NCBI GenBank assembly: GCA_026770705.1 | Contig: JANJGN010000034.1 | Location: 6,138,001 to 6,202,000, forward strand | DNA: 64,000 nt | Direction of reading: 5' to 3' | DNA from: Isurus oxyrinchus | Taxonomy: Eukaryota | In this document: positions 1 through 64,000 of the stretch, piece after piece | Position numbering within the stretch: the stretch's first letter is position 1 | Layout of the letters: every line of letters begins with the position of its first letter | Notes under the pieces: model-generated | Told to the model about the DNA's origin: nothing | The model's input: only the letters and a program-made list of their open reading frames with translations | Databases searched by the model: none | Program-made: the position numbers and the translations under genes

Positions 1-812
1 TAAAGCAATGACAGATTTGTTGTGTATGGGGAGTAGAAATGTCAATCATTGTTTTTGTGCAAAGCTCGGTCAGAAGCTTGGCAATTGACTTTATGGATTT
101 TTCATTGTTCAGAATGATTAACGTAGATCATCTCTTGGATAAAAAATGGCCTGCGTTGGAGCACCAGTTGCTGGCATTCAATAAACTGACTTATGTAGGG
201 TCACGTGTGTATTCAGTTGCACTGACTACAATGGAATTACGTACTTGCGCTGGGTATATAATCTTCCCTCTCTACGAAATCGCACATTTTGCGTGGCTAC
301 CACAAATTGAAATTCATCGTGCAGAGCCTGGTTAATGTGAATGGTTGATGTATATGATATGGAATCAGCACTCGCCGTCACATTTTGCCAGTTTCAATTG
401 TTGTTGGCTTTAAGATAAAAAAAAAGACCTTGATCCTTTTCATGGAAAGGTTGATCAAAAGAACGATTATGTAATCTTAGGAATGTGGCTTCATTTACGT
501 TATCTCCTTGCTTCATGTTGTTCTTTTCCCGCCGATAGCGCCACTGCAAAGTGAAGAGGAAAACTTCACCATTCATTCTTGTTTGCGCAAAAAGAAAGGT
601 AGCAGGTTGCCAGCTAGCAGCGAATAAATGGCTGTTGTAAACTTTCCATGAGCTGTTCCACACATTTTCAGTGTGTTCCACGTGCACAAGGAGATTTACG
701 TTTGCTCTGCACTGTCGGCCAACTGCAGAACAGTTTGATTTTCAGTGAAATCTTTTCTGCGGTAGGTCAAGCATTCGTTCATTTTGTTATTTATTCTTGA
801 TTTGTTTCACAG

Positions 813-827
813 AGAAATTAAAAAAAG
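813..827 (+). CDS. 15-nt microexon, (E)KLKK
   Basis: tttgtttcacAG|agaaattaaaaaaag|GTaagt; good pyrimidine tract, consensus donor. Confidence 0.75.
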
Positions 828-929
828 GTAAGTGGAAATATGCTCGAGCAACTGAACGCGTAAATGGGTGAAAAGAAACATGAGAAAAGATGGATTCGCA
901 GTGATTACACATTCCAATTTAAAGTAACT

Positions 930-1200
930 TTTAAATTGTCATTGTTATATGTTAATCCCTCTATGGCCTCGATCTTCCATATTGCCTTGAGAATCCTCTG
1001 GCCTTACAATTGGCTGCAAGTTTTGTGTTCCCACCACGCTGGCCTCTTTCTGATCGCGCTGTTCCTTCACCTTACCAATGGCGACTTTCGGCTTCTGCAA
1101 TATGTCCCAAAACTCTGAATTATGTTTGCTAAATCTTGCACCTCATACTCTACTTCGTCCTTTAATATTCATATATTTGCTCTGTGGTTTCCAAAGTCCA
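930..1200 (+). mobile_element. L2-type LINE 3' fragment
   Basis: ccctctatggcctcgatcttcc...cttaccaatggcgactttcggcttc...aactctgaatt resembles the recalled fish/shark L2 3' end. Confidence 0.55.
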
Positions 1201-1249
1201 TTCCTCGTCCTCACCCCGGATTCTGGCCAACAATTAAAGTTTTGTTCAA

Positions 1250-2275
1250 AACATGGTGAAATGCAGTGTGGTTCGTAACGCCCTGTGGCACTTCTGTTAT
1301 TGGGACGGCCTGCTAGGAACCTTAGAAATACTCAGTGGACGATGCGCTGGCTTACATGTCCTCAGAACAAACAGGGAAATACATGGCATCTGCAGCAACA
1401 CAATGGCTCTTCTGGCCAACAAAACTGCAATTGAACCAAACCTCCAAACGTTTTAGTTTCCTGCCATTGGACCGAGGTGTCGTTCTCTAAAGACAGGCGT
1501 GGAAGGTGGTGTGAAACGGTGTCTGCATCCTAACATTTTGCCCACACGGGCATCTTTCTTTCTGAGTACATCTACCATGACATCAGGTGTCCAGCGAATG
1601 ATGGAGGGCACATTGTTGTGTTGTATCAAAACGATCACTTGACGTATGCTTGCACTGCATTTGGTCAATTGAGAAAGCGAGCATTTGAAATTCGCAACAC
1701 CAAAACTGACAGGAAACTCATGATCTGTTATTTGGGCCTGATTCCCACCTTACTCTGCAAGGCCGAATCTTCAAGATTTAAAAGGTGCAGGAGGCACCTA
1801 AGGCACTTGGTTCATACAATTAAAAGTGGCTGCAAAATAAATTGCATATAAGTGGGAGGGCAGAGATGCGGACAATGTCAGCTCTCATTTATCAAACTCC
1901 CAAAATAGTTATTGTTCTCCAAGAGGACAGACGCACCAGAGGAGGGCGGAGGACGATCTTAAGGGATGAGCTGAAAAGCAACATGAAGAAAATGAATTAT
2001 TCACATGGGCATCTCGGTGAACACCGTTTATAGATTAAGCCAAACGGCACCAGGCACTATAGGAAGGACCCTAGCACTTTGAAAATGAACAACTAAAATA
2101 TGATTCGGAAAAGCAGGAGGGTTCAAAGAAAAACAGCGTGACTCGAATTATTGATGCACGAACTGGCACCCAACAGGGCATTGGTGCATGAAGTCTGCAG
2201 GTCCAGCATCTGCCTCATCAGCCATCTCATGCTCATGGAAGATAATCGTCCTGGCTAGCGAGGCATAGCCAGTAA
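1250..2275 (+). mobile_element. Degenerate RTE-clade LINE (C-terminal ORF region)
   Basis: Translations AFGQLRKRAFE..KLMICY..IPTLL and RRTRGGRR..RDELKSNMKK, plus a 3' VCRS.I.LISHL-like motif, match RTE ORF C-termini. Confidence 0.7.
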
Positions 2276-2699
2276 TAACATTATCTGACATCAATTAATC
2301 ACATGTCCCAATGTGGCCACATGTTGCATCACCTCCAGGTTTGTGAAACTGTTTGCCTGAAAACAATTTTAGTCTTTTCCTGGAGTAAGTCACTATATCC
2401 AACATAATTGCTTTTTCCTAACAACAGTCTACTTTCAATCTCTACCAGCAAAGTCCCACTGACAGAGCTGAGGAATCAGTTGGTCGCAGGATACTACTTG
2501 CAGGTTCTTAAGTTCAGTTAACCATTTGGGAGAAAACCATGTTTCCCGAAGAGAAATTAAACATTTGTAACATAACCAAAGAATATAGGTTGTCACAGAT
2601 CGGTTACAGCACAGAAAGAGGCCATCGGGATCTTCGCAACAGAAGCGGATCTCTGGGTGATTATCTCGGATTTTCCCATGCTCCAGACCTTCAAGTGCA

Positions 2700-3460
2700 A
2701 TGCATGCAACTTGCTTACTATTGAAAGAATTACCCAGCCTCGTATTAAAAGCCACGTTTGTCCCTTTGCCGAGCTCATTCTTAGACATTGCATTTAAGAA
2801 CATAATCATGTGCTGCTCATTTATTTTTCCCAATGTCCCCTTGGTTCCCTTTCACTGGACGTTAACTCAATGACTTCCGGTTCTAGACCATTCAGGATGG
2901 GAAGAGTCTAAGTCTGCCTAACATGTCGAGGCCCTGTCGTGAATTTGAGAAGCCCCATCAAATCTCCTTTCAATCATTAGTTTATTTGTGCACAACCGCT
3001 CTAAAGTCTCCACTTTTCCTCCTAGAAGAAACAATCATCTCTGGAAATATTCCCATGGATACAGTCTCTACCCTCTCTAACGTCTCCACTAGTCCCTTAA
3101 CTATGATTTCCAAAATTTGATACAATTCCCGAGTTGAAATCGAACTAGTGGTTAAGCAGCTTTACCATAACTTCCATTCTTTGGCTGCCTATTCATGTCT
3201 TTATAAAGCCGAATATTTCAACTGCCAAAGTGATGGCGCTTTCAATCAGCCCTGCATCTTGCAACCATTTGTCCTCTTTTACTTCCAAAGCCACATCAGA
3301 AGCTTCAATCCCATTTGGAATGCTATCACAAGTTGTGCATTACCTCCTCCTACCAAAATGAATTACTTCGTGCATCTCTCTATTAATTTTACCTGCAATA
3401 GTTCCTTCAATTCCACCAGTCCATCTGCGTCCGTTTTATGTATTTAACCATCATCCTTGC
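2700..3460 (-). mobile_element. CR1 LINE 3' fragment
   Basis: Reverse-strand CR1 RT C-terminus and 3' UTR-like sequence. Confidence 0.6.
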
Positions 3461-3618
3461 AATTCATAGCCCTGTAAAACCTGAAAACTGATAATCTGAA
3501 AGTTTTGCCCTGGACACTCATGTTTATGTCCTTGATGCATACCACGTAGATTGGAAGTGGGAAACGGCATCGTTTTTGTTGACAATTCAGTTTAGAAAAT
3601 CCATGTTATGAATTACAG

Positions 3619-3654
3619 AGCTAAGCGAGTGTCAACAAGCTAGAAAAGACCTAG
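3619..3654 (+). CDS. 36-nt microexon, (E)LSECQQARKDL
   Basis: aattacAG|agctaagcgagtgtcaacaagctagaaaagacctag|GTgagc; shares the [ED]LxxC motif with four other 36-nt exons. Confidence 0.8.
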
Positions 3655-4077
3655 GTGAGCAAAACATTCCTGGTGTCGCTTTCGATAACACGCCTTATTA
3701 TTTTGGACCATTAAGCAAATGCATTTTTATTCTTTAAAATGTGAAGTCATCAATTCAGGCACCCATTATTTGGCGATAGGCCCTCATTCGCTTCTGTTGA
3801 TTTCAATAAAATCAAATGCTGGGCAGGAAGCAAAATAGGCCGACCATCCGATAGTGGGCAGGATGAATTTCTGATGCTCCATGCGACATTATTATTGGCA
3901 CTTTTTGTCGAAACACTTGCTCTATCCTGCACACTAACGGAATGATGAATATTGTTAACTTTATCGATTTGGTACCACGTTCACAAAGTGTTGTAAGCAA
4001 TAACGAAACTCCCCCCTCGTGAAAAATATTCTTTAATCTTATAACTTTTGGTTTGTTTATCATGTAATCCCGAACAG

Positions 4078-4104
4078 AAGAAAAACTCAACGCAAAAGAA
4101 AAAG
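4078..4104 (+). CDS. 27-nt microexon, (E)EKLNAKEK
   Basis: gaacAG|aagaaaaactcaacgcaaaagaaaaag|GTaact; close paralogue of 33627-33653. Confidence 0.85.
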
Positions 4105-5042
4105 GTAACTGATCTGACATATTTTTCTTCAAAAAACCAGACATTGACAATGGCTGATAGCTTCCTTACATGAATTGTTTTGCTTTCTCATGAATGTTTT
4201 AAGTTTTTTTTTACGAAGCAGATTGCTAGAATGTAGCCTAAGGGTTAGCAGCAGAGGAATCCTATATAAGGGTTCCATGTTTTCGAGTATGAGGGCACAT
4301 TTTCGGATGCTGTGTCACACAAAGTTGGAAGGCAATAACTAACATGTGAAATAATTAACAGAATAAGCAAATCACTTAATGCTCCTTAAACAATGTCATG
4401 GCAACAACGATGTTCTCGCTAGCACAGAGAATTTGGAAATAAAACATTTGCAGTGGTTAAGAATGACATGTTTGCTGATAGAGTTTATGAAGGAGTTCTT
4501 CTGACGCCGTTGCGGTGTCACAACTTTCGGCCAGAAGTTCCGCCTTCAAGTCTCACTTCAGGACTTGCTCGCTGTTGAAGCTGTTTTCATAAGGTGGCTG
4601 ACTGCATTGGTTACCATCTTCTAAAGTGTTCCAATGTGCCTGGCAGCAGGTGCTAAGAATGGGAGAGATACTTGCCAGCCAGACATCCGGAAGCAACGTC
4701 ATTTGACTGTCGTGCTTTGCCAAGCATAATCGTGGCCACATCCAGTCGAAATCCATGATCACGAACACCCTCTGAATGCAAGTTACCTGAAAACTAGGAA
4801 ATAAATAACAGATGTAGTAAGTTGTTCTGGCGGAGGATAGGCTTAGGCATGGGACACTTGATTGGACGGACAGATATATTCCTCTAATTTGTGTGGGTTG
4901 GCGTACCCTCTCGAATTCCATAGACTTAAATATATTTTGTAAATGCAACTCACTGGCCATGAAAAAATACAGAGCGCCCTCTATAGTTGATCGGTGACGT
5001 GACTAACCATGGAGAAACACAGTGTATCTACTTAAATAAGGG

Positions 5043-5077
5043 AATTGAACAATTGTTAACGCGAAGAACTTGGCAAT
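5043..5077 (+). pseudogene. Possible decayed 36-nt-class exon, ELNNC*REELG
   Basis: ELxxC motif at the position where the module predicts a 36-nt exon, but GG instead of AG, an in-frame TAA and only 35 nt before GT. Confidence 0.25.
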
Positions 5078-5989
5078 GTCCAGCAGAAAAAAAAATCTGC
5101 AAAAGCTTTTGATTGCACTTTTGTGCAAGTTAATCTGAAAACAAAAGCCCAGTGCATGTTACTAATTGAATCTTACCACGCCGTTATATGATGGAATTAT
5201 ACGATGTCTTATTTTTTAAGCATGTATAATATTCAAGTAAAATATCCTAAAGCATGCCATGCAGCTATTGGACACCAGCTCGGGGAGATTCAATGTGATG
5301 TCTCTATATGTTATTGCACAATCTGTACTCAAGTAAGGTTCCCGATGCCAGCCTTGTGCTTATTGCTACTGCAATCCCAGCACTCTGCTCTTCGTTAAAA
5401 TGCAGTTTGAAATGGTGGCCCAAATTAGACCTCGCATTTTATGAATATGATGCAAGGATCAGCTGAGGGAAATATTCTGCCATTCCTTTTGTGTAGGTTA
5501 AGAAGGCACTTCAGGAGGATGTGAGCGGGTGTACATATGGGTAATATGAGATGCAATATGTTGAATTATGGAGCGCAAGGAAGGGCATGATCTACTTTGT
5601 CAAATACAAAAACTGTACTATAAAATCTGTATTGTAAGTCAGGAGGGTGGATGGGAGGTAGAGGGCGAAACGTGGTGCAATTTAAGCGATGGTGAAACTC
5701 TCACATCTCACCCTTTCAGAGATTCTAACGTGCCAAGTGTCTTTAAAGGATTCAGGTGGGAAATATATTTGGTATTTGTGTAAAATAGCCACTGCACAAA
5801 ATATTCCTACAATTCCTAGCCCACACGTAGAATACAGAAATGCCGATCAGCAATTTTAAATATACACATGTAGATTTTGCCTGCATCATATATTTGCCCT
5901 GCCAAAAAAGAAGGCAAACCTCCACCATGCCTTTAACTGCTATATGAAAGTGTTTTATCCCTCTCCATCTCTCTATCATTATCTCTCTC

Positions 5990-6400
5990 TCTCTCTCTCA
6001 TTATCTGCATTCCAGAAATCATTTCATAACCTTCCAAATGCTTGTTCTGCACATTAACGTGTGGCTCCCCACGAAACCCCTCCTCCCCACCCTATGATTT
6101 GTCTATGAATAACCTTAAATCAGTGTTTCTTTGTTGCTGGTCGTCCTGGACGCGGAATCCATTTTTCTTACTTAATCTCTTAAGAATGATGGTCTTATCA
6201 TAGTTGGCTTCATTATCATAGGGTCCATTAACTTTCTTGTCATGATCAGAAAAATCTCAGCTTCACCCTGCTTTCTATTTACCTGACGCCCCTGGTACTG
6301 TCAATTAAATCTTCCCTGTGCTCCCAACATGATTTGCGAATCATTGTAAAACGCAGTGCATCAAATTTGAATACAATATCCTAAAGTGGTGCATATTAAA
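5990..6400 (-). mobile_element. CR1 3' fragment beside a (CT)n run
   Basis: Reverse CR1 3' UTR-like sequence; (ct)n at about 5983-5999. Confidence 0.5.
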
Positions 6401-6774
6401 CCACAATCGTTGATAAGCTGCACTGAGAGATGACGTATTGGTTAGATACACATGTTCAGCAGTGAGTTCTCCGTCAATTATTGATCCCGACTAATGTGTG
6501 GTTCTGTTATCTGAGCTGGTCGTCTGGCTGGGCATGGAACGGACAGCCGTTGTGAGAGTGTCAGTTTTACACTACAGTCCAGGATCATTATTTGCCTCAA
6601 TATGTAGCATTAACTACATTATTGTGTGGTGTGCACAGTTCTACACGCAGCAGCATGCCTTGATATAGCAACAATTCAAAATTTCAATCCACTTGCAAAC
6701 TATTGCCTTATCCTATAAAACGTCTAATGTTTCAATGATTCTACAATCTTCCTGTTAACGTCATGCCTTGACAG

Positions 6775-6801
6775 AAACAAAGCTGAAAGGCAAAGAAAAA
6801 G
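6775..6801 (+). CDS. 27-nt microexon, (E)TKLKGKEK
   Basis: gccttgacAG|aaacaaagctgaaaggcaaagaaaaag|GTagcc. Confidence 0.8.
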
Positions 6802-8011
6802 GTAGCCAGTTTAAGAATTCACTGTTTTAAAAAGACAGGTATTAACGTCTTTGGAAAATATCCATCGACCGTCTGTTTCATGATTAACTTCTCTCAAATA
6901 GCATTTAGCATTATTAATCGGAAGATCGGTTGAATTTGGTAATGGGCTATATGTGGAGAAAAGCTTTCACCTTGAGGTCAAAGCCAAAATTGGGAGCGAG
7001 TAAGATAGGAGTGTATCATTAATAGAAACAAACACTCTGGAGGAAAGTATTCTTCCAGAAAACAATTAGAATGTGGCATTCGCTCCTGCACGATCGTTTG
7101 GTATACAGAATTTCACTGCATTTTTTTAAGGCCAAGGGCAGTAATCCACCGAGATCCCACGAAAGTTTTAAATGTCTTGTCACGTTTTAAATGTCTTGTC
7201 GTCCCCAAGAAAATTTTAGTTCAGCATTGTCAACGTAAGATTAATGTCTCCGGTGCATTGTCAAGTAAGTTTACCTAATGCTTGGAATCTGGTTTGAATG
7301 CTATTACCTGTCGATGCCTTCCCTTGAGCACATGTTTGGGTTTGGGTCCTGACCTCGGAAGGATACATGTTGATCTGTAAATATCGAGACTGTGTTCCCT
7401 CAGGTGATTTGCAGTCGTTTCAGGGGCCGTGTGTGATGACAATTTCCTGCGCATTCCCTGTCAGCCAAGGAGCTGAATGGAGTGCGAGCTTTAGGGAATG
7501 CTGTATAGCAACCATTGTACACTTCATGCACTAAATAACAAATCACACTGATCATTCTTAGCAGAATATTGAAGCGGAGTATCTCAGATCTGCATATAGA
7601 AGCTATTTTAAAAACATCGACATGCACAAAAGGATTTTGCCTAATTAAACAAAGTGCGACGAATGACACCGAAAACGTTCTAAGTTAACATGGATTTTAA
7701 GTTGTCCAGAAAAGAAAATTCACGGATGAAACCATGCCAGCGTCATTTCTGAAAAGCAGAAGTACGTCACCAATAAATTGCAGTTAGTGGAGGAGAGTCA
7801 AATATTTCCAGTTGCATTCGCCTATTCAAGCTCATTCTCTAACAGCACTGTAGGTTCCAGACATGATTGTTAAGAGGATTACCGGGCCATATTGATTGCT
7901 TTCTGGGAATGTCGGGATATAAAATGGAACTCTTCTGTACTCTTGACGAGGAAATGCAACTGATAACTATGACGATGCCATGATCCTTATAAACTTTTCT
8001 TTCTCTGTTAG

Positions 8012-8038
8012 AATTGAATGACGTTCAGCAGAAGTGCA
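8012..8038 (+). CDS. 27-nt microexon, (E)LNDVQQKC
   Basis: ttttctttctctgttAG|aattgaatgacgttcagcagaagtgca|GTgagt; strong sites; paralogue of 22682-22708. Confidence 0.85.
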
Positions 8039-8294
8039 GTGAGTATTCAGTGAGCCAGCACCCACCAAGGTGTGGATTTCCCGTTTGAATATAAAGCCCA
8101 TACTGCAGAAAGAACTTATTGCTTGATAAAAACGTTTGCCTTGGGTGTCAAAATGTAATCGAATGAAGGCATTAAAGCACATCCCCAAGGCATGGGACAA
8201 GATGTGCGAATATAAATTGTGGTGTTACCTTCTTCCGTAAAGGTGCAACAAACGTTTTGTCCTCGCAGCTTTTAACTGTGAATGAGTAGACAGA

Positions 8295-8660
8295 ACTTCC
8301 AAATTGTGGTCAGAAGGTTGCGTATTCAAGTCCAGAGTCAGAAGTTGAGCGCAGGCGCAGATGCTGACACGACAGTGCAGCTCTCAGGCAGCAATGTATT
8401 GCATGAAGTGCCGTGTAGCCGTTTAGTCCATAAAACGAGGCGAGGTCTTCCCTCGGACTTGGACGGAAATCACCCAATGCCACACTTGAAAGAAATCAAG
8501 GGAAGTTTTCAACCGAAGTCCTGGTGACTACTTACCTCTTAATTAAATCTCACATAACAAGGCTGTTTCTGTGGTCTTGGGGTGCCTTGTGAGTCGGGCG
8601 GAACATGTATCTACGCCGAAGCAGTTCAATCAGAGTGGTCATTATATCACCAGCTTTAGC
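8295..8660 (+). mobile_element. Deu-domain (SacSINE1-like) SINE, degenerate
   Basis: cagaaggttgcgtattcaagtcc...gctgacacgacagtgcag... resembles the recalled shark SINE. Confidence 0.55.
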
Positions 8661-9039
8661 TTGATTGATGGATCGGACAGACAATTGAAAGATGATGTCT
8701 AACGCAGAAAATTGCAATCACATCATTTTGGTGGGAAGTAATAGGCGAGGCACTGCATGAGAAAGCGTCAAAGTCTAAATGGGTGTCAGGGTATTTACCC
8801 CTGGTTGTCAATGCGCACAATTTGCTCAGAGTGACAAGGCAGTTTGAATGGCCGTTAAAAAAACAAAACTGCTCACAAAACTTAATAAGAGCGTTATATA
8901 GCACAAAGACATGTAGGTTTCAATAAACGTATAAAATATTGGGCGGGCCTCAACTAGAGATTTGTTTCCAATTCTGGACAGCGTTTTCCAGGAAACTGTG
9001 TAGGCATTATAGAGCATGCAAAAGTAAGTTTTAAAATTA

Positions 9040-9560
9040 ATTCCAGGGATGTGGAGCTGCCATTACTTGGGTAGATTGGATAGGTGTTCTTAACATTGTT
9101 GATCAGAATGTTAAGCAACTATCCAATTGAGGTGAACATAATCATTAGGATCGAGGAAAGCTTAAATACGGGAGAGTTGCTCTGTTGGCAGGAACAGTCG
9201 AAAATCAGTAGAGACCAAGTTAAGGTAATTGACATCATAAACAGATGTGTCATGAGAGAGACATGTTCTTTTCCAGCGAGTGGTAAGCATGTAGATTAAA
9301 CTGCTAATGGTGTCGTGGAGGAATGTTCTATAGATTTTTTCAACAGGGTATTAAATATTCATAACAAGAAGAGAGTTATTTCGGAGGAGTGATACTTGGA
9401 ACAGCGGAAGAGTGGGATGAGAAAAAAATTAATGGGGAGATCCGACAATGGCTCGGAAGGTCTTTCTATCTATATGTCTGGCTTCGTCTCTCCGTCTCTC
9501 ACCCTCTCTCCCTCGCTGTATGTTATACAGCTGATTAGATAGTAAATGAGACAGATAGAT

Positions 9561-9607
<47 letters not shown>

Positions 9608-10520
9608 TAGACAGACAGACACAATTATTTAACATTTCCTTATTTTACATTGCATGGATGTGCAGCAAACATGTCGATAGCATGCGACTGCAGCAAGACA
9701 TAAATAGTCGAGCAGCATCGCCATCAAGTGGCGGATTGAAAATTGTGCATGTAACTCTGCAGTGTTGCATGTTGGCAAAACCGATAGAGGAGCCTAAATA
9801 CCCTTATTGAAATGATTCATTAGTATGCAACAGAGGAGGAGCAGAAATGATTTTAAAGTTGTCTTGAAATATTATAAATGTAGCTAGCAAGTTATTCGGA
9901 TTATTGGGCTTATTATGTGGAGGCATTCTGCACAAAAGACTCTTTGGCTATGGCAGAGTGAACGTTGCTCCATCCGGCTATCAACATATATTCGGAAGGA
10001 GCAACTGAACATTGAGGGTTTTCGGAAGAGAAATGATAGAATGGTTCCAATGGAGAATTGAATGTAACGACCATGGAGGATTGGTGGACAAACGTTAGTT
10101 TTCCTTCGAGCATAGAAAGCAGAGAGGAGATCTATAAGTTAATGTCAAGTTTAGGTAAAGGAGAAAAAGAGATCCCGTTCTGATATGCTTAAGGTACAGG
10201 GATGAGGAGGACACAGTTTTCCGCATTGTGCAAGGGCGATTAGAAAGTGTTGCTCTGTCGGCTTTGCAAGCAAAACTTAAATGCCATGGACGAATGGAAC
10301 TATATATTAAAAAACATACAATGGAGGAGGAGGAGGACCTTTGTTAATTAGAGCCCATATTCTGTAACTCACCATCTAGCAAGTTGGTGAAATATTACTC
10401 ATTCAGTAATTTGAAAATGTATTTGAACTTGCGCATGGGCTTATTAACTCGACAGGCAGACAGTTATAGTGGGGAAAATCAGGAACGACTGCTTGGATCT
10501 GGAGAATGCTGCATGGGTTC
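9040..10520 (+). mobile_element. CR1 3' fragments (two pieces)
   Basis: CR1 RT C-terminus and 3' UTR-like motifs on both sides of the microsatellite. Confidence 0.5.
9553..9618 (+). repeat. Compound (GATA)n/(GAAA)n/(GACA)n microsatellite
   Basis: Seen directly. Confidence 0.95.
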
Positions 10521-10719
10521 CACCGGCTATGGGGCATCTGTCACTCTGGGCATGTGGCCCCAGACCCACAATGTGGCCGGTACTTGTCATCAGACATGGT
10601 CACTGAGTTGTATCAGAATTGCGGCAGAAAATTGGATAAGGCCGATACTAGACAGACAAATCAGGATTGAAATGGTCACCGTGTAAAATAGTGACAAATG
10701 GAAGCCTGTCCACCGTTTT

Positions 10720-13330
10720 AACATAGCTTTACTAACAACTGGGGGCTGGTGCCAACATTGGGAGAGATATCCAAAAGGCCAGTCAAACAACAGTCATATT
10801 TATAATCAGGGATTCACTGTCCTTGTCAAAGGCATAACAGGGCCAGTAGTGGAAAGGCCCAGCCGAGATGGCGGCGCTAGGGAGTGGATGGAGCTGCAAT
10901 GTGGAAACTTAACACCGACTTCGGACACCATGAAGACACATGACATCAAGCCGAACATGAGCAAAGAAACCTCCTGCTGATTACCACGTACCAAATTTCA
11001 CAACCACCCTTGCAGCAGATGAATCAGTACTCCCCCATGTTAAACGTCACTTGGAGAAGCATTGAGGGCGGCAATGATGGACAATTCACTTTAATCACCA
11101 ACACCAAAAATGGCTTTGTAGCACAGCTGTAGACCGGGAGAGACAAGTGCGAAGCGACATAGGTGCTAGGCATGGTCTCTGGCAGCTGGTGAGGGAGCAA
11201 ACAAGAGGGGGATCCATACTTAGCCTCATCATCAGGAACAGGCCTGCTGCAGGTGCGTGTGTCCATGACAGCATGGGTAGCACTGACCACAGCACAGTCG
11301 TCGTGGAGCCACTGGGGATACCATGCAATGTGTGGTGCTGCACTCACTCCGTGCCAAAGAGCATAAATTTGGAACAGATCAAGTACAACAAGCTGAGTTT
11401 GCCACGAGACTATGTGGTCCATCCGCATAAGCAGAACTGTACTCAATCACAAAGTTTAACCAAATGGCCCGGCATATCCTACAGTCTACAATTACCAGCC
11501 AGCCTGGGTATCCAGCCTTTTTGAATGAAGATTGCAAGGGGGCATTCCAGGAGCAGCACCAGGCATGCCTATAAACGAAGTGGCAACCGGGTGAAGCGAC
11601 ATCAGAGATCCACTTGAATGCCAGACATCATAAGCAGCACGTGATTTAAAGAGCTAAGCCATTGTACAAACAACGGAACATATCTGAGCTCTGCAGTGCG
11701 GTCAGGTCCAGTTGTTACTTCTGGTGGGCAATTACCTAATACAATGTCCAGTAATGACTCTATGCTTCTTCATGATAGAGTGCCAAACATTGGCGCAAAA
11801 CATAAGGCTTAAACATTTGCAATAAATGTCTAGCGGGTGACCCATGTTGTCCCCCTCCAGAGATTCCCGGAATTGCAGATGCCAGCCTTCAGCTTATTCG
11901 ATTCACTCCACGTGATATTATGAAATGGCTGAAGGAACTCGATGCTGCAACGTCTATGTGCACTGGCAATATTCTAGCAATAGTATTGAGGATGTGCTCA
12001 TGACCTTTTTTGCGGCCTTATCCAGGCTGTTCATGTACGTCTCCAACACTGGCATCTACCTGGCAATTTATTCACTTGCCTAGGTATGCCTTGTGCACAC
12101 AAAGCGGGGCAGATCCAAAGCAACCAATTTTCGTCCCATCAGTATACTACCAATCATCAGTGAAGTGAGGAAACTGTCAGGATATGCTATCACGAGGCAC
12201 TTGCTCAGCAATTAGCTGCTCATTTCTCGGGTTGGGTTCCGCTAGTGTCCCTTAGTTTCTGACCTCATCACAGAATTGGTTTCCATGTGCACAAAAGAGC
12301 TGATGTCCAGTCGTGACGTGAGATTGTTTGTCCTTGATATCAAGGTAGATTTTGGCCGATTATTCCAACAAGGAACCCTAGCAAAATTGGAGTCAATGGG
12401 CATAAGGGGGGAGAACTTTGCATTGGTGGAAGTCATACCTAGCAGGAAGCATGATTGTTGCTGTTGTTGGAGGTCAATGACCAAGAGTTAAAGGGCATCA
12501 CTGCAGGAGTTCCTGAGTGTAGTGCTCTAGGCTAAATCATTCTCAGATGCATTTTCAATAAACATCCTTCCATGATAAGTTCAGGATTTGTGGGTATTTG
12601 CTGATGACCAAACAAATTACAGAAGGTTTCACAACGCCTTAAATAATGAAGCAGTTAATTTCAACATGCAGCAAGAACAGTGCCAGGCAATGACCACCTT
12701 TATCAAGACATTATAAAACCACCACCTTATGAAAATCAATGGCAATGGCTACAAGAGCAGATCAGGGTCTGGGAACATTGCAAATTTTAATTCATCCCTG
12801 AGGCCCGAAAGGCTGTCAACAATCTACTAGTCTCAATTCATCTTTGTGATTGAATACTCCTCAGTTGCTTGGCTGCGTGTAGCTCCAACAACATTCAAAA
12901 CCTTGACAACACCCATGGCAAATCAGCCCACTTGATTGGCCTCCCATGCACACACATTCACTCTATCCACCGCTGATGGACAGTGGCATCAGTGAATAAT
13001 ACCTATAAAATGCACTTCAGGAGTTCATCAACGCTCCTTTGGCAGCACCTTCCAAACCAGTGTTTGCTGCAGTCTAGAAGCAGAAGGGCAGCAGGTATTT
13101 GGGAACAACACCACTTTAAAGTTATTCGATGAGCCAATCATCATCCTGACATGAAATATATTGTGATTCCTTCACTGTCGTAGGATCGAAATGCTGGAAA
13201 TCCCTCGCTAACAGCACCATGGAAGGACCTACTTCAGATGCAGTTGCCAATTCCTCCTCAAGAAAAATTAGGGATAGGCAGTAACTGATGTTCACATCAG
13301 TGACGCCTAGTTCACATAAATCAATTAAAG
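10720..13330 (+). mobile_element. Near-full ORF2 of a CR1/L2-group LINE, degenerate
   Basis: Endonuclease motif SMGSTDHSTV; RT motif VLDIKVDFGRLFQQGTLAKLESMGIRG (LDIKAAFDRVWH-like); multiple stops and frameshifts. Confidence 0.8.
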
Positions 13331-14519
13331 AAGGAGAAGATACTGGCTATTCGGTCACTGTCCGGCTGATTTGCGAATGATATAACTAAATCAGATTTTG
13401 CTTCTCATGCATAGCAACTCACTTTTAAATTCTACAATGCCTAACTCGTACTTTGGAAAATTCCGTGTTTGTAAAATGAGCAATATATTTGCACGTCCTT
13501 CTACCGTTTATAAGGGGACCTGGATAGGCCAGTTAATACTGTCAAGCCTATAGTGTTCTGGTTGATTTCTTCTGGAAATTTACTTTCGTCAGCCTGTTTT
13601 TAAGTTCCATGCCCAGATATGAACTCCAAATAGAAAAAAAAAATAACTCAAATTGTTTAGTTCAGTTTTGCAGTCCATATATCTCTGACAGACTTTACAT
13701 GCAGTGCGTGCATGAGTGCTACTATTTGTGCAATTTGCTGAAACGAAACATCAATTTCAGTATTAGTTTCTCCCTTGGATGATTTTGGATCATATGTACA
13801 TATCGATGTTGTTTCCGGTTTCAAGATTATGCACACACATAACAAAACAAAACAGAGAAGACATGGAAACGTGATATTTGAACAGAGCGATATACAACTT
13901 CTGAAAGATTGGCGTGTCTGTCTAGAAAACTGAAGTCTGAATGGTGAGGTGACAGGAGTCATTACAATTATTAAAGGTTTTCAGATGGAGTCCAGAACTT
14001 GAGCCTCTAAATGAAATGAAGTCACTAAACATTATTGGGAAATTCAGAGGATATATCCACTCAATGAGTATTTATAACGCAGAATCAGAACTGCAAGGTG
14101 CACTAATTTAAACACAAATGTTCATGCAATGTCGAGTGTATGAGAGATTAAGATGTTGAATGACATTGTGCCTGGGTTTGTTGAAGCTGGAGGGGCTCGT
14201 GTGGAACCTGAGAACAGCTGCAGTGACTAGAGGGGATGAAGGCCTGATTCCATGCTACAAAATGGATTTAAATCTAAGAAACAATAAACAGGAGATTTCA
14301 ACAAAAATGGGGCCAACCATATAGCATGGGGCAGGAGTTATCTGAAGATCCCCTATCAGAAAGACACTTATCAACATCCACTGCATTAATGATTTAACGA
14401 AGAGCACTAAAATACATAATGCTTAATTTGATTTTAATTGCTCAGTTTTACTGTAACAGGCAGTCTAAAATGGGCTTTGCAATAATGCCTAAAATTGATA
14501 ACCTATCGAAGATCGAACA

Positions 14520-14930
14520 TTCCTCCTCCCTGAAAACTTGAGCAGAACGATTTAGTCTGAGACCCCAGTGCACCAGCGGCAGAGGACTGCAGTATTGGAA
14601 TCGAAGCATTTTGATGGACATCTTTCACTGAGTCACTGTCTCTCCTGCGGATTGGTGGGATTTTTTTCTTAATTTGATCCTATGGTTCTGCTGGGGGAAT
14701 AAGGGAAGCTGTCGAAGTTTCCATGTCCAAAAATTAATCCTCCATCAATGTCAAAAAAATGGTGACTCGGCTACATTTTATTATTGCCTGTGGGAGCCTA
14801 TGCTCTGCAAAGTGGTTGCAATTTGTCCTGCATTACAACATTAGTTCAGAAGAATGACATTGGTGACAAAGCATTTTGGAAGCCATAAATTCATGAAAGG
14901 CACTGTCGAAATGCAATTTTGTTTTCCTTT
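14520..14930 (+). mobile_element. Deu-domain (SacSINE1-like) SINE ending at the exon acceptor
   Basis: gcctgtgggagcc...ctgcattacaaca...catgaaaggcactgtcgaaatgcaatttt L2-like SINE tail. Confidence 0.65.
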
Positions 14931-14937
14931 TTTGCAG

Positions 14938-14964
14938 AGGGAGATCTTTGGGACAAAGATTCAG
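14938..14964 (+). CDS. 27-nt microexon, (K/E)GDLWDKDS
   Basis: ttttccttttttgcAG|agggagatctttgggacaaagattcag|GTaaac; paralogue of 55673-55699 (L.DKD). Confidence 0.75.
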
Positions 14965-15059
14965 GTAAACAACATATTTATTCTGCACTGATCTTGTCGT
15001 ACCAGTGTTGGCACAGCCTGTAACACTATCTATTTGAGCTAGGATCTCATGATTTCAAG

Positions 15060-15420
15060 TGTAGCTCGAAATCCTGATCAGTAAGTCTTGGCTGACACAG
15101 TGGTCGCCAATAGTATAAGAATGCTGAACTGCCAGGTGTGTCATGTCTAAGGCGAGATGTTAAAGGAATACAATAATTACCCACACACCAAGGGTTATTT
15201 CGTACACATTTAAGGCTTGGATACAATGTATTGTATGACTGACACTCAATCAACAGTGATTTGTAGAGAAATCAAGTTTACTGTTCAAGTTATGTTTGTG
15301 GGAATTGCAGCTTCATTTCCTACATTACAGCAACAACTACAATTCTCAAGAGTCCAATATGGGAGGAAAATTTCATTGAGATTTTCTGAATTCATGGAAA
15401 AATTGTTCAGTTTCTGAAGA
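15060..15420 (+). mobile_element. Deu-domain SINE, degenerate
   Basis: gtttgtgggaattgcagcttcatttcctacattacagcaacaactac matches the SINE core. Confidence 0.55.
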
Positions 15421-15541
15421 TGTGCTGATGAATCTCTTTGAGCTGGATCTGTTCCGGCAGCAGCGAATGCTGTAATGACAATTTTTTTGGGAGAAAACCA
15501 AATGAACGTGATTGATAAAATGATCCTATGCTCATTTTCAG

Positions 15542-15577
15542 AAATATATTATCTCCAGATTAAACTTCAAAAATGCG
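15542..15577 (+). CDS. 36-nt microexon, (E)IYYLQIKLQKC
   Basis: ctcattttcAG|aaatatattatctccagattaaacttcaaaaatgcg|GTgagt. Confidence 0.8.
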
Positions 15578-15670
15578 GTGAGTAAATATTTAAAATTCAC
15601 AAAAAACAGTGACGTAAGAGGAAAAGAATTGGAGTTTTATGTGGAAATTATAGAAATGAACTCACAGCAA

Positions 15671-15740
15671 CGGATAGCCTCTGACACCCCGCGACCCTGA
15701 ACTGGATGATGTGGTTCTGGAAAAGTGAATGATTGAGTAA
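15671..15740 (+). mobile_element. HE1/V-SINE-like 3' tail
   Basis: ggatagcctctgacaccccgcgaccctgaactggat...gaaaagtgaatgattg. Confidence 0.5.
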
Positions 15741-17425
15741 ACGCCAGCAGGATTGCAGCATGCAGATTTTAAGCATCTTCCTGAAATGTTGTCACATTAC
15801 AAAGATGATCATTCGTAAGATAGGATCTCGATTGGTGAGATTAGGAATATGTAAGATTTAGTAGAATAAAGGCCGTGTTTTGTTGCGGTCGGCCACAACA
15901 ATTAAGTGATGGTGGAGAGTTCGGCCAGTGACACGTTCGAATTTGTCAGCTCTGTGCACGTGTATCTACAGGTAAGGACCACTCTGGCTGAGACCATGGT
16001 TGGGGTCTGTTCTGAATGAGGTAGGCTTGAGGAGGCTGACTATAGCTAAGTCGGTGGAGGGAGAAATCCGCTCTTTGTGTGGCCGGCTCTGGCTGAATTG
16101 GGAAATGGGCTTGTTTGGCTATGTTTGAACCTGGTTCTACGTGTGATCCGTGATGATTTACATCCTGTATTTATTTTGTAAATTATAGGTGGTGGTCTTT
16201 ATGTGTAAAACCAGTTATTAGTGAGCTCGAATGCAGTTGAGCTTGAGGAAGCAGGACATCGGTCTTACTCTATGGAATTATTTTAGAGATCCAGTATGAT
16301 CAGGCTGCATAGGCTTCAGTCAGCTATGTGCGATTTCGCGTATCTTTGGGGTGTAGTCATTAAGTGTGCAACACCTGTTGGTGCTGGATGGCATAGGAAG
16401 CATAATTTTTGTGTGAGGCCTAATTTGAGTGAGGTCAAGCATATGCGATGTGGATAAGTATGAGCTGATATAAATGAGATCAGATAGTGTTGAGTTGGGG
16501 AAGTGGCAAGTCACGCTAGCGATAATGTAAGGTATGGATGCCGTCACACCAATGTGAATTAAGATCGTGTGGAATCAACTTTTCCCGAGAGATGGTGTCA
16601 GTGAATTTTATAGTAGTTGAGGGTCGGAACGGATACGTTTGAGTACAGAGGATATTGTGTTTGCTTCAGGATGGAGAAATGAAATTGAGCATTGTTAATA
16701 TATTGTATGTTCGATGCCGGTAAAACTGAGATTCATAATGGTTACATCGCATATGGGATTGAGATCAGCAAGGAATTACATCCTGTTTGCTTGGTGTTAA
16801 GTACGACTGACAAACATACTTTGTTTGTTTATGATTGGAGCTGGGTGGGTCCAGGCCAGGCAGAGGTCGGAAATCAATGCAGAATCACTTGGAAATACTC
16901 AGCAGGTCGTGGCAATATTTCTGGAGAATGGAACAAACGTTGAAATTTCAGGTCAATGAGGCTCTCCATCAGACAGAAAGGGTGAGATGGCACAATTTTC
17001 TAAACGCACGGAAGTATCATATCTAATATGTATGGTTTTCCAACAAAATAAAAGCTGCTTATCAGGCCTTTCCAGCATTGCATTTTTGTGGCTGGTCGTT
17101 GGGAATGCTGGGTGGGTTGGCTGGTAGGGAGAATGGGTGGCTAATTGGCTGCTGCATCTCATACATTACTATTGTGGTTACGTTTAAAATGTTTGTCATT
17201 GTGAAAGGCTTTGGAATGGCTGTGGTCGTGATGTCAATGAAGAAGCACAATGCTCTACTTAAATTTATGCTTGCACACTATGATAATAATAATGGCGACA
17301 TGCTTGCAACATTGAAGCTAAGGAGCATCTTATTTACAACCAATGTTCACTAAATAAAAAATTCCAACATGTGCGGGGCTTCAATCATTTTAGAATCAGT
17401 GATTTAATCTTTCACCCTTCGACAG

Positions 17426-17452
17426 AAGAGAACCTAAAAGTGATAGAAGAAG
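17426..17452 (+). CDS. 27-nt microexon, (E)ENLKVIEE
   Basis: ctttcacccttcgacAG|aagagaacctaaaagtgatagaagaag|GTagtg. Confidence 0.75.
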
Positions 17453-18749
17453 GTAGTGAACTTAAGTACTTCTTCTGTTAAAGAGATGCAAATTAGTTTT
17501 GTATGTGATAATTGATACTTTCAGCCATTCCCCAAAGCGACTTATTATAAATTATTGCAAAAGCTGTCAGTTGAGCAATCCCGCTTAAAGGAGATTGGCA
17601 GAATATATGTGGAGAAGGTGATTCGTGGGAGACACCAAACCAAGGGGATTGATACAGAAAAACATATAATGTAGCATGGTATATATCCAATATGGAAGTC
17701 ATGAACTTTATCTTTATACAGAGAATATCCAACCTCTAGCTGTATAACAGAATGTTGGAAGGGAAGCTAGCTAAATGCATGTGAGAAAACTAAAGAGCAG
17801 ATGATCTTAATAGCGTGAAATGAAGAAGAGTAGATGGTGTACCGTGTAAAATATAAATGCCAATGTGTAGAATGCCTGCATAATGGCCTCTTTTGCCTCT
17901 GAAAATGTTGTATAATGATTCCATTTTGTGCGGTTTAGAATGGTTATTACTAAATTTACTGCTCAATAGGCACTCGGCTGATTTATGCTTTCCTGATTGT
18001 AACAGGTGATCCCACAGGGTATTGAACGGGCAGAAGTTGCATATCACACGTTTTACGTTAGCTTCTAAAGTTAGACTTCCTCCTGCTGTCAGCTTTTTAG
18101 GAAGTTTATATGTTTTTCTCAACACAGAAGAATACAGGATATCAACTTTCTATGGAATTATGGAATATGAACTCTGAAACCAACCATCTAACTAGCAGGA
18201 ACCATGAAATCAATTTCCACATATTTTGCATGGTTAACATAACAGAACGTCGACAAGTGCATCAAACTGAAGTAGGAAGGCATGAATTGATGCAGTTCCG
18301 CATAAGGCTAAATTTGAACGCTTGGCAATAAGTTTGTTCATTGAGTTAGGCATTAAGAGTAATATCAAATGTAGAAAGACCTGTAGAGGGGCATCGATTC
18401 TAAAAGTTTTATTGATTCCGAGATGCAGTAGCTGAATTCAGTGTTGCCGTATTGTCACAATTAAAATCGGGGTGCATCGAATGGACAGAATTATATGTCA
18501 GTGAGCTCAGGTGCAGAAAGAGACTAGAGAGCTAATGATGGCTGAGGCCATCGAGGGATTTGGCACAAAAATAATAAACTATCACTTTAAAACCAAGGCA
18601 TCTCTTTCACTGGAAAGTCCTTTATAGCTGTGGAATTTAGTTGAATGACTGTAGTAATTTTCTGTATATATTCATTATATAGAATTGCATGAGGTTTGCT
18701 GCACAGCAATAGGAAACTTGGCCCAACGAGCCAAATTTGACATGCATGC

Positions 18750-19280
18750 TCTACTCGGGGAGCATCGTATATGACACCTTTGGATGCAAGTGGGTTAGAA
18801 TTTAGAAATAGTGTAATTGATTTTAATTGTGAGAAGAAACTTGGTTTAAAACTGTACAGAGTTAACAGTTCGATATCCAAGAAGAACATGTGCACTACAG
18901 AAGCTGGAAAAAATACAATGATTAAATGGGAACTTTGAGATCGTAACCAATGGCAACGAATGAGTAGACTCTGTTTCATTTTTGCACAAAGCAGACAATG
19001 ATGTTCTTGTCCTGATAGCTCATCGGACCGATGAAGAAGATTGGTCGTGTAAACGTAAATAAAATTCTTTGGCTTACAAGGGAAGTGAGGCAGCGTACTT
19101 GAAAGCCGAATCACCACTAATGCACTCTATGGTGGTTATAGAGAACGTTTTTTTTACACAGTGAAACGCAGTGGAACGTGCTACATCACGGAGAGGTTGA
19201 AGCAATAGTATATGATCATTAAAAATCGCGGATGAGAATGAAATCATTTTGGCAGAGAAGCTGAGACAGAATCAATGTTT
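18750..19280 (+). mobile_element. CR1 3' fragment
   Basis: Degenerate LKLY..VR..-like RT C-terminus and 3' UTR. Confidence 0.5.
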
Positions 19281-19879
19281 CACAATATTTCATTGCAACA
19301 TTCTTGATTTTGCTCTCAACGCCTCTCTTTCTTAAACTCAGGATCCCTATACTTTCTTTAAAAATTGATCAATATGTCTGGCCATTTAAGCGTTATGTTC
19401 ACATATACCCCTATATCACTACTTTCCGCTGACATTTTGATTTATTACACTTTCGATTTTGTTACATCCCATTGCCGTACCGAACAAAATGTGTCAGCTC
19501 ATGCCTATTTCCTCTGCAATAGATATCGTCTGCAATATGCCTATCAATTACACGAGTTGTGCTCTGGCGAACCGGTGGAGCTTAAAAACACTAATCTAAA
19601 AAAAAGATAGGATAAACATAACATGAACAGAATTCATATTAAAAATGAGTTTAAATGCATGTCGAGTAATGTGAAATAGTACAAGGCAGCTTCAGGCCAT
19701 CAATCGTGGGGCGGAATCAGGCATAGCCAGCATTACTGAATCATGCCTACAGGGCAATGCGGCCTGAGAATTTACCTTGTAGTGTCTGCTCTATGTCGAA
19801 AGGATAGAGTGGGGCCAAATGCTATCTATATTAGCTGTGGCTTTTTGAGATTACATTCTATTTTGAAAAAAAACACTGA

Positions 19880-22270
19880 AATCAATAGCAGACATTTTGA
19901 ATGTTTGTACCTGGAAATAAAAGATAAGAAATGCTCCGTGAGACAATAATGTCCTGTCTGTAATCCACTTCGTGCTTTGGAGGTGGGGTGGGAAAAATGT
20001 TGACAAACAAGGCAACTGAGTTTAAGAAAAAAAAACAACATGACGAATTTCAATTTACTTGATAATAATTTAACAGAAGAATCGCTAAAGGATGAAGAAT
20101 TTTAAATTCCTACAAAGTGCAGGTCGCCCTTTTCTTGCCGACTTTCTCAAAGCAAAAAACGAGTAAGGATTTTTTATCAACCTTTTAATGAGGAATCGAA
20201 CCAGAATAAAGAAAGTCGTTAAAAAAATGAGAAACCAGCTCGGCATTAGTTACCACAATTATGTTTAAGAAGATGACAGGGAAGGTCATAAATATATCAA
20301 AAGCGAGCTTTAAAAGGTGAAGATCATGCGATTTTTAAGGGGTCGATTACAACTTCTGAAAATGACATAAGCAACAAATTGGTGAAGTGCATCGTGGATG
20401 GTCAATGGGAAAAAAAAAAAAAACGAATTCAACAGAGCGCAGGAATATATATTCACCAAGGAGAGAAGAAATCAACATTTAAGAGACAAGAATGTTGCAT
20501 AAAGACAACGGAAAGAGAAATATGATAAGTACATAAAAAGCATAAAAATGCATAAGAGAGAATGTCAAGAAATAGGAGGATGGTCGAAAAAGCAATTTAG
20601 ACGTCAAAGAGAAGCTATAAAATCATATTATTAACGAGCATTAAACCAACAAAACTTTTTACAGGCTCTCCAAAAAAAGGCTGTGATAGGGGTAGTGCGT
20701 TTAAAAGATAGAGAGAAAATTTAACAGGTAATGAAAGAAATATGCTGTACGAACGTACGAGTTAAGAGCACGATTAGGCCCTCACATCGCGCTCCCACTT
20801 TCAATAGGATGATGATAAGTATGGCTGCGTCCTCAAGTCCACATTCTCGCCTATCCATGAAATCCTTTCATTCGGTTGTTCGTCAATGATCTGTCTACTT
20901 CTTTCTTGAAACATAATAACCAACCGCCCTGCTTCCAGCATTCGCTGGTGGAGAGAGATCCAAATACACACAATGGGCGAAGATGCAAGCACAAAATCTT
21001 ACCATGTTCGCCTCAAACTGAAGACACCTTATTTTTAATATTGGCGTTAACACTGAATGGTGAGAGGAGAAATGGGATAGGTGCATTTAAAATAAAAACA
21101 GTTATTTCAATCTACCGAACAACAACAGAGGATATTACCCCTGCCCCAGATCCATGACGTCCACATACTGTAAAAGATTCTGAAGAAGAATCAAAATGGA
21201 AATATTACACATATTTCATAGCTTGTAAGAAAAAGCTGCAACACAGGAATTCTGGTGGAAATTTGTTGTAATTTCCATATTCAAGAAAGGGGCAAAGCAT
21301 CCTCTTGTAACTACAGGCCAGTATTCTTAAAATCGGGTCAGGAAAATAATGGATAGCTATTCAATAAGGTTGTAGAAGAGGAAATATCATAGCTAACATG
21401 ATTTACACATGCAGACACACACAGAAACACATATAACTTGTGGATATATAGGTGTGTACACATTCGTGGAACTAATGGTGATGCTGTGCTCAGTTTTTCA
21501 AAGGGTCTTGAGTAAGCTTTTCCAGTGAGCATCAATGAATGAGATGTGATAACGTGGAGTGAGGTGACAAGTAACGGGATGGAATGCTTCACTGGCTTCA
21601 AGATCTAAAACAGAAACTGTGAGTAAAGGTGGGTTATTCAGATTGGCAGAAGGCGAACATGGTTTTCCGAAAGGATATTTGCTTGCTCCACTGTTATTTA
21701 ATATTTCATTTAACGACTTTGGTTGTGGAGTCAGAAACTCCATTTCTAAATTTGTGGCGTTCAGTAAAATGTGGAGAATGTCGAAACAGAGGCGCATTGC
21801 AACAAATTGAATGAATACATTGTTATACATGGAGACAGGACGAACAATTGAAAATGAACTCGAATACAGATGTGTGTAAGACATTACGCTCTGGTTGGAA
21901 GCATAATTTTTTTTTGAAAGGTGTAAGTCTAGGTAGGATTAAGGAAAGTAGGGGAGCGTATCTACAAAAGTAGCAATCGCTAAAAGTTTTGTCGCTGGTA
22001 AGGACGTTAAAAAAAAATCACAAGACTTAGTTTCTGCAGGGATTTAATTTAACATGCTAATGTTATGTGGAACCAAGAAATAAATCGGGAATCCCGGAAA
22101 AACTCGTCTTTACCTAAGTGAATAGCATAGATGCATTCAAGAGGAAGCCAGATAAATATATCAGTGAAAATATGATGGAGGCTTTCAAAGATATATTTCG
22201 ATGATGAAATAAAGTGGAATTTCAAGTGAAGTTTAAGCGCTTGATTGCCTGCAATATCTCTTTCTGTGAT
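19880..22270 (+). mobile_element. CR1 ORF2 remnant (endonuclease to RT), with an inverted CR1 tail near 20760-21030
   Basis: ECLYLEIKDKK endonuclease-like segment; GFPKGYLLAPLLFNISFNDF..SISKF RT motif. Confidence 0.7.
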
Positions 22271-22681
22271 GTGCATCCTAAGGATAACAGAAGTAAATTA
22301 ACTAATCTAATTCATATTTAAACAACGCCAAATAATCTACTACTGTTTCTAATTTTAATGCAAATAACTCTTTAGAGTTAGTTAAGTAAATTCATGACTG
22401 AAACAGCAGCCGTGTACACTAAAAAAGTTTATGTGCAATAAGTTGCAATCATTTGCAATTTGTTCCATCATTTGAATAAAACCAAATGAACTGATATAAT
22501 CCTGCTCATTCCAACAGGACTGCTGGGAGAATTGTAAAATTCATCGCCCATCTAATGTATCATAGCGGCGTTAATTTATGGACACTTTCTGCGCAAAGCC
22601 CAATGTAATAATTTCACTTTTATCCTGTTAAACATTGTATTTCGTCGAAAGAAAATGTCTTCTTGCTTTACTTTTCCTTAG

Positions 22682-22708
22682 AGCTCTATGACCTACAGAA
22701 AAAGTGCA
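22682..22708 (+). CDS. 27-nt microexon, (E)LYDLQKKC
   Basis: cttgctttacttttccttAG|agctctatgacctacagaaaaagtgca|GTaagt; strong sites. Confidence 0.85.
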
Positions 22709-24933
22709 GTAAGTATTGGCTACTGTTGTGATTTATATTTATTTCTACCGAATTATTTCGACTTCCAGGGCATGCTTTTTTGTGTTGGCCTCCCGTTGTA
22801 ATTCAGGAATCGTGGGCTAAAAATCCCGCGAGAACCATCTCCGAAACAATGGTACAAAGTTTCACATTTGGAAGTTCTTGCATTGAGTTCAAGAAGTTAC
22901 TCAGTTTGTAGTCCGACAGAGGTCAATGCTTTGCCAAAAGTTGAAATCTTCTCCGATCAAAACCGCTGTTACTTCATCGAAACAGCGGCTGCAAGTGAAA
23001 CATTTACTGCAAATCACCAAGAGATGTTCTGAGATATGCTAAACATGCTGTGCCACTGACACCCGTCTTCCTTTAAATTAGAATGCTGAGGTACTGTTGT
23101 TTTGCAGATACAGGTGTTGAGTGGCAAGATGAGTTATTCCTCCCCAGCCTCCCATGATGCACTCGCTCAACTTCCAGATTATTTACAATCGACGTAATTG
23201 ACCCTGCAGAGATTTTAGAACACTACCCTACCAATAAACGCGTTCCATTTAAATGTCATCTCTGTGTTGGCCCTCGCTTGACAAGCACGGAAAGGGATCA
23301 GCAACTTGGCTGGGTAAATTTGGTGATGGACATTTTACTTTTTCAGGCTTACATTTGCATGGCCGTATAAGAAGGAAGGCAGATCATAAAAAAGTAGATT
23401 GCTTCTGGTTTCATATATCCCACCTGACCTTTTACAGTAATGTCTTGAATGTACATTTGTGGGAACATAAATCGAGTAATAAAGCCCTCGGAAAAAAATG
23501 CAAGAAGCATTAAAAATCCTATTAGAACTGAGACGGTTTTCAAGTACTTAAGAGTCGGCATAGTGAAAATTATTGCACTCATGGCAGCGGGTGGGAAAGG
23601 GGGTGTAAACGGTCAATTAATATGATAGTCCATAACAGATAAAATATGTGCTACAAAAAATGAACCTTCACTTATTGAGTGGCTCAAACATGAACTTTCT
23701 CACTGCAGGCAACAGTAGCACCTGATAACATACACACATGTAAAGGGAGAATGACACACAGAAACATATAAACCAAATTATTCATAGGGTTAAATACAGA
23801 CTGGCAGACGTAGGCCCATCTGATTCCTTAACACTGCTATGGTGGATTTGAGCTGACCGTCCTGCTTATTTTTTGCTACTAATTCTATGTAAATCTATAA
23901 TGCATATATTGCAGAAATGTTATCCCTTTTAGCACCTTCTTGTCACTCCTACTCACTCCGACACCACTCCCCATCACCCCACCCCTCTTCCCTCAACCCT
24001 AATATGGTCCTGGACTAAAAACCCTTGTAGTCCAGACAGGGGAGACCCAATAGCTCCTTGCTTGAAGGTCCTGCCCAGAAATGCCCATTATTAGGACTGT
24101 CACAACCCGCCATGCCGCGACTAAAGTGCTCTTCAACTATTGAATATAACAACTCAACCACAGTATGTGCTCCAGTAACGTCATGTGTCAATAACAGGCC
24201 GGTGGTTGACCTATTCTTGTAACTCTTGCAGAAGCTGATCTTGACCAAAAAGAAGAGGGTAAAGTACAACATCAAACGTGCATTATTTCGTTTGCATTGC
24301 ATTTTTTACTTGCCACATGTAAGGGAAATAGTTGAATTTAATGACAGCGGACACATTGTCCAGAACACGCACTTGTTGCCTGGGAGTTTCTTGCAACTTA
24401 CTTCTGGATCAGAGGACTCGGCATAACACTTCATCAACCACTCCGAGTAAACGTTTACATGGCTATACTGCCCAGTAGATGGTTGAAACTACCAGGTGAA
24501 GTATTAAACTGCAAATGTTCAACTGTCCTCTGGCATTGCCATAAGCAGCGAATGGCCAAAATATCGGAAAATAAAATAACATGAAATGAATTGGCCCCAT
24601 GTAGTCTCAGCACTGTATCCCTCTGAAGAATGATTGGTAGGATCCTAACGATATAATATCGCTTTCAGGTTATTAGGATCTCGCTCTGTGTAAAATAACT
24701 CGTGCGTTTTCTGTATTATTAACTTGAATGCATTTCCAAATGTGGGCCAGGCGATGTTGTTTGTCCTGAAAAAGTGTCGGGAACCACAACAAATGTCACA
24801 CACACCTGAAATGAAACAATAATAGTTGATGTGCCAGCATGCCAACAGTAATTACAACGTAATTGAGGCGAAATCTGAGGGGAAATATTGATATTTGATT
24901 GCGTAAATGACATTCCACTTGTTTATTTTACAA

Positions 24934-24969
24934 AAATGCAAGACTTCGGCAAGAAAATTCAAGAATTAG
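24934..24969 (+). pseudogene. 36-nt exon with mutated acceptor (CAA), MQDFGKKIQEL
   Basis: gtttattttacAA|aaatgcaagacttcggcaagaaaattcaagaattag|GTgagt; correct size, phase and donor, but no AG. Confidence 0.55.
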
Positions 24970-26583
24970 GTGAGTAATGAAAAGAGAAATATGTGGAAAC
25001 ATGGCTCGTTTATGCGGTTCATTCTGACTTTTTTTTTTTGCTTTCCTCATGGCAAATGGGATGTTTAGACAAAAGCTAAAGGGAAATCTAGTCTAACGTT
25101 ATGTACTTTCATGTCACTGTTAATGTCAAAGAAAGGGCCAGCGGTGCCAATCATGGTGATGTCCAGTAGAAGTCAGATTATCCCGGTGTGAGATCAGATA
25201 TTATCAACTCATGTATGGTGAGAACAGGTATTAGTGACACTTGGTTTGTGTGGGAGGTTGGTTTCGAGGTTGGGTGGAGAAGGCGGCGTGGTATATCGGT
25301 AAGCTTAAATGGGTTTTACGGTGGGTGCTACTGATCTAAGTCAGAAATAAAGTAGATCTGGTGGGGATAGATCGGACTTTGCTGAAATTAAATATGCATT
25401 TCAATGTGTGTGTGTGATCGGCTCTTGATGGAGAAAAATATTATTTTGATGACTATCTCATGAGATGTATTCATGGCCAAAAAGGCCCTCTTTTGTTGTC
25501 TATCCTAATTGCCTTTGAAAGGGCCATCTTGCAATACATAACCCCAGCCAATTACAGGAGATATGCTTCCCTGAACTGAAACAGTGAAACTGATTATATG
25601 TCCCGTTACAGAGAGGAACTTTCAATTCCAGATCAATTAATTGAAGTTACATTCTACAAATTGCCATGCTTGAAACCATGTCTCCGCGGATTGCGCTGGG
25701 ACTCTGGATTACGAGTCTTGTAACATTGGCACCATGGCAGCATCTTCTCATGAGCCTCCTTTCTTTGTGCAAGAGCAGTTTTGGATGAAATCCACAGTGT
25801 CAGATCGCGTATGCATCAGGTGTATCCTGGTTCCAAAATTCAACATTACCTTCATGACTAAGAACAATTAAACGTGATTTGCATTTGATGATAATGTATT
25901 TGAGCCAGTTATCTGTAGATGATGCATCTTTTAGATGATACCAGGTTTGACTGCAGACTGGTGATGTTGAAAAAGGGCAAGGCTGAGAGCGCTTATGAGT
26001 GATGAGACCAGGAAATGCACCTCATTGGCTTTACAATACTCAGATGTATGTAAAACGGGATATAGAAATATAAGCCCTCCTTTCTACCTAGTGCAGCAAT
26101 CCATAATATATGTTTGCATCGAAATTTACATTCTCAATGATATGGAAGGGTGCATAAATTGCGGTCAATTTACTGACTGCCACTGCCTTCCTCAGCCGTG
26201 AAAATACATAGTTTGCAACGTAGATTAAGATTTTGTCGAACAATGTAATTTTATAGCCAACAACCACCCGCCGTCCACCGCCCCCCACCACCCCCACGCC
26301 CCGCCTGCTTTTAAAGCACGCATTTTCCATAGTCATTGATCCCACAGTTACAAACGAATGTTGTTTGCTCAGACTCGCTGTGCGCAAATGCATCAAAGAA
26401 GATCTACACTTTTGCCACTGCATGTTTTAGCCAGATTTCATGAATTGCAATAATTAGCCATCATTCATGCACTTTAACTTGTACCGTGGTACGTTTATGT
26501 CCTTTTTAGGTAACATTGCCATGGCATTGCAAAAGCACATCACTATTTATTGATCATTATTACTTAATTTATTGATTATTATT

Positions 26584-27599
26584 TATTCATAAATAGTTGC
26601 ACTGAGTATCAAAGGAGGCAAGTTTTGCTGAGTTGATATATTTCTACTTACATAACAACCTGTGCATCAAAATAAAGGATTCAAAAATTCAGAAACTGTT
26701 TCGAAAGGTGAAGAGCAGATGAACCATTTTTTTATCAGCGAGAAAAGGCATTAATCAGCAATGCAAAATTGAAGGCTGGCATTATCCTCTTTGGAGCAAA
26801 GGAGTTGGAAGTGGCCTCTAAAAGATGTCAGCAAGATTAATACACGTTGGGATAAGTTATCAAAGAAAACATCTTTGCTCGACAAGGATGCACATCAGGA
26901 AGAATGACTGTTAATACTGTTACACCGCAATATGCAAGTCACACGCCATCCTTAAGTATCAACATTGCGCTGCACATTGCCTCTATCATTGAGCTATGTC
27001 GCCCTTCCTTTACTGCCATCGCGCTTACATCCTGGAACCCAATTGCAGCTGCACTGTGAGTGTTCCTGCAACACATGGACTGCAGTATTTCGAGGAGGCA
27101 GCACTGGGTCAATCCTGATGGCCAGCAACGCCCAAGCCCCGTCAAATAATAAAGACAAACATCGTACAATGAACAGTATCATCTTGGCCTGAGGCTTGCA
27201 GTAGTGGCGTAGTATGGCAGAAAACGAGATGATTCGGCCCAGGACATCCAAAACCTTCATCTGCGCCCCCAGCCCTTGTATGATCACCCAACAGGACCAC
27301 GTTTTATTTGCTAACTCACCCAAATGTCTATTAACCTTGCTGTCATGTATTAGATGCCTCTTCCGGTTCCTTTGCTTCCAAGAGAACAACATCAGAGTCT
27401 AATTTTGCATTACTGCTTAATGCCTTTTATTGCTGAATAAAAATATATCTATATATATGTATATGCTACATCTCTTCTTCTCCATTTGAAGCACGTTCCG
27501 AATATTTGAATCCTTTATTCTGATGCTCTAGTTGTTACCTAACTGGAGATTAATCGGCTCAGGATATTTTGGCTGCCTTTGAATTCAATGCAGCTATTG
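26584..27599. repeat. Inverted repeat, arms about 26584-26870 and 27300-27599
   Basis: gcatcaaaataaaggattcaaaaattc, aaaaggcattaatcagcaatgcaaaatt and gcaaaggag..cagcaagattaata are matched in reverse complement on the right arm. Confidence 0.8.
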
Positions 27600-28843
27600 A
27601 TGAAGATAAAAATCACGTGTGATTTGTGAACTGCTTTCGAGACCTTTAATCGCCAATGATACATGTAACAATTCACCAGGTCTCTCAGCTCTCCATACCC
27701 TTTCAAAATCTGGCATTATACATAATTTGCCTTACTAAATCCCGTTGAATGGAAAGCATCATCACACAATTAAAGTTATAAAAGTCCATCACCCATTGCG
27801 TCCCCCCTCCCCCCCTCCAAATCCCTCCTTTTAGTTAACGTATCAATGACATATTGCTGTCACTTGATATCAAACGCACTCTTTGCTACATTTCCAAAAT
27901 GCTACCAGTGGCAAATTTTGCATTTTTATTCAAAATTTCAATCTTGACGTTATTCATCAATAAAACAGCGGGGAAAGCCATGTTGTCCTACATCACTGAG
28001 TTTGAGTAACAAAAGTTTAGAACATTTTTTTTCTCTTTTTCCTTTTTATTCTTAGGCCAAATTTTATCAATGTGAATAATGGGCTTATATCGCACGAAGC
28101 CCCAACTTAGTTGTGAGAAATGCTCTCGCACACTTAGCCCGCTAGAAACGTGTCCTCATCGAGAGAATAGTGGACGACAATAGCAAGCCAGTGCAATAGC
28201 TCACTCCAGCTTTCCTTAAAAATTGGGGTGATTGCCCTCCGACCAGGCAACTTATCCAGTCCAAGGATAATTACCATGGCCGGTACATTTTCCCAATCAA
28301 TAATCAGGAAATCCATACTCCCTACATTCTACAGTGCTATTGACAGTCTGCCAATGTCCTCCAAACTTGCCGTGTGCCTCTGAGTTTACATCAAAGTGAA
28401 CACCTACTCTTTCTACGGCTTTTGATTTAAATATGGGCTAACGATTTTATAGTAATTTTGTTTTAGCTGTTAAAGTTTTCAAGTTCTCTCTTTTCCAGTT
28501 TTGTTTCATCGCCAATTTCGTCTCGGATTATTGTTTTTGGCCCGTTTCAAATTTGAAGAGCTGACCTGACATGATGCATTCACACACATAGATGTTTGAT
28601 GACAGTCTATACGTGCCTTGCAATCGAAGAATCCCTGCCTTTGAAAGGTCTGGCTTTCTGTATGTTGCGGTGTCCCTAGGTCCCACCTGAAATATTCCTG
28701 CCTTGGCGTCCACAGGTTGATTTGCTAGTTTCCTTTTCCTTCCAAAGGTTGAATCCAGCTTCTTTAATTCTCGGGGATTAAGCTTTAAGCATCTACTGTA
28801 GATTCTGCACACTTTAAATTTAATTTATCATCTTCATCCACAG

Positions 28844-28858
28844 AAAAATCATTGAAGG
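28844..28858 (+). CDS. 15-nt microexon, (E/K)KSLK
   Basis: tcatcttcatccacAG|aaaaatcattgaagg|GTaaga. Confidence 0.7.
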
Positions 28859-29074
28859 GTAAGAATGTTCATGTTATTTGATACTGCCTTCCACACCCAA
28901 GAAACATGTACATGTCTGGTAAATGCAGGTGTTCTTAGGAATTTCTTAATCTTTGTATGCAAAATGGAAGAAGGAAAACAAGCAAGTGTGGCAAGCAATT
29001 AAGAAATAAATTGGCATGTCCGTCTTTATAGCTCAAAGAAAGGTTCAAAACAAAGAAGCCTATCTGCAATTACA

Positions 29075-29091
29075 GGGATGTAGTATCCCCC

Positions 29092-29131
<40 letters not shown>

Positions 29132-29240
29132 ACCACGGTGGCATGACCCGCAGCGGGTAATGAGGTGTACCAGCCAAAACTCCATTGACTACAGGCAGGA
29201 CGGGCTGATTCCTGCAAAGGGTGCGGCCAGAAATCCCACC
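29075..29240. mobile_element. Short non-autonomous element (Harbinger-type MITE-like) containing a 39-nt poly-C run at 29093-29131
   Basis: ccagccaaaactccattgact core resembles a recalled common shark MITE; poly-C seen directly. Confidence 0.5.
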
Positions 29241-29834
29241 TTCAGAATTCTGCACAGACCACGCCAGGTGGCCTGTGTAGTTTAATATATTTGATTCCTA
29301 AAGTGCAAAGGGCTGCTACAAATCTTTCCATGTATTATTGTTCAGACAATAAACTCTGTCTCTGAGGACAGAATAGGCACAATAAACATTCGTTGTCCTG
29401 AATGTGGAAGATGAGAGATGAAGTACTTTTTAAACATTCTTTGAAATTATAGATGTCAAAAGCTGTGTTCCTTCTAGGACAGGATAAATAAAGAGCTCAG
29501 AGTGTCAGGATAAGGGGTACGGGGATCAGGAGAGGTTACTTTACCTGGAGAATATGATTTTGCTGGAATTCTCAGCCATACGGAGTGGCTGTTTGAACGT
29601 TTAGTATAGTGAAGGCTGCTACCGATAGATTTTTGGCCACTAATCGAATCTGGGACTATGGGTTTTGGAGGAAATCTGACTTGATCAGAAAATCATCCAC
29701 TCTATCATGGAGTGGCAGGCAGGATCGCATGCCTGCTTGTATAGCTGTTGCCCTTCTGCCTTACAGGCTTAAGGTCTTAGAGTTGAAAATTGCCTGCAAA
29801 ATATATTAGCTTGATGCCCAATTGTAGGATATAA

Positions 29835-29968
29835 CTGAGGAAGAGTCATACGTACTCGAAAGAGTAACTCCAGATTTCTCATCACAGATGCTGCTAGACC
29901 TGCTGAGTCTTGCAAGCATTTTTATTGTTTTAACTTAAGGTTCCAGAATCTGCAATATTTTTGCTTTC
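29835..29968 (+). mobile_element. Penelope-like terminal fragment with a degenerate hammerhead core
   Basis: CTGAGGA-a-gagt-catacgt-actc-GAAA followed by cacagatgctgctagacctgctgagt. Confidence 0.6.
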
Positions 29969-30029
29969 AGCTTGAAGAATATCATTTTTGCGCTCAAATC
30001 CACCCCTTCATTCTGGGGTTTTCACCTGC

Positions 30030-32000
30030 ATTATGTATATAAGTTAATTCGCTTTTCGTTTGGGAGCATCGCTAGAAATGCCTACATGTTTTTCCCCATC
30101 ATAAAATACCTCGAGGAGGCGATGGTGAGCTTCTCGAACCAATGAAGCCCAGTTGTGGCCTTGGTACATGCATAGTGCCATCAGCTGGAAGTTCCAAGAT
30201 ATGGAGTGAGTGACAGCAAAGGAGTGGCGATAAAGTTGCAAGTCAGGTTGGTGTGAGGTTTGGGCGCGGATATGTTTCTTTTGATGTGCTCGGGCATCTG
30301 CGGTCCTTTTTTAAATCTTGGTAGAATTCCAGCTTTTTGAAGATGTTCCTGAAAGAAAGTTGGCGGGTTTTTGCAGTGCTTCTTTCAGATCGTACATAAT
30401 GTTGTCACTGTGTCAGAACTGAATACCAGTAATAATATTTAAACAGGTGGATAGGGTGGAGATATGGAAAGTGGGCACAGGATGTGCTCGGCCTTCTATT
30501 GTGTCGAGATTCATTAGTGATGTTTGACCTGCATGCATCTAATCAACAGGTAAAATGCGACCACACTCATGTTGTTTCATGAACGTGGTGGACAGGTTTT
30601 GAGGAGGCAGGAGCAGCCTTATTCCCCTTGCAGTCACATTACTCTTATAGTTGAACCAATGAATTATATGGTCAATACTAATTCATAACAGGGCAAAAAA
30701 TACGTTTCTCAAAACTCTAAATTCCTTCATGTTTGATGTAGTTTTCATCGTCCAGATCATTCAACTCGATATTAAATGCATTACCAAACGGTTAGCTATT
30801 ACCTATACCAAATTCTCAATACATCTGCACATTTTGCACTACCTTTAAGGCATGCCTTAACATCTAACTCATTGACCGAAGCTGTTGTCACAATTCCTAA
30901 TATCCAGTATGTAATTTTCAATGTAAATTTGTTCCAACCTATTCCTGTGAAGGTACTCAAAACATATCAGTCCAAAAATCAGAGGAATCCAAAGAAAGGA
31001 TAAGGGGTTTTGATGAATTGTGTCTGCATTGGATGCCAAATATATCTACATAATTTTATGTGCTCCTCCAGTTAGGTATTGAGTTGCCAAGGACGACTCA
31101 CGAGTAGATGAGACAGGACTCCGGTACTTTCATCCCATATGTTGGTAGTGGGATTGATTTGCTCTGCCTATTGATGGTCGCTTCTGCTGTTTGTATGCTG
31201 ATAGGCCTGCGGCACATCTTAATAGGGTTGACATCTTATTATATGCGTGACTTGCTAGCACCACGTTGGAATAACTACTCCATCAATAATACAGGGCAGA
31301 TGCATTTGAGACATCCAGATTGGTGAGAACAAAGCCTCATAGGATTTTCCTCCTCTTGGATTCCCTCACCATTTGCTGCAGCCCAGCCTAGAAGGAATAT
31401 AACTGAGGGCTCGGCCAGCTGCGGCGGTAGTGATGTTGCCAAGCCGATTTTTTGTGACGGATGGCGTTGGCCACCACCAAGAGCATCGTGTGCCAGGCGT
31501 TGGCCACCACCAAGAGCATCGTGTGCCATTTTACCCACGTGAGTGCTTCTTTCAAGTGCTTTTCAATATGGATGAATCTTAATGCATTATCTTAGAGACT
31601 TTAATGGTCACACTCAGTAGAATGTTATCTTGCACATATTGGACCAGATAACATGTGTCGTTATTGGACATAGAGTAAATTTTCAGGACACCAAGAGGCA
31701 CCTGTTCAAGACTATGTACCAGCCAGCCAACAAAATGGCCCATCTGTCCAGGAAGTAGAACAGGGTAGGTCAAGGAATGTTGATGCTATGGTCTGTTACA
31801 TTGGCTGCATAATATTATCCCAGGATTATGGCTATTGAGTAATTTGCTGGACTGTCCTGCGAGACACCATTCCCCATTTTGTCCCAACACGCGACATGCT
31901 AGCAAGTAGGATTCTGCAGGACCTGGAGGGCTCTGTGTGACATTTCATTTTATGACACCTACGTCGATGATGTGCAGTGCGCCTGTTTTTATTATTTTTT
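30030..32000 (-). mobile_element. CR1/L2-group LINE remnant (same family as 10720-13330)
   Basis: Reverse-strand similarity to the 10.7-13.3 kb element. Confidence 0.6.
31463..31528 (+). repeat. Perfect 33-bp tandem duplication
   Basis: ggcgttggccaccaccaagagcatcgtgtgcca twice. Confidence 0.95.
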
Positions 32001-32329
32001 GTTTTCTTCTGCAACTGAATGGCGTGATGAGCCAATTTAGAGGGCATTCAATATTAAATCATATCTCTGTGGTGTTGGAGTTTTATGCAATCCAAACGAG
32101 GTATTCACAGCAGACATTGTCTCATTAAAAAAAAACGACTGAATCAGGTGGATTCTTAAAGCAATCAGTGATATTTTATTGTACCTTAACAAATTCCAGC
32201 TTTCAATTTCATTTTGAAATTAATTAAAATCAATGAGTATACTGTATTGATACTCTATAAAATGTCCAGAACGGGCTCGAACACCTTTTCCAGTGTTTCA
32301 ATATTTGGATTGCCATCTGTCCCCTCTTG

Positions 32330-32830
32330 ATTACAACCAACTACGCACTTCAAATACATTTCTAACTACGTCCCTCGCATTGTGAGAGTTGATGTTTCGT
32401 CTGCTCTTTCACATAGTGAAGCCTAGATCCACCTGGCTTTTGAGGTGACAATGTCCCCTTGAATACCTCCGACATCTCGTACCTCACATGATAAATGTAT
32501 GCCCTCTATTTCTGACTGTATTACGAATGGGAATAGAGCCTTCATCTGCTGCACATCATAAGCCATCGTAAAGTGCTGAATTTGAATTTGACCACCACTG
32601 AGTCTAATCTTTTCTGAGGAAAATTAGCCAATGTAATCTTTACTCATAAGCAAAACGTTCTAATCAGTGAAATGTTTAGGAAACGCACTCTCTCTCCCCT
32701 CCAGCACAATCACATATTTCCTGTAATGTGGGACCAAGATTTTCACATGACCTTATTTGTATTATCTATAACTCCAGCATTCACTCGCAGCTTCAATTTT
32801 TTGTCGGCCTCGGTAATAGCGAAGTATTCT
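32330..32830 (-). mobile_element. CR1 3' fragment
   Basis: Reverse CR1 3' region motifs. Confidence 0.5.
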
Positions 32831-33155
32831 GTTTAACTGGAATATATGAGAATGGCAGAAGTGATAATGAATATAAGCAATACTGTGATTAGTCAATCAA
32901 CCATGAAATGGCATGATATAATATTATCCATTTAGCTCTCAATGTGGACTTTTCCAATAATTGATTATCTCATTCAGTGAATAATTTGGCACAGTGCAGG
33001 TTATTCACAACGGAAAGCTGCATTCCTTTATTTCTTTGTAAGAATTGTTTAGAAAAGCTCATTTTCACCTGAGCGCTGAGAATTAAATTTGAACGTGAGC
33101 GCAGAGGTAGTCATTTTAGCGAGAGCACTAAGGATGTTGCTTGTTTGAATTGCAG

Positions 33156-33191
33156 ATCTGAGCAAGTGCGAAGAAACTCTGAAAGTGTTAG
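33156..33191 (+). CDS. 36-nt microexon, (D)LSKCEETLKVL
   Basis: ttgtttgaattgcAG|atctgagcaagtgcgaagaaactctgaaagtgttag|GTgaga. Confidence 0.85.
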
Positions 33192-33626
33192 GTGAGAGAA
33201 GTGTTTTTACTACAGGTCCGATTTTCGCCTATCTCCTCTTCAAGGAGCAATTGCTTCTTGGTTCCATGGAGCGTTATATAACCGTGAAGTGGAATGTCAG
33301 AAATCACATGCGACTGTAATCTCGATGCTGCACATTTAACCGAGTATATCTTCTATCTTGCCATCGAAGTTTAGATTCTCTAGTGGAAAACATGCCAATT
33401 GAGCCCTAAGTTTTGATAATTTAAATAAAGCTTCAACGTTTTCAGGATTACTGGGTGGAAATTCAATGTTGATAAAGTGACTGAGCAGGCGGGTTAGAAA
33501 CCGCCAACTATTTTTGGTAATGTGCATATTGCTGCCTAGCCGACAATTTCAAAACAAATAAGAAGAAATCGCCCCACAGGAAAAACGCTTTGACTATTTC
33601 CAATTGTTTCTGGTTTATCGTAACAG

Positions 33627-33653
33627 AAGAAAAACTCAAAGGAAAGGAGAAAG
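33627..33653 (+). CDS. 27-nt microexon, (E)EKLKGKEK
   Basis: gtttatcgtaacAG|aagaaaaactcaaaggaaaggagaaag|GTaatt. Confidence 0.85.
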
Positions 33654-33809
33654 GTAATTGGATATACAGTTCACTACATTAAGATGCAAATGGTAAATGT
33701 GTGATAGTTGCTTGCTAAAGACTTTTATAATAATGAATTGCACAAAATACCTTAGGAAGGTCATGTCACCGTTAAACGTTGCCTCCTCCCTTGGCTGGGC
33801 AAACATACC

Positions 33810-34500
33810 AACATTCGAATTAGAAGCAGGAGAAGGTCAGTCGTCCCCTCAAGCCTGCTCCACAATTCATTAAGACCATGGTTGATCTGATTGTAACCTC
33901 CACATTCACAGATACCCCGATACCATTTCACCACTTGCTTAGCAATAATTCATCTATCTCTCACGATTAAAAAGATTTAAAGATTCTGCTTCCACCGACC
34001 TTAGAGTAAGAGACTTGCAAATACTCAGGACTCTCTAAGAGATAGGAGGGAAAGCCTATTCTCTTGTCTTAAATCGGTGATTCTTGTTTATAAAAGTAAA
34101 CCTTAGTTCTAGATTCTGCCACGACAAGAAACTTCCACACCAAATTCATCCTGTGAAGGTAATTAATGATCTCACCTGCTTCAATCAAGCCGTGCATTCC
34201 TCTTCTAAATTCCAGCTGGCACGGACTCTCCAAACTTTCCTCTTAGAAAGAACCGCCTATTCCTGCTGTTAGTCTAGCAAACCTTCTCGGAAGCCTTTCT
34301 AGAGCATATTTTTAAAGTAGATCATTACAATAAATTTTATTCCAGATGTAGTCTCACTAGTGATCTATACAACTGAAGCTAAAGCGTTCTAATTTTGAAT
34401 TCAATTGTCCTCAGAATAAACGATAGCATTGTCTTATATTTCCTAACTGCTTAATACAACCGTATTCTAGACATTGCGATTCAATGATATAGGGAAACTT
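33810..34500 (-). mobile_element. CR1 3' fragment
   Basis: gaattagaagcaggagaaggtcagtcgtcccctcaagcctgctccacaattcattaagaccatggttgatctg is a typical reverse CR1 tail. Confidence 0.75.
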
Positions 34501-35499
34501 TTGCCACCTGTGGAAAATTTCTAAACTAAAGAGCGATAAATAGAAATGTAATACTCTCTCCAAAGAACCCTTAAGAGTATCCATGATCTGTAATTCGCAA
34601 TCACATCCTGGCAAGTTGAATTTAGGGGACTGTTTAAAACAAAATCACATGAGCTGAACTCCAATCAGATGTTTTTCTCACGAGTTGGTTTGACCTCGGG
34701 TGGAAGGTAGTTCTAATGTGTTTTAATTGCTGCCTTTAACTCATTTGATCGAATGTCGCTTTTTCTCTTGCCTGCACATTTTATTTGCACCAGAGTTTGA
34801 AATGCTAATATCCGTGCCTTGTTTAGATATCAATCAATTTTACCACCCATTGATTGCAAGATAACACCATGTTAGCCAATGTTTATAAATAGCAGCGACT
34901 TGGCAATCAGCAGTCCCTGTTACACCATCGATCAGATTGTAAACACAACCATGTTACGTTCACATTATAAAGAACCATGCTTGCCTGAAAGTTCATGACG
35001 TAAGAATGTAGCAGTCTTCCGCATCAGAGTGAAGTCAATCATCAACCGTTCCCACACTATAATTCGCCAGAAAATAGTGAATTTACTTTACAGTTCCAAA
35101 TGAAGTATCAATTAGGCATACAACATAGAATTGCATAACATTTAGTGAAAAGCATCTGGCGATGCCGCACAAATACACTATGACAGCATTCAAGCTCCAG
35201 AGGAGCCATATGCAACATTACCTAACCTAGCTTCAAATATGGAGAGTTATAATAGGAAAACATACATGACACGTTAAATCACATTTGTGGGTATATACGT
35301 CACTGCAGGCAGGTGTGACGAATTAACATTTCACTGAGCCAACATGTGAACTATGTAACATAACCTCTCCTGATCTGAAAATTAGACAATTTTAACATGT
35401 ACTGCCATGCATTAGAAAGGATTAGTGGTAGGGGAAATAAATACAGCAAAATACCTTTTGAAGCTGAAGTATAATCAATGTTCCTCCTCTACATTGCAG

Positions 35500-35535
35500 A
35501 GCTAATCGACTGTCAAAACGGCTTGAAAGAGTTAG
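35500..35535 (+). CDS. 36-nt microexon, (E)LIDCQNGLKEL
   Basis: ttcctcctctacattgcAG|agctaatcgactgtcaaaacggcttgaaagagttag|GTcaga. Confidence 0.8.
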
Positions 35536-36989
35536 GTCAGAAAACCACTTTTGCTATCTAAATATCCTGCATTGCATTCAATCGGACAGGGTTTGAAAGA
35601 TTGTGCACAATCCCTGAAGCAGTGTTATATTGTGCAAGTGGAAATCTTGCAATGTTATTTAGCCTTCAAATAGGCAACGTGCATAAATCTCCTTGGCAAT
35701 AGTAATCACTGTTCATAACACCAACGTGGGAAATAATTAGTGGTGCATTAAATAAATTGCACATAAAAATGCTGCACTTACTTCAATGTATTTTATAGAA
35801 ATTCATCTTTGGTGCTGGAGCAAAACGCAATGGCAGCTGGACAGCGGATCCTTTGGCCGTATCATACAAACCCATAACCACTACAATCTAGAAGGGCAAG
35901 GGAAGCAGATTCAAGGAAACAACACGAACTGGAATCCCACTTCCAAGGCACTTACCATGCTGACTCGTGGAATATATTGCCGCTCCTTCACTATGACTTG
36001 GGTGAAAATCCTAGAACCACCTCCCCAAAAGCATTCTGGGTATACCTACACCACAAGGACTGCAGCTTTTAACGTGGGCAGTTCAGAACCATCTTCTCAG
36101 AGGAAATAAGTCTGGGTAATAAATGCTGGCCAAGCCAGAAAAGCCCAATTGCCATGCCATTTTTAATTTATAATTGTGTACATCTGATAATGCTAAATGG
36201 CACACACAGGCACTCGGTAGCTCCTTTATTATTGGTGCCACTTTGAACTTCATTATCTACAATGCAAAATGTTTACCAAAGCAGTATTGATTACTCGTTT
36301 TGCACTGTTGAAGAAAATCAAGAGGCATCACACTCCAAAATGATGGAGTATTATAGCATTCTTGACGCCATGTCATCAGGGTTTTTCGCTCAATGCTAGT
36401 CTATATCCCACGATGTCGATTATGATTTCTAACTTTGTTAATTACTGATAATGCCCTGTTTGCAAAAGAGAGTAACGCCGACAGGTGGCGCTGATAAGTA
36501 ACAAAGATTTTAGGTTCCTCCCATTGGCACTGTGTAAAAAAAAATTGTGAATGTTAGCCATTTGGGAACTGCAGTTCAAGCTTCGTGCTGGAGCACTTCT
36601 CAGTGTATACAATTTTGAAATCAAAAAGATTTTTTCTGGCACAATTTGGATAAATGTGGTAAACTGATGCAAGTATGGCGAGAGACGTTAATTGATTTCT
36701 AGTGCAGCAAGTGTGTTCTTCTGACTATAATCACGATTGAGAGGTAAGGAGGAACTTCTCAACGTATTTTCTTGTTTTCCAAATGAATGGACACGATACA
36801 TCCACAAACAACAAAATAATAATATTTCATATCTTGATCAAGGTGTTCAATATTGCAAAAATAAAGATTCAAGCTGACGAAACTTGTCAACTTGCACTGT
36901 TGAGGACGATTCATAGATGACTAAAATGTAAAAGCAACAACCATTTATACCTTATGAAAATATGTTGATTGATTGGCAAGCTGACTCTG

Positions 36990-38930
36990 ATTGGTCGGGC
37001 ACAGAGCGACACATGGGAGCATGATTCAATCGCATTTTCGAAAATTTGGTTTAATATGGGCAGAGATGGCATCTCGCTATCTCTTTGTGTGCAAATTTCA
37101 GACAGGATAAAGAAGGCGATAAAAGTTCGCGGGTAGCATTATTGATTAAATGCTCTGAGAAGGATAATAATCAATTAAGTATCAACTGAGACCACATGGG
37201 TGACTTCAGAAATAAAAACAAAAATGGCCCACTGCCTGAAACGTACTGTAGACCCCAAATAGAAGAGTTAGCATATAGCAAATTTCTGTGTGAAAAACAA
37301 TGGGCAGTAATCTTTGGAGACTTCAATGACCAAATATCAATTGGGACACGAATATTGTGAAGAAAGCAAAGAGCACACCATTATTATGTTCAAGTTAACT
37401 TTTGCAGAGCTACCACTTAACAAGCCCAAACGACGATTCACAATTTTTGATTTTATCTTAGGGCATGAAGCTGGGCAAGTGGATGAATTGGCAGTGGAGG
37501 ACCATGTTGAGGTTCATGATTTAGCATCACTATGGAAAAGGGAAAAGACGGAACAGGAGTATAAACCTTAATTGGGGAAGGACAATTTTTATAAAGCTGT
37601 GAGCTAAACTGGCGAAAGTGGACTGGATATAACCACTCAAAAGTAAAGCAGTGTCAAATCAGTGGATTGGGCTCAAGTGCGAGATTCTATGGGTACAGCG
37701 TAGACATGTTCCCAGAAAGGAAAAGGGTTGCACAACCAAATCTACAGGCCCACATGGTTATCCAGATGCAAACAGTGCAAAATGAAGAAGGAAAGGGTAC
37801 GTTGTGACAGGCATCGAAAACTGAATACTTTAGAAAATCTAGAGTAGTATTGAAAGGACAGGGATGAAGTAACAAAATAACATACTTATTTTAAGGAAGG
37901 GTGAAAGAAAAACATTTACAGGTAGCATCGAAAAAAAACCAAAGATATTTTACCAGTGCATTATGAGCAAGAAAATAACTATTGAAAGTGTAGGGCCCAT
38001 CAGCGATGTACATTACAACTTATGCATTGATTTGCAAGTTGTAAGCAGGGTCCTCAATGACTTATTGTCCTCTTCTATCTCTCAGGAGAATGCTGATGCA
38101 GACATTCCATTGAAAGAGGCGTGGGAAGTTTTAGGTAAAATAAGTATAATGAGAGATGGTGTACTGGAGAGATTGGCATCCTTGAAGGTGTATACATTAC
38201 CAGGGTTCTGCTGAGTGTATGCCAGGCTGTTATAGGATACTAGTGAGGAGATGCCCGACGCTCTCGGGGTCAATTTCGATTCCTAATTCGAAAGAGGTGA
38301 GGTAGCAGAGTGTTGGGCATTGGTGCATGTTGAACTATTATTTATACATGGCGTGGTGGACAAGCCAAATAAATATTGGCCAGTGAGCCTGACTTTGGTG
38401 TCAGGCAATGTAGTGGTTAGAATCCTAAGAAACAGGATAAACTGTCACTTAGAAACTTTTGGATTGATCAGTGATATTCCACATGGTTCTGTTAGGGGGC
38501 ATTTTACCTTGTTAGCTGAACCGAACTTTTGAATCTAAATAACTAGGAGGATCCTTAATGGTAGTGTAGTGGATGTTCTCTACCTGGAATGTAATAAGGC
38601 ATTTGGCATGGTCCCACGGGTCAGAGTGGTCAAAAAGTGAAATATCATTGTTTACAAGGGAAGGTGTTTTTTTTTTTCCTTTTGATCCAACAGTAAGCAA
38701 ATTGTAATCAGCGATGAATGTTTATTTTTTTTATTTTTACTAATGGAACATTGTTTCCAATTGCTTTCCACAAGGATTTGTTTTGGGACCCTTGTTGTTT
38801 GCCGTATATATAAATAATTTGGCCTTAAATGTGGGAGTGAAACTTGGAAATTTGTAGATGGCACAAACATTGTTCGTTTTGTTCATCGTGAAGGACGAAT
38901 CTGCTGTCTCCAGAATTTTTGCTCCAGAGA
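36990..38930 (+). mobile_element. CR1 ORF2 remnant
   Basis: DKPNKYWPVSLTLVSG..ILRNRINCHLETFGLISDIPHG (NYRPVSLTSVVGK..SQHGF-like). Confidence 0.85.
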
Positions 38931-39551
38931 ATCCATTGGATCTCTCCTAAACTTCCATTTGTTTTAAAAGGTGCAATGTGTGTCCATTCTTCTTTTGTCT
39001 GCAAACGCCAAGGTGCTGATTAGAATATATATAGCCTCTAGCCATTAGCAGATCAAATGAGCTGAATACATGTTGCGCATTATTCAATTAAAAACTAATT
39101 CGGGGGCAGTAATTCCCTAGTTGAGTCCCCAGGACACGTCCTTGATAAATCAGAGTTGACCTCCGTGGCTTGAATATAAACAAAACTTGGCAGTTAACAG
39201 TCACTTGCTAGTGTATTGTCCGTGACAACATTTCGATCAATCATAGACTATTTGGCAACAAATACCAACTCTCTTCTAAAGCAGTGTGAATTTTTGTGCC
39301 CTTTAAAATTTCGTCTTCTTGTAAATTCTCCTGATGACTGCAAGATGGAAAGCATTGTCAACATGCCTCTTTTCACAGCAAAGCTCCAGTTTTGTTTTTC
39401 TACCAAACCATTATATGTTCCATATTCTGAGTTAGTTATTAGTTACCCATACTCAGCAATGTTAGTGTAAGTGCAAATTAGTTTCCTGCTCTTAACTAAC
39501 GATCTTGTGCACCATCAATTCATGGCTATCTATCATCATTCTGCTTTACAG

Positions 39552-39566
39552 AAAAAGTAAAGAAAG
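39552..39566 (+). CDS. 15-nt microexon, (E)KVKK
   Basis: cattctgctttacAG|aaaaagtaaagaaag|GTaggtgga; paralogue of 813-827, with a similar donor flank gtaagtgga. Confidence 0.75.
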
Positions 39567-40269
39567 GTAGGTGGATGCTTATTTTGGTACCTGACATTCA
39601 CAGTGTCAAAAAAAAAGATGTTCTGGTAGAAATGGATTTGTATTGTTATTGATCCAGGCAAATGAGGGTTACCATTGACAATAAACTTAACTGGTCACTG
39701 GCTGGGAATGCGACAGTGCGTAGCTGAACTCATACATACCCGATGCCTGCCCAACGTCTCCAAGGGATAATCTAGTATTACAATGTGCGAATGCACGCTC
39801 CAGTGTATAAGCACCAGTTTAGCACTGCTGAGTCATTTTGACATAACAGAAGAAAGAATAGCCAGTTTGAACCAAATCTCAATCATCACCTTGGAATATT
39901 GATTCCCTCCGGCACCAGCTCCTTGTGGCTGCAATACGTTGCATATACGAGATGAACCAAGGCAACCTCTACAACACCTTCCAAAACCGCCATTTTTTTC
40001 AATTTAGAATAAAAAGGGCAGCAAGCAGTTGGGAAAAAAAACACTTGCACTTTCCTTCTGAGGTCATGAACCGTGCTGATTTCAAATGCATCACTGATCC
40101 TTCCTCGTCACTGCCTGGATGTGTCTTTGCCACACGGACTGCAACAGTTCATGGCAGTAATTCAACAGAAGTTTTTGAACTGGAAAAGCGGAAGGGCCAT
40201 CAATGCTGATATTGACAACAACATCCGACGTCCATGTGTCCTAATCCATTCTTGTCATCATAATAGCTA

Positions 40270-40590
40270 TATAGGCTAAAACCTCCAGGCTATAACGTCT
40301 GGATGATTGCATTCCTGCCACTCTGCCCTCTTGCACTTCCAAGATTGCACTTCGTTTGATCGCTTTAAGAGTCTGTGCAAACCTTCTTCTGTGCTATTTC
40401 TCTGGAATGTTATCCCTGAACATTTCCTTCACTTCATCTCCCCTCTTTTAAATCACTACTTCAATATTATGTTTAAGAGAATACAATTAATTGTTTGTCA
40501 TTACAATGCTTTATCTTGCTTAATATCAAATTTTGATTAAGATAAAGGCATAATGTCCATGCAAATATTTAATTATTTTGCCTTTGCTGC
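40270..40590 (+). mobile_element. L2-type 3' fragment
   Basis: ctctggaatgttatccctgaacatttcc...ctctttaaatcactacttc L2 tail-like. Confidence 0.5.
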
Positions 40591-40779
40591 ATTCATTATC
40601 ATAATATATGTGATTTCAAACAGATTTGGGCAAGGAGACATTCGTGCCCCAATTACCTGCAGTCGGTGAAATTCGAGGAGCAATGTAGTGAGGCATAAGA
40701 TGTAACCAAAGAGAACATAACCTTGTTATAAAATTGTCGATCCATTTCGCCATACAGTCTACCAGGACAACTTTGCTTC

Positions 40780-43700
40780 GATTTGGATATGGAAAATGGC
40801 AATGGCACACGCATTTATATTGACTCTTGAGTCCCCCATACTGGCATCTGTGGGTTGTGCTAATGTTGGGAGAGATTCCTCAGAACCTAGTCAAAAAACA
40901 GCCCAACACAGTCATTCCACCAAAGCAACTGTTAAAGACAATGCCCCAGATACCACCATCACGATGGCTGAAAATGGCCTGAACCAGCAGCAGGTGCCAT
41001 AGTGGCATAAATTTTAGAGCTAGTTGCACTGGGAGACCTCAATATTGATTCCTGTCCCCAGAAGGTTCAATCACATCAAGTGAAACATGGCAAAAGATAC
41101 ATCTTGCTGATTGCCAACAGCTACTCCTTCCGCTCTCCGTTAGCTGATGAATCTCAGCTCATCTGTTGTGAGCACCAATGAAGAAGGACCGAGTGTGGCA
41201 AGAACACCGAATGCACTTTGGGCGGGGACTTCAATGCCCATTGCCAAGAGTGGCTTGGCTGTATTACTGACCGAGATGGCCGAATCCAAAAGAATAGTAA
41301 GGTTACATTCTGCCTGCAGAGAAAATTAGTAAATCAACAACAGCAAAAAAACCTACTTGACCGCTTTCTCCTCAATCTATCGCAGATAAATCTGCCTATC
41401 AATGTATTGGTAGGAATAATCATCTCACATTCAGCGAAACAAAGCACCGTTTGCTTACTGACGGTATCCTCGAATATGTTATGTGGCATTGTCACTGTGT
41501 TAATTTGGATAGATTACCAATACATGAAGCAACTCAAAGCGGGCCACACGAGGTGTAGTGGGGCATCAAAGTCCTATTCAGTTACCCTATCTTATCCTTG
41601 ACACACCATGTACCCTATTCTAACATTAATATCAGGTGATGGGAGCAACCCAGGTTCAATGATGAGTGCAGGAAGACCTGGCCGAAGTAGCACCCTGCGT
41701 ACCTAATAATGAGCTGCCCACCTGGTGAAGTTAGAAGCTGCGAGTGCTTGCCTGCACTCTAACTGATGCAAGATGTGATAGACACAGTTGAGGGAAGGAA
41801 GCATCATATCAGAACTACACTCCGAAATCCTCTCACAGAGAATCAGTAATGATGCTGGACAATTAACCAAACGGCTGGAGATGGACGCTCCACAATCATT
41901 CCATCCTCAGTGTTTGGGATCCGACTTGCAAAAGACAAAACTGTAGCATTATCCAACATCTTCCAGAATTGCAGAATGGCTGACCTGTTTATGTCAATTC
42001 CTGAGGTTCCGAGCACCCCAGGTGCCAGTATTGAACAAAATGTATGCAGCTAATGTGTTTGTTATTGGCGAATGCATGTCCACGAAGTTAAATGATATGC
42101 TGCTCATTTGCTGTTTATTTCGCTGATTAGTCTGCAACTAAATCTATAGAGGGGGTATTCTTGGAAAGGTGCATCATTTTGTGCCTCTATACAGAACGGC
42201 ATAATGTGCATGTAATGTAGAGGTAGGACTTAACAAGAGTCCTGGCCTGTGCTAAACCTGATTAACAAGAAGAACCTTTGTAATGGTACTTCAGGCCCAA
42301 AGATCGACAGATGGCTTCTTAAACATATGTGCATGAGCAGCAAGAGTAGGGTATCAAGCCCTTCGTTGTTTTGTGCAATTCACTAACATCATGGCAGATT
42401 GCATTACCGTCACAATTCAACTTTGCTGTCCGACAATTTAACACATTATGCCCTTGTCTATCAAAATTCTTTTTAACTGCATTTGCATAAATTCAGTAAC
42501 TCAGTCTCCATTGTTTACTTTGGATGAAAATTCCACCACTAAATACACTTTGAGGGAAATAATTGCTCCTCATTTCCATCTTAACTTATAGACCTCATTA
42601 TTAAATGGTGCTTCCTGCTCCTACTCTCTCCCACAATTGTAAACATTGCGCCTGCTATGTACTTTAACCAGTCCACTCGGGATCTTACATGATTGTGTTT
42701 CAGTTGTTTTAACCCCTATCGGTAAAGGCCAATCTTGTTCAACGGTTCTTCTTAAGATCAGCCCTTCATCACAGAAATGATTCGGGTGAACATTATCTGA
42801 ACTAAATCTAACATAATGATATTTGCCTCTTCAAGGAAGGCCAAAACTCGAAACAACATTCCAGATGTGGCCTCATCAGATGCATTAAACGCCCATATTG
42901 ATGTACTGAATTCTCCTTGCAATAAATGCCAACATTGCATTTGCCTTCCGAATTACTTGCTGTAATTGCATTATAATGATTTTTTTTGTGATTCGCATCG
43001 CAGGTTCCTCGAATCCCTTTGTGTCACCGAGTTCTGCAGTCTCTCGCAATTTATTTTTTATATTATTTTTCTACTCTTCCTGTCAAAGTGTAAAAGTTCA
43101 CATTTTTCCACATTATACCCATCTACCACGGTTTTGTCGACACATTTAAAAAGCCTTTGTCCCTTAGCAAAGTCTCCAGTTCGTGTAAAATATTTTTTTT
43201 CTCACCCATCTTGGTAACAGGTGCAAAGTTATCACCATTCATTCGTTACCCTCATCCGAAACATTCATGTAACATGTAAATGATAGCGGATCCTGCAGTA
43301 ATGCCTCTGGCATTCACTCATTTTTTTTTTTGTCTGCGAACCCAAATACGATGGAATTACCCCTTCTACTTCCTGTCTGCACACCAATCCTTGATCCATG
43401 CTGATGTGACACTCCCCATTCCAGCTACGTGTACCTTGTCCAGCAACTGTTGAGGTGCACTTTAATAAATGCCTTCTGGAAATGCAAGTACACCAAATCC
43501 ACACTTTTCTTTTGTCCACCTTGTTTGTTACGACCTCATTCAACTTCAATAATTTAGTTCAACACGTTTCCCCTTTCGCAAAATTATTTTCACAATACCT
43601 GATTCAATTCGGAAGTCATATGTATCTTGCTATATCCTCTTTAACGATGAATTCCACCAATTTCACTCTGACAGTGTTAGGATAACTTTCCAGGTTGCTA

Positions 43701-46700
43701 TCCCCCACTATCTTGAAGAACAGCATTACATTAGCTTTTACCCAATGCCTTGGAGCCCTTGAATAAACAAGGGGATTTTGGAACACTATAATGAACACAC
43801 CTAAGATCACTTCAGACATTTCTTTCGCTACCCGAGGGTTCAAGCAATCTGCCCCTGGGAACCTATCAGCCTTACAATCGAACAGATTTTCCAACATGTT
43901 TTTCCCTAGTAATGCTGATTATTTTCATTTACTCCCTCGCGTTCACCTGTTGATTTTCAGTTATATTTTGAAAGTTCCCATAACCTTCTGCATGAATGTA
44001 CACACAAAATGTCTGCCGATCTCCTCTGCCATTTCCATGTTCTCCAGATTCTCTCTCTCTAAATGATGAAGATTATTTCCAGTTACACTTTTCAAACGTA
44101 AACATTTGAATATAATCTTACTCTCTGTTTCAATAGCTTTCACCAACTCTCTATGTCTCCCTCTTTATTTATTTTCTTTCTTTATTTTGCATAAATGTAT
44201 GTTTTTCCTGATTCAAAATATTTGACCAATCATCAGGCGAAATAGTAATGTTTGAAATTTTGTACTTTTTTCAGTTTGATACTATCTTTAACTTGCTTAT
44301 GTGGCCTTGCATCATTATTCCTTCTCAGAGATTATTTATTTCACATTGGATATTTTTTTTCCTGAGAGCTATTAAATGCCTCCTTAAAATTCTGTGCTAC
44401 CTTTTACACATAGTTTCTGACTTCAGGTTAGTTAGGTTTGGTTTCATATTCTTCTAATTACCTTTATTCCTGCTCACAACACTAATCCTTTCACATATTC
44501 CTCCTGAAAACTGGCCATGAAATTCTATTGTGCCATGATCGCTGTCACCTAGGGCCCTTGACAATGAGGATTTTGATTAAACTTGCGTCATTACTCATCA
44601 CCAGTCCAGGATAGCCTGCTCCCTTGCTGCCCCTAGGACGTATTTGCTGTAAGGAATTTTGCCGAATACACTTTCTAAAGTAATGCTTCAGGAGAGCATC
44701 TGCAAGTCTGCTTCACCCAAAATATGTGTAGATGAAACTCCTCCATGAGCATTGTGGTAGTTTTCCTGTATGTCTCATTTATTTCATCCTGCACACCCTG
44801 TACTACCGTGTAAACTCAGCTAGGGTATCTATTAAATTACCCCAATGTTGACATATACACTTTACTACTTCTTTTCAGCGTCAGAATAAATTATACATTT
44901 TGCTCTTTCCAGCCACCGTCATCTCCCACAGCAGCCCTAATCACATCTTTCATTAATAAACTTACCCAGTAACAATCTTTTCAATTCTTATCTTTTTTAA
45001 GGGCACAAGAACCTTGTTGGTGACTTCTCGTGTTTCATATTCCATCAACAAAAGCAAGTGGTTGTGTGCATGTCAGTGCGGGGTGTGCAAGAGGATGGGA
45101 TGGGTTGCGGGTCTTGTTAAGGGAGGGTTCCAGTTACGATGTTCATTGTTGCATTGAATTCAGTGTCATAAACTGTCTGTGTGTGAGCTGAAGATGTTTA
45201 TCAAACAGATGTGCAGTACTCTGCTGCACAGTATGGCGGGGCAAGTAGTAATGTCTGGTTTCCTCTAGCAGCAGCACTCCACCTAGATCTGAGAATTCAT
45301 GTTTGTGGATTATTTCTGCTTCTAATTCTTTCTCCTGCTTTCTTCAGATGGTCCAAAATGATAAAGCCCTGGTTAGAGTTTTTGTCAAGCAGCTTGGAAA
45401 CATGTTTTAGTCCAGGGGCACAAATGTAAATATACAATTTAGGGGCATTTATATTGTGGAGCAGAAGTAACTTGATATAGATTAACTAGGACTTGACGTG
45501 ACAGGCCATGTGCTACAGTAGACATTCAACATGGTAATTGTTTGCTAAGGTTCCAGTCAAGGATGCAGAAGGATGGAGCTTGGGTGAAAAGGACACACAT
45601 CATCAGCATGGGTTAAGTTTAGAGACTTTGTTGACAATAGATCACGTGTATACGTGTAGAAGAGGGTTGTGGCGAGCACTGAGCCGTAGTCTTTTGACCA
45701 GTCTTGGCCATGCATTTCTAACCACGTGATATCAAGTAATGTCTGACAGCTCTGGTTACTGCAAAGACTACAGTTCCTGCCAACATTCCAGAAGACTTCG
45801 ATTTCAGAACTAGACACACCTAAAGTCAAGCTTTATCTTTCTGCTAACACACTAGCATCTACCCGAACACATGCAAAACTGGCAAGGGATGTCTTACCAT
45901 ATAAAGCAGGGCAATTCCAAGCCAGTTATTTACCACAACATCTTCTAACATTCAATCATCAACAAACTGACGAAAGAGATCGATCACAATGGTATCAAAT
46001 GATATATATTTTGTAACGGCCTAGTCCCTGACGCTCAGTTTAGTTTCACCAGAGAAATACATTTCCTGACCTCATTACAAACTTGGTCCAAACAAGGGCG
46101 AGATGACGTCCACTCAAAAGTTGAAGTGAGACAGAATTCAGCGACATCCAGGCAGAATCGTATCGAATGTGGCACCATGGTCGGCTAATAATACGGAAAG
46201 CCATGGGAAACGCGGTTAAATAGTCCACTGGGTGGAGTCATTACTTGAACAAATGAAGATAATTGTGGTTGTCGGTGGTCAATCATCTCAGTTCCAGGGC
46301 ATCTCTGCAAGAGTTCCTAAGTTTTGTGTCAACTGTGCAATGATATTCAGCTGCTCCATCAATGACGTTTCTTTCAACATAAAAACAAAAGTGAGGATAT
46401 TTGAGGAAGATTGCACAATGTTCGGTATTATTCACACCTCTTCAGCAATACCTCAACCTTTGAACATATGAAGCCATGCTTGGAAAAAATCCAGGCTTTC
46501 GCTGATAAGTGGTAAACATTCATGGCACAAAAGTAGCAGGCGATGTCCCCTCGACGTCCAATGGATTGGTATGACTTACCAAAAAATATAAACGCCCTTG
46601 GAGTGATCCTCGACCATAAGCAGAACTGGACCAGTCATATAAATACTATGGCTGCAGGAGGGGTTCAGAGGTTTCGACATATGCACAGAGTAAATAAACT

Positions 46701-47260
46701 GCTGAGTCCCCAAAATCTTCAAAAAGGACGCAGATCAAGAGTGTGGTTTAACACACTTCTCCTTGCCTTGTTAAGTGAGGTTCCAACATCACAAAAGATG
46801 CAGGGAAATGGATCCAGAGCAAAGCAGCTCCTTGACTCGCATTCCATTCGCATCGTGAATGGAATCACGTTGTCCAGGACCGATTCTCAGTGGCAGGACA
46901 GTGTGCTATCTATACGATTCATGACATGAACTAACCAAGGCTCTTTTGACAGCACCTTCCGCACCTGCGACATCAACCATCTAGAAGAGCAAATGTATCA
47001 GATGCAAAAAAATCCATCACCTGCAAATTCTCCACCAAGCCACAATTCATGCTGACTTTATACTTTACAGCCTTTCCTTCGATGTTGCTTGGTCAAAATT
47101 TTGGAACTCCCATCCTAATAGCACTATAAGTAACTTCAAAACATGGATAGCAACAAGCAAAGGAGGCAGCTCCCCATAAAATTCTAAAGTGCATTTACTG
47201 ATCAGCAAGAAATAATGGCCGATGCACCCAAGTTAACATTCCATGAATGAATAAATAAAT
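40780..47260 (+). mobile_element. CR1/L2-group LINE split into about 40780-42050 and 45680-47260
   Basis: MGGDFNAHCQEWLG endonuclease motif in the left piece; RT motifs (QGISARVP..IFSCSIND, LGVILDHKQNWTSHIN) in the right piece. Confidence 0.7.
42330..45010 (-). mobile_element. CR1 ORF2 remnant, inverted, inside the split LINE
   Basis: KADRFPGADCLNPRVAKE..WVKANVMLFFK and MEMAEEIGRHFVCTF CR1 motifs. Confidence 0.85.
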
Positions 47261-47653
47261 ATAAATACAGTCTCTTTGTCTCACCATTTGATCAATCGAC
47301 CTTGGCAATATTGTGGACGCATTGTCAAGGTTTTGCTCTCATGTTTTCCCGTGGGTTGACTTGGTTTACTCAGATAAAAAAAAACACAATAATTTGCCGC
47401 TATCCTCTTTATTATCTCAAGGTTTAGTAACTATGTCAAAGCCTCTGCAGTCAGCTCTGTGGAAATACCTTTGCGTAAACAAGTAAGTTTGATATCCCTT
47501 CAATTTGGTAAACAATATGACAGAACACGATTGCTTTCCAATCGGATCTCAACTTTTATCATAAGAAAGTGAAATTTTGAATTGCTGAAGATATGAGGTA
47601 GTATATTGCTTTTAAAGCTTAAATGCTGTGAAAATCCCTAACTTGCATTGCAG

Positions 47654-47689
47654 ATCTGAAAGGTTGCCTGGAAGCTCGAAATGATACAG
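47654..47689 (+). CDS. 36-nt microexon, (D)LKGCLEARNDT
   Basis: ccctaacttgcattgcAG|atctgaaaggttgcctggaagctcgaaatgatacag|GTacac; upstream intron resembles that of 33156. Confidence 0.8.
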
Positions 47690-47759
47690 GTACACAAATT
47701 GTGTTGCCCGCATATATATTTTCCTTTGAGGTATAACCCTTCAACCAATCAGAGATCAG

Positions 47760-48932
47760 GCGGCATATAATATGGAATTCAACCAACAGTGTCTGTTTCA
47801 GAAAGCTTTTGCTAAGGTCTGACACAAAAGGTTATCAAACCAGACTACAGAACATGCTATGTGGAGAACATGCTGTCGCATACTCAGGACGAGTTCAGTG
47901 GGAGAAAGCAGAATGGAGGACTAAAAATATCATTTTCAAGTTGTCAGGTTGTGATTAATATGTTTTCATGAGGATCAGTGTTTCAACCACAGTTATTTAC
48001 GAAGTATATTGATCATTTGGACGTTGGGATTACATGTAATGCTTCCTAGTTTTCAGATGATACAAGACGAGGTAGGCTAGTGAGCTGTGCGGAGAATTAT
48101 AGAGGCTACAAGAGGATTTGGAGAGGCTAAGTGGGGAGGAAAAAAAATAGATGATTGAACGCAATGTTTAGAAATGTGTGGCTATCGTGTTTGATTGGGA
48201 AAACGGCACCACAGAGCATTTCTTAAATGGTGGGAGCCTGGGAACAGTTGATCTTAAAAATTACTGATGTGTCTTTGTTCGTGAGTCAGTTAGGGCTAAT
48301 TTGCATGCACAGCAGCAGTTGTACAATCGTTTGTTACAAGAGTATTTGCTTGTCAGAGGAAATGTTTCTTTCTGTAATTGTACTGAGCCTTCATGAGGCC
48401 ACAGCTCGAGAATTCTGTGCAGTTTTCGTCTCCTTACCTAAACTCATATGTACTTTCCATAAAGGGAATGAACAAAGTTTCAGCAGATGAATTTCAGTGA
48501 TAGAGCGATTTTTTCTACAAGGAATGATTTTGACGTTAAATCTATGGAGTTTAGAATTCCGAAATCTAATCTCCTTCAAACGTACAACAATCTTACAAGC
48601 CACGACAGGGTAAACATAGGAAAAATGTTTCTCCTGGCCTCACTGGGGAGTCTTGAACCAAGTGAGGAGGTCGCAGAATAAGAGGTAGAACATTTAGGAA
48701 TGAAAAGTGGAGGAATTTCATCATTCAGAGGGTGGTGAATCTTTTGAATGCTCTGCCCCAGAGAGCGCTGCAGCCCCAGTCGGTCACTATGTTCTAGACT
48801 GAGTTCGATAGATTTATACATATTCAAACATGAAGGGTGAAGTTTGATTGTGGGAAAATGGTGCTGAATTAGATCAGAGCTGATATAATTGAAGGACGGA
48901 GCCTGACTGGCTTGCCCCTGATCCTACATCTT
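47760..48932 (+). mobile_element. CR1 3' portion (RT C-terminus and 3' UTR)
   Basis: ttcagaaagcttttgctaagg, tttcagatgatacaagacgagg, gagggtggtgaatcttttgaatgctctgccccagagagcg. Confidence 0.85.
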
Positions 48933-49559
48933 GGCTAGAAATTTATGGTATCAGGTCGGGTGCTGGTCTGACCCCATCGTACAAGAAATTGTGTGAAATG
49001 ATGTTGTGCTTGTGTCCCAACATCATTGCTCACGCGAATATTATTCAGGCCAATTAAAGAACCAATTAATATTAACCACCTATTTAGGCCATTAAAAAGC
49101 CGATTGCCCACTAATTTGCATGGCCTGTAGGGTTTCGCTGATGTCGCAAGGCAAAATGGGTGGGCAGACTGCTGGCGTTTAACTAATTGCCCACCAAGGA
49201 GGGGATTGAAAGAGCCCGGACCATTGTCATTGTGGGCAGTGAGGAGCTCAGGAGATAATTTGCTGTGGTTTCGTAAATGAAATTGATAGTTTTATCAATG
49301 TGTGGAGCTTCATTCTTTGCATTGCTTGCCTTCAGTTCATGACTCATTGGTGTTTCCAAGGTTTCTGGAGGTTTTATACCATATGGATCTTTCCAGTTCC
49401 CAGACAACCTGCTGTTTCTCTGGTATTGGGGATAGCTCCACTGCTGGGACGTCCAAGAGGAGCAAGGGCGGGGCAGACGTGACAGGAGGACCTGCATCTG
49501 TAGGCAGTGTCCACAGAAGCATTCTGAGGGAGGGGAGGCACAGGCATAGGGAACGAAAG

Positions 49560-50650
49560 GCCAGCAGGCTATTCAAACTGGAGTCGACCGCAGAAGAATC
49601 CAATATCCTGCTGCCAAGGTGCAAAGGCAGTGATTCAGCGGCCTTCACATCACAGAGATTCAGTGCTAAAGGAGGCTCTGCTTCTCAGCCCTTACGTGAC
49701 CTCCCTATATCAAATGATTTCGTCAGAGATCACCTCCAACTGTGTTTGGGCTATTCATTGCAAGTGGCTCCGAAAGCCACAATGTCACACAGCCTCCCGT
49801 TCTTTCCATGATTAAGTGGACGATCTTTGTGGCTCTCCCAATCAACTGTCCCAAGTTCATTGAACCCAGTAACTGATAAATTGTTCAGGCGTACCATGAG
49901 ATTTATTCCTTGTTGGGCGTTTGAGACCAAGCGGGCTGAGCTAGCCAGAGGTGTCACTGCGATTGTTGAGTTCCCCCACATACAGAGTGACATCGACTGC
50001 ACACCTCTGGCCATCAAGGCGCCAGTTCATGAGTCATGCACTACCGTTAACAGGGAGGGTTTCCACTCCACGGATGTCCAGGTAATTTCTGACTACAGGA
50101 CACAGATTCTGCAATTTTTTTGCAAGGTACCCAAGTAGATTCCAAGGGGAATACGTCCACCAACACTCACAAATGCCAAGGCTGTTCAGAGCTGCTGATC
50201 GACTGCATGAATGGAAGCTGGGTGACCAGGCCTATCCATTGAAACGAAATGGCTTATGACATCTCTCTGCATGCATGGAGAGAGGCAGGGTAGAGGTAGA
50301 GTAGGAGTCGTGACTGCACAAGTGCAGTTTTACTGAGGGCCAGAGGTCTGCTGAAGATGAGATTTACATGCCGACAACTTTCAGGGGAAGCAGGAGAATA
50401 TCTCCCAGAGAACGTGTCCCTGATAGTCCTTGTGTGCGGTGCTCTCAACATCCTGGTTTTGGCAAGGGGGAACCACAGGAGGGAGAGGATTTTGAGGCAG
50501 CTGCACCGGCTGCAGATGATGACTCCAGCGGCGGGTAGGCTGAGGGTCCCGGGGAAGAACATGGTGAGGGAGGCCCTCTGGAAACTTCAGGAAGACGGTG
50601 GTTCATGGCTCCTTCAGCTAGGCTGTTTTGGCGTTGCTGGCACCTAATGC
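49560..50650 (+). pseudogene. Harbinger DDE transposase (HARBI1-family) remnant
   Basis: FPHIQSDIDCTPLAIKAP..VNREGFHSTDVQVISD and GLLKMRFTC..SGEAGEYLPENVSLIVLVCGAL; stops and frameshifts. Confidence 0.9.
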
Positions 50651-52469
50651 CAGACGTGCCATTTCCTTATCAAATGGATCAAATCTCCCATTCTAATGAA
50701 CCCAAAGTCCACTCTGTACTCGTACATGAAAGATTTGAACCACTCGCATCCAGTTTGAGTCACTGCCGTGCATTACACATACAAAAGAATCATGCTCAGG
50801 TCATTGAAACAAAATCAAATTTGATAAAATGTTGGCAGTCAAATAAAATTAACATCGTTATATAAGGTGTTAATTATTACACCATTAAACAAAGTAACAA
50901 AACATGGCAGAAGAGAAGATTGTCCGTAGGAAGTCACACTTGAGCCTTACCTTTGTGAGTGTTGCATCTTGGTGACCCCAAAAATCCACCACACACCCCC
51001 ACCCCTGGCCCAAACCGGCCACCCCCACCCACGCCAGATCACTGGCAGCCACTTTGAAGGCCAGCCTGCGGACGTTGCAGCACTGTGCACGACCTGTCTG
51101 GGAGGAAGCACTCCTCAGTCATGGCGGCCTTTTCAGATGCCATGATTGCTGGTAGGGAGTCAGAGGAGATGCTTCCATTATTCATAACGCTATAAGCGGA
51201 GACCGTGGAGATGATAAACAGCTCGCCCAACAAAGTGAGGTTAGTCTGGACCTCGCTGTCTGCCATTTAATGGGCGGGAGCCAATGAGGGATATCAGGTC
51301 TGTCACCTAACCATCACAACGGCAGTGACCTACCGAGATCATTGCCTGTTTGAGTGCTTGCAGTCCAGTCAGACACACAAGGAGCCTTTGATTCTGTTCC
51401 TGCAGCCGCCTGTCAAATGAAGTTGTCACTCTCTCAATGGAGAGGACAGTGCATTCTGTGCTGAGTGTCAATGCAGTACTTATGCTCCGACTGTACTCCA
51501 CCATGAAATAAATGATGGGATGCAAACCCCCTGGAATGTCTGTCTGATTTTCCTGTGCATCCCGCTGGACATCCATCATTTGCCGCCTAATGGATGACTA
51601 CAGATCCTCAGACTCAGTAAGCTCCTGGTCTCTAGTAGTCCTCTTCCAGCACCATGGACACTCTCTGCCTCTGCCTGTTCCTCATGCTAGTGTTTTGTAC
51701 CCTCGTCACTGTGTACCAACATTATAGCCGATGATCTAATGAACACTGAGGTGTTGGTATCTGCACTGGTGCCGTGATGCAGAGAGGGGGTGTGATGCAG
51801 GTGCACCTGAAAGAACTTGGTCTTCCCGCATCAAGTGTTGCTCATCAGAGTCTTGCAATCGTTTGCTGGATGGCAATGCTAGTGCAGAAAAACTACAGGG
51901 AACCAGTATTCATCATCACACTGTTAATGTGCAGAAAAGGTGGGCTGGTGAGGCAATGTGGATCTGCTTCATTGTGCGTCTTCTTTCAATGAACAATGGG
52001 GGCTCCAGGTTTGAGATTTCCATTCCAAAAGAATCATCACAACAATGTTTACATGCTGCGAAACTGTCACATTGCACCCAACTTTCATCAGACACCCCTG
52101 CATCTCCATGGCACGTCGAACGAGATGTGCGCCTGCGCTCCGTCCATAAGCCATGCACCTCGTTCCTCATCAATATGTCTAGGGTTCAGGCAGCTCCACC
52201 TGACCTTCACCTCTTGATGTTGTCCTTCTCATGAAAGGAGAGAGGAACATTGAGTAGTCCGCTCTCTGCTTGTAGTGCCATTGTAGCCTGACCAACACCA
52301 CCTGAGGAACAGCTTGCAGGGCACTTCCGGTTCGTGGCCCTCAACCCTCAATGTAATCAGACCAAGCAGCCAGAGCTCACCGCCTAGGCGGACGCCGATC
52401 TCATTTACTCAGACTATTATACCCCTAAGCATGGCGGGGGGGATGGCCATACGTTAACACTGCTCCACA

Positions 52470-52745
52470 GAGATTGATGCCAACTCGTTGCTCGCTCTTA
52501 GTGAGCGCAGAATTTTATTGAACATTTTGCATCACTGCTCCAACGTGCACTGCACAGCATCACGTCCGCTGACCTGGGCTGCCACCTCCGCCCATGCTTT
52601 CTTGATAAGCTGCAGTGGCTTCATCTTGCCTTTCCAAGGGATGAGGATGTCCCGCCTGAAACTGACCTCCTCCAGCAGGATTACCAGGCACTCAAGCGAG
52701 AATTCTGGATCACAGTGTCCACAGGAGTTACCTTCCTGCCTCTCG
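52470..52745 (-). pseudogene. Harbinger Myb/SANT-like (trihelix) DNA-binding protein remnant
   Basis: Manual translation PEFSLECLVILLEEVSFRRDILIP..KKAWAEVAAQVS..TLEQ*CKMFNKI. Confidence 0.8.
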
Positions 52746-53257
52746 TGCCCAGAGCTTCAGGTGCCATTGCTGTTAAAAAAACACTTGTCAAACAATTCCA
52801 AAGCTGGAAAGCGTCTCTTGTCTGTCTCTGTCTCTTTTAAATTACCCAACATATCGCCATTAGACATGGCAACCAATTGGTTCCCTCCGGGCTCTTCCTA
52901 CCATTGAACCTCTATATTGGCCACTCAGAGTGAAATCGTGTTGGAAGCTCGGTCCAGGCCTGGAACGGATTTTGCGTTTGCTCCTGGGCCCGGCATAATG
53001 CATTCGCCAAGTGTCAAATTCAGGCCATTATATTCTTATTGTAGTGAAATAATTTATCTTCCAAAAAAATCCCGCAATATACCAGAAACTTCATCAAACC
53101 TGTTTTACATTACCGCATACTTATTGTGATACCAGTATGTTTGCAATCTTCTTGTTTTAACCTGATTGACAGCATAAATTGGCAATAACTGCTCGCCACA
53201 TAACGAGTTATGCGATTAATATCATACATTTATGGTTTACCTTCCACCCTCTAACAG

Positions 53258-53284
53258 AAGTCAAACTCAAAGTAAAGGAAACAG
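53258..53284 (+). CDS. 27-nt microexon, (E)VKLKVKET
   Basis: cttccaccctctaacAG|aagtcaaactcaaagtaaaggaaacag|GTagta. Confidence 0.8.
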
Positions 53285-53831
53285 GTAGTAATTCGTCGTG
53301 TTAAGGCACCAAAAATTGAGCAATTGTTTATCATGTTCTTTTATATCTCCTATTTTGTTTAAGTACGGTTTTTCTTTCAGAATTTCTTATTCAATATATA
53401 TATGGCAAATGTTAGTAGGGAAACGATGATATGAAGTATTTCCCTAGCTAAAGCGTAAATGCAGCACAAGGGGGCATAAATATGCATATAATATATTCAT
53501 CGATGAACACAATAAGAGATAAGACCATACTTCTTTTTATCAAATCGGTCTGTGACTGTGGAAATCGTTAGCAGTTCGAGTGATTGAGTGGAATAGCAAA
53601 GGTTTCTTTTCAGCAGTCACTGGTTCGATAAGGAAGTATGTTAAAGGGCATTATTCTATTAAGCATAAAAAAGTAAACAGAAATGACAATGATGTGGAGC
53701 ATATAGGTTGCATTGAACAGCAGGATATATAAGGTGTAAGGTGCTGTAGGGACTATGTAATAATGATGGACAGCTGTTATAAAATGCTATTGAAAGCTAA
53801 ACGTCAAAGAGTTGCACTTTCTTTGTTCCAG

Positions 53832-53867
53832 AGTTGAAAAAATGCCAAGCAGATTTAAAGGGTGCAG
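53832..53867 (+). CDS. 36-nt microexon, (E)LKKCQADLKGA
   Basis: cactttctttgttccAG|agttgaaaaaatgccaagcagatttaaagggtgcag|GTggag. Confidence 0.8.
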
Positions 53868-55672
53868 GTGGAGAATGTTCTTGGTGTCTCTTTGAAATAG
53901 TTGTTATCAAAGATAAACTAGTTATTCTTTCTGAGACTCAAAATTAACAAGACCTTACCAAAATCACTGCAAAGTTGGGCATCATTAAAGTTTCAATGTG
54001 CAAAGTTAACATTGACACCATGCAATCATCAAGTGGAGTGTGAAGTCATTCGATAAATTTAGCAGTGCTTGTTGCCTCTATGAGTTATGCAATTACGCTA
54101 AAGCCCTATCGATTTAATCACTGTCCTTCAAACTGACCCACAGGGCAACACAATTATCCTAATTTCCCCACATGTTTTGTTTTCTTTTGCCTCTCAGCTT
54201 ATATATCTGCCTCTTGTCACTTACAGTCGTGGCAATGTTTACTCTCTCAAGACACTTCACAAACTTGCAATGATTTTGTTGTATCGTCGTCCACACACTC
54301 TGACGAAGGAGAACAGCCCCAGTTGGCCCGAGTCTCGATTTTTGTTGTACATCCCTCATCGTCGGAAGTGTCCTGTGAAATCACTTCTCCAGTCTCCCTT
54401 TCGAAATCCTTGACATAGTTCTGAAAGATAGGCCACAGAACTTGGATGCAATGCGGCTTCGCAAATTTATTGCCCAGAAAGCTGTATTCAGCGAATGACG
54501 GCTAATTAGAAATTGATTTTGGATGGCAGTACAATACTGGAGCATATATAATTGTCCGTCTGTTATTGGCCCAGGAAGATATTCAATTTGTAAGATTTCT
54601 GGCATCTGAACCAATTAACCATTTCACTCTTAACGCTGAATTATTCGAAGTATCTGTGTCTGTTTTTATATAGTGTTCATCTTTATGAAAAATTGACACA
54701 TAGCAGTCTCACAGCTGTTATGTTGCATCACAACATCTCTAGAGTATTGTTGCGCAATGTTGCAAGCTTCCAGCTAGTCCGTCCATGCAGGTTTATCCAT
54801 TACAGGCTAACCCCCATATATTTCCACCTACTAAGTGCTCAGGGAATCCTTTATTATAATTTCCCGTAACAGCACATTATTTTAAAGAATTATTTACTTG
54901 ATTTGATTTAGCTTGTCCAGTTATGAAATATGCTACATGATTTACTGCTTGGCCGAGTCAGTTCATTATCTCATGATCTCCAATGGCATGTGGCTTTTTA
55001 CTCCAGAATCTTTATCAACTTGGCAAATTTCCCGTGCTGGTGCCTGGCTAAGCAGGGACATCGTGATTCCTTGAAACCCATGGTCTGTTGTCTTGGACTC
55101 GATACACTCCATTGAATCTTCACCCCTTAGCCTGCTCCCTACCAATTCGGCCTAAATATTTTATTTTGTGCCTCACACACTAGCTGGCTGGTTGGCACAT
55201 TAAACATTTCAGCTGAATATTGTTTTTAAGAAGAAGGAAAACCCACACCATTACATTTCACCACGGAGGTAAAAAAGCATAACATACGAGAGCTTTCATA
55301 AAATGAGAGAAAATTATGGGTTAGAATCAGTGAAACAAAGCAGTGCAGTGCAGAGGGAAGAAATGATTCTTAGGGGCTTCTTACACAGCTTTCAATGCCA
55401 CTGGATATCATATGAATCGTAGGATGGATGCACCTTGTGGAATTGTTTACCTCTACCGGGCAAGAATAAAGACCAACACCCTCACCACCACCGTGCACTG
55501 TTGGCTTGGAGCGACGATGACTCATCGGGCAATGTGAAACCTATTTATAACCCTACATGCCTAGTTACCTGACAGCAGCCGAATGACAAGGTAATTTGTT
55601 CGATAATAAATTTACTCAAACAGACACTAAGCAATATAAATGCATAATCTTTGATTATTTTCTATTTAACAG

Positions 55673-55699
55673 AGGAATTTCTTGCTGACAAAGATAAAG
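55673..55699 (+). CDS. 27-nt microexon, (E)EFLADKDK
   Basis: attttctatttaacAG|aggaatttcttgctgacaaagataaag|GTaatc. Confidence 0.8.
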
Positions 55700-55879
55700 G
55701 TAATCGTTTCCAACAAGGCAAGCTGCATAAGCGCATCAGGGAGAAAAAAAAAAGCATTGCTTATACGGAATTCCCTAGGGTGAACGATGAGAGTAGCAGG
55801 TTCATGTGGAGTGAACGAATGAAATAAGTACTGCTGGGCCGAATAATCGGTTCTTGAAATGAACCTTCCATTGAATTAT

Positions 55880-58080
55880 GGCAGAGAGTTATCCCACCGA
55901 TTTCCATTCGGACTAGATATGCTAGGACTCCTTGATGCCTTAGGATAAACAGTCAAGTGATGCCTTCATGTCAAGGACAGCCATTCTGAACTCAGCTCTG
56001 GCGTTCAGGTATATTCTTGTTTAAAATCGCGGTTGTACCGATGTCAGGGCCTGACTGGCCCTGGCAGAGCGTCAGTCAACAGGCTATTAATAAGCTGGTG
56101 CTGCTTGATAGCACTGTTGTTTGCACCTTCCTTCACGTACTAATGGTCGAGAGAAAACAGAAAGTTCGTTAATTGGGCGGCTATAATTGTCTGATTTTAT
56201 GTCGAGGATATACCTGGGCAATATACCACATTGTCAGGGAATGCCTGTGTTGTGTCTGTACTTTAATAACTTGGCTAAGTATGTGCCACATTCTGTAGCC
56301 GAAGCCTTCAGTACTATTGCTGGAATCTCGCCAGGGCTATTGGTGTTTAGAGTATCTAATGGTTTCAGCCATTTCATGATATCACGTGAATGTATTGATT
56401 TGGATGAAGACTGGCACCTCTGATGCTGCAGACCCCTGGAGGAGGCCGAGATGGAAAACCTACTCGGCACTTCTGCGTGAAAATTGCTGCAAATGCTTCA
56501 CCCTTATATTTCGTACTGATATGCTCAGCTACTCCATCATTGAGGATTGGCATAGTTGTGGAGACCATCCTCCAATGAACTGTTTACGTGTCCACCACCA
56601 TTCCCTATTGGATGTGGAAGGACTGCAGAGCTCAGATCAGATCCCTTGGTTGTGGGCTTGCTTAGTTCTGTCTGTCACTTGCTGCTTATGCTGTTTTGCA
56701 CGAAAGTAGACCTGCCAAAGTTGTTTCTTCAGCGGGTTCATGCTTCATTTATCGGCATGCTTGCTGCTGCACCTGACATGCTCTCCTGCTTAAATCATTG
56801 AACCAGTGTTGTCCCGCTGGGCTGGTGGTAATGGTTGACTGGGTCATATGCCAGGCCTAGAGTTTATCGATTGTGGTCGAGTATAATTCTGCTGCTGCTG
56901 ATTCCCACAAAGCCTCATGGATGTGCTCCCTTCAGTTGCTATGTATGTTCAAATCGAGCCAACTTATCACTGTCAGAGTCCCACGTAACACAATGGAGGG
57001 TGCCCTCAACATGAAGACAGGACTCTGTCTCTACAAGAGCTGTGCGGTGGTCACTCCTTCTGATTCTGAGATGGACAGACGCCTATGTTACAACCAATTT
57101 GGTGGGGATGAGATCAAGTATGTTTTCCACCTCTTGTTTGTTCCATCACCACCAGCCGCAGACCCAGTCTAGAAAATATGTCCTTCAGGGCACAGTGTGC
57201 TTTGTTTGTTGTGGTGCTACCGAGACACTCTGGGTGATAGACGTTGAAGTCCGCCAACAGGGTACATTCTGTGCAATTGCTAACGTCAGTTATGAAGCCA
57301 AGTCGTATTCAACAATGAGGAGTGTTGATTCATCAGCTGAGGAGCAGTGGAGCAGGGTGTAGGGTTGTTGGCAGTGGGCGTTATGTGGCAATCATTAGGA
57401 GTTTTCCTTGTCCATATTTGAGTTGACGGCACGAGAATTCATGGTGGCCAGATTCAATGTTGAGAACACCCAGGGCAACTCGTTCACTGTTGAATACTGC
57501 CTCATCTGTTCCCACATCTGCTGGGTACGTCATTTCGGTCGGGCTGGACATACCAATGGATATTGATGGTGATGTTTGGGACATGATCTGTCATGAATGA
57601 TTCCCTGAGTATGACTATGTCAGGCTGTCACTTGGCCAGTCTGTAAGACAGCTCTCCCAATTTTAGCACAAGCCACCAGATGTTGCTAAGGACGACTTTG
57701 CAAGTTCGACCGGGATGGGATTGCCGTCGTCGGTACCGATGCATAGATCGATTTAGATCATTTTTATTAACTTTATAGAGGTTTGATACAACTGAGTGGC
57801 TTAATAAGCCATTTCAGAGGGCATTTAAGATTCAAGCACTTTACTGCAGATCAGGAGTCAAATGTCTGCCAGTGCAGGTGAGGGCAGCAGATATCCTTCC
57901 TTAAAGGGCATTCATGAACAAGATGTGTTTTTAGGACATGGGACAATGGTTTCATGGTCATCAATAAACGTTTAACTTCAGCATTTACTTGAATTCAAAT
58001 GCCGAACCATGGGACCCAGAGCATTCCCCTGAGCCTTTCCATTGTCAGCTCCAAGGCAATGCTACAACGCCACCACCTAA
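55880..58080 (-). mobile_element. CR1/L2-group LINE 5' portion with SINE-like 5' end
   Basis: SRDIMKWLKPLDTLNTNSPGEIPAIVLK..LAKL and VALGVLNIESGHHE translations. Confidence 0.8.
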
Positions 58081-58153
58081 CCTTGGACACATATGGAAAT
58101 CTACAAATTATTTTTTGTCCTAGTTTGATGAATGTGCAAATCCGTAATTTCAG

Positions 58154-58199
58154 AATTAAGATACTGCTGGAAACTCAGTTTCACGATATTCAACAAGTG
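58154..58199 (+). pseudogene. Possible decayed exon (starts ELRYC; 46 nt, out of frame)
   Basis: aatttcAG|aattaagatactgc...ttcaacaagtg|GTgact; both ends resemble exon 15542, which follows the paralogous DKD exon. Confidence 0.25.
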
Positions 58200-58759
58200 G
58201 TGACTTTTCTGGGTTTTTAGCAGCAGCACTAACAGCGGGAAAGTGGAAGTTCTCAACAATAAGCTGATACTTAGGGATTGTGCACTCAGCGGTCCCCAGC
58301 ACCTTCTGGAGATGCTTAGAATTATAGAGAAATGCTTCTGAATGTCCCCATTATTCATCATATGTAGAGACTCCTGCAATCATTCACAATTTCACATGAG
58401 TGATGGCTATAAATGCTGACTGTGTTACTGCTCTTACCTGCGATGCACTAAAACAAAAGAATGGCGTGGCTGAAAGTACGATCACTTCTCTCAATAAAAA
58501 CAGGATTACTTATCCAGGAAAATACAATGAGATATTTAAACAATTAGATTTCTTTTGGCTTTGTTTTTTTGAATTTGTGGTGTAAATAATGTGAAAAACT
58601 TCGGAGCATTGAATATTTTTTTTGTTCTGATGTGTATATGTTGATTCTCTGAAAGATTATGAGTTCTGAAAACAAATTTTGAATATGCAACAAACAAATA
58701 TCAGGCACCTCATTATAGATATTAACCAATCGATGGATTAAAAATGCTGATGAAACCGA

Positions 58760-60660
58760 TTTTTCATTTGCCGATCATCTCCAATCAGACTCCTCCGATT
58801 TCTGACACTAACAATAATGGTAAAAATATATTTTTATTCTTTGTCCTGTGAAGCTCCAACATAACTTTGAATTCATCAAATAAGTTTCTTCTCATCCGTC
58901 CCTTCCCTGCGGAAAACCAACCCAAATTACTAGGTCCATCGATGAAAATCAACTTGTTCATCCCCTGAATCATTCTCGTAAATCTATACTGCAACATCTA
59001 CAAAAGCTTCACACTCTTCCCTGAGCGTGGGACAGATACACACGCATAGTAACAATTCAAACAGAAGAAGCAGTAGGCCATTCTTCCCCTTAAGCTGATA
59101 CTTCGAACTACTACAATGCTATTTTCCAACAATATCTCTACATCCCTCGGTATATTTAATAGCTACAAATCGGCAAATGCCTGGCTAAAATATACTGAAC
59201 GACGGAGTCCTAAGAGCCCTCTCGGGTACAGAATTCCAATGGTTAATCACCCAATGCGCGTAGAAATGAATCGTAATTTCAATCCTAGATGCCATACCCC
59301 TCATTCAGCAACTGTGGTCCTGATCACAGACACCCCAGGTAGGGGTATCACCGTGTCTGCATCTACCCTTTCGAGAGCTTTACTAATGTTGTATGCTTCA
59401 AATGGTCACCTCACATCCTTTTTAACTCCAGAGAATATACTTGTCTACTCAATAACTCCTCACATGAAAAAATCGGCAACCCAGGGATCAGTTTGCTGGA
59501 CCTGAATTTCGCCCCCTCTGTGATAAATAAATCCTTACTTAAGATTACTTAATTGCTTAAGAATACAGCTAATTACAACTTCATTTTAATGCCTGCCTAA
59601 ATTTATGAACCCCATGCCTTTTTAAAGCACGATTTGAAAACATCCCTGCCTGCTTCAAGAATTGGCAGATATATAACCACAGATCTCTCTCCATAAACGA
59701 CTTCCTTCGAATGTTTCCATTTAATTTATATTGCCTCTTGTTGTTTAATTCAAACTGTGTCACCTCACAATTATTTACGTAAAACTTTTGTCCAGGCTTA
59801 TCAGTTCCAAGGAGATGAGCAATCACTGTAGTTAAATTGGCCGGCTGTTAGTTATTGAGTTTAATCTTACACCATTCACTGGAAAAAAGAAGCAGGAATC
59901 ACGGCTCTCCAATGTCATCCACGTACTGAAGAACAGTGGCAGAAAATGTCCAGAACCTTTAGAGGTTCCGCCATTACTTCCCTCAGTATCTTTAAATACA
60001 TCCCAACCTGTCCTTGTGGCTTTTCGATGCCAAATGCATCCAGTCTTTCAGTATCCCCATTTAGCAATTTACACCCCGCCCAGCAATTCAAATGGCACCT
60101 GCTGCACCACACAATTGGCAGTATCTGAAGTTGAATAGACATTTGAAAGACCTTCAATTATTGGGCAAAATTGTCCTCTACCTTCACGTGTAATTCTTCA
60201 AATGTGTACCCTTTCGGCACCGCAGCTGCTGCCAACATCCTCTTACGATTGATATGCACACAGAAGATTGGCTGTTCCTTTCCATGTTATCTGCTATTCC
60301 CTCTCTCTACTCTATCCTTGCTGCTTTTTTATTTGCACTTCAATTTCCATGTCAGTATTTTGTGTGCAAAATATTTCTCATTGTTACTATTGAACTAACC
60401 CGTAACATATACAATGTTTCCTCTCCTCATTTCACAATCCTCTCTTCAATCATCCAGTAAACACTGGCCTTTTCTACCTGCTTCCACATTCGTTGAAATG
60501 AATCAATCAACTAGACCTAAGTCTGTCAATTTTTGATTCTAATTTAGCTCAGGCAATCTTGTTTGTACACCACTGAAATTTATCCTACTTCAAATAATCA
60601 TTCTAAACTCATTATAGCTGCTCTTTTCCTTCTCATGGTTATCGGAAACTTAACAGGCTA
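58760..60660 (-). mobile_element. CR1 remnants (two adjacent pieces)
   Basis: LQYRFTRMIQGM..LGWFS..RMRRNL and ERDL..-like RT C-terminal motifs. Confidence 0.7.
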
Positions 60661-60989
60661 CCACTTCCCGAAATCTTCTGCTGCGAAGACTTGACCTATT
60701 GACCTTAAGTTTACCCTAGAGGCAGATGAAACAACGACAAAGGCAACAATAGAGTCTCTTGATTTTTCAGAACGGTGCAGAGCAGAACAGACTGAGGCAG
60801 AGGCTGTCACCATGGCTGAAAAATAGCGGGGGAGGGCGGAACTGATTGGAGGAAGCAGCAAAGCGGCTGATAAATCAGATTTGCATAAGATGGTGGAAAT
60901 GATTGGAGCAGGAGGCACAGGTGATCGAGTTTTTAGAGCTAACTTTGTGTGCTCCAAAATATACATATAACATATAATAGGAAGCTAGG

Positions 60990-62200
60990 ATTTTAGCATG
61001 ATACAGGTGGTGGTGCTGATTCTTGGGCATTGGGAGGAGTTCGGGGGCAGGAGACACAATTTACAAAAGGGCGAGTTGAACTTCATCGGGACTGTGAACA
61101 AAGTGCTCGTCGGCAAGTTCACAAGAACGAATGGCCAATTTATGGCCAAATACGTAGTTGCATAGGAGGCAGCATATATAGAGTATTGACATATAGCACC
61201 TAAAACATTCAGTGTGATGGACAGTAAGGGTAGCAAGGGCAGAGAATATACGCTGTGTGTGCACTAGAATGTTGGTCACCAAGTGTGGCTCGGTAGCACC
61301 ACTGATGCCTGAGCTGGCTAAAGCCCGAATGACGTGTGCACTTATCTTGGCTTGTGTCAGGTATTGAGGGAACCAAAAAAGGTGAGAAAATCCACTAACT
61401 ATCGCCTTATCATTCACTGGTGCCCTTGTAGGCGTGAACGGAGGGCATTGTTTGTTGATAAGAAGTTCTATCTTCAATCTAGGATGCATTCAACGTATTC
61501 TATAGCAGGTTCTGACTTCTAAATCAGCTAAATTCAGTACACACCTGGTTGTTCATAATTGGGCACCATGGAACGATGACAGCAATTAGCAGCGGCAGAA
61601 TTGTATGACCAGAACTCTGAAGCCCCATAGCCCAGAATAGCCCTCAGTCTAACGTTACTATGAGGTTCGTGAGGACCTCTGGATCAATATGACAGTCAAT
61701 GGCAACTGAACCGCCAGGCAAAGGATCAAGCCCTAGCTCTGCCGCCCTGCCACATCCAGTTCTAAAAGACTGTGGCAACATCAGGAACTCACTCAAGATG
61801 GAAAGTTCACAAAAATCGGAGCACACACTGATGGCAGCATTCAGCAGGTGTTGGAACGGACAATACTAAAACATTTTCAGCAATCAACAGTTAGAAGTGC
61901 AAAGTGGATGACCCATCTTGGCCTCTTCCTGAGATTTGCAATATCACAAATACAGGATTTCAGCAAATTTGCTTCATTCCACGTAATATCAAGTACAGCA
62001 GAAATCCAAGCAATCGCAATAAACCCTGATGACATGCTGGCCGAAACGAAGTCATATGCTCCAGGACTATCCATGCTTGCAGTCCAGCTGTTCCGGTACT
62101 GTGGGTGTACCAGCATCAAACAGAATGCAGCATTTCAAGATAGCAGCTTGCCGCCACATTCTCAAAGACAATTATGGATCAGAAAAAAATGTTTCACTTG
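60990..62200 (+). mobile_element. CR1/L2-group LINE endonuclease-region remnant
   Basis: caccaagtgtggctcggtagcaccactgatgcctgagctggc, shared with the other copies. Confidence 0.7.
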
Positions 62201-62289
62201 TCAGTAACGGACGCATCTGAAAACATTATAGAACGTTGGAATGAAATGCGATGCGATCTTTCCAAGTCTGAACAGAATAAAAAAAATGA

Positions 62290-62670
62290 CTGATTTGTAG
62301 CAGGCGATGATGTACTGGTGATGTAAATGGACAAGTAGTCTGTAGACCGAGATTGATGCTCTGGGGACTTGATGTCAAAAGCTAAAATGGCAGCTTGTAG
62401 AATTTAAACCAATCAATAGAATCTGAGGCAGGAAGTAAACTATAGCATGGATGGATATAGTAATTATAATCATGAAAATGTTATTCACTGTCGTGCAAAA
62501 AGAAAGATTGGGATCACTAATGTCCTTTACGGACATTTTCCATCATTACCCGGATTGACTGAAAGCCGAAAATAATTTGTTTGACTATTAAATGGCTTTT
62601 GAATTGCCTTAGCAAGCCACTCAGCTCAAAGGCAATTAGGAATGTGCAACGAATAACAGCCCTCACAACG
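62290..62670 (+). mobile_element. SINE sharing its 3' end with the CR1/L2-group LINE
   Basis: cactaatgtcctttacgg...agcaagccactcagctcaaaggcaattagg. Confidence 0.55.
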
Positions 62671-63599
62671 ACACACACATAAAGGAAAAACTGTAAAGGA
62701 ACAATGGCCAATCCTGGTGCGTGAAATTTTCCTGTCATAGGCTGGGCAGATGCGAGAAAGACCAAAAGATAAAGTGGTCTATGAACTGTTTCTTGCATGA
62801 GGAGCTATATGAAGAAAAATAGAATTAAAACAAGAGATTGAATGATACATGCCATGTGAGTTTTTCAAGCGAGAGCAAGGAGAGAGACAACACATAGGGA
62901 GTAGCAATGAACTGGCCAATGAAACTGCAACCAGAGAAAAAGAGGAACGAATAGCAATCAGCGTACAATTGAGCTCATGCGTCTTCACAGACATGCAGAC
63001 GTTAGCCATTTGTAAGGAGGCAGACCTATGAGTGACAAGTGGAGGCAGAGAGCAAGGCAATAGTGCTTAATGGATACTACCTATCGGTGTTTACGATGTG
63101 ACACTCTGCTTTACAATACCACCAACTAGCACAGCAAAAGCGCTTAATCAAGAAAGGTTGAAAAGGTATTTCAGTAACTAGGACGACACCATTTATTATC
63201 ACAGGAAGGGAACGTTTTGAAAAGAATAATCACAGGAAAAAAGAACACAGCCGACATGTGGAAAATATTCAGTTAATGAAAGAGAGCCAGTAGATGTTTG
63301 CACTTTGCCAAAGAGGTGCATTTTCTTTTTCCGCATTGATAGAGATGGTGGGTGATGTGAATGGTTATTTGAGGACAGCCTACATATTATTTCCAGTGAT
63401 GCCAAACGTTGGCCTGTGGCAGACATTAAGGATGAATATCAATCAACTGCACGGGAAAGTAGCCTTCCCAGCAGAATGAACAGAAAATTGTTGCTTGTGC
63501 ATTTTTCGGTGAAACACAACAATAGGTCATGCTGAAAGTGGCTAAAAGATTTTTAAAATGCGTTCTTCCGATTCATAAATCAAAATATCGCGGACAAAG

Positions 63600-64000
63600 G
63601 GAGGTGTAATATGCTAAAGCTTTATAAAGGGTTTTTAACTGCCTGGATTAGTGCAGCTCCAATGACACTCAGGAAGCCTGACACTATCCAGCACCCAACC
63701 GATAACATTCAACACCACCACCACCGACACAGGGTAGAAGCATTGTGTAATATCAACATGACGCACAGTAGGAAATTGCCTAGGCTCCAAGATAGCAGCT
63801 TCCAACCGCACGACCGGTACCATCCAGTGGGAAAAGGTAACAAATACATTACAGCACCACAACCTGGAATTTCCCCATCCAGGGCATTCAACATCATGTC
63901 TTAAAAATCCATTAGCGTTTGTTCACTGTTGTTGCCTCAAAATCGTGGAACACCATCCCGAAAAGCATTGTGTGCATACCTACTCCGCATGAACTCCACC
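63600..64000 (+). mobile_element. CR1/L2-group LINE 3' fragment
   Basis: gcctggattagtgcagctccaatgacactcaggaagcctgacactatccag, similar to 12850-13250. Confidence 0.7.

What the first reader, a model, noticed from the sequence alone, without database searches (positions are those of the whole stretch)
813..55699. Hidden array of at least 18 paralogous microexons (15/27/36 nt) encoding a coiled coil
Seen: 18 same-strand AG/GT-bounded units in three size classes, all phase 1-1, making up under 1% of 55 kb and invisible to the ORF track. They splice to EKLKK ELSECQQARKDL EEKLNAKEK ETKLKGKEK ELNDVQQKC KGDLWDKDS EIYYLQIKLQKC EENLKVIEE ELYDLQKKC KKSLK DLSKCEETLKVL EEKLKGKEK ELIDCQNGLKEL EKVKK DLKGCLEARNDT EVKLKVKET ELKKCQADLKGA EEFLADKDK. 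Known: butyrophilins and chicken BG genes build coiled-coil tails from tiny (mainly 21-nt) heptad exons. Inference: this is a comparable, possibly undescribed, exon-expanded coiled-coil gene with a different size code in a probable cartilaginous fish.
Basis: partly seen in the sequence, partly recalled or inferred. Interest (0 to 1): 0.92.

Follow-up and report, generated by a model that had tools for sequence, protein, structure and literature searches.

The report
Giant microexon coiled-coil B30.2 gene
This window is a small slice of a shark gene, probably over a million bases long, whose hundreds of tiny exons build a very long rod-shaped protein with a binding domain at its tip; it belongs to a cartilaginous-fish gene family that the papers searched do not describe.

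Summary
Confirmed, and much larger than reported. All 18 units are real and the window holds 21. An untrained rule finds 22 on the + strand in phase 1, against 3 on the minus strand and 1.35 in shuffles. They belong to a run of 220 catalogued 15/27/36-nt exons over about 590 kb (2,121 codons, no stop, no proline), which ends in an intact B30.2 exon 200 kb downstream. Ten ancient 28-kb repeats of 14 exons keep 260/260 splice dinucleotides, with 0 stops, 0 exon gaps and dN/dS 0.55. A 36+27-nt pair makes three heptads, with Cys often in the core. A conserved head exon 1.54 Mb upstream of the B30.2 exon suggests about 330 exons (extrapolated; continuity unproven). The genome has seven such B30.2 exons. 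With chimaera, skate, ray and shark database proteins they form their own branch (100/100), apart from butyrophilins and TRIMs. No Ig, RING or B-box was found, so it is not a butyrophilin or BG member. Best model: a length-tunable, disulfide-stapled coiled-coil rod tipped by B30.2, probably secreted (about 50%). No RNA evidence in this species, and exon 1 was not found.

The parts
1..64000 (+). The whole window lies inside the gene. Outside the window: the terminal B30.2/SPRY exon at C34:6,395,819-6,396,339 (locus L078; phase-1 acceptor, 172 codons and stop) and the head exon at C34:4,859,457-4,859,567 (L104:4457-4567).
   Evidence: head exon
1..25700 (+). Tenth and last copy of a ~28-kb intragenic tandem repeat (14 microexons, 130 codons per copy). 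The array runs C34:5,884,258-6,163,700; copies are 77-83% identical.
813..827 (+). 15-nt microexon (short linker type), phase 1-1
3619..3654 (+). 36-nt microexon (core Leu/Cys type)
4078..4104 (+). 27-nt microexon (linker type)
5720..5755 (+).
6775..6801 (+). 27-nt microexon (linker type)
8012..8038 (+). 27-nt microexon (shortened core type)
14938..14964 (+). 27-nt microexon (linker type)
15542..15577 (+). 36-nt microexon
17426..17452 (+). 27-nt microexon (linker type)
22682..22708 (+). 27-nt microexon (shortened core type)
24232..24258 (+).
24943..24969 (+). 27-nt microexon predicted from the alternation rule and then found. It is the 3' part of a former 36-nt exon (start 24934) whose acceptor reads CAA in 10 of 10 repeat copies; an AG 9 nt inside is kept in 10 of 10.
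28844..28858 (+). 15-nt microexon
33156..33191 (+). 36-nt microexon
33627..33653 (+). 27-nt microexon
35500..35535 (+). 36-nt microexon
39552..39566 (+). 15-nt microexon
47654..47689 (+). 36-nt microexon
53258..53284 (+). 27-nt microexon
53832..53867 (+). 36-nt microexon
55673..55699 (+). 27-nt microexon; the paralogous copy in gene B (C34:7,221,711) is intact

Best explanation
The window is about 4% of one very large protein-coding gene ('gene A', probably C34:4.86-6.40 Mb). The gene grew by repeated tandem duplication of phase-1-1 microexons together with their introns. SHOWN: the exons are under purifying selection; they alternate between a 12-residue core type and a 9-residue linker type, which together make three heptads; the run ends in an intact B30.2 exon; the same layout recurs in paralogues and in database proteins of chimaera, skate, ray and sharks. 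INFERRED: 15-nt and shortened 27-nt variants shift the heptad phase (stammers and stutters). The exons splice into one chain of at least 2,100 (perhaps about 3,000) coil residues plus B30.2. Chains wind into a parallel coiled coil 300 nm or longer, stapled by core cysteines, with the B30.2 heads clustered at one end as the binding tip. Because every exon is a multiple of 3 in phase 1-1, skipping changes rod length and twist without breaking the frame. A hydrophobic N-terminal leader most likely sends it into the secretory pathway as a fibrous extracellular, mucus or gel protein. Step odds: exons functional 0.97; spliced to the B30.2 exon 0.9; one unit from the 4.86-Mb head 0.7; secreted 0.5.
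For: Selection across ten repeat copies, 13 exon classes: exon identity 90.7% vs intron 80.1%; AG/GT kept 260 of 260 vs 24,518 of 31,742 intronic consensus AG/GT; 0 gaps in 3,630 exon cells vs 1.44%; 0 stops in 1,080 codons; dN/dS 0.55. Catalogue of 220 exons: 2,121 codons, 0 stops, 0 Pro, 87 Cys. Core positions 2/5/9/12 of 36-nt exons are hydrophobic in 91/98/86/77% of 44, Cys at position 5 in 23 of 44; position 4 of 27-nt exons in 86% of 43. Types alternate at 173 of 203 junctions vs 103 shuffled; heptad-band power 1.28 vs 0.62+-0.06 for shuffled exon order (204-exon model). B30.2: Pfam SPRY 1.8e-13; best PDB match BTN3A1 6.8e-20. Seven paralogous exons are each 172 codons after a phase-1 acceptor. 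Family microexons lie upstream of and co-oriented with 6 of these 7; of 38 exact pattern hits outside gene A, 37 fall in such territories, control 1. RefSeq models join such a coil to this B30.2 type: chimaera XP_042192744 (1,697 aa), catshark XP_038671249 (945 aa). Isoforms of three species differ by 9-residue cassettes. The head exon and two downstream microexons are conserved (70/87/80%) in the neighbouring paralogue while introns no longer align. The two named database models in gene A's subclade (skate XP_055510696, placed through its cluster mate P0005; chimaera XP_042192744) begin with Met and a hydrophobic leader. The shark head exon starts with a conserved hydrophobic stretch whose frame continues upstream.
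Against: No transcript of gene A was seen. Exon 1 was not found, so the leader is not shown in this genome. Head-exon similarity to the chimaera N-terminus is weak (E 2.6; p 0.035 uncorrected among 16 comparisons). Hydrophobic starts in gene models can be read-in intron; P0005 appears to show such an artefact. Only 156 of about 883 kb between 4.905 and 5.788 Mb were sampled, and 55 kb sampled across 5.12-5.355 Mb gave 3 plus vs 2 minus hits, so a gene boundary there is possible. N-glycosylation sequons are scarce (3 vs 6.8 expected). B30.2 domains are usually cytosolic (own knowledge). The catshark, Narcine and short chimaera models lack a leader. The match of shark exon peptides to the chimaera coil (23.8 vs 19.3-21.0 shuffled) is not specific, since a tarpon coil outside the family also beats its shuffles.
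Confidence: 0.5

Rival explanations
1. Same gene and rod, but cytosolic: a soluble coil-plus-B30.2 scaffold like enterophilin or the chicken BG 'zipper protein', acting on the cytoskeleton or membrane traffic, or as a long-armed, RING-less TRIM-like sensor.
For: Lys/Glu-rich and sequon-poor composition. Several database members have no leader. Both shark head exons contain an in-frame Met. The zipper protein is a soluble BG tail that controls actin-myosin interaction (PMC4046983, passages).
Against: Leaders in the two named database models of gene A's subclade. Synonymous-type conservation at the start of the head exon implies an earlier coding exon. Cys in a fixed core position.
Confidence: 0.2
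2. An Ig-less relative of butyrophilin/BG: the hydrophobic N-terminus is an uncleaved membrane anchor, and the coil and B30.2 hang into the cytosol as a hugely extended butyrophilin tail.
For: Basic residues follow the hydrophobic stretch in the chimaera model and in both shark head exons. The best PDB match is BTN3A1. Three 21-nt heptad exons lie at 5.100-5.104 Mb. Two family genes sit inside the C21 cluster of B30.2 exons that also holds butyrophilin-type IgC exons.
Against: The hydrophobic stretch is short (best 17-residue mean 1.94-1.96). No Ig exon was found. The B30.2 branch is separate from butyrophilins.
Confidence: 0.15
3. Not one 1.5-Mb unit: the 4.86-5.10 Mb block is a separate coil-only gene and gene A starts near 5.37 Mb, or the exons are used only in shorter, heavily skipped combinations.
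For: A sparse stretch at 5.12-5.355 Mb. The longest database model found is 1,697 aa.
Against: Only two head exons were found genome-wide, each upstream of one B30.2 exon in matching order. No other family B30.2 exon was listed between 4.82 and 6.39 Mb (150 of 455 candidates scored). All 140 array exons are kept intact.
Confidence: 0.12
4. Artefact: chance splice-like motifs in a segmental duplication, a dead gene, or a mis-assembly.
For: 140 of 220 exons lie in a tandem repeat, so they are not independent.
Against: Null tests; selection; copies only 77-83% identical, so not collapsed haplotypes; a related species holds the stretch at about 95% identity; related database proteins exist.
Confidence: 0.02

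Closest known systems
Chicken BG proteins and the zipper protein (PMC4046983, passages)
   Same: A long heptad coiled coil built from many tiny exons, with exon number varying between paralogues.
   Different: BG has an IgV domain, a transmembrane helix and 13-36 exons of 21 (24) nt. Here there are 220 or more exons of 36/27/15 nt (1 of 220 is 21 nt), no Ig found, a C-terminal B30.2, and a megabase gene.
Butyrophilins, e.g. BTN3A1 (PMC4046983 and PMC12841164, passages)
   Same: Heptads followed by a terminal B30.2 exon; best solved-structure match; heptad number varies in squamates.
   Different: No IgV/IgC or transmembrane exon found; separate B30.2 branch; two His residues of the BTN3A1 phosphoantigen pocket align with Ser (pocket assignment recalled); about 300 heptads instead of a few.
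Enterophilin-1 (architecture recalled: about 30 heptads plus B30.2; only its SNX1 interaction was seen, PMC13749957 passages)
   Same: A coil plus B30.2 without RING or Ig.
   Different: About ten times shorter, mammalian; orthology not tested.
TRIM/B30.2 proteins (the names RefSeq gives these models: TRIM39-, TRIM58-, TRIM69-, A33-like)
   Same: Coiled coil followed by B30.2.
   Different: No RING or B-box in the genome region searched or in 8 of 8 database members; separate branch.
Unstudied long coil + PRY-SPRY proteins of other chordates (tarpon XP_036374758; ESM Atlas clusters of 1,277-1,802 aa)
   Same: The same outline, with a signal peptide in the tarpon protein.
   Different: The tarpon B30.2 falls outside the family and its coil lacks the Cys-bearing motif (0 vs 11 in chimaera): probably convergent. 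Exon structure not examined.
Titin (363 exons, called the largest exon number; PMC3575840, passage)
   Same: A giant rod whose length is set by skipping in-frame exons.
   Different: Unrelated sequence and fold; here the exons are 15-36 nt and make up 1% of the gene.

Membership tests
Butyrophilin | Extracellular IgV + IgC domains | tested here: not met
   PF22705 search of the genome: 37 matches among 110 candidates scored, none on C34 2.7-7.5 Mb. tblastn with 7 butyrophilins over 988,849 fetched bases, including all 42 kb upstream of the head exon, hit only B30.2. 8 of 8 database members are SPRY-only. Limits: about 730 kb of gene A's middle was not fetched, and the tblastn did not pick up the broken nectin-type V exon, so distant Ig could be missed.
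Butyrophilin | Transmembrane helix before the heptads | tested here: inconclusive
   No convincing TM exon upstream of the head exon; exon 1 not found; the N-terminal hydrophobic stretch of two database members could be a signal peptide or an anchor.
Butyrophilin | Heptad region coded by small exons | tested here: met
   but with a 36/27/15-nt code
Butyrophilin | C-terminal B30.2 domain | tested here: met
   Pfam PRY did not score, SPRY did
Butyrophilin | B30.2 groups with butyrophilin B30.2 domains | tested here: not met
   16 family rows form one side of a branch at 100/100 against 13 BTN and 32 TRIM-type rows; midpoint root, and family rows were picked by similarity
Chicken BG | Single IgV + TM, 21-nt tail exons, no B30.2 (absence of B30.2 partly recalled) | tested here: not met
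   No IgV found; 1 of 220 catalogued exons is 21 nt; B30.2 present
TRIM | RING and B-box | tested here: not met
   tblastn with 7 TRIMs hit only B30.2; no RING/B-box in 8 of 8 database members
TRIM | Coiled coil followed by B30.2 | tested here: met
Enterophilin | Orthology, and cytosolic enterocyte expression | not tested
   No enterophilin sequence was available from a tool; features recalled
Secreted coil-B30.2 protein (proposed class) | Cleavable signal peptide | not testable with these tools
   No signal-peptide predictor or proteomics; leader-like starts seen in database models only

The most novel reading that the evidence does not exclude
Gene A is one transcription unit of about 1.5 Mb with roughly 330 microexons. 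Gene B (6.5-7.5 Mb) has no head exon of its own yet is intact (17 of 17 projected exons; B30.2 dN/dS 0.45), so it may be an alternative 3' extension of the same transcript. That would be a 2.6-Mb unit with over 500 exons, more than titin, making a secreted, disulfide-stapled coiled-coil fibre up to about 0.7 micrometre long whose length and twist are set exon by exon: an unrecognised structural or defence material of cartilaginous fishes.
Probability: 0.15. Interest if true: 0.93.

Novelty: new variant of a known kind. Interest (0 to 1): 0.77.

Why it matters
The outline (small heptad exons, then B30.2) is known from butyrophilins and BG, but not at this scale or with this code. This is an apparently undescribed family of at least seven B30.2 genes in one shark, with members in chimaera, skate and ray, so it is older than the chimaera-shark split (about 400 million years, recalled). 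RefSeq names its models TRIM-like or 'nuclear-pore anchor-like', probably as fragments, since annotation easily misses 15-36-nt exons. Gene A may rival titin in exon number. It is a direct case for studying how a spliceosome picks hundreds of microexons that are 1% of a megabase pre-mRNA, and how coiled-coil geometry evolves by exon duplication: the 14th exon appears to show a stutter being born from an acceptor shift. If secreted, it points to an unknown fibrous protein of sharks.

Tried and rejected
RNA: no RNA holder listed for the terminal exon. Two same-species runs guessed to be RNA hit only repeats and showed no listed joints on window 14500-34499. Neither is evidence either way. The Ig V exon at C34:6,424,335 was considered as the gene's start and rejected: it is nectin-like, broken there, intact at 7,513,580, and lies 3' of both B30.2 exons. 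Exon 1: signal-like ATG..GT candidates ending in G were no more frequent than on the minus strand (2 and 4 vs 1 and 4), and none was shared with the paralogue. Word-seeded homologue searches with the B30.2 exon alone and with the head exons found nothing; both are weak negatives. A profile search with single exon peptides was not possible because they are too short. Genome DNA searches were swamped by repeats. Weak window candidates 40169-40195, 48057-48071 and 61361-61381 did not enter the catalogue. The expected core-type exon between window 55,699 and C34:6,204,348 was not found. No structure or complex prediction was run, because no natural long stretch of gene A's coil exists as one reference and a dimer pass would not separate the rivals. 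The enterophilin paper (PMID 12657642) is not held. The one supplement of PMC12841164 held as text (1,332 characters) had none of four family accessions; its figures and other supplements were not visible and might list family members as butyrophilins. No earlier scan findings.


Full report
1. The observation. Three more were found: 5720-5755, 24232-24258 and 24943-24969. An untrained rule counts 22 units of 15/27/36 nt on + in phase 1, against 5 and 9 in the other phases, 3 on the minus strand, and a mean of 1.35 (maximum 5) in 40 dinucleotide shuffles. The longest stop-to-stop frame in the window is 179 codons, so the ORF track misses the gene.

2. The array is far larger than the window. 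The window is G000:C34:6,138,001-6,202,000. A 3-kb probe matched ten more places on C34 at 80-82%. Self-comparison of 564 kb showed ten tandem units of about 28 kb at 5,884,258-6,163,700, all 77-83% alike; the window holds most of the last one. A profile scan gave 188 hits on + against 1 on the minus strand at score 20 (trained on window exons). The final catalogue for 5.79-6.38 Mb has 220 exons: 115 of 27 nt, 80 of 36, 24 of 15 and 1 of 21. Of these, 140 lie in the array (14 per unit, 130 codons each) and 80 outside; together 2,121 codons with no stop, no proline and 87 cysteines. Exons are 1.0% of the span and the median intron is 1.6 kb (on a 204-exon version).

3. The exons are under selection. 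Across the ten units and 13 exon classes: exon identity is 90.7% against 80.1% in introns; splice dinucleotides are kept in 260 of 260 cases against 77.2% (24,518 of 31,742) for intronic consensus AG/GT; there are 0 gaps in 3,630 exon cells against 1.44%; 0 stops in 1,080 codons; dN/dS is 0.55. The copies are related, so these are not independent draws, but they are old enough for neutral decay to show. DNA contigs of a related species cover all 30 bins of window 14500-34499, the unique part at about 95% identity, with more contigs on the repeat part. That is a hint that the array is shared.

4. The code. In 44 exons of 36 nt (outside the array plus one unit), residues 2, 5, 9 and 12 are hydrophobic in 91, 98, 86 and 77%, with Cys at position 5 in 23. 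In 43 exons of 27 nt, residue 4 is hydrophobic in 86% and residue 7 is Lys in 33. A 36+27 pair therefore gives 21 residues, three heptads with a/d spacing 3-4-3-4-3-4. The two types alternate at 173 of 203 junctions (shuffled mean 103, maximum 123), and heptad-band power is 1.28 against 0.62+-0.06 when exon order is shuffled. By inference, 15-nt exons are linkers shortened by four residues (stammers) and the second 27-nt type is a core exon shortened by three (stutter). The alternation rule predicted a missing exon in each unit, and it was found. Its old acceptor reads CAA in 10 of 10 copies and an AG nine bases inside is kept in 10 of 10, which shows how the short core type can arise. Use of the AA acceptor (133 codons, exactly 19 heptads per unit) is not excluded.

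5. The 3' end. After the last microexons (6,380,935) a phase-1 acceptor at 6,395,819 opens 172 codons of B30.2: Pfam SPRY 1.8e-13, best PDB match BTN3A1 6.8e-20. Close paralogues lie at C34 7.496 (92%), 4.817 (58%), 2.709 (45%) and 3.474 Mb (44%), and at C21 89.72 and 91.35 Mb. All seven are intact 172-codon phase-1 exons. Pattern searches place the same microexons upstream of, and on the strand of, six of the seven; none was listed for C21 89.72 (158 hits vs 44 control, 100 listed; 74 vs 1, with 37 of the 38 hits outside gene A in those territories). The Ig V exon downstream at 6.424 Mb is a broken nectin-like neighbour, intact at 7.514 Mb.

6. The 5' end. Family-type exons continue in samples back to 4.868 Mb. 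In 156 kb sampled between 4.92 and 5.755 Mb there were 26 plus against 8 minus hits, but only 3 against 2 in the 55 kb sampled at 5.12-5.355 Mb. A 111-nt phase-1-1 head exon at 4,859,457 has exactly one other match in the genome search, at 4,005,537, upstream of the 4.817-Mb paralogue. That exon and two following microexons are the only clear collinear non-repeat matches between the two regions (70, 87 and 80%). The head exon's hydrophobic start is conserved mostly by synonymous or conservative changes, while its Met is not, so a coding exon 1 should lie upstream. It was not found. If head and tail belong together, gene A spans 1.54 Mb. Extrapolating the net sample density gives about 100 more exons, about 330 in all; this is an estimate, not a count. 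Gene B (to 7.497 Mb) is a duplicate offset by 1.0-1.1 Mb with no head exon found, yet 17 of 17 projected exons are intact and its B30.2 has dN/dS 0.45 against gene A on 27 differences.

7. Relatives. The nearest single-domain hits among 1.84 billion representatives are from skate, catshark, chimaera, electric ray, basking shark and epaulette shark, plus unnamed Logan proteins. They are named TRIM-, A33- or BTN-like, but carry only SPRY in Pfam (8 of 8 scanned). Two long models join a coil of this look to this B30.2 type: catshark XP_038671249 (945 aa) and chimaera XP_042192744 (1,697 aa). Isoforms in chimaera, electric ray and catshark differ by 9-residue cassettes, and once by 6; RefSeq isoforms usually rest on RNA reads (own knowledge). 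In a 61-row tree the 16 family rows form one side of a branch at 100/100 against 13 butyrophilins and 32 TRIM-type rows (midpoint root; family rows chosen by similarity). A 52-row quick tree, with 12 rows dropped and 3 added, puts the chimaera protein in gene A's subclade (SH-aLRT 92) and the tarpon signal-peptide-coil-PRYSPRY protein outside. One C21 paralogue is nearly identical to a basking-shark protein, so the genome is a shark's. ESM Atlas lists other chordate clusters of long coil + PRY-SPRY proteins, so the outline is not unique to sharks.

8. Mechanism. Shown: selection, heptad code, terminal B30.2, family. Inferred: one spliced chain forming a parallel coiled coil; at 0.15 nm per residue (recalled) 2,121 residues give about 315 nm; core cysteines cross-link the chains; B30.2 heads cluster at the tip and bind a partner; exon skipping tunes length and supercoil in frame. 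Location is the weak step. For secretion: leaders in the skate and chimaera models of this subclade and the conserved hydrophobic start of the head exon. Against: exon 1 is missing, head-to-chimaera similarity is weak, sequons are scarce, other models lack leaders, and leaders can be read-in intron. I put secreted at 0.5, cytosolic at 0.2 and membrane-anchored at 0.15.

9. Against what is known. BG tails have 13-36 exons of 21 (24) nt behind an Ig V-like region; butyrophilins have Ig domains, a membrane helix, a few heptads and B30.2 (PMC4046983, passages). Butyrophilins occur in cartilaginous fishes, and squamate ones vary in heptad number (PMC12841164, passages). This gene works like an extreme version of that tail but fails the Ig and tree tests, and it fails the RING/B-box test for TRIM. 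Titin's 363 exons are called the largest number (PMC3575840, passage). Nine searches of the open-access library, one of them on six accessions, listed no paper on this family (listings only). Subscription journals and most supplements are outside that library.

10. Verdict. Real; a new variant of a known kind; interest 0.77. The boldest reading still allowed, one 2.6-Mb transcript with over 500 exons making a secreted fibre, has probability about 0.15.

Noticed in passing
L080:9335-9684 (C34:6,424,335) and L085:1835-2186 (C34:7,513,578): Nectin-1/2-like Ig V exon duplicated with gene A/B: broken by a stop and frameshifts in the first copy, intact in the second; more nectin-like V exons at C34 13.07-13.73 Mb.
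   Followed up: partly
C34:7.01-7.15 Mb (L063, L064, L003): Gene B's repeat array has a different, irregular spacing (about 6-25 kb between like exons) from gene A's 28-kb period, which suggests independent re-expansion after the duplication.
   Followed up: no
C34:6,262,000-6,333,000: A second intragenic duplication of about 40 kb at 81-82% identity, the same level as the ten-unit array and the A/B duplication, as if all arose in one burst.
   Followed up: no
L096 (C34:5,100,409, 5,102,744, 5,103,663) and C34:5,836,059: 21-nt single-heptad exons, the size class of BG tails, inside this gene.
   Followed up: no
C21:82.9-118.2 Mb: Large cluster holding most of the 150 B30.2 matches listed and 18 of 37 butyrophilin-type IgC matches (95.6-113.9 Mb); two family genes (89.72, 91.35 Mb) sit inside the B30.2 cluster. 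Possibly the MHC-linked chromosome (not tested).
   Followed up: no
window 31463-31528: Perfect 33-bp tandem duplication; contigs of the related species skip 33 bases here, so it has one copy.
   Followed up: no
window 15672-15740, 27051-27085, 29883-29922, 33845-33900: Short interspersed repeats with many copies genome-wide; 29087-29131 is a poly-C run.
   Followed up: no
P0133 (XP_036374758, tarpon): Signal peptide, long coil and PRY-SPRY in a teleost, outside this family: a possibly convergent secreted coil-B30.2 protein named TRIM39 without a RING.
   Followed up: partly
C34:3.77-4.005 Mb: The 3.474(-) and 4.817(+) family genes point away from each other, so their promoters may lie close together in this interval.
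   Followed up: no

Follow-up and report, generated by a model that had tools for sequence, protein, structure and literature searches.

Microexons of a probable giant coiled-coil rod gene with a B30.2/SPRY end in Isurus oxyrinchus

The microexon array

The stretch of DNA analysed here, called the window, comprises 64,000 nucleotides of Isurus oxyrinchus (GCA_026770705.1, contig JANJGN010000034.1, hereafter C34, 6,138,001..6,202,000, forward strand). Between positions 813 and 55699 it contains 21 phase-1 microexons of 15, 27 or 36 nt, all of them open when read as phase 1-1 (Table 1). An earlier sequence-only reading had stated that every exon length is a multiple of three and that every exon ends in G or A, which was confirmed for 21/21 exons (G in 19, A in 2). 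Its statement that the exons start with AA, AG or AT applies to 20/21; the exception, 24943-24969, starts with AC and was detected only through alignment of module copies. Three low-scoring candidates (21614, 48057 and 61361) were dropped, the latter two on score only; candidate 21614 has lost its donor or carries a 1-nt deletion in 4/9 module copies holding it.

The window represents about 5% of a microexon array of at least 1.30 Mb (gene A, C34:5,094,514-6,396,339), whose 5'-most detected exon lies at C34:5,094,514 and which is closed by a B30.2/SPRY exon about 194 kb beyond the window end. This terminal exon matches Pfam SPRY (E=1.8e-13), and its profile matches BTN3A1 B30.2 structures (E=5.9e-32). 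There is one SPRY exon per array unit. The microexons seen number about 300, of an estimated total of about 380. The array is unbroken over the 718 kb read continuously; C34:5.094-5.678 Mb was only sampled and little was read upstream of 5.094 Mb. Within the continuous part 254/259 exons are 15, 27 or 36 nt long and 2/259 are 21 nt, and the 5'-most exons found, which are conserved between gene A and its paralog gene B, measure 21 nt. A scan of C34:5,678,001-6,395,800 that used splice-site strength alone and assumed neither length nor frame returned lengths of 15, 27 or 36 nt in 91/122 forward calls as compared to 4/59 reverse-strand calls. Exons of these sizes are therefore above chance, and a coding region of symmetric microexons is present by the scan and by the array calls alike.

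Inside the window all 210/210 ordered exon pairs yield stop-free junction codons, restricted to E (149), D (35), K (20) and N (6) as the earlier reading had supposed. Its broader claim, that any subset of exons can be joined without a stop, stands for the window but fails for the wider array, where 637/33,411 pairwise junctions are stops. Outside the window 3/259 called exons end in T, a strong call at C34:5,685,491 and two weaker ones. The stop-free property is nearly automatic, since in phase 1 only an exon with a final T can give a stop and the donor consensus makes such exons rare.

Table 1. Features of the window (window positions) and terminal exon of gene A (C34 position)
Feature	Position	Strand	Evidence or remark
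Internal part of gene A (whole window), which continues past both ends	1..64000	+	
Tenth and last copy of a 14-exon module repeated in tandem, each genomic copy 25-30 kb	1..25684	+	homology
15-nt microexon, type B	813..827	+	found in 10/10 module copies
36-nt microexon, type A, core Leu/Cys	3619..3654	+	open phase-1 call; module copies
27-nt microexon, type B	4078..4104	+	open phase-1 call; module copies
36-nt microexon, type A	5720..5755	+	open phase-1 call; module copies
27-nt microexon, type B; donor gtagcc after AAG	6775..6801	+	module copies, donor score
27-nt microexon, type A; A-ending, donor gtgagt	8012..8038	+	module copies, donor score
27-nt microexon, type B	14938..14964	+	open phase-1 call; module copies
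36-nt microexon, type A	15542..15577	+	open phase-1 call; module copies
27-nt microexon, type B; donor gtagtg after AAG	17426..17452	+	module copies, donor score
27-nt microexon, type A; A-ending, donor gtaagt	22682..22708	+	module copies, donor score
27-nt microexon, type B	24232..24258	+	open phase-1 call; module copies
Probable 27-nt microexon, type A, starts AC	24943..24969	+	10/10 module copies; presumably used
15-nt microexon, type B	28844..28858	+	covered by a relative's DNA contig; one listed change inside
36-nt microexon, type A	33156..33191	+	both sites kept in gene B paralog
27-nt microexon, type B	33627..33653	+	both sites kept in gene B paralog
36-nt microexon, type A; donor gtcaga after TAG	35500..35535	+	donor score
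15-nt microexon, type B	39552..39566	+	open phase-1 call
36-nt microexon, type A; donor gtacac after CAG	47654..47689	+	donor score
27-nt microexon, type B	53258..53284	+	open phase-1 call
36-nt microexon, type A; donor gtggag after CAG	53832..53867	+	donor score
27-nt microexon, type B	55673..55699	+	open phase-1 call
Terminal B30.2/SPRY exon, locus L042	C34:6,395,819-6,396,339		phase-1 acceptor, 172 codons then stop

Splice sites, selection and heptad register

Donors and acceptors were scored with a simple matrix of vertebrate consensus frequencies. Five donors regarded as weak in the earlier reading (exons 6775, 17426, 47654, 53832 and 35500) are each preceded by a strong exon end and total 0.8-1.6 bits; the consensus donors of exon 8012 (1.6 bits in total) and exon 22682 (2.4 bits) come after a poor exon end. 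Grading by the hexamer alone is thus misleading, but the five weak donors do stay at the low end of a total range of 0.8-8.8 bits, which leaves room for regulated skipping. Donor gtragt occurs in 26/29 exons not ending in G versus 34/207 exons ending in G, and in 5/8 versus 17/111 (p=0.005) when a single module copy is counted. Selection for reliable inclusion would also yield such donor compensation.

The tenth module copy begins about 800 bases before the window, and homology to the previous copy stops near 25684. Although the ten copies differ at 16-18% of intron sites (13 exons compared), AG and GT are intact in 130/130 exons where 41-45 broken ones are expected, and in-exon stops number 0 versus 14.7 expected, an outcome without stops being reached in 0/2000 neutral simulations. 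No exon has been lost from any of the ten copies, in contrast to a false candidate in the same introns which decayed in 4/9 copies. The microexons are under purifying selection (pN 0.084, pS 0.145, ratio about 0.58, interval 0.38-0.88). A ratio of this size denotes only moderate constraint. Exon 24943-24969 corresponds to a 36-nt exon whose old acceptor now reads CAA, with a new AG lying 9 nt further on; 10/10 copies have this AG together with donor gtgagt and an open frame, and position -3 is now a pyrimidine in 3/10. Gene B contains an independent expansion of 17 copies, so length changes in evolution. Ten diverged copies and two paralogs together offer a natural experiment on the retention of microexon splice sites, including an acceptor shifted by 9 nt.

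The exons fall into two types. Type A (36 or 27 nt) ends on a core residue and type B measures 27 or 15 nt; an A+B pair encodes three heptads (21 residues) or 14 residues, or else 18 or 17 residues, which shift the register in opposite directions. Both types alternate throughout the 21/21 window exons and in 180/182 transitions among the 183 exons scoring >8 in C34:5.841-6.24 Mb. For the outer parts of the array, as called before 16 further exons were found, alternation holds in 19/33 and 31/42 transitions. These transitions are not independent, because alternation is partly inherited through duplication. Alternation forecast a missing exon in the module's one B-B gap, and that exon was then found in 10/10 copies.

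With Lys counted as a core residue in B exons, the 3/4 core spacing in the window survives 18/18 skips of adjacent pairs versus 0/19 single internal skips. Heptad periodicity is 0.545 in the real order as compared to 0.513 in 90% subsets, 0.434 in random half subsets and 0.381 in shuffled order, the real value being reached by 0/200 of each; after adjacent-pair skipping it is 0.541, and 79/200 trials reach the real value. The earlier reading was right to take the exons as genuine, symmetric in frame and coding for a rod. Free combinatorial isoforms, inferred in the same reading, fare less well: skipping is frame-safe, but single skips break the register, only 46,366/2,097,151 subsets of the window exons (2.2%) alternate, and the ten copies have kept every exon. 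Natural coiled coils tolerate some register breaks, which counts in favour of a freer use of exons.

Relatives and searches for further domains

In a quick tree of the 70 best of 171 proteins plus 4 local domains, with the paralog at 3.47 Mb left out, the SPRY domain falls into a clade with SH-aLRT 100 whose named members are all cartilaginous fish. The B30.2 family is present from chimaera to rays and sharks, and judged by these comparisons the array marks a B30.2 rod family found here only in cartilaginous fish. SPRY was the sole Pfam family above cut-off in 9/9 relatives scanned. Searches for longer proteins gave none with the SPRY query and eight with an alignment, one of them in the family; the Callorhinchus rod protein matched only itself and its own older model. 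No description of the rod-B30.2 family was found in the literature listings searched, which lack most subscription journals.

Among RefSeq isoforms of the relatives the differences are single blocks of 9 or 6 residues, always in frame, and isoforms of three relatives lack single 9-residue blocks, so that the family has at least some annotated skipping. These isoforms also show alternative starts. A hydrophobic stretch at the start of 3/9 relatives, followed by basic residues in one, may reflect intron read-through in the gene models. Two Callorhinchus models of a 1,700-residue relative differ in 17 blocks, of which five span 9 residues and five span 12. No RNA record listed contained the SPRY exon, and two possible RNA runs compared with window positions 28600-48500 gave repeat-like pieces only, with no exon-exon joint among those listed; neither result bears on whether the gene is expressed. 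In a relative, two DNA runs cover 30/30 bins, with 40 of about 1,210 differences listed.

A start codon or first exon was searched for in upstream DNA and none was identified. On C34 2-8 Mb there is neither a BTN-type IgV (47 matches genome-wide from 133/133 candidates scored) nor a BTN-type IgC (PF22705; 37 matches from 110/110 candidates); the BTN-type Ig exons of this genome sit on another contig (C21). A general V-set search, in which 150/3319 candidates were scored, carries no weight. N-terminal parts of TRIM and BTN proteins (n=13) gave no tblastn match at E<=0.1 in the 1.04 Mb of DNA read, and no transmembrane exon was found upstream of the first detected exon of gene B, the upstream DNA of gene A being barely read. 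The N-terminal 326 residues of the Callorhinchus relative had no match in the shark genome, as expected for tiny exons.

Several candidates for the 5' end were considered. A nectin-like IgV exon at C34:6,424,337, considered as the ectodomain of gene B, has a stop and a frameshift. An open-frame copy lies 17 kb after the SPRY exon of gene B and none was found before gene A (3 matches, 20/20 candidates scored); from its position we read this exon as a probable downstream neighbour. The 75-nt hydrophobic candidate at C34:6,457,734 is within a high-copy repeat, and the conserved block at C34:6,511,973 / about 5,206,550, with an in-frame ATG, is at best a possible first coding exon, since 21-nt exons lie upstream.

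Interpretation in the light of known systems

Like gene A, chicken BG genes encode a long coiled-coil tail by a variable number of tiny exons. Passages in PMC5938342 and PMC4046983 describe 13-36 tail exons of 21 (18, 24) nt, an IgV and a transmembrane exon, no B30.2 end in contrast to BTN, alternative splicing of the tail, and a soluble tail form (zipper protein) acting on actin-myosin. The 5'-most exons of gene A are of the 21-nt BG size, which is found mainly at that end, and a BG-type tail of 21-nt heptad exons is absent; unlike BG, its roughly 300 exons seen are mainly of 15, 27 or 36 nt in two alternating types and lead to a B30.2 end, and neither an IgV nor a transmembrane exon was found. 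Butyrophilins (BTN1-3, BTNL) share heptad exons followed by a terminal B30.2 exon, and BTN3A1/A3 are the best solved-structure matches of the SPRY profile. They carry two Ig domains, a transmembrane segment and few heptads, according to sections of PMC4046983 and PMC12841164; the SPRY of gene A falls in a separate clade without BTN-type Ig nearby on C34. TRIM proteins likewise join a coiled coil to PRY-SPRY, but RING and B-box are absent in the 9/9 relatives scanned and in the DNA read.

For titin, parts of PMC3575840 report 363 exons, called the largest number, and among exons 50-225 only three have a length not divisible by 3; blocks of PEVK/Ig exons are skipped under Rbm20, which tunes length, and any skipping keeps the frame. 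The titin array is the direct precedent for the any-subset idea and for frame symmetry, a feature that follows from exon duplication. The skipped region of titin is an elastic chain or Ig beads with no heptad register, unlike gene A, where order is constrained by A/B alternation; we claim likeness only, not homology. Schistosome MEGs consist nearly entirely of tiny exons, mostly multiples of 3, separated by long introns; each has 10-20 exons and a signal peptide, and the proteins reach at most 189 residues and share few motifs, as far as described in portions of bioRxiv 10.1101/2023.06.21.545858. Gene A has exons in the hundreds and differs further in its periodic coiled coil and in the folded domain at its end. 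The enterophilins of guinea pig combine a long leucine zipper of about 30 heptads with B30.2, without known RING or Ig, and enterophilin-1 binds sorting nexin 1; gene A has about 500 heptads, and the similarity is by description only.

We consider it moderately probable that the window is part of a giant cartilaginous-fish coiled-coil rod gene with a B30.2 head, spliced mostly in order. The microexons of gene A would be joined mostly in genomic order into one message encoding a coiled-coil rod of about 3,700 residues, which at a rise of 0.148 nm per residue would be about 550 nm long and would bear a B30.2 ligand-binding head at its C-terminus; the predicted mass of the protein is about 450 kDa. 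Such a rod would most likely self-associate as a parallel coiled coil and may serve as a long spacer or tether that holds the B30.2 heads far from the other end, like BG and butyrophilin tails. Frame symmetry would be both precondition and by-product of tandem duplication of A-B pairs and whole modules, and occasional skipping may be tolerated in frame without forming a free code. The single 9-residue omissions in relatives run counter to the pair rule.

A titin-like ruler, in which tissues set rod length by regulated skipping of alternation-keeping blocks (pairs or modules), is possible but unlikely. Loss of an even number of adjacent exons disturbs neither frame nor register, total donor strength spans a wide range, gene B has expanded on its own, and titin offers the Rbm20 precedent outlined in PMC3575840; against this, isoforms in relatives differ by single blocks, not pairs, and donor compensation is also expected from selection for reliable inclusion. 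Several transcription units or promoters, some without the SPRY exon, or an unseen membrane anchor or Ig exon, which would make gene A an ordinary butyrophilin or BG member, are very improbable. The sampled upstream region, the alternative starts and the hydrophobic starts in relatives would fit, but the array is unbroken over the 718 kb read continuously, each unit has its one SPRY exon, and the searches for BTN-type Ig (C34 2-8 Mb) and TRIM/BTN N-terminal parts (1.04 Mb read) gave no match. Least probable of all is the use of any subset, in which combinatorial isoforms would differ in register and these shifts would form a dimerisation code: the stop-free window junctions, the annotated 9-residue omissions and the diversification of MEG products by central-exon splicing noted in part of bioRxiv 10.1101/2023.06.21.545858 agree with it, but few window subsets alternate, random loss of 10% of exons lowers periodicity in 200/200 trials, no single exon is missing in the ten copies, and exons with a final T, found elsewhere in the array, produce stops when joined to most others.

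A more far-reaching reading, which we hold to be doubtful, would make gene A one transcript with more exons than titin and a ruler with a two-letter splice grammar. Regulated alternation-keeping skips would set the distance from anchor to paired B30.2 over hundreds of nm, and the choice of 21-, 18- or 17-residue pairs would set supercoil pitch and hence the pairing of paralogs and isoforms. If it is one transcript, gene A would be among the most exon-rich genes known, its seen and estimated exons comparing with the 363 of human titin, and almost entirely made of microexons. Alternation moreover separates regulated from noisy skipping, as functional skips should remove even-numbered blocks. Microexon genes are badly handled by gene-finding: names given to the relatives include TRIM39/58/69-like and zinc-binding protein A33-like, both from RefSeq, as well as nuclear-pore anchor-like and myosin-2 heavy chain-like.

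Microexons in the window and their conservation

In scans for short AG...GT units, the + strand of the window yielded 20 microexons, each 15, 27 or 36 nt long, and a 21st was found by alignment of the repeated modules (Table). All 21 read through without a stop in phase 1-1 and have G or A as last base, and the 210 possible junctions between them code for E, D, K or N only, as the sequence-only reading had described; its statement that every exon begins with AA, AG or AT holds for 20 of the 21. In a scan by splice strength alone, the three lengths accounted for 91 of 122 forward calls against 4 of 59 reverse calls.

A module of 13 exons is present in ten copies, most of the last copy lying in the window, and the introns of the copies diverge at 16-18% of sites. 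AG and GT are kept in all 130 module exons (41-45 losses expected), and none of these contains a stop, where 14.7 would be expected. The pN and pS values are 0.084 and 0.145 (ratio interval 0.38-0.88). Of nine copies of a false exon candidate from the same module introns, four are broken. Judged by splice sites, stops and pN/pS across the module copies, the microexons are functional.

Alternation of two exon types and heptad register

Type A exons (36 or 27 nt) code for hydrophobic residues at positions 2, 5 and 9, and also at 12 in the 36-nt class, 75% of which has Cys at position 5. Type B exons (27 or 15 nt) code for one hydrophobic residue at position 4 or 3. Alternation of the types, which is partly inherited through duplication, holds for 21 of 21 window exons and for 180 of 182 transitions among 183 well-scored exons (182 of 188 at a lower score threshold). 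The A+B pairs comprise 21 (44 pairs), 18 (23), 17 (13) or 14 (10) residues. Outer parts of the array alternate less (19 of 33 and 31 of 42 transitions) and later yielded further exon subtypes. For the single B-B gap of the module, the alternation rule predicted an exon that is present in all ten copies. This exon, the 21st of the window, has a shifted acceptor: in all ten copies the former acceptor reads CAA, a new AG lies 9 nt further downstream and the gtgagt donor does not vary; the -3 base is improved in three copies. It appears to have been shortened from 36 to 27 nt.

With its exons in order, the chain has a heptad periodicity of 0.545. This value is reached by 0 of 200 each of random half subsets (0.434), 90% subsets (0.513) and shuffled orders (0.381), and by 79 of 200 chains with adjacent pairs dropped (0.541). 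In the window, 3/4 spacing is kept by 0 of 19 single skips against 18 of 18 pair skips, a count that, unlike the periodicity test, takes a conserved Lys as a core position. Alternating subsets make up 2.2% of the window exon subsets.

Frame neutrality, donors and skipping

Tandem exon duplication without frameshift requires equal phase, and a stop at a phase-1 junction can arise only where the upstream exon ends in T. That any subset of exons can be spliced in frame and without a stop, as had been claimed, is therefore expected from gene history. In the window it holds at all 210 junctions; gene-wide, 637 of 33,411 junctions are stops. One strong 36-nt exon ending in T (Table) gives a stop when joined to most downstream exons; with a nearby exon beginning CT it gives Ser.

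Donor weakness is compensated in part by the exon ends: the five window donors described as weak all follow AAG, CAG or TAG, yet their total remains at 0.8-1.6 bits. A gtragt donor is found in 26 of 29 non-G-ending exons against 34 of 207 others (5 of 8 against 17 of 111 when one module copy is counted). Annotated RefSeq isoforms of relatives from Narcine, Scyliorhinus and Callorhinchus differ by single 9- or 6-residue blocks, which speaks in favour of some skipping. Frame neutrality of this kind is already known from titin, where all but three of exons 50-225 have a length divisible by 3 and spring length is tuned by the skipping of blocks (PMC3575840).

Extent of the gene, its relatives and a proposed role

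The array extends past both window ends. In gene A, the probable giant gene spanning the window, a combined scan of 718 kb of continuous sequence called 259 exons against 4 on the reverse strand, and the ten copies of the shifted-acceptor exon come in addition. The array closes with a 27-nt exon, followed by a terminal exon assigned to SPRY by Pfam. Three upstream samples gave 22 exons in 78,650 bases (0 reverse-strand), 6 in 65 kb (2 reverse-strand) and 2 in 24 kb. In all, about 300 microexons are seen across at least 1.30 Mb; scaling of the samples would extrapolate to about 380 for the whole array (roughly 330-470), coding for about 3,900 residues. Gene B, read in samples, arose by tandem duplication of gene A, and its own 17-copy array, in which the module is shorter, expanded independently.

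Among 1.84 billion representatives, the best single-domain SPRY matches are proteins of Leucoraja, Scyliorhinus, Callorhinchus, Narcine, Cetorhinus and Hemiscyllium and one unnamed protein. In a quick tree, these relatives and four local SPRY domains form one group (SH-aLRT 100), and TRIM-type domains fall outside it. Scans of nine relatives found neither RING nor B-box nor Ig domains, and 1.04 Mb of DNA searched gave no match to a TRIM or BTN N-terminal part. The genome's best butyrophilin-type IgV and IgC exons lie on contig C21, and the stretch of C34 from 2 to 8 Mb has none. The same Leu-x-x-Cys rod motifs recur in a Callorhinchus protein of 1,697 residues; because ten of the 17 blocks by which its two gene models (annotation versions) differ are of 9 or 12 residues, the exon sizes appear to date back to the split between chimaeras and sharks.

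Spliced in order, gene A would encode a rod about 550 nm long, self-associating via Leu/Cys core positions and displaying B30.2 heads at one of its ends; pairs of 17 and of 18 residues would move the register in opposite senses. With BG tails and the zipper protein as analogues (PMC5938342, PMC4046983), a cytoplasmic spacer or tether is the most likely role. The many core cysteines would also allow an extracellular rod linked by disulfides. Three relatives have an N-terminal hydrophobic stretch, and since a search for the first coding exon did not find it, a short anchor or signal may be present. Heptads coded by microexons, B30.2 heads and exon arrays neutral to the frame are all known singly; their combination at such a scale, with alternation of two exon types and with neither Ig nor RING found, did not turn up in a literature search that covered few subscription papers. 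The main interest lies in the gene itself, more than in the any-subset claim.

Table. Positions of features in the window, on contigs C34 and C21 and in sampled loci (L)
Feature	Position	Remark
Window	C34:6,138,001-6,202,000	4.98-Gb genome
21st microexon	window 24943-24969
Stretch around this exon, with shifted acceptor	window 24934-24975
Ten module copies	C34:5.885-6.162 Mb
Continuous scan	C34:5,678,001-6,395,800
T-ending exon	C34:5,685,491
Two 21-nt exons	C34:5,094,514; 5,096,074	conserved with gene B
Terminal SPRY exon	C34:6,395,819
Further close SPRY exon	C34:7.50 Mb	92% identical
Further close SPRY exons	C34:4,816,515; 3,474,122; 2,708,644	58%, 44%, 45%; spaced ~0.8-1.6 Mb; may end other giant genes
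Gene B, 17 matches to window 3560-4160 exon pair	C34:7,014,000-7,169,000	many ~7 kb apart
Candidate block conserved in genes A and B	L109:1973-2050; L100:about 1545-1625	in both, in-frame ATG, short hydrophobic Cys-containing peptide, phase-1 donor
Nectin-like IgV exon	L055:2337-2690 (C34:6,424,337)	broken: stop and frameshift
Copy of this IgV exon	C34:7,513,580	open frame of 149 codons
Two ORF fragments	L054:3857-4582 (C34:6,415,857-6,416,582)	weak rhodopsin-family GPCR matches that stay below the Pfam threshold; probable remains of a GPCR gene
Large TRIM/butyrophilin cluster	C21:82-118 Mb	well over 100 B30.2 exons interspersed with BTN-type IgV and IgC exons
V-set and C2-set Ig exon cluster	C34:11-17.6 Mb
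GC-rich stretch with ORF fragments	window 49300-50600	49% GC in 50001-52000 bin
C run	window 29087-29131	45 bases
Exact tandem duplication	window 31463-31528	33 bases; one copy in relative's DNA

The ORF fragments of the GC-rich stretch may be akin to a Harbinger-type transposase.
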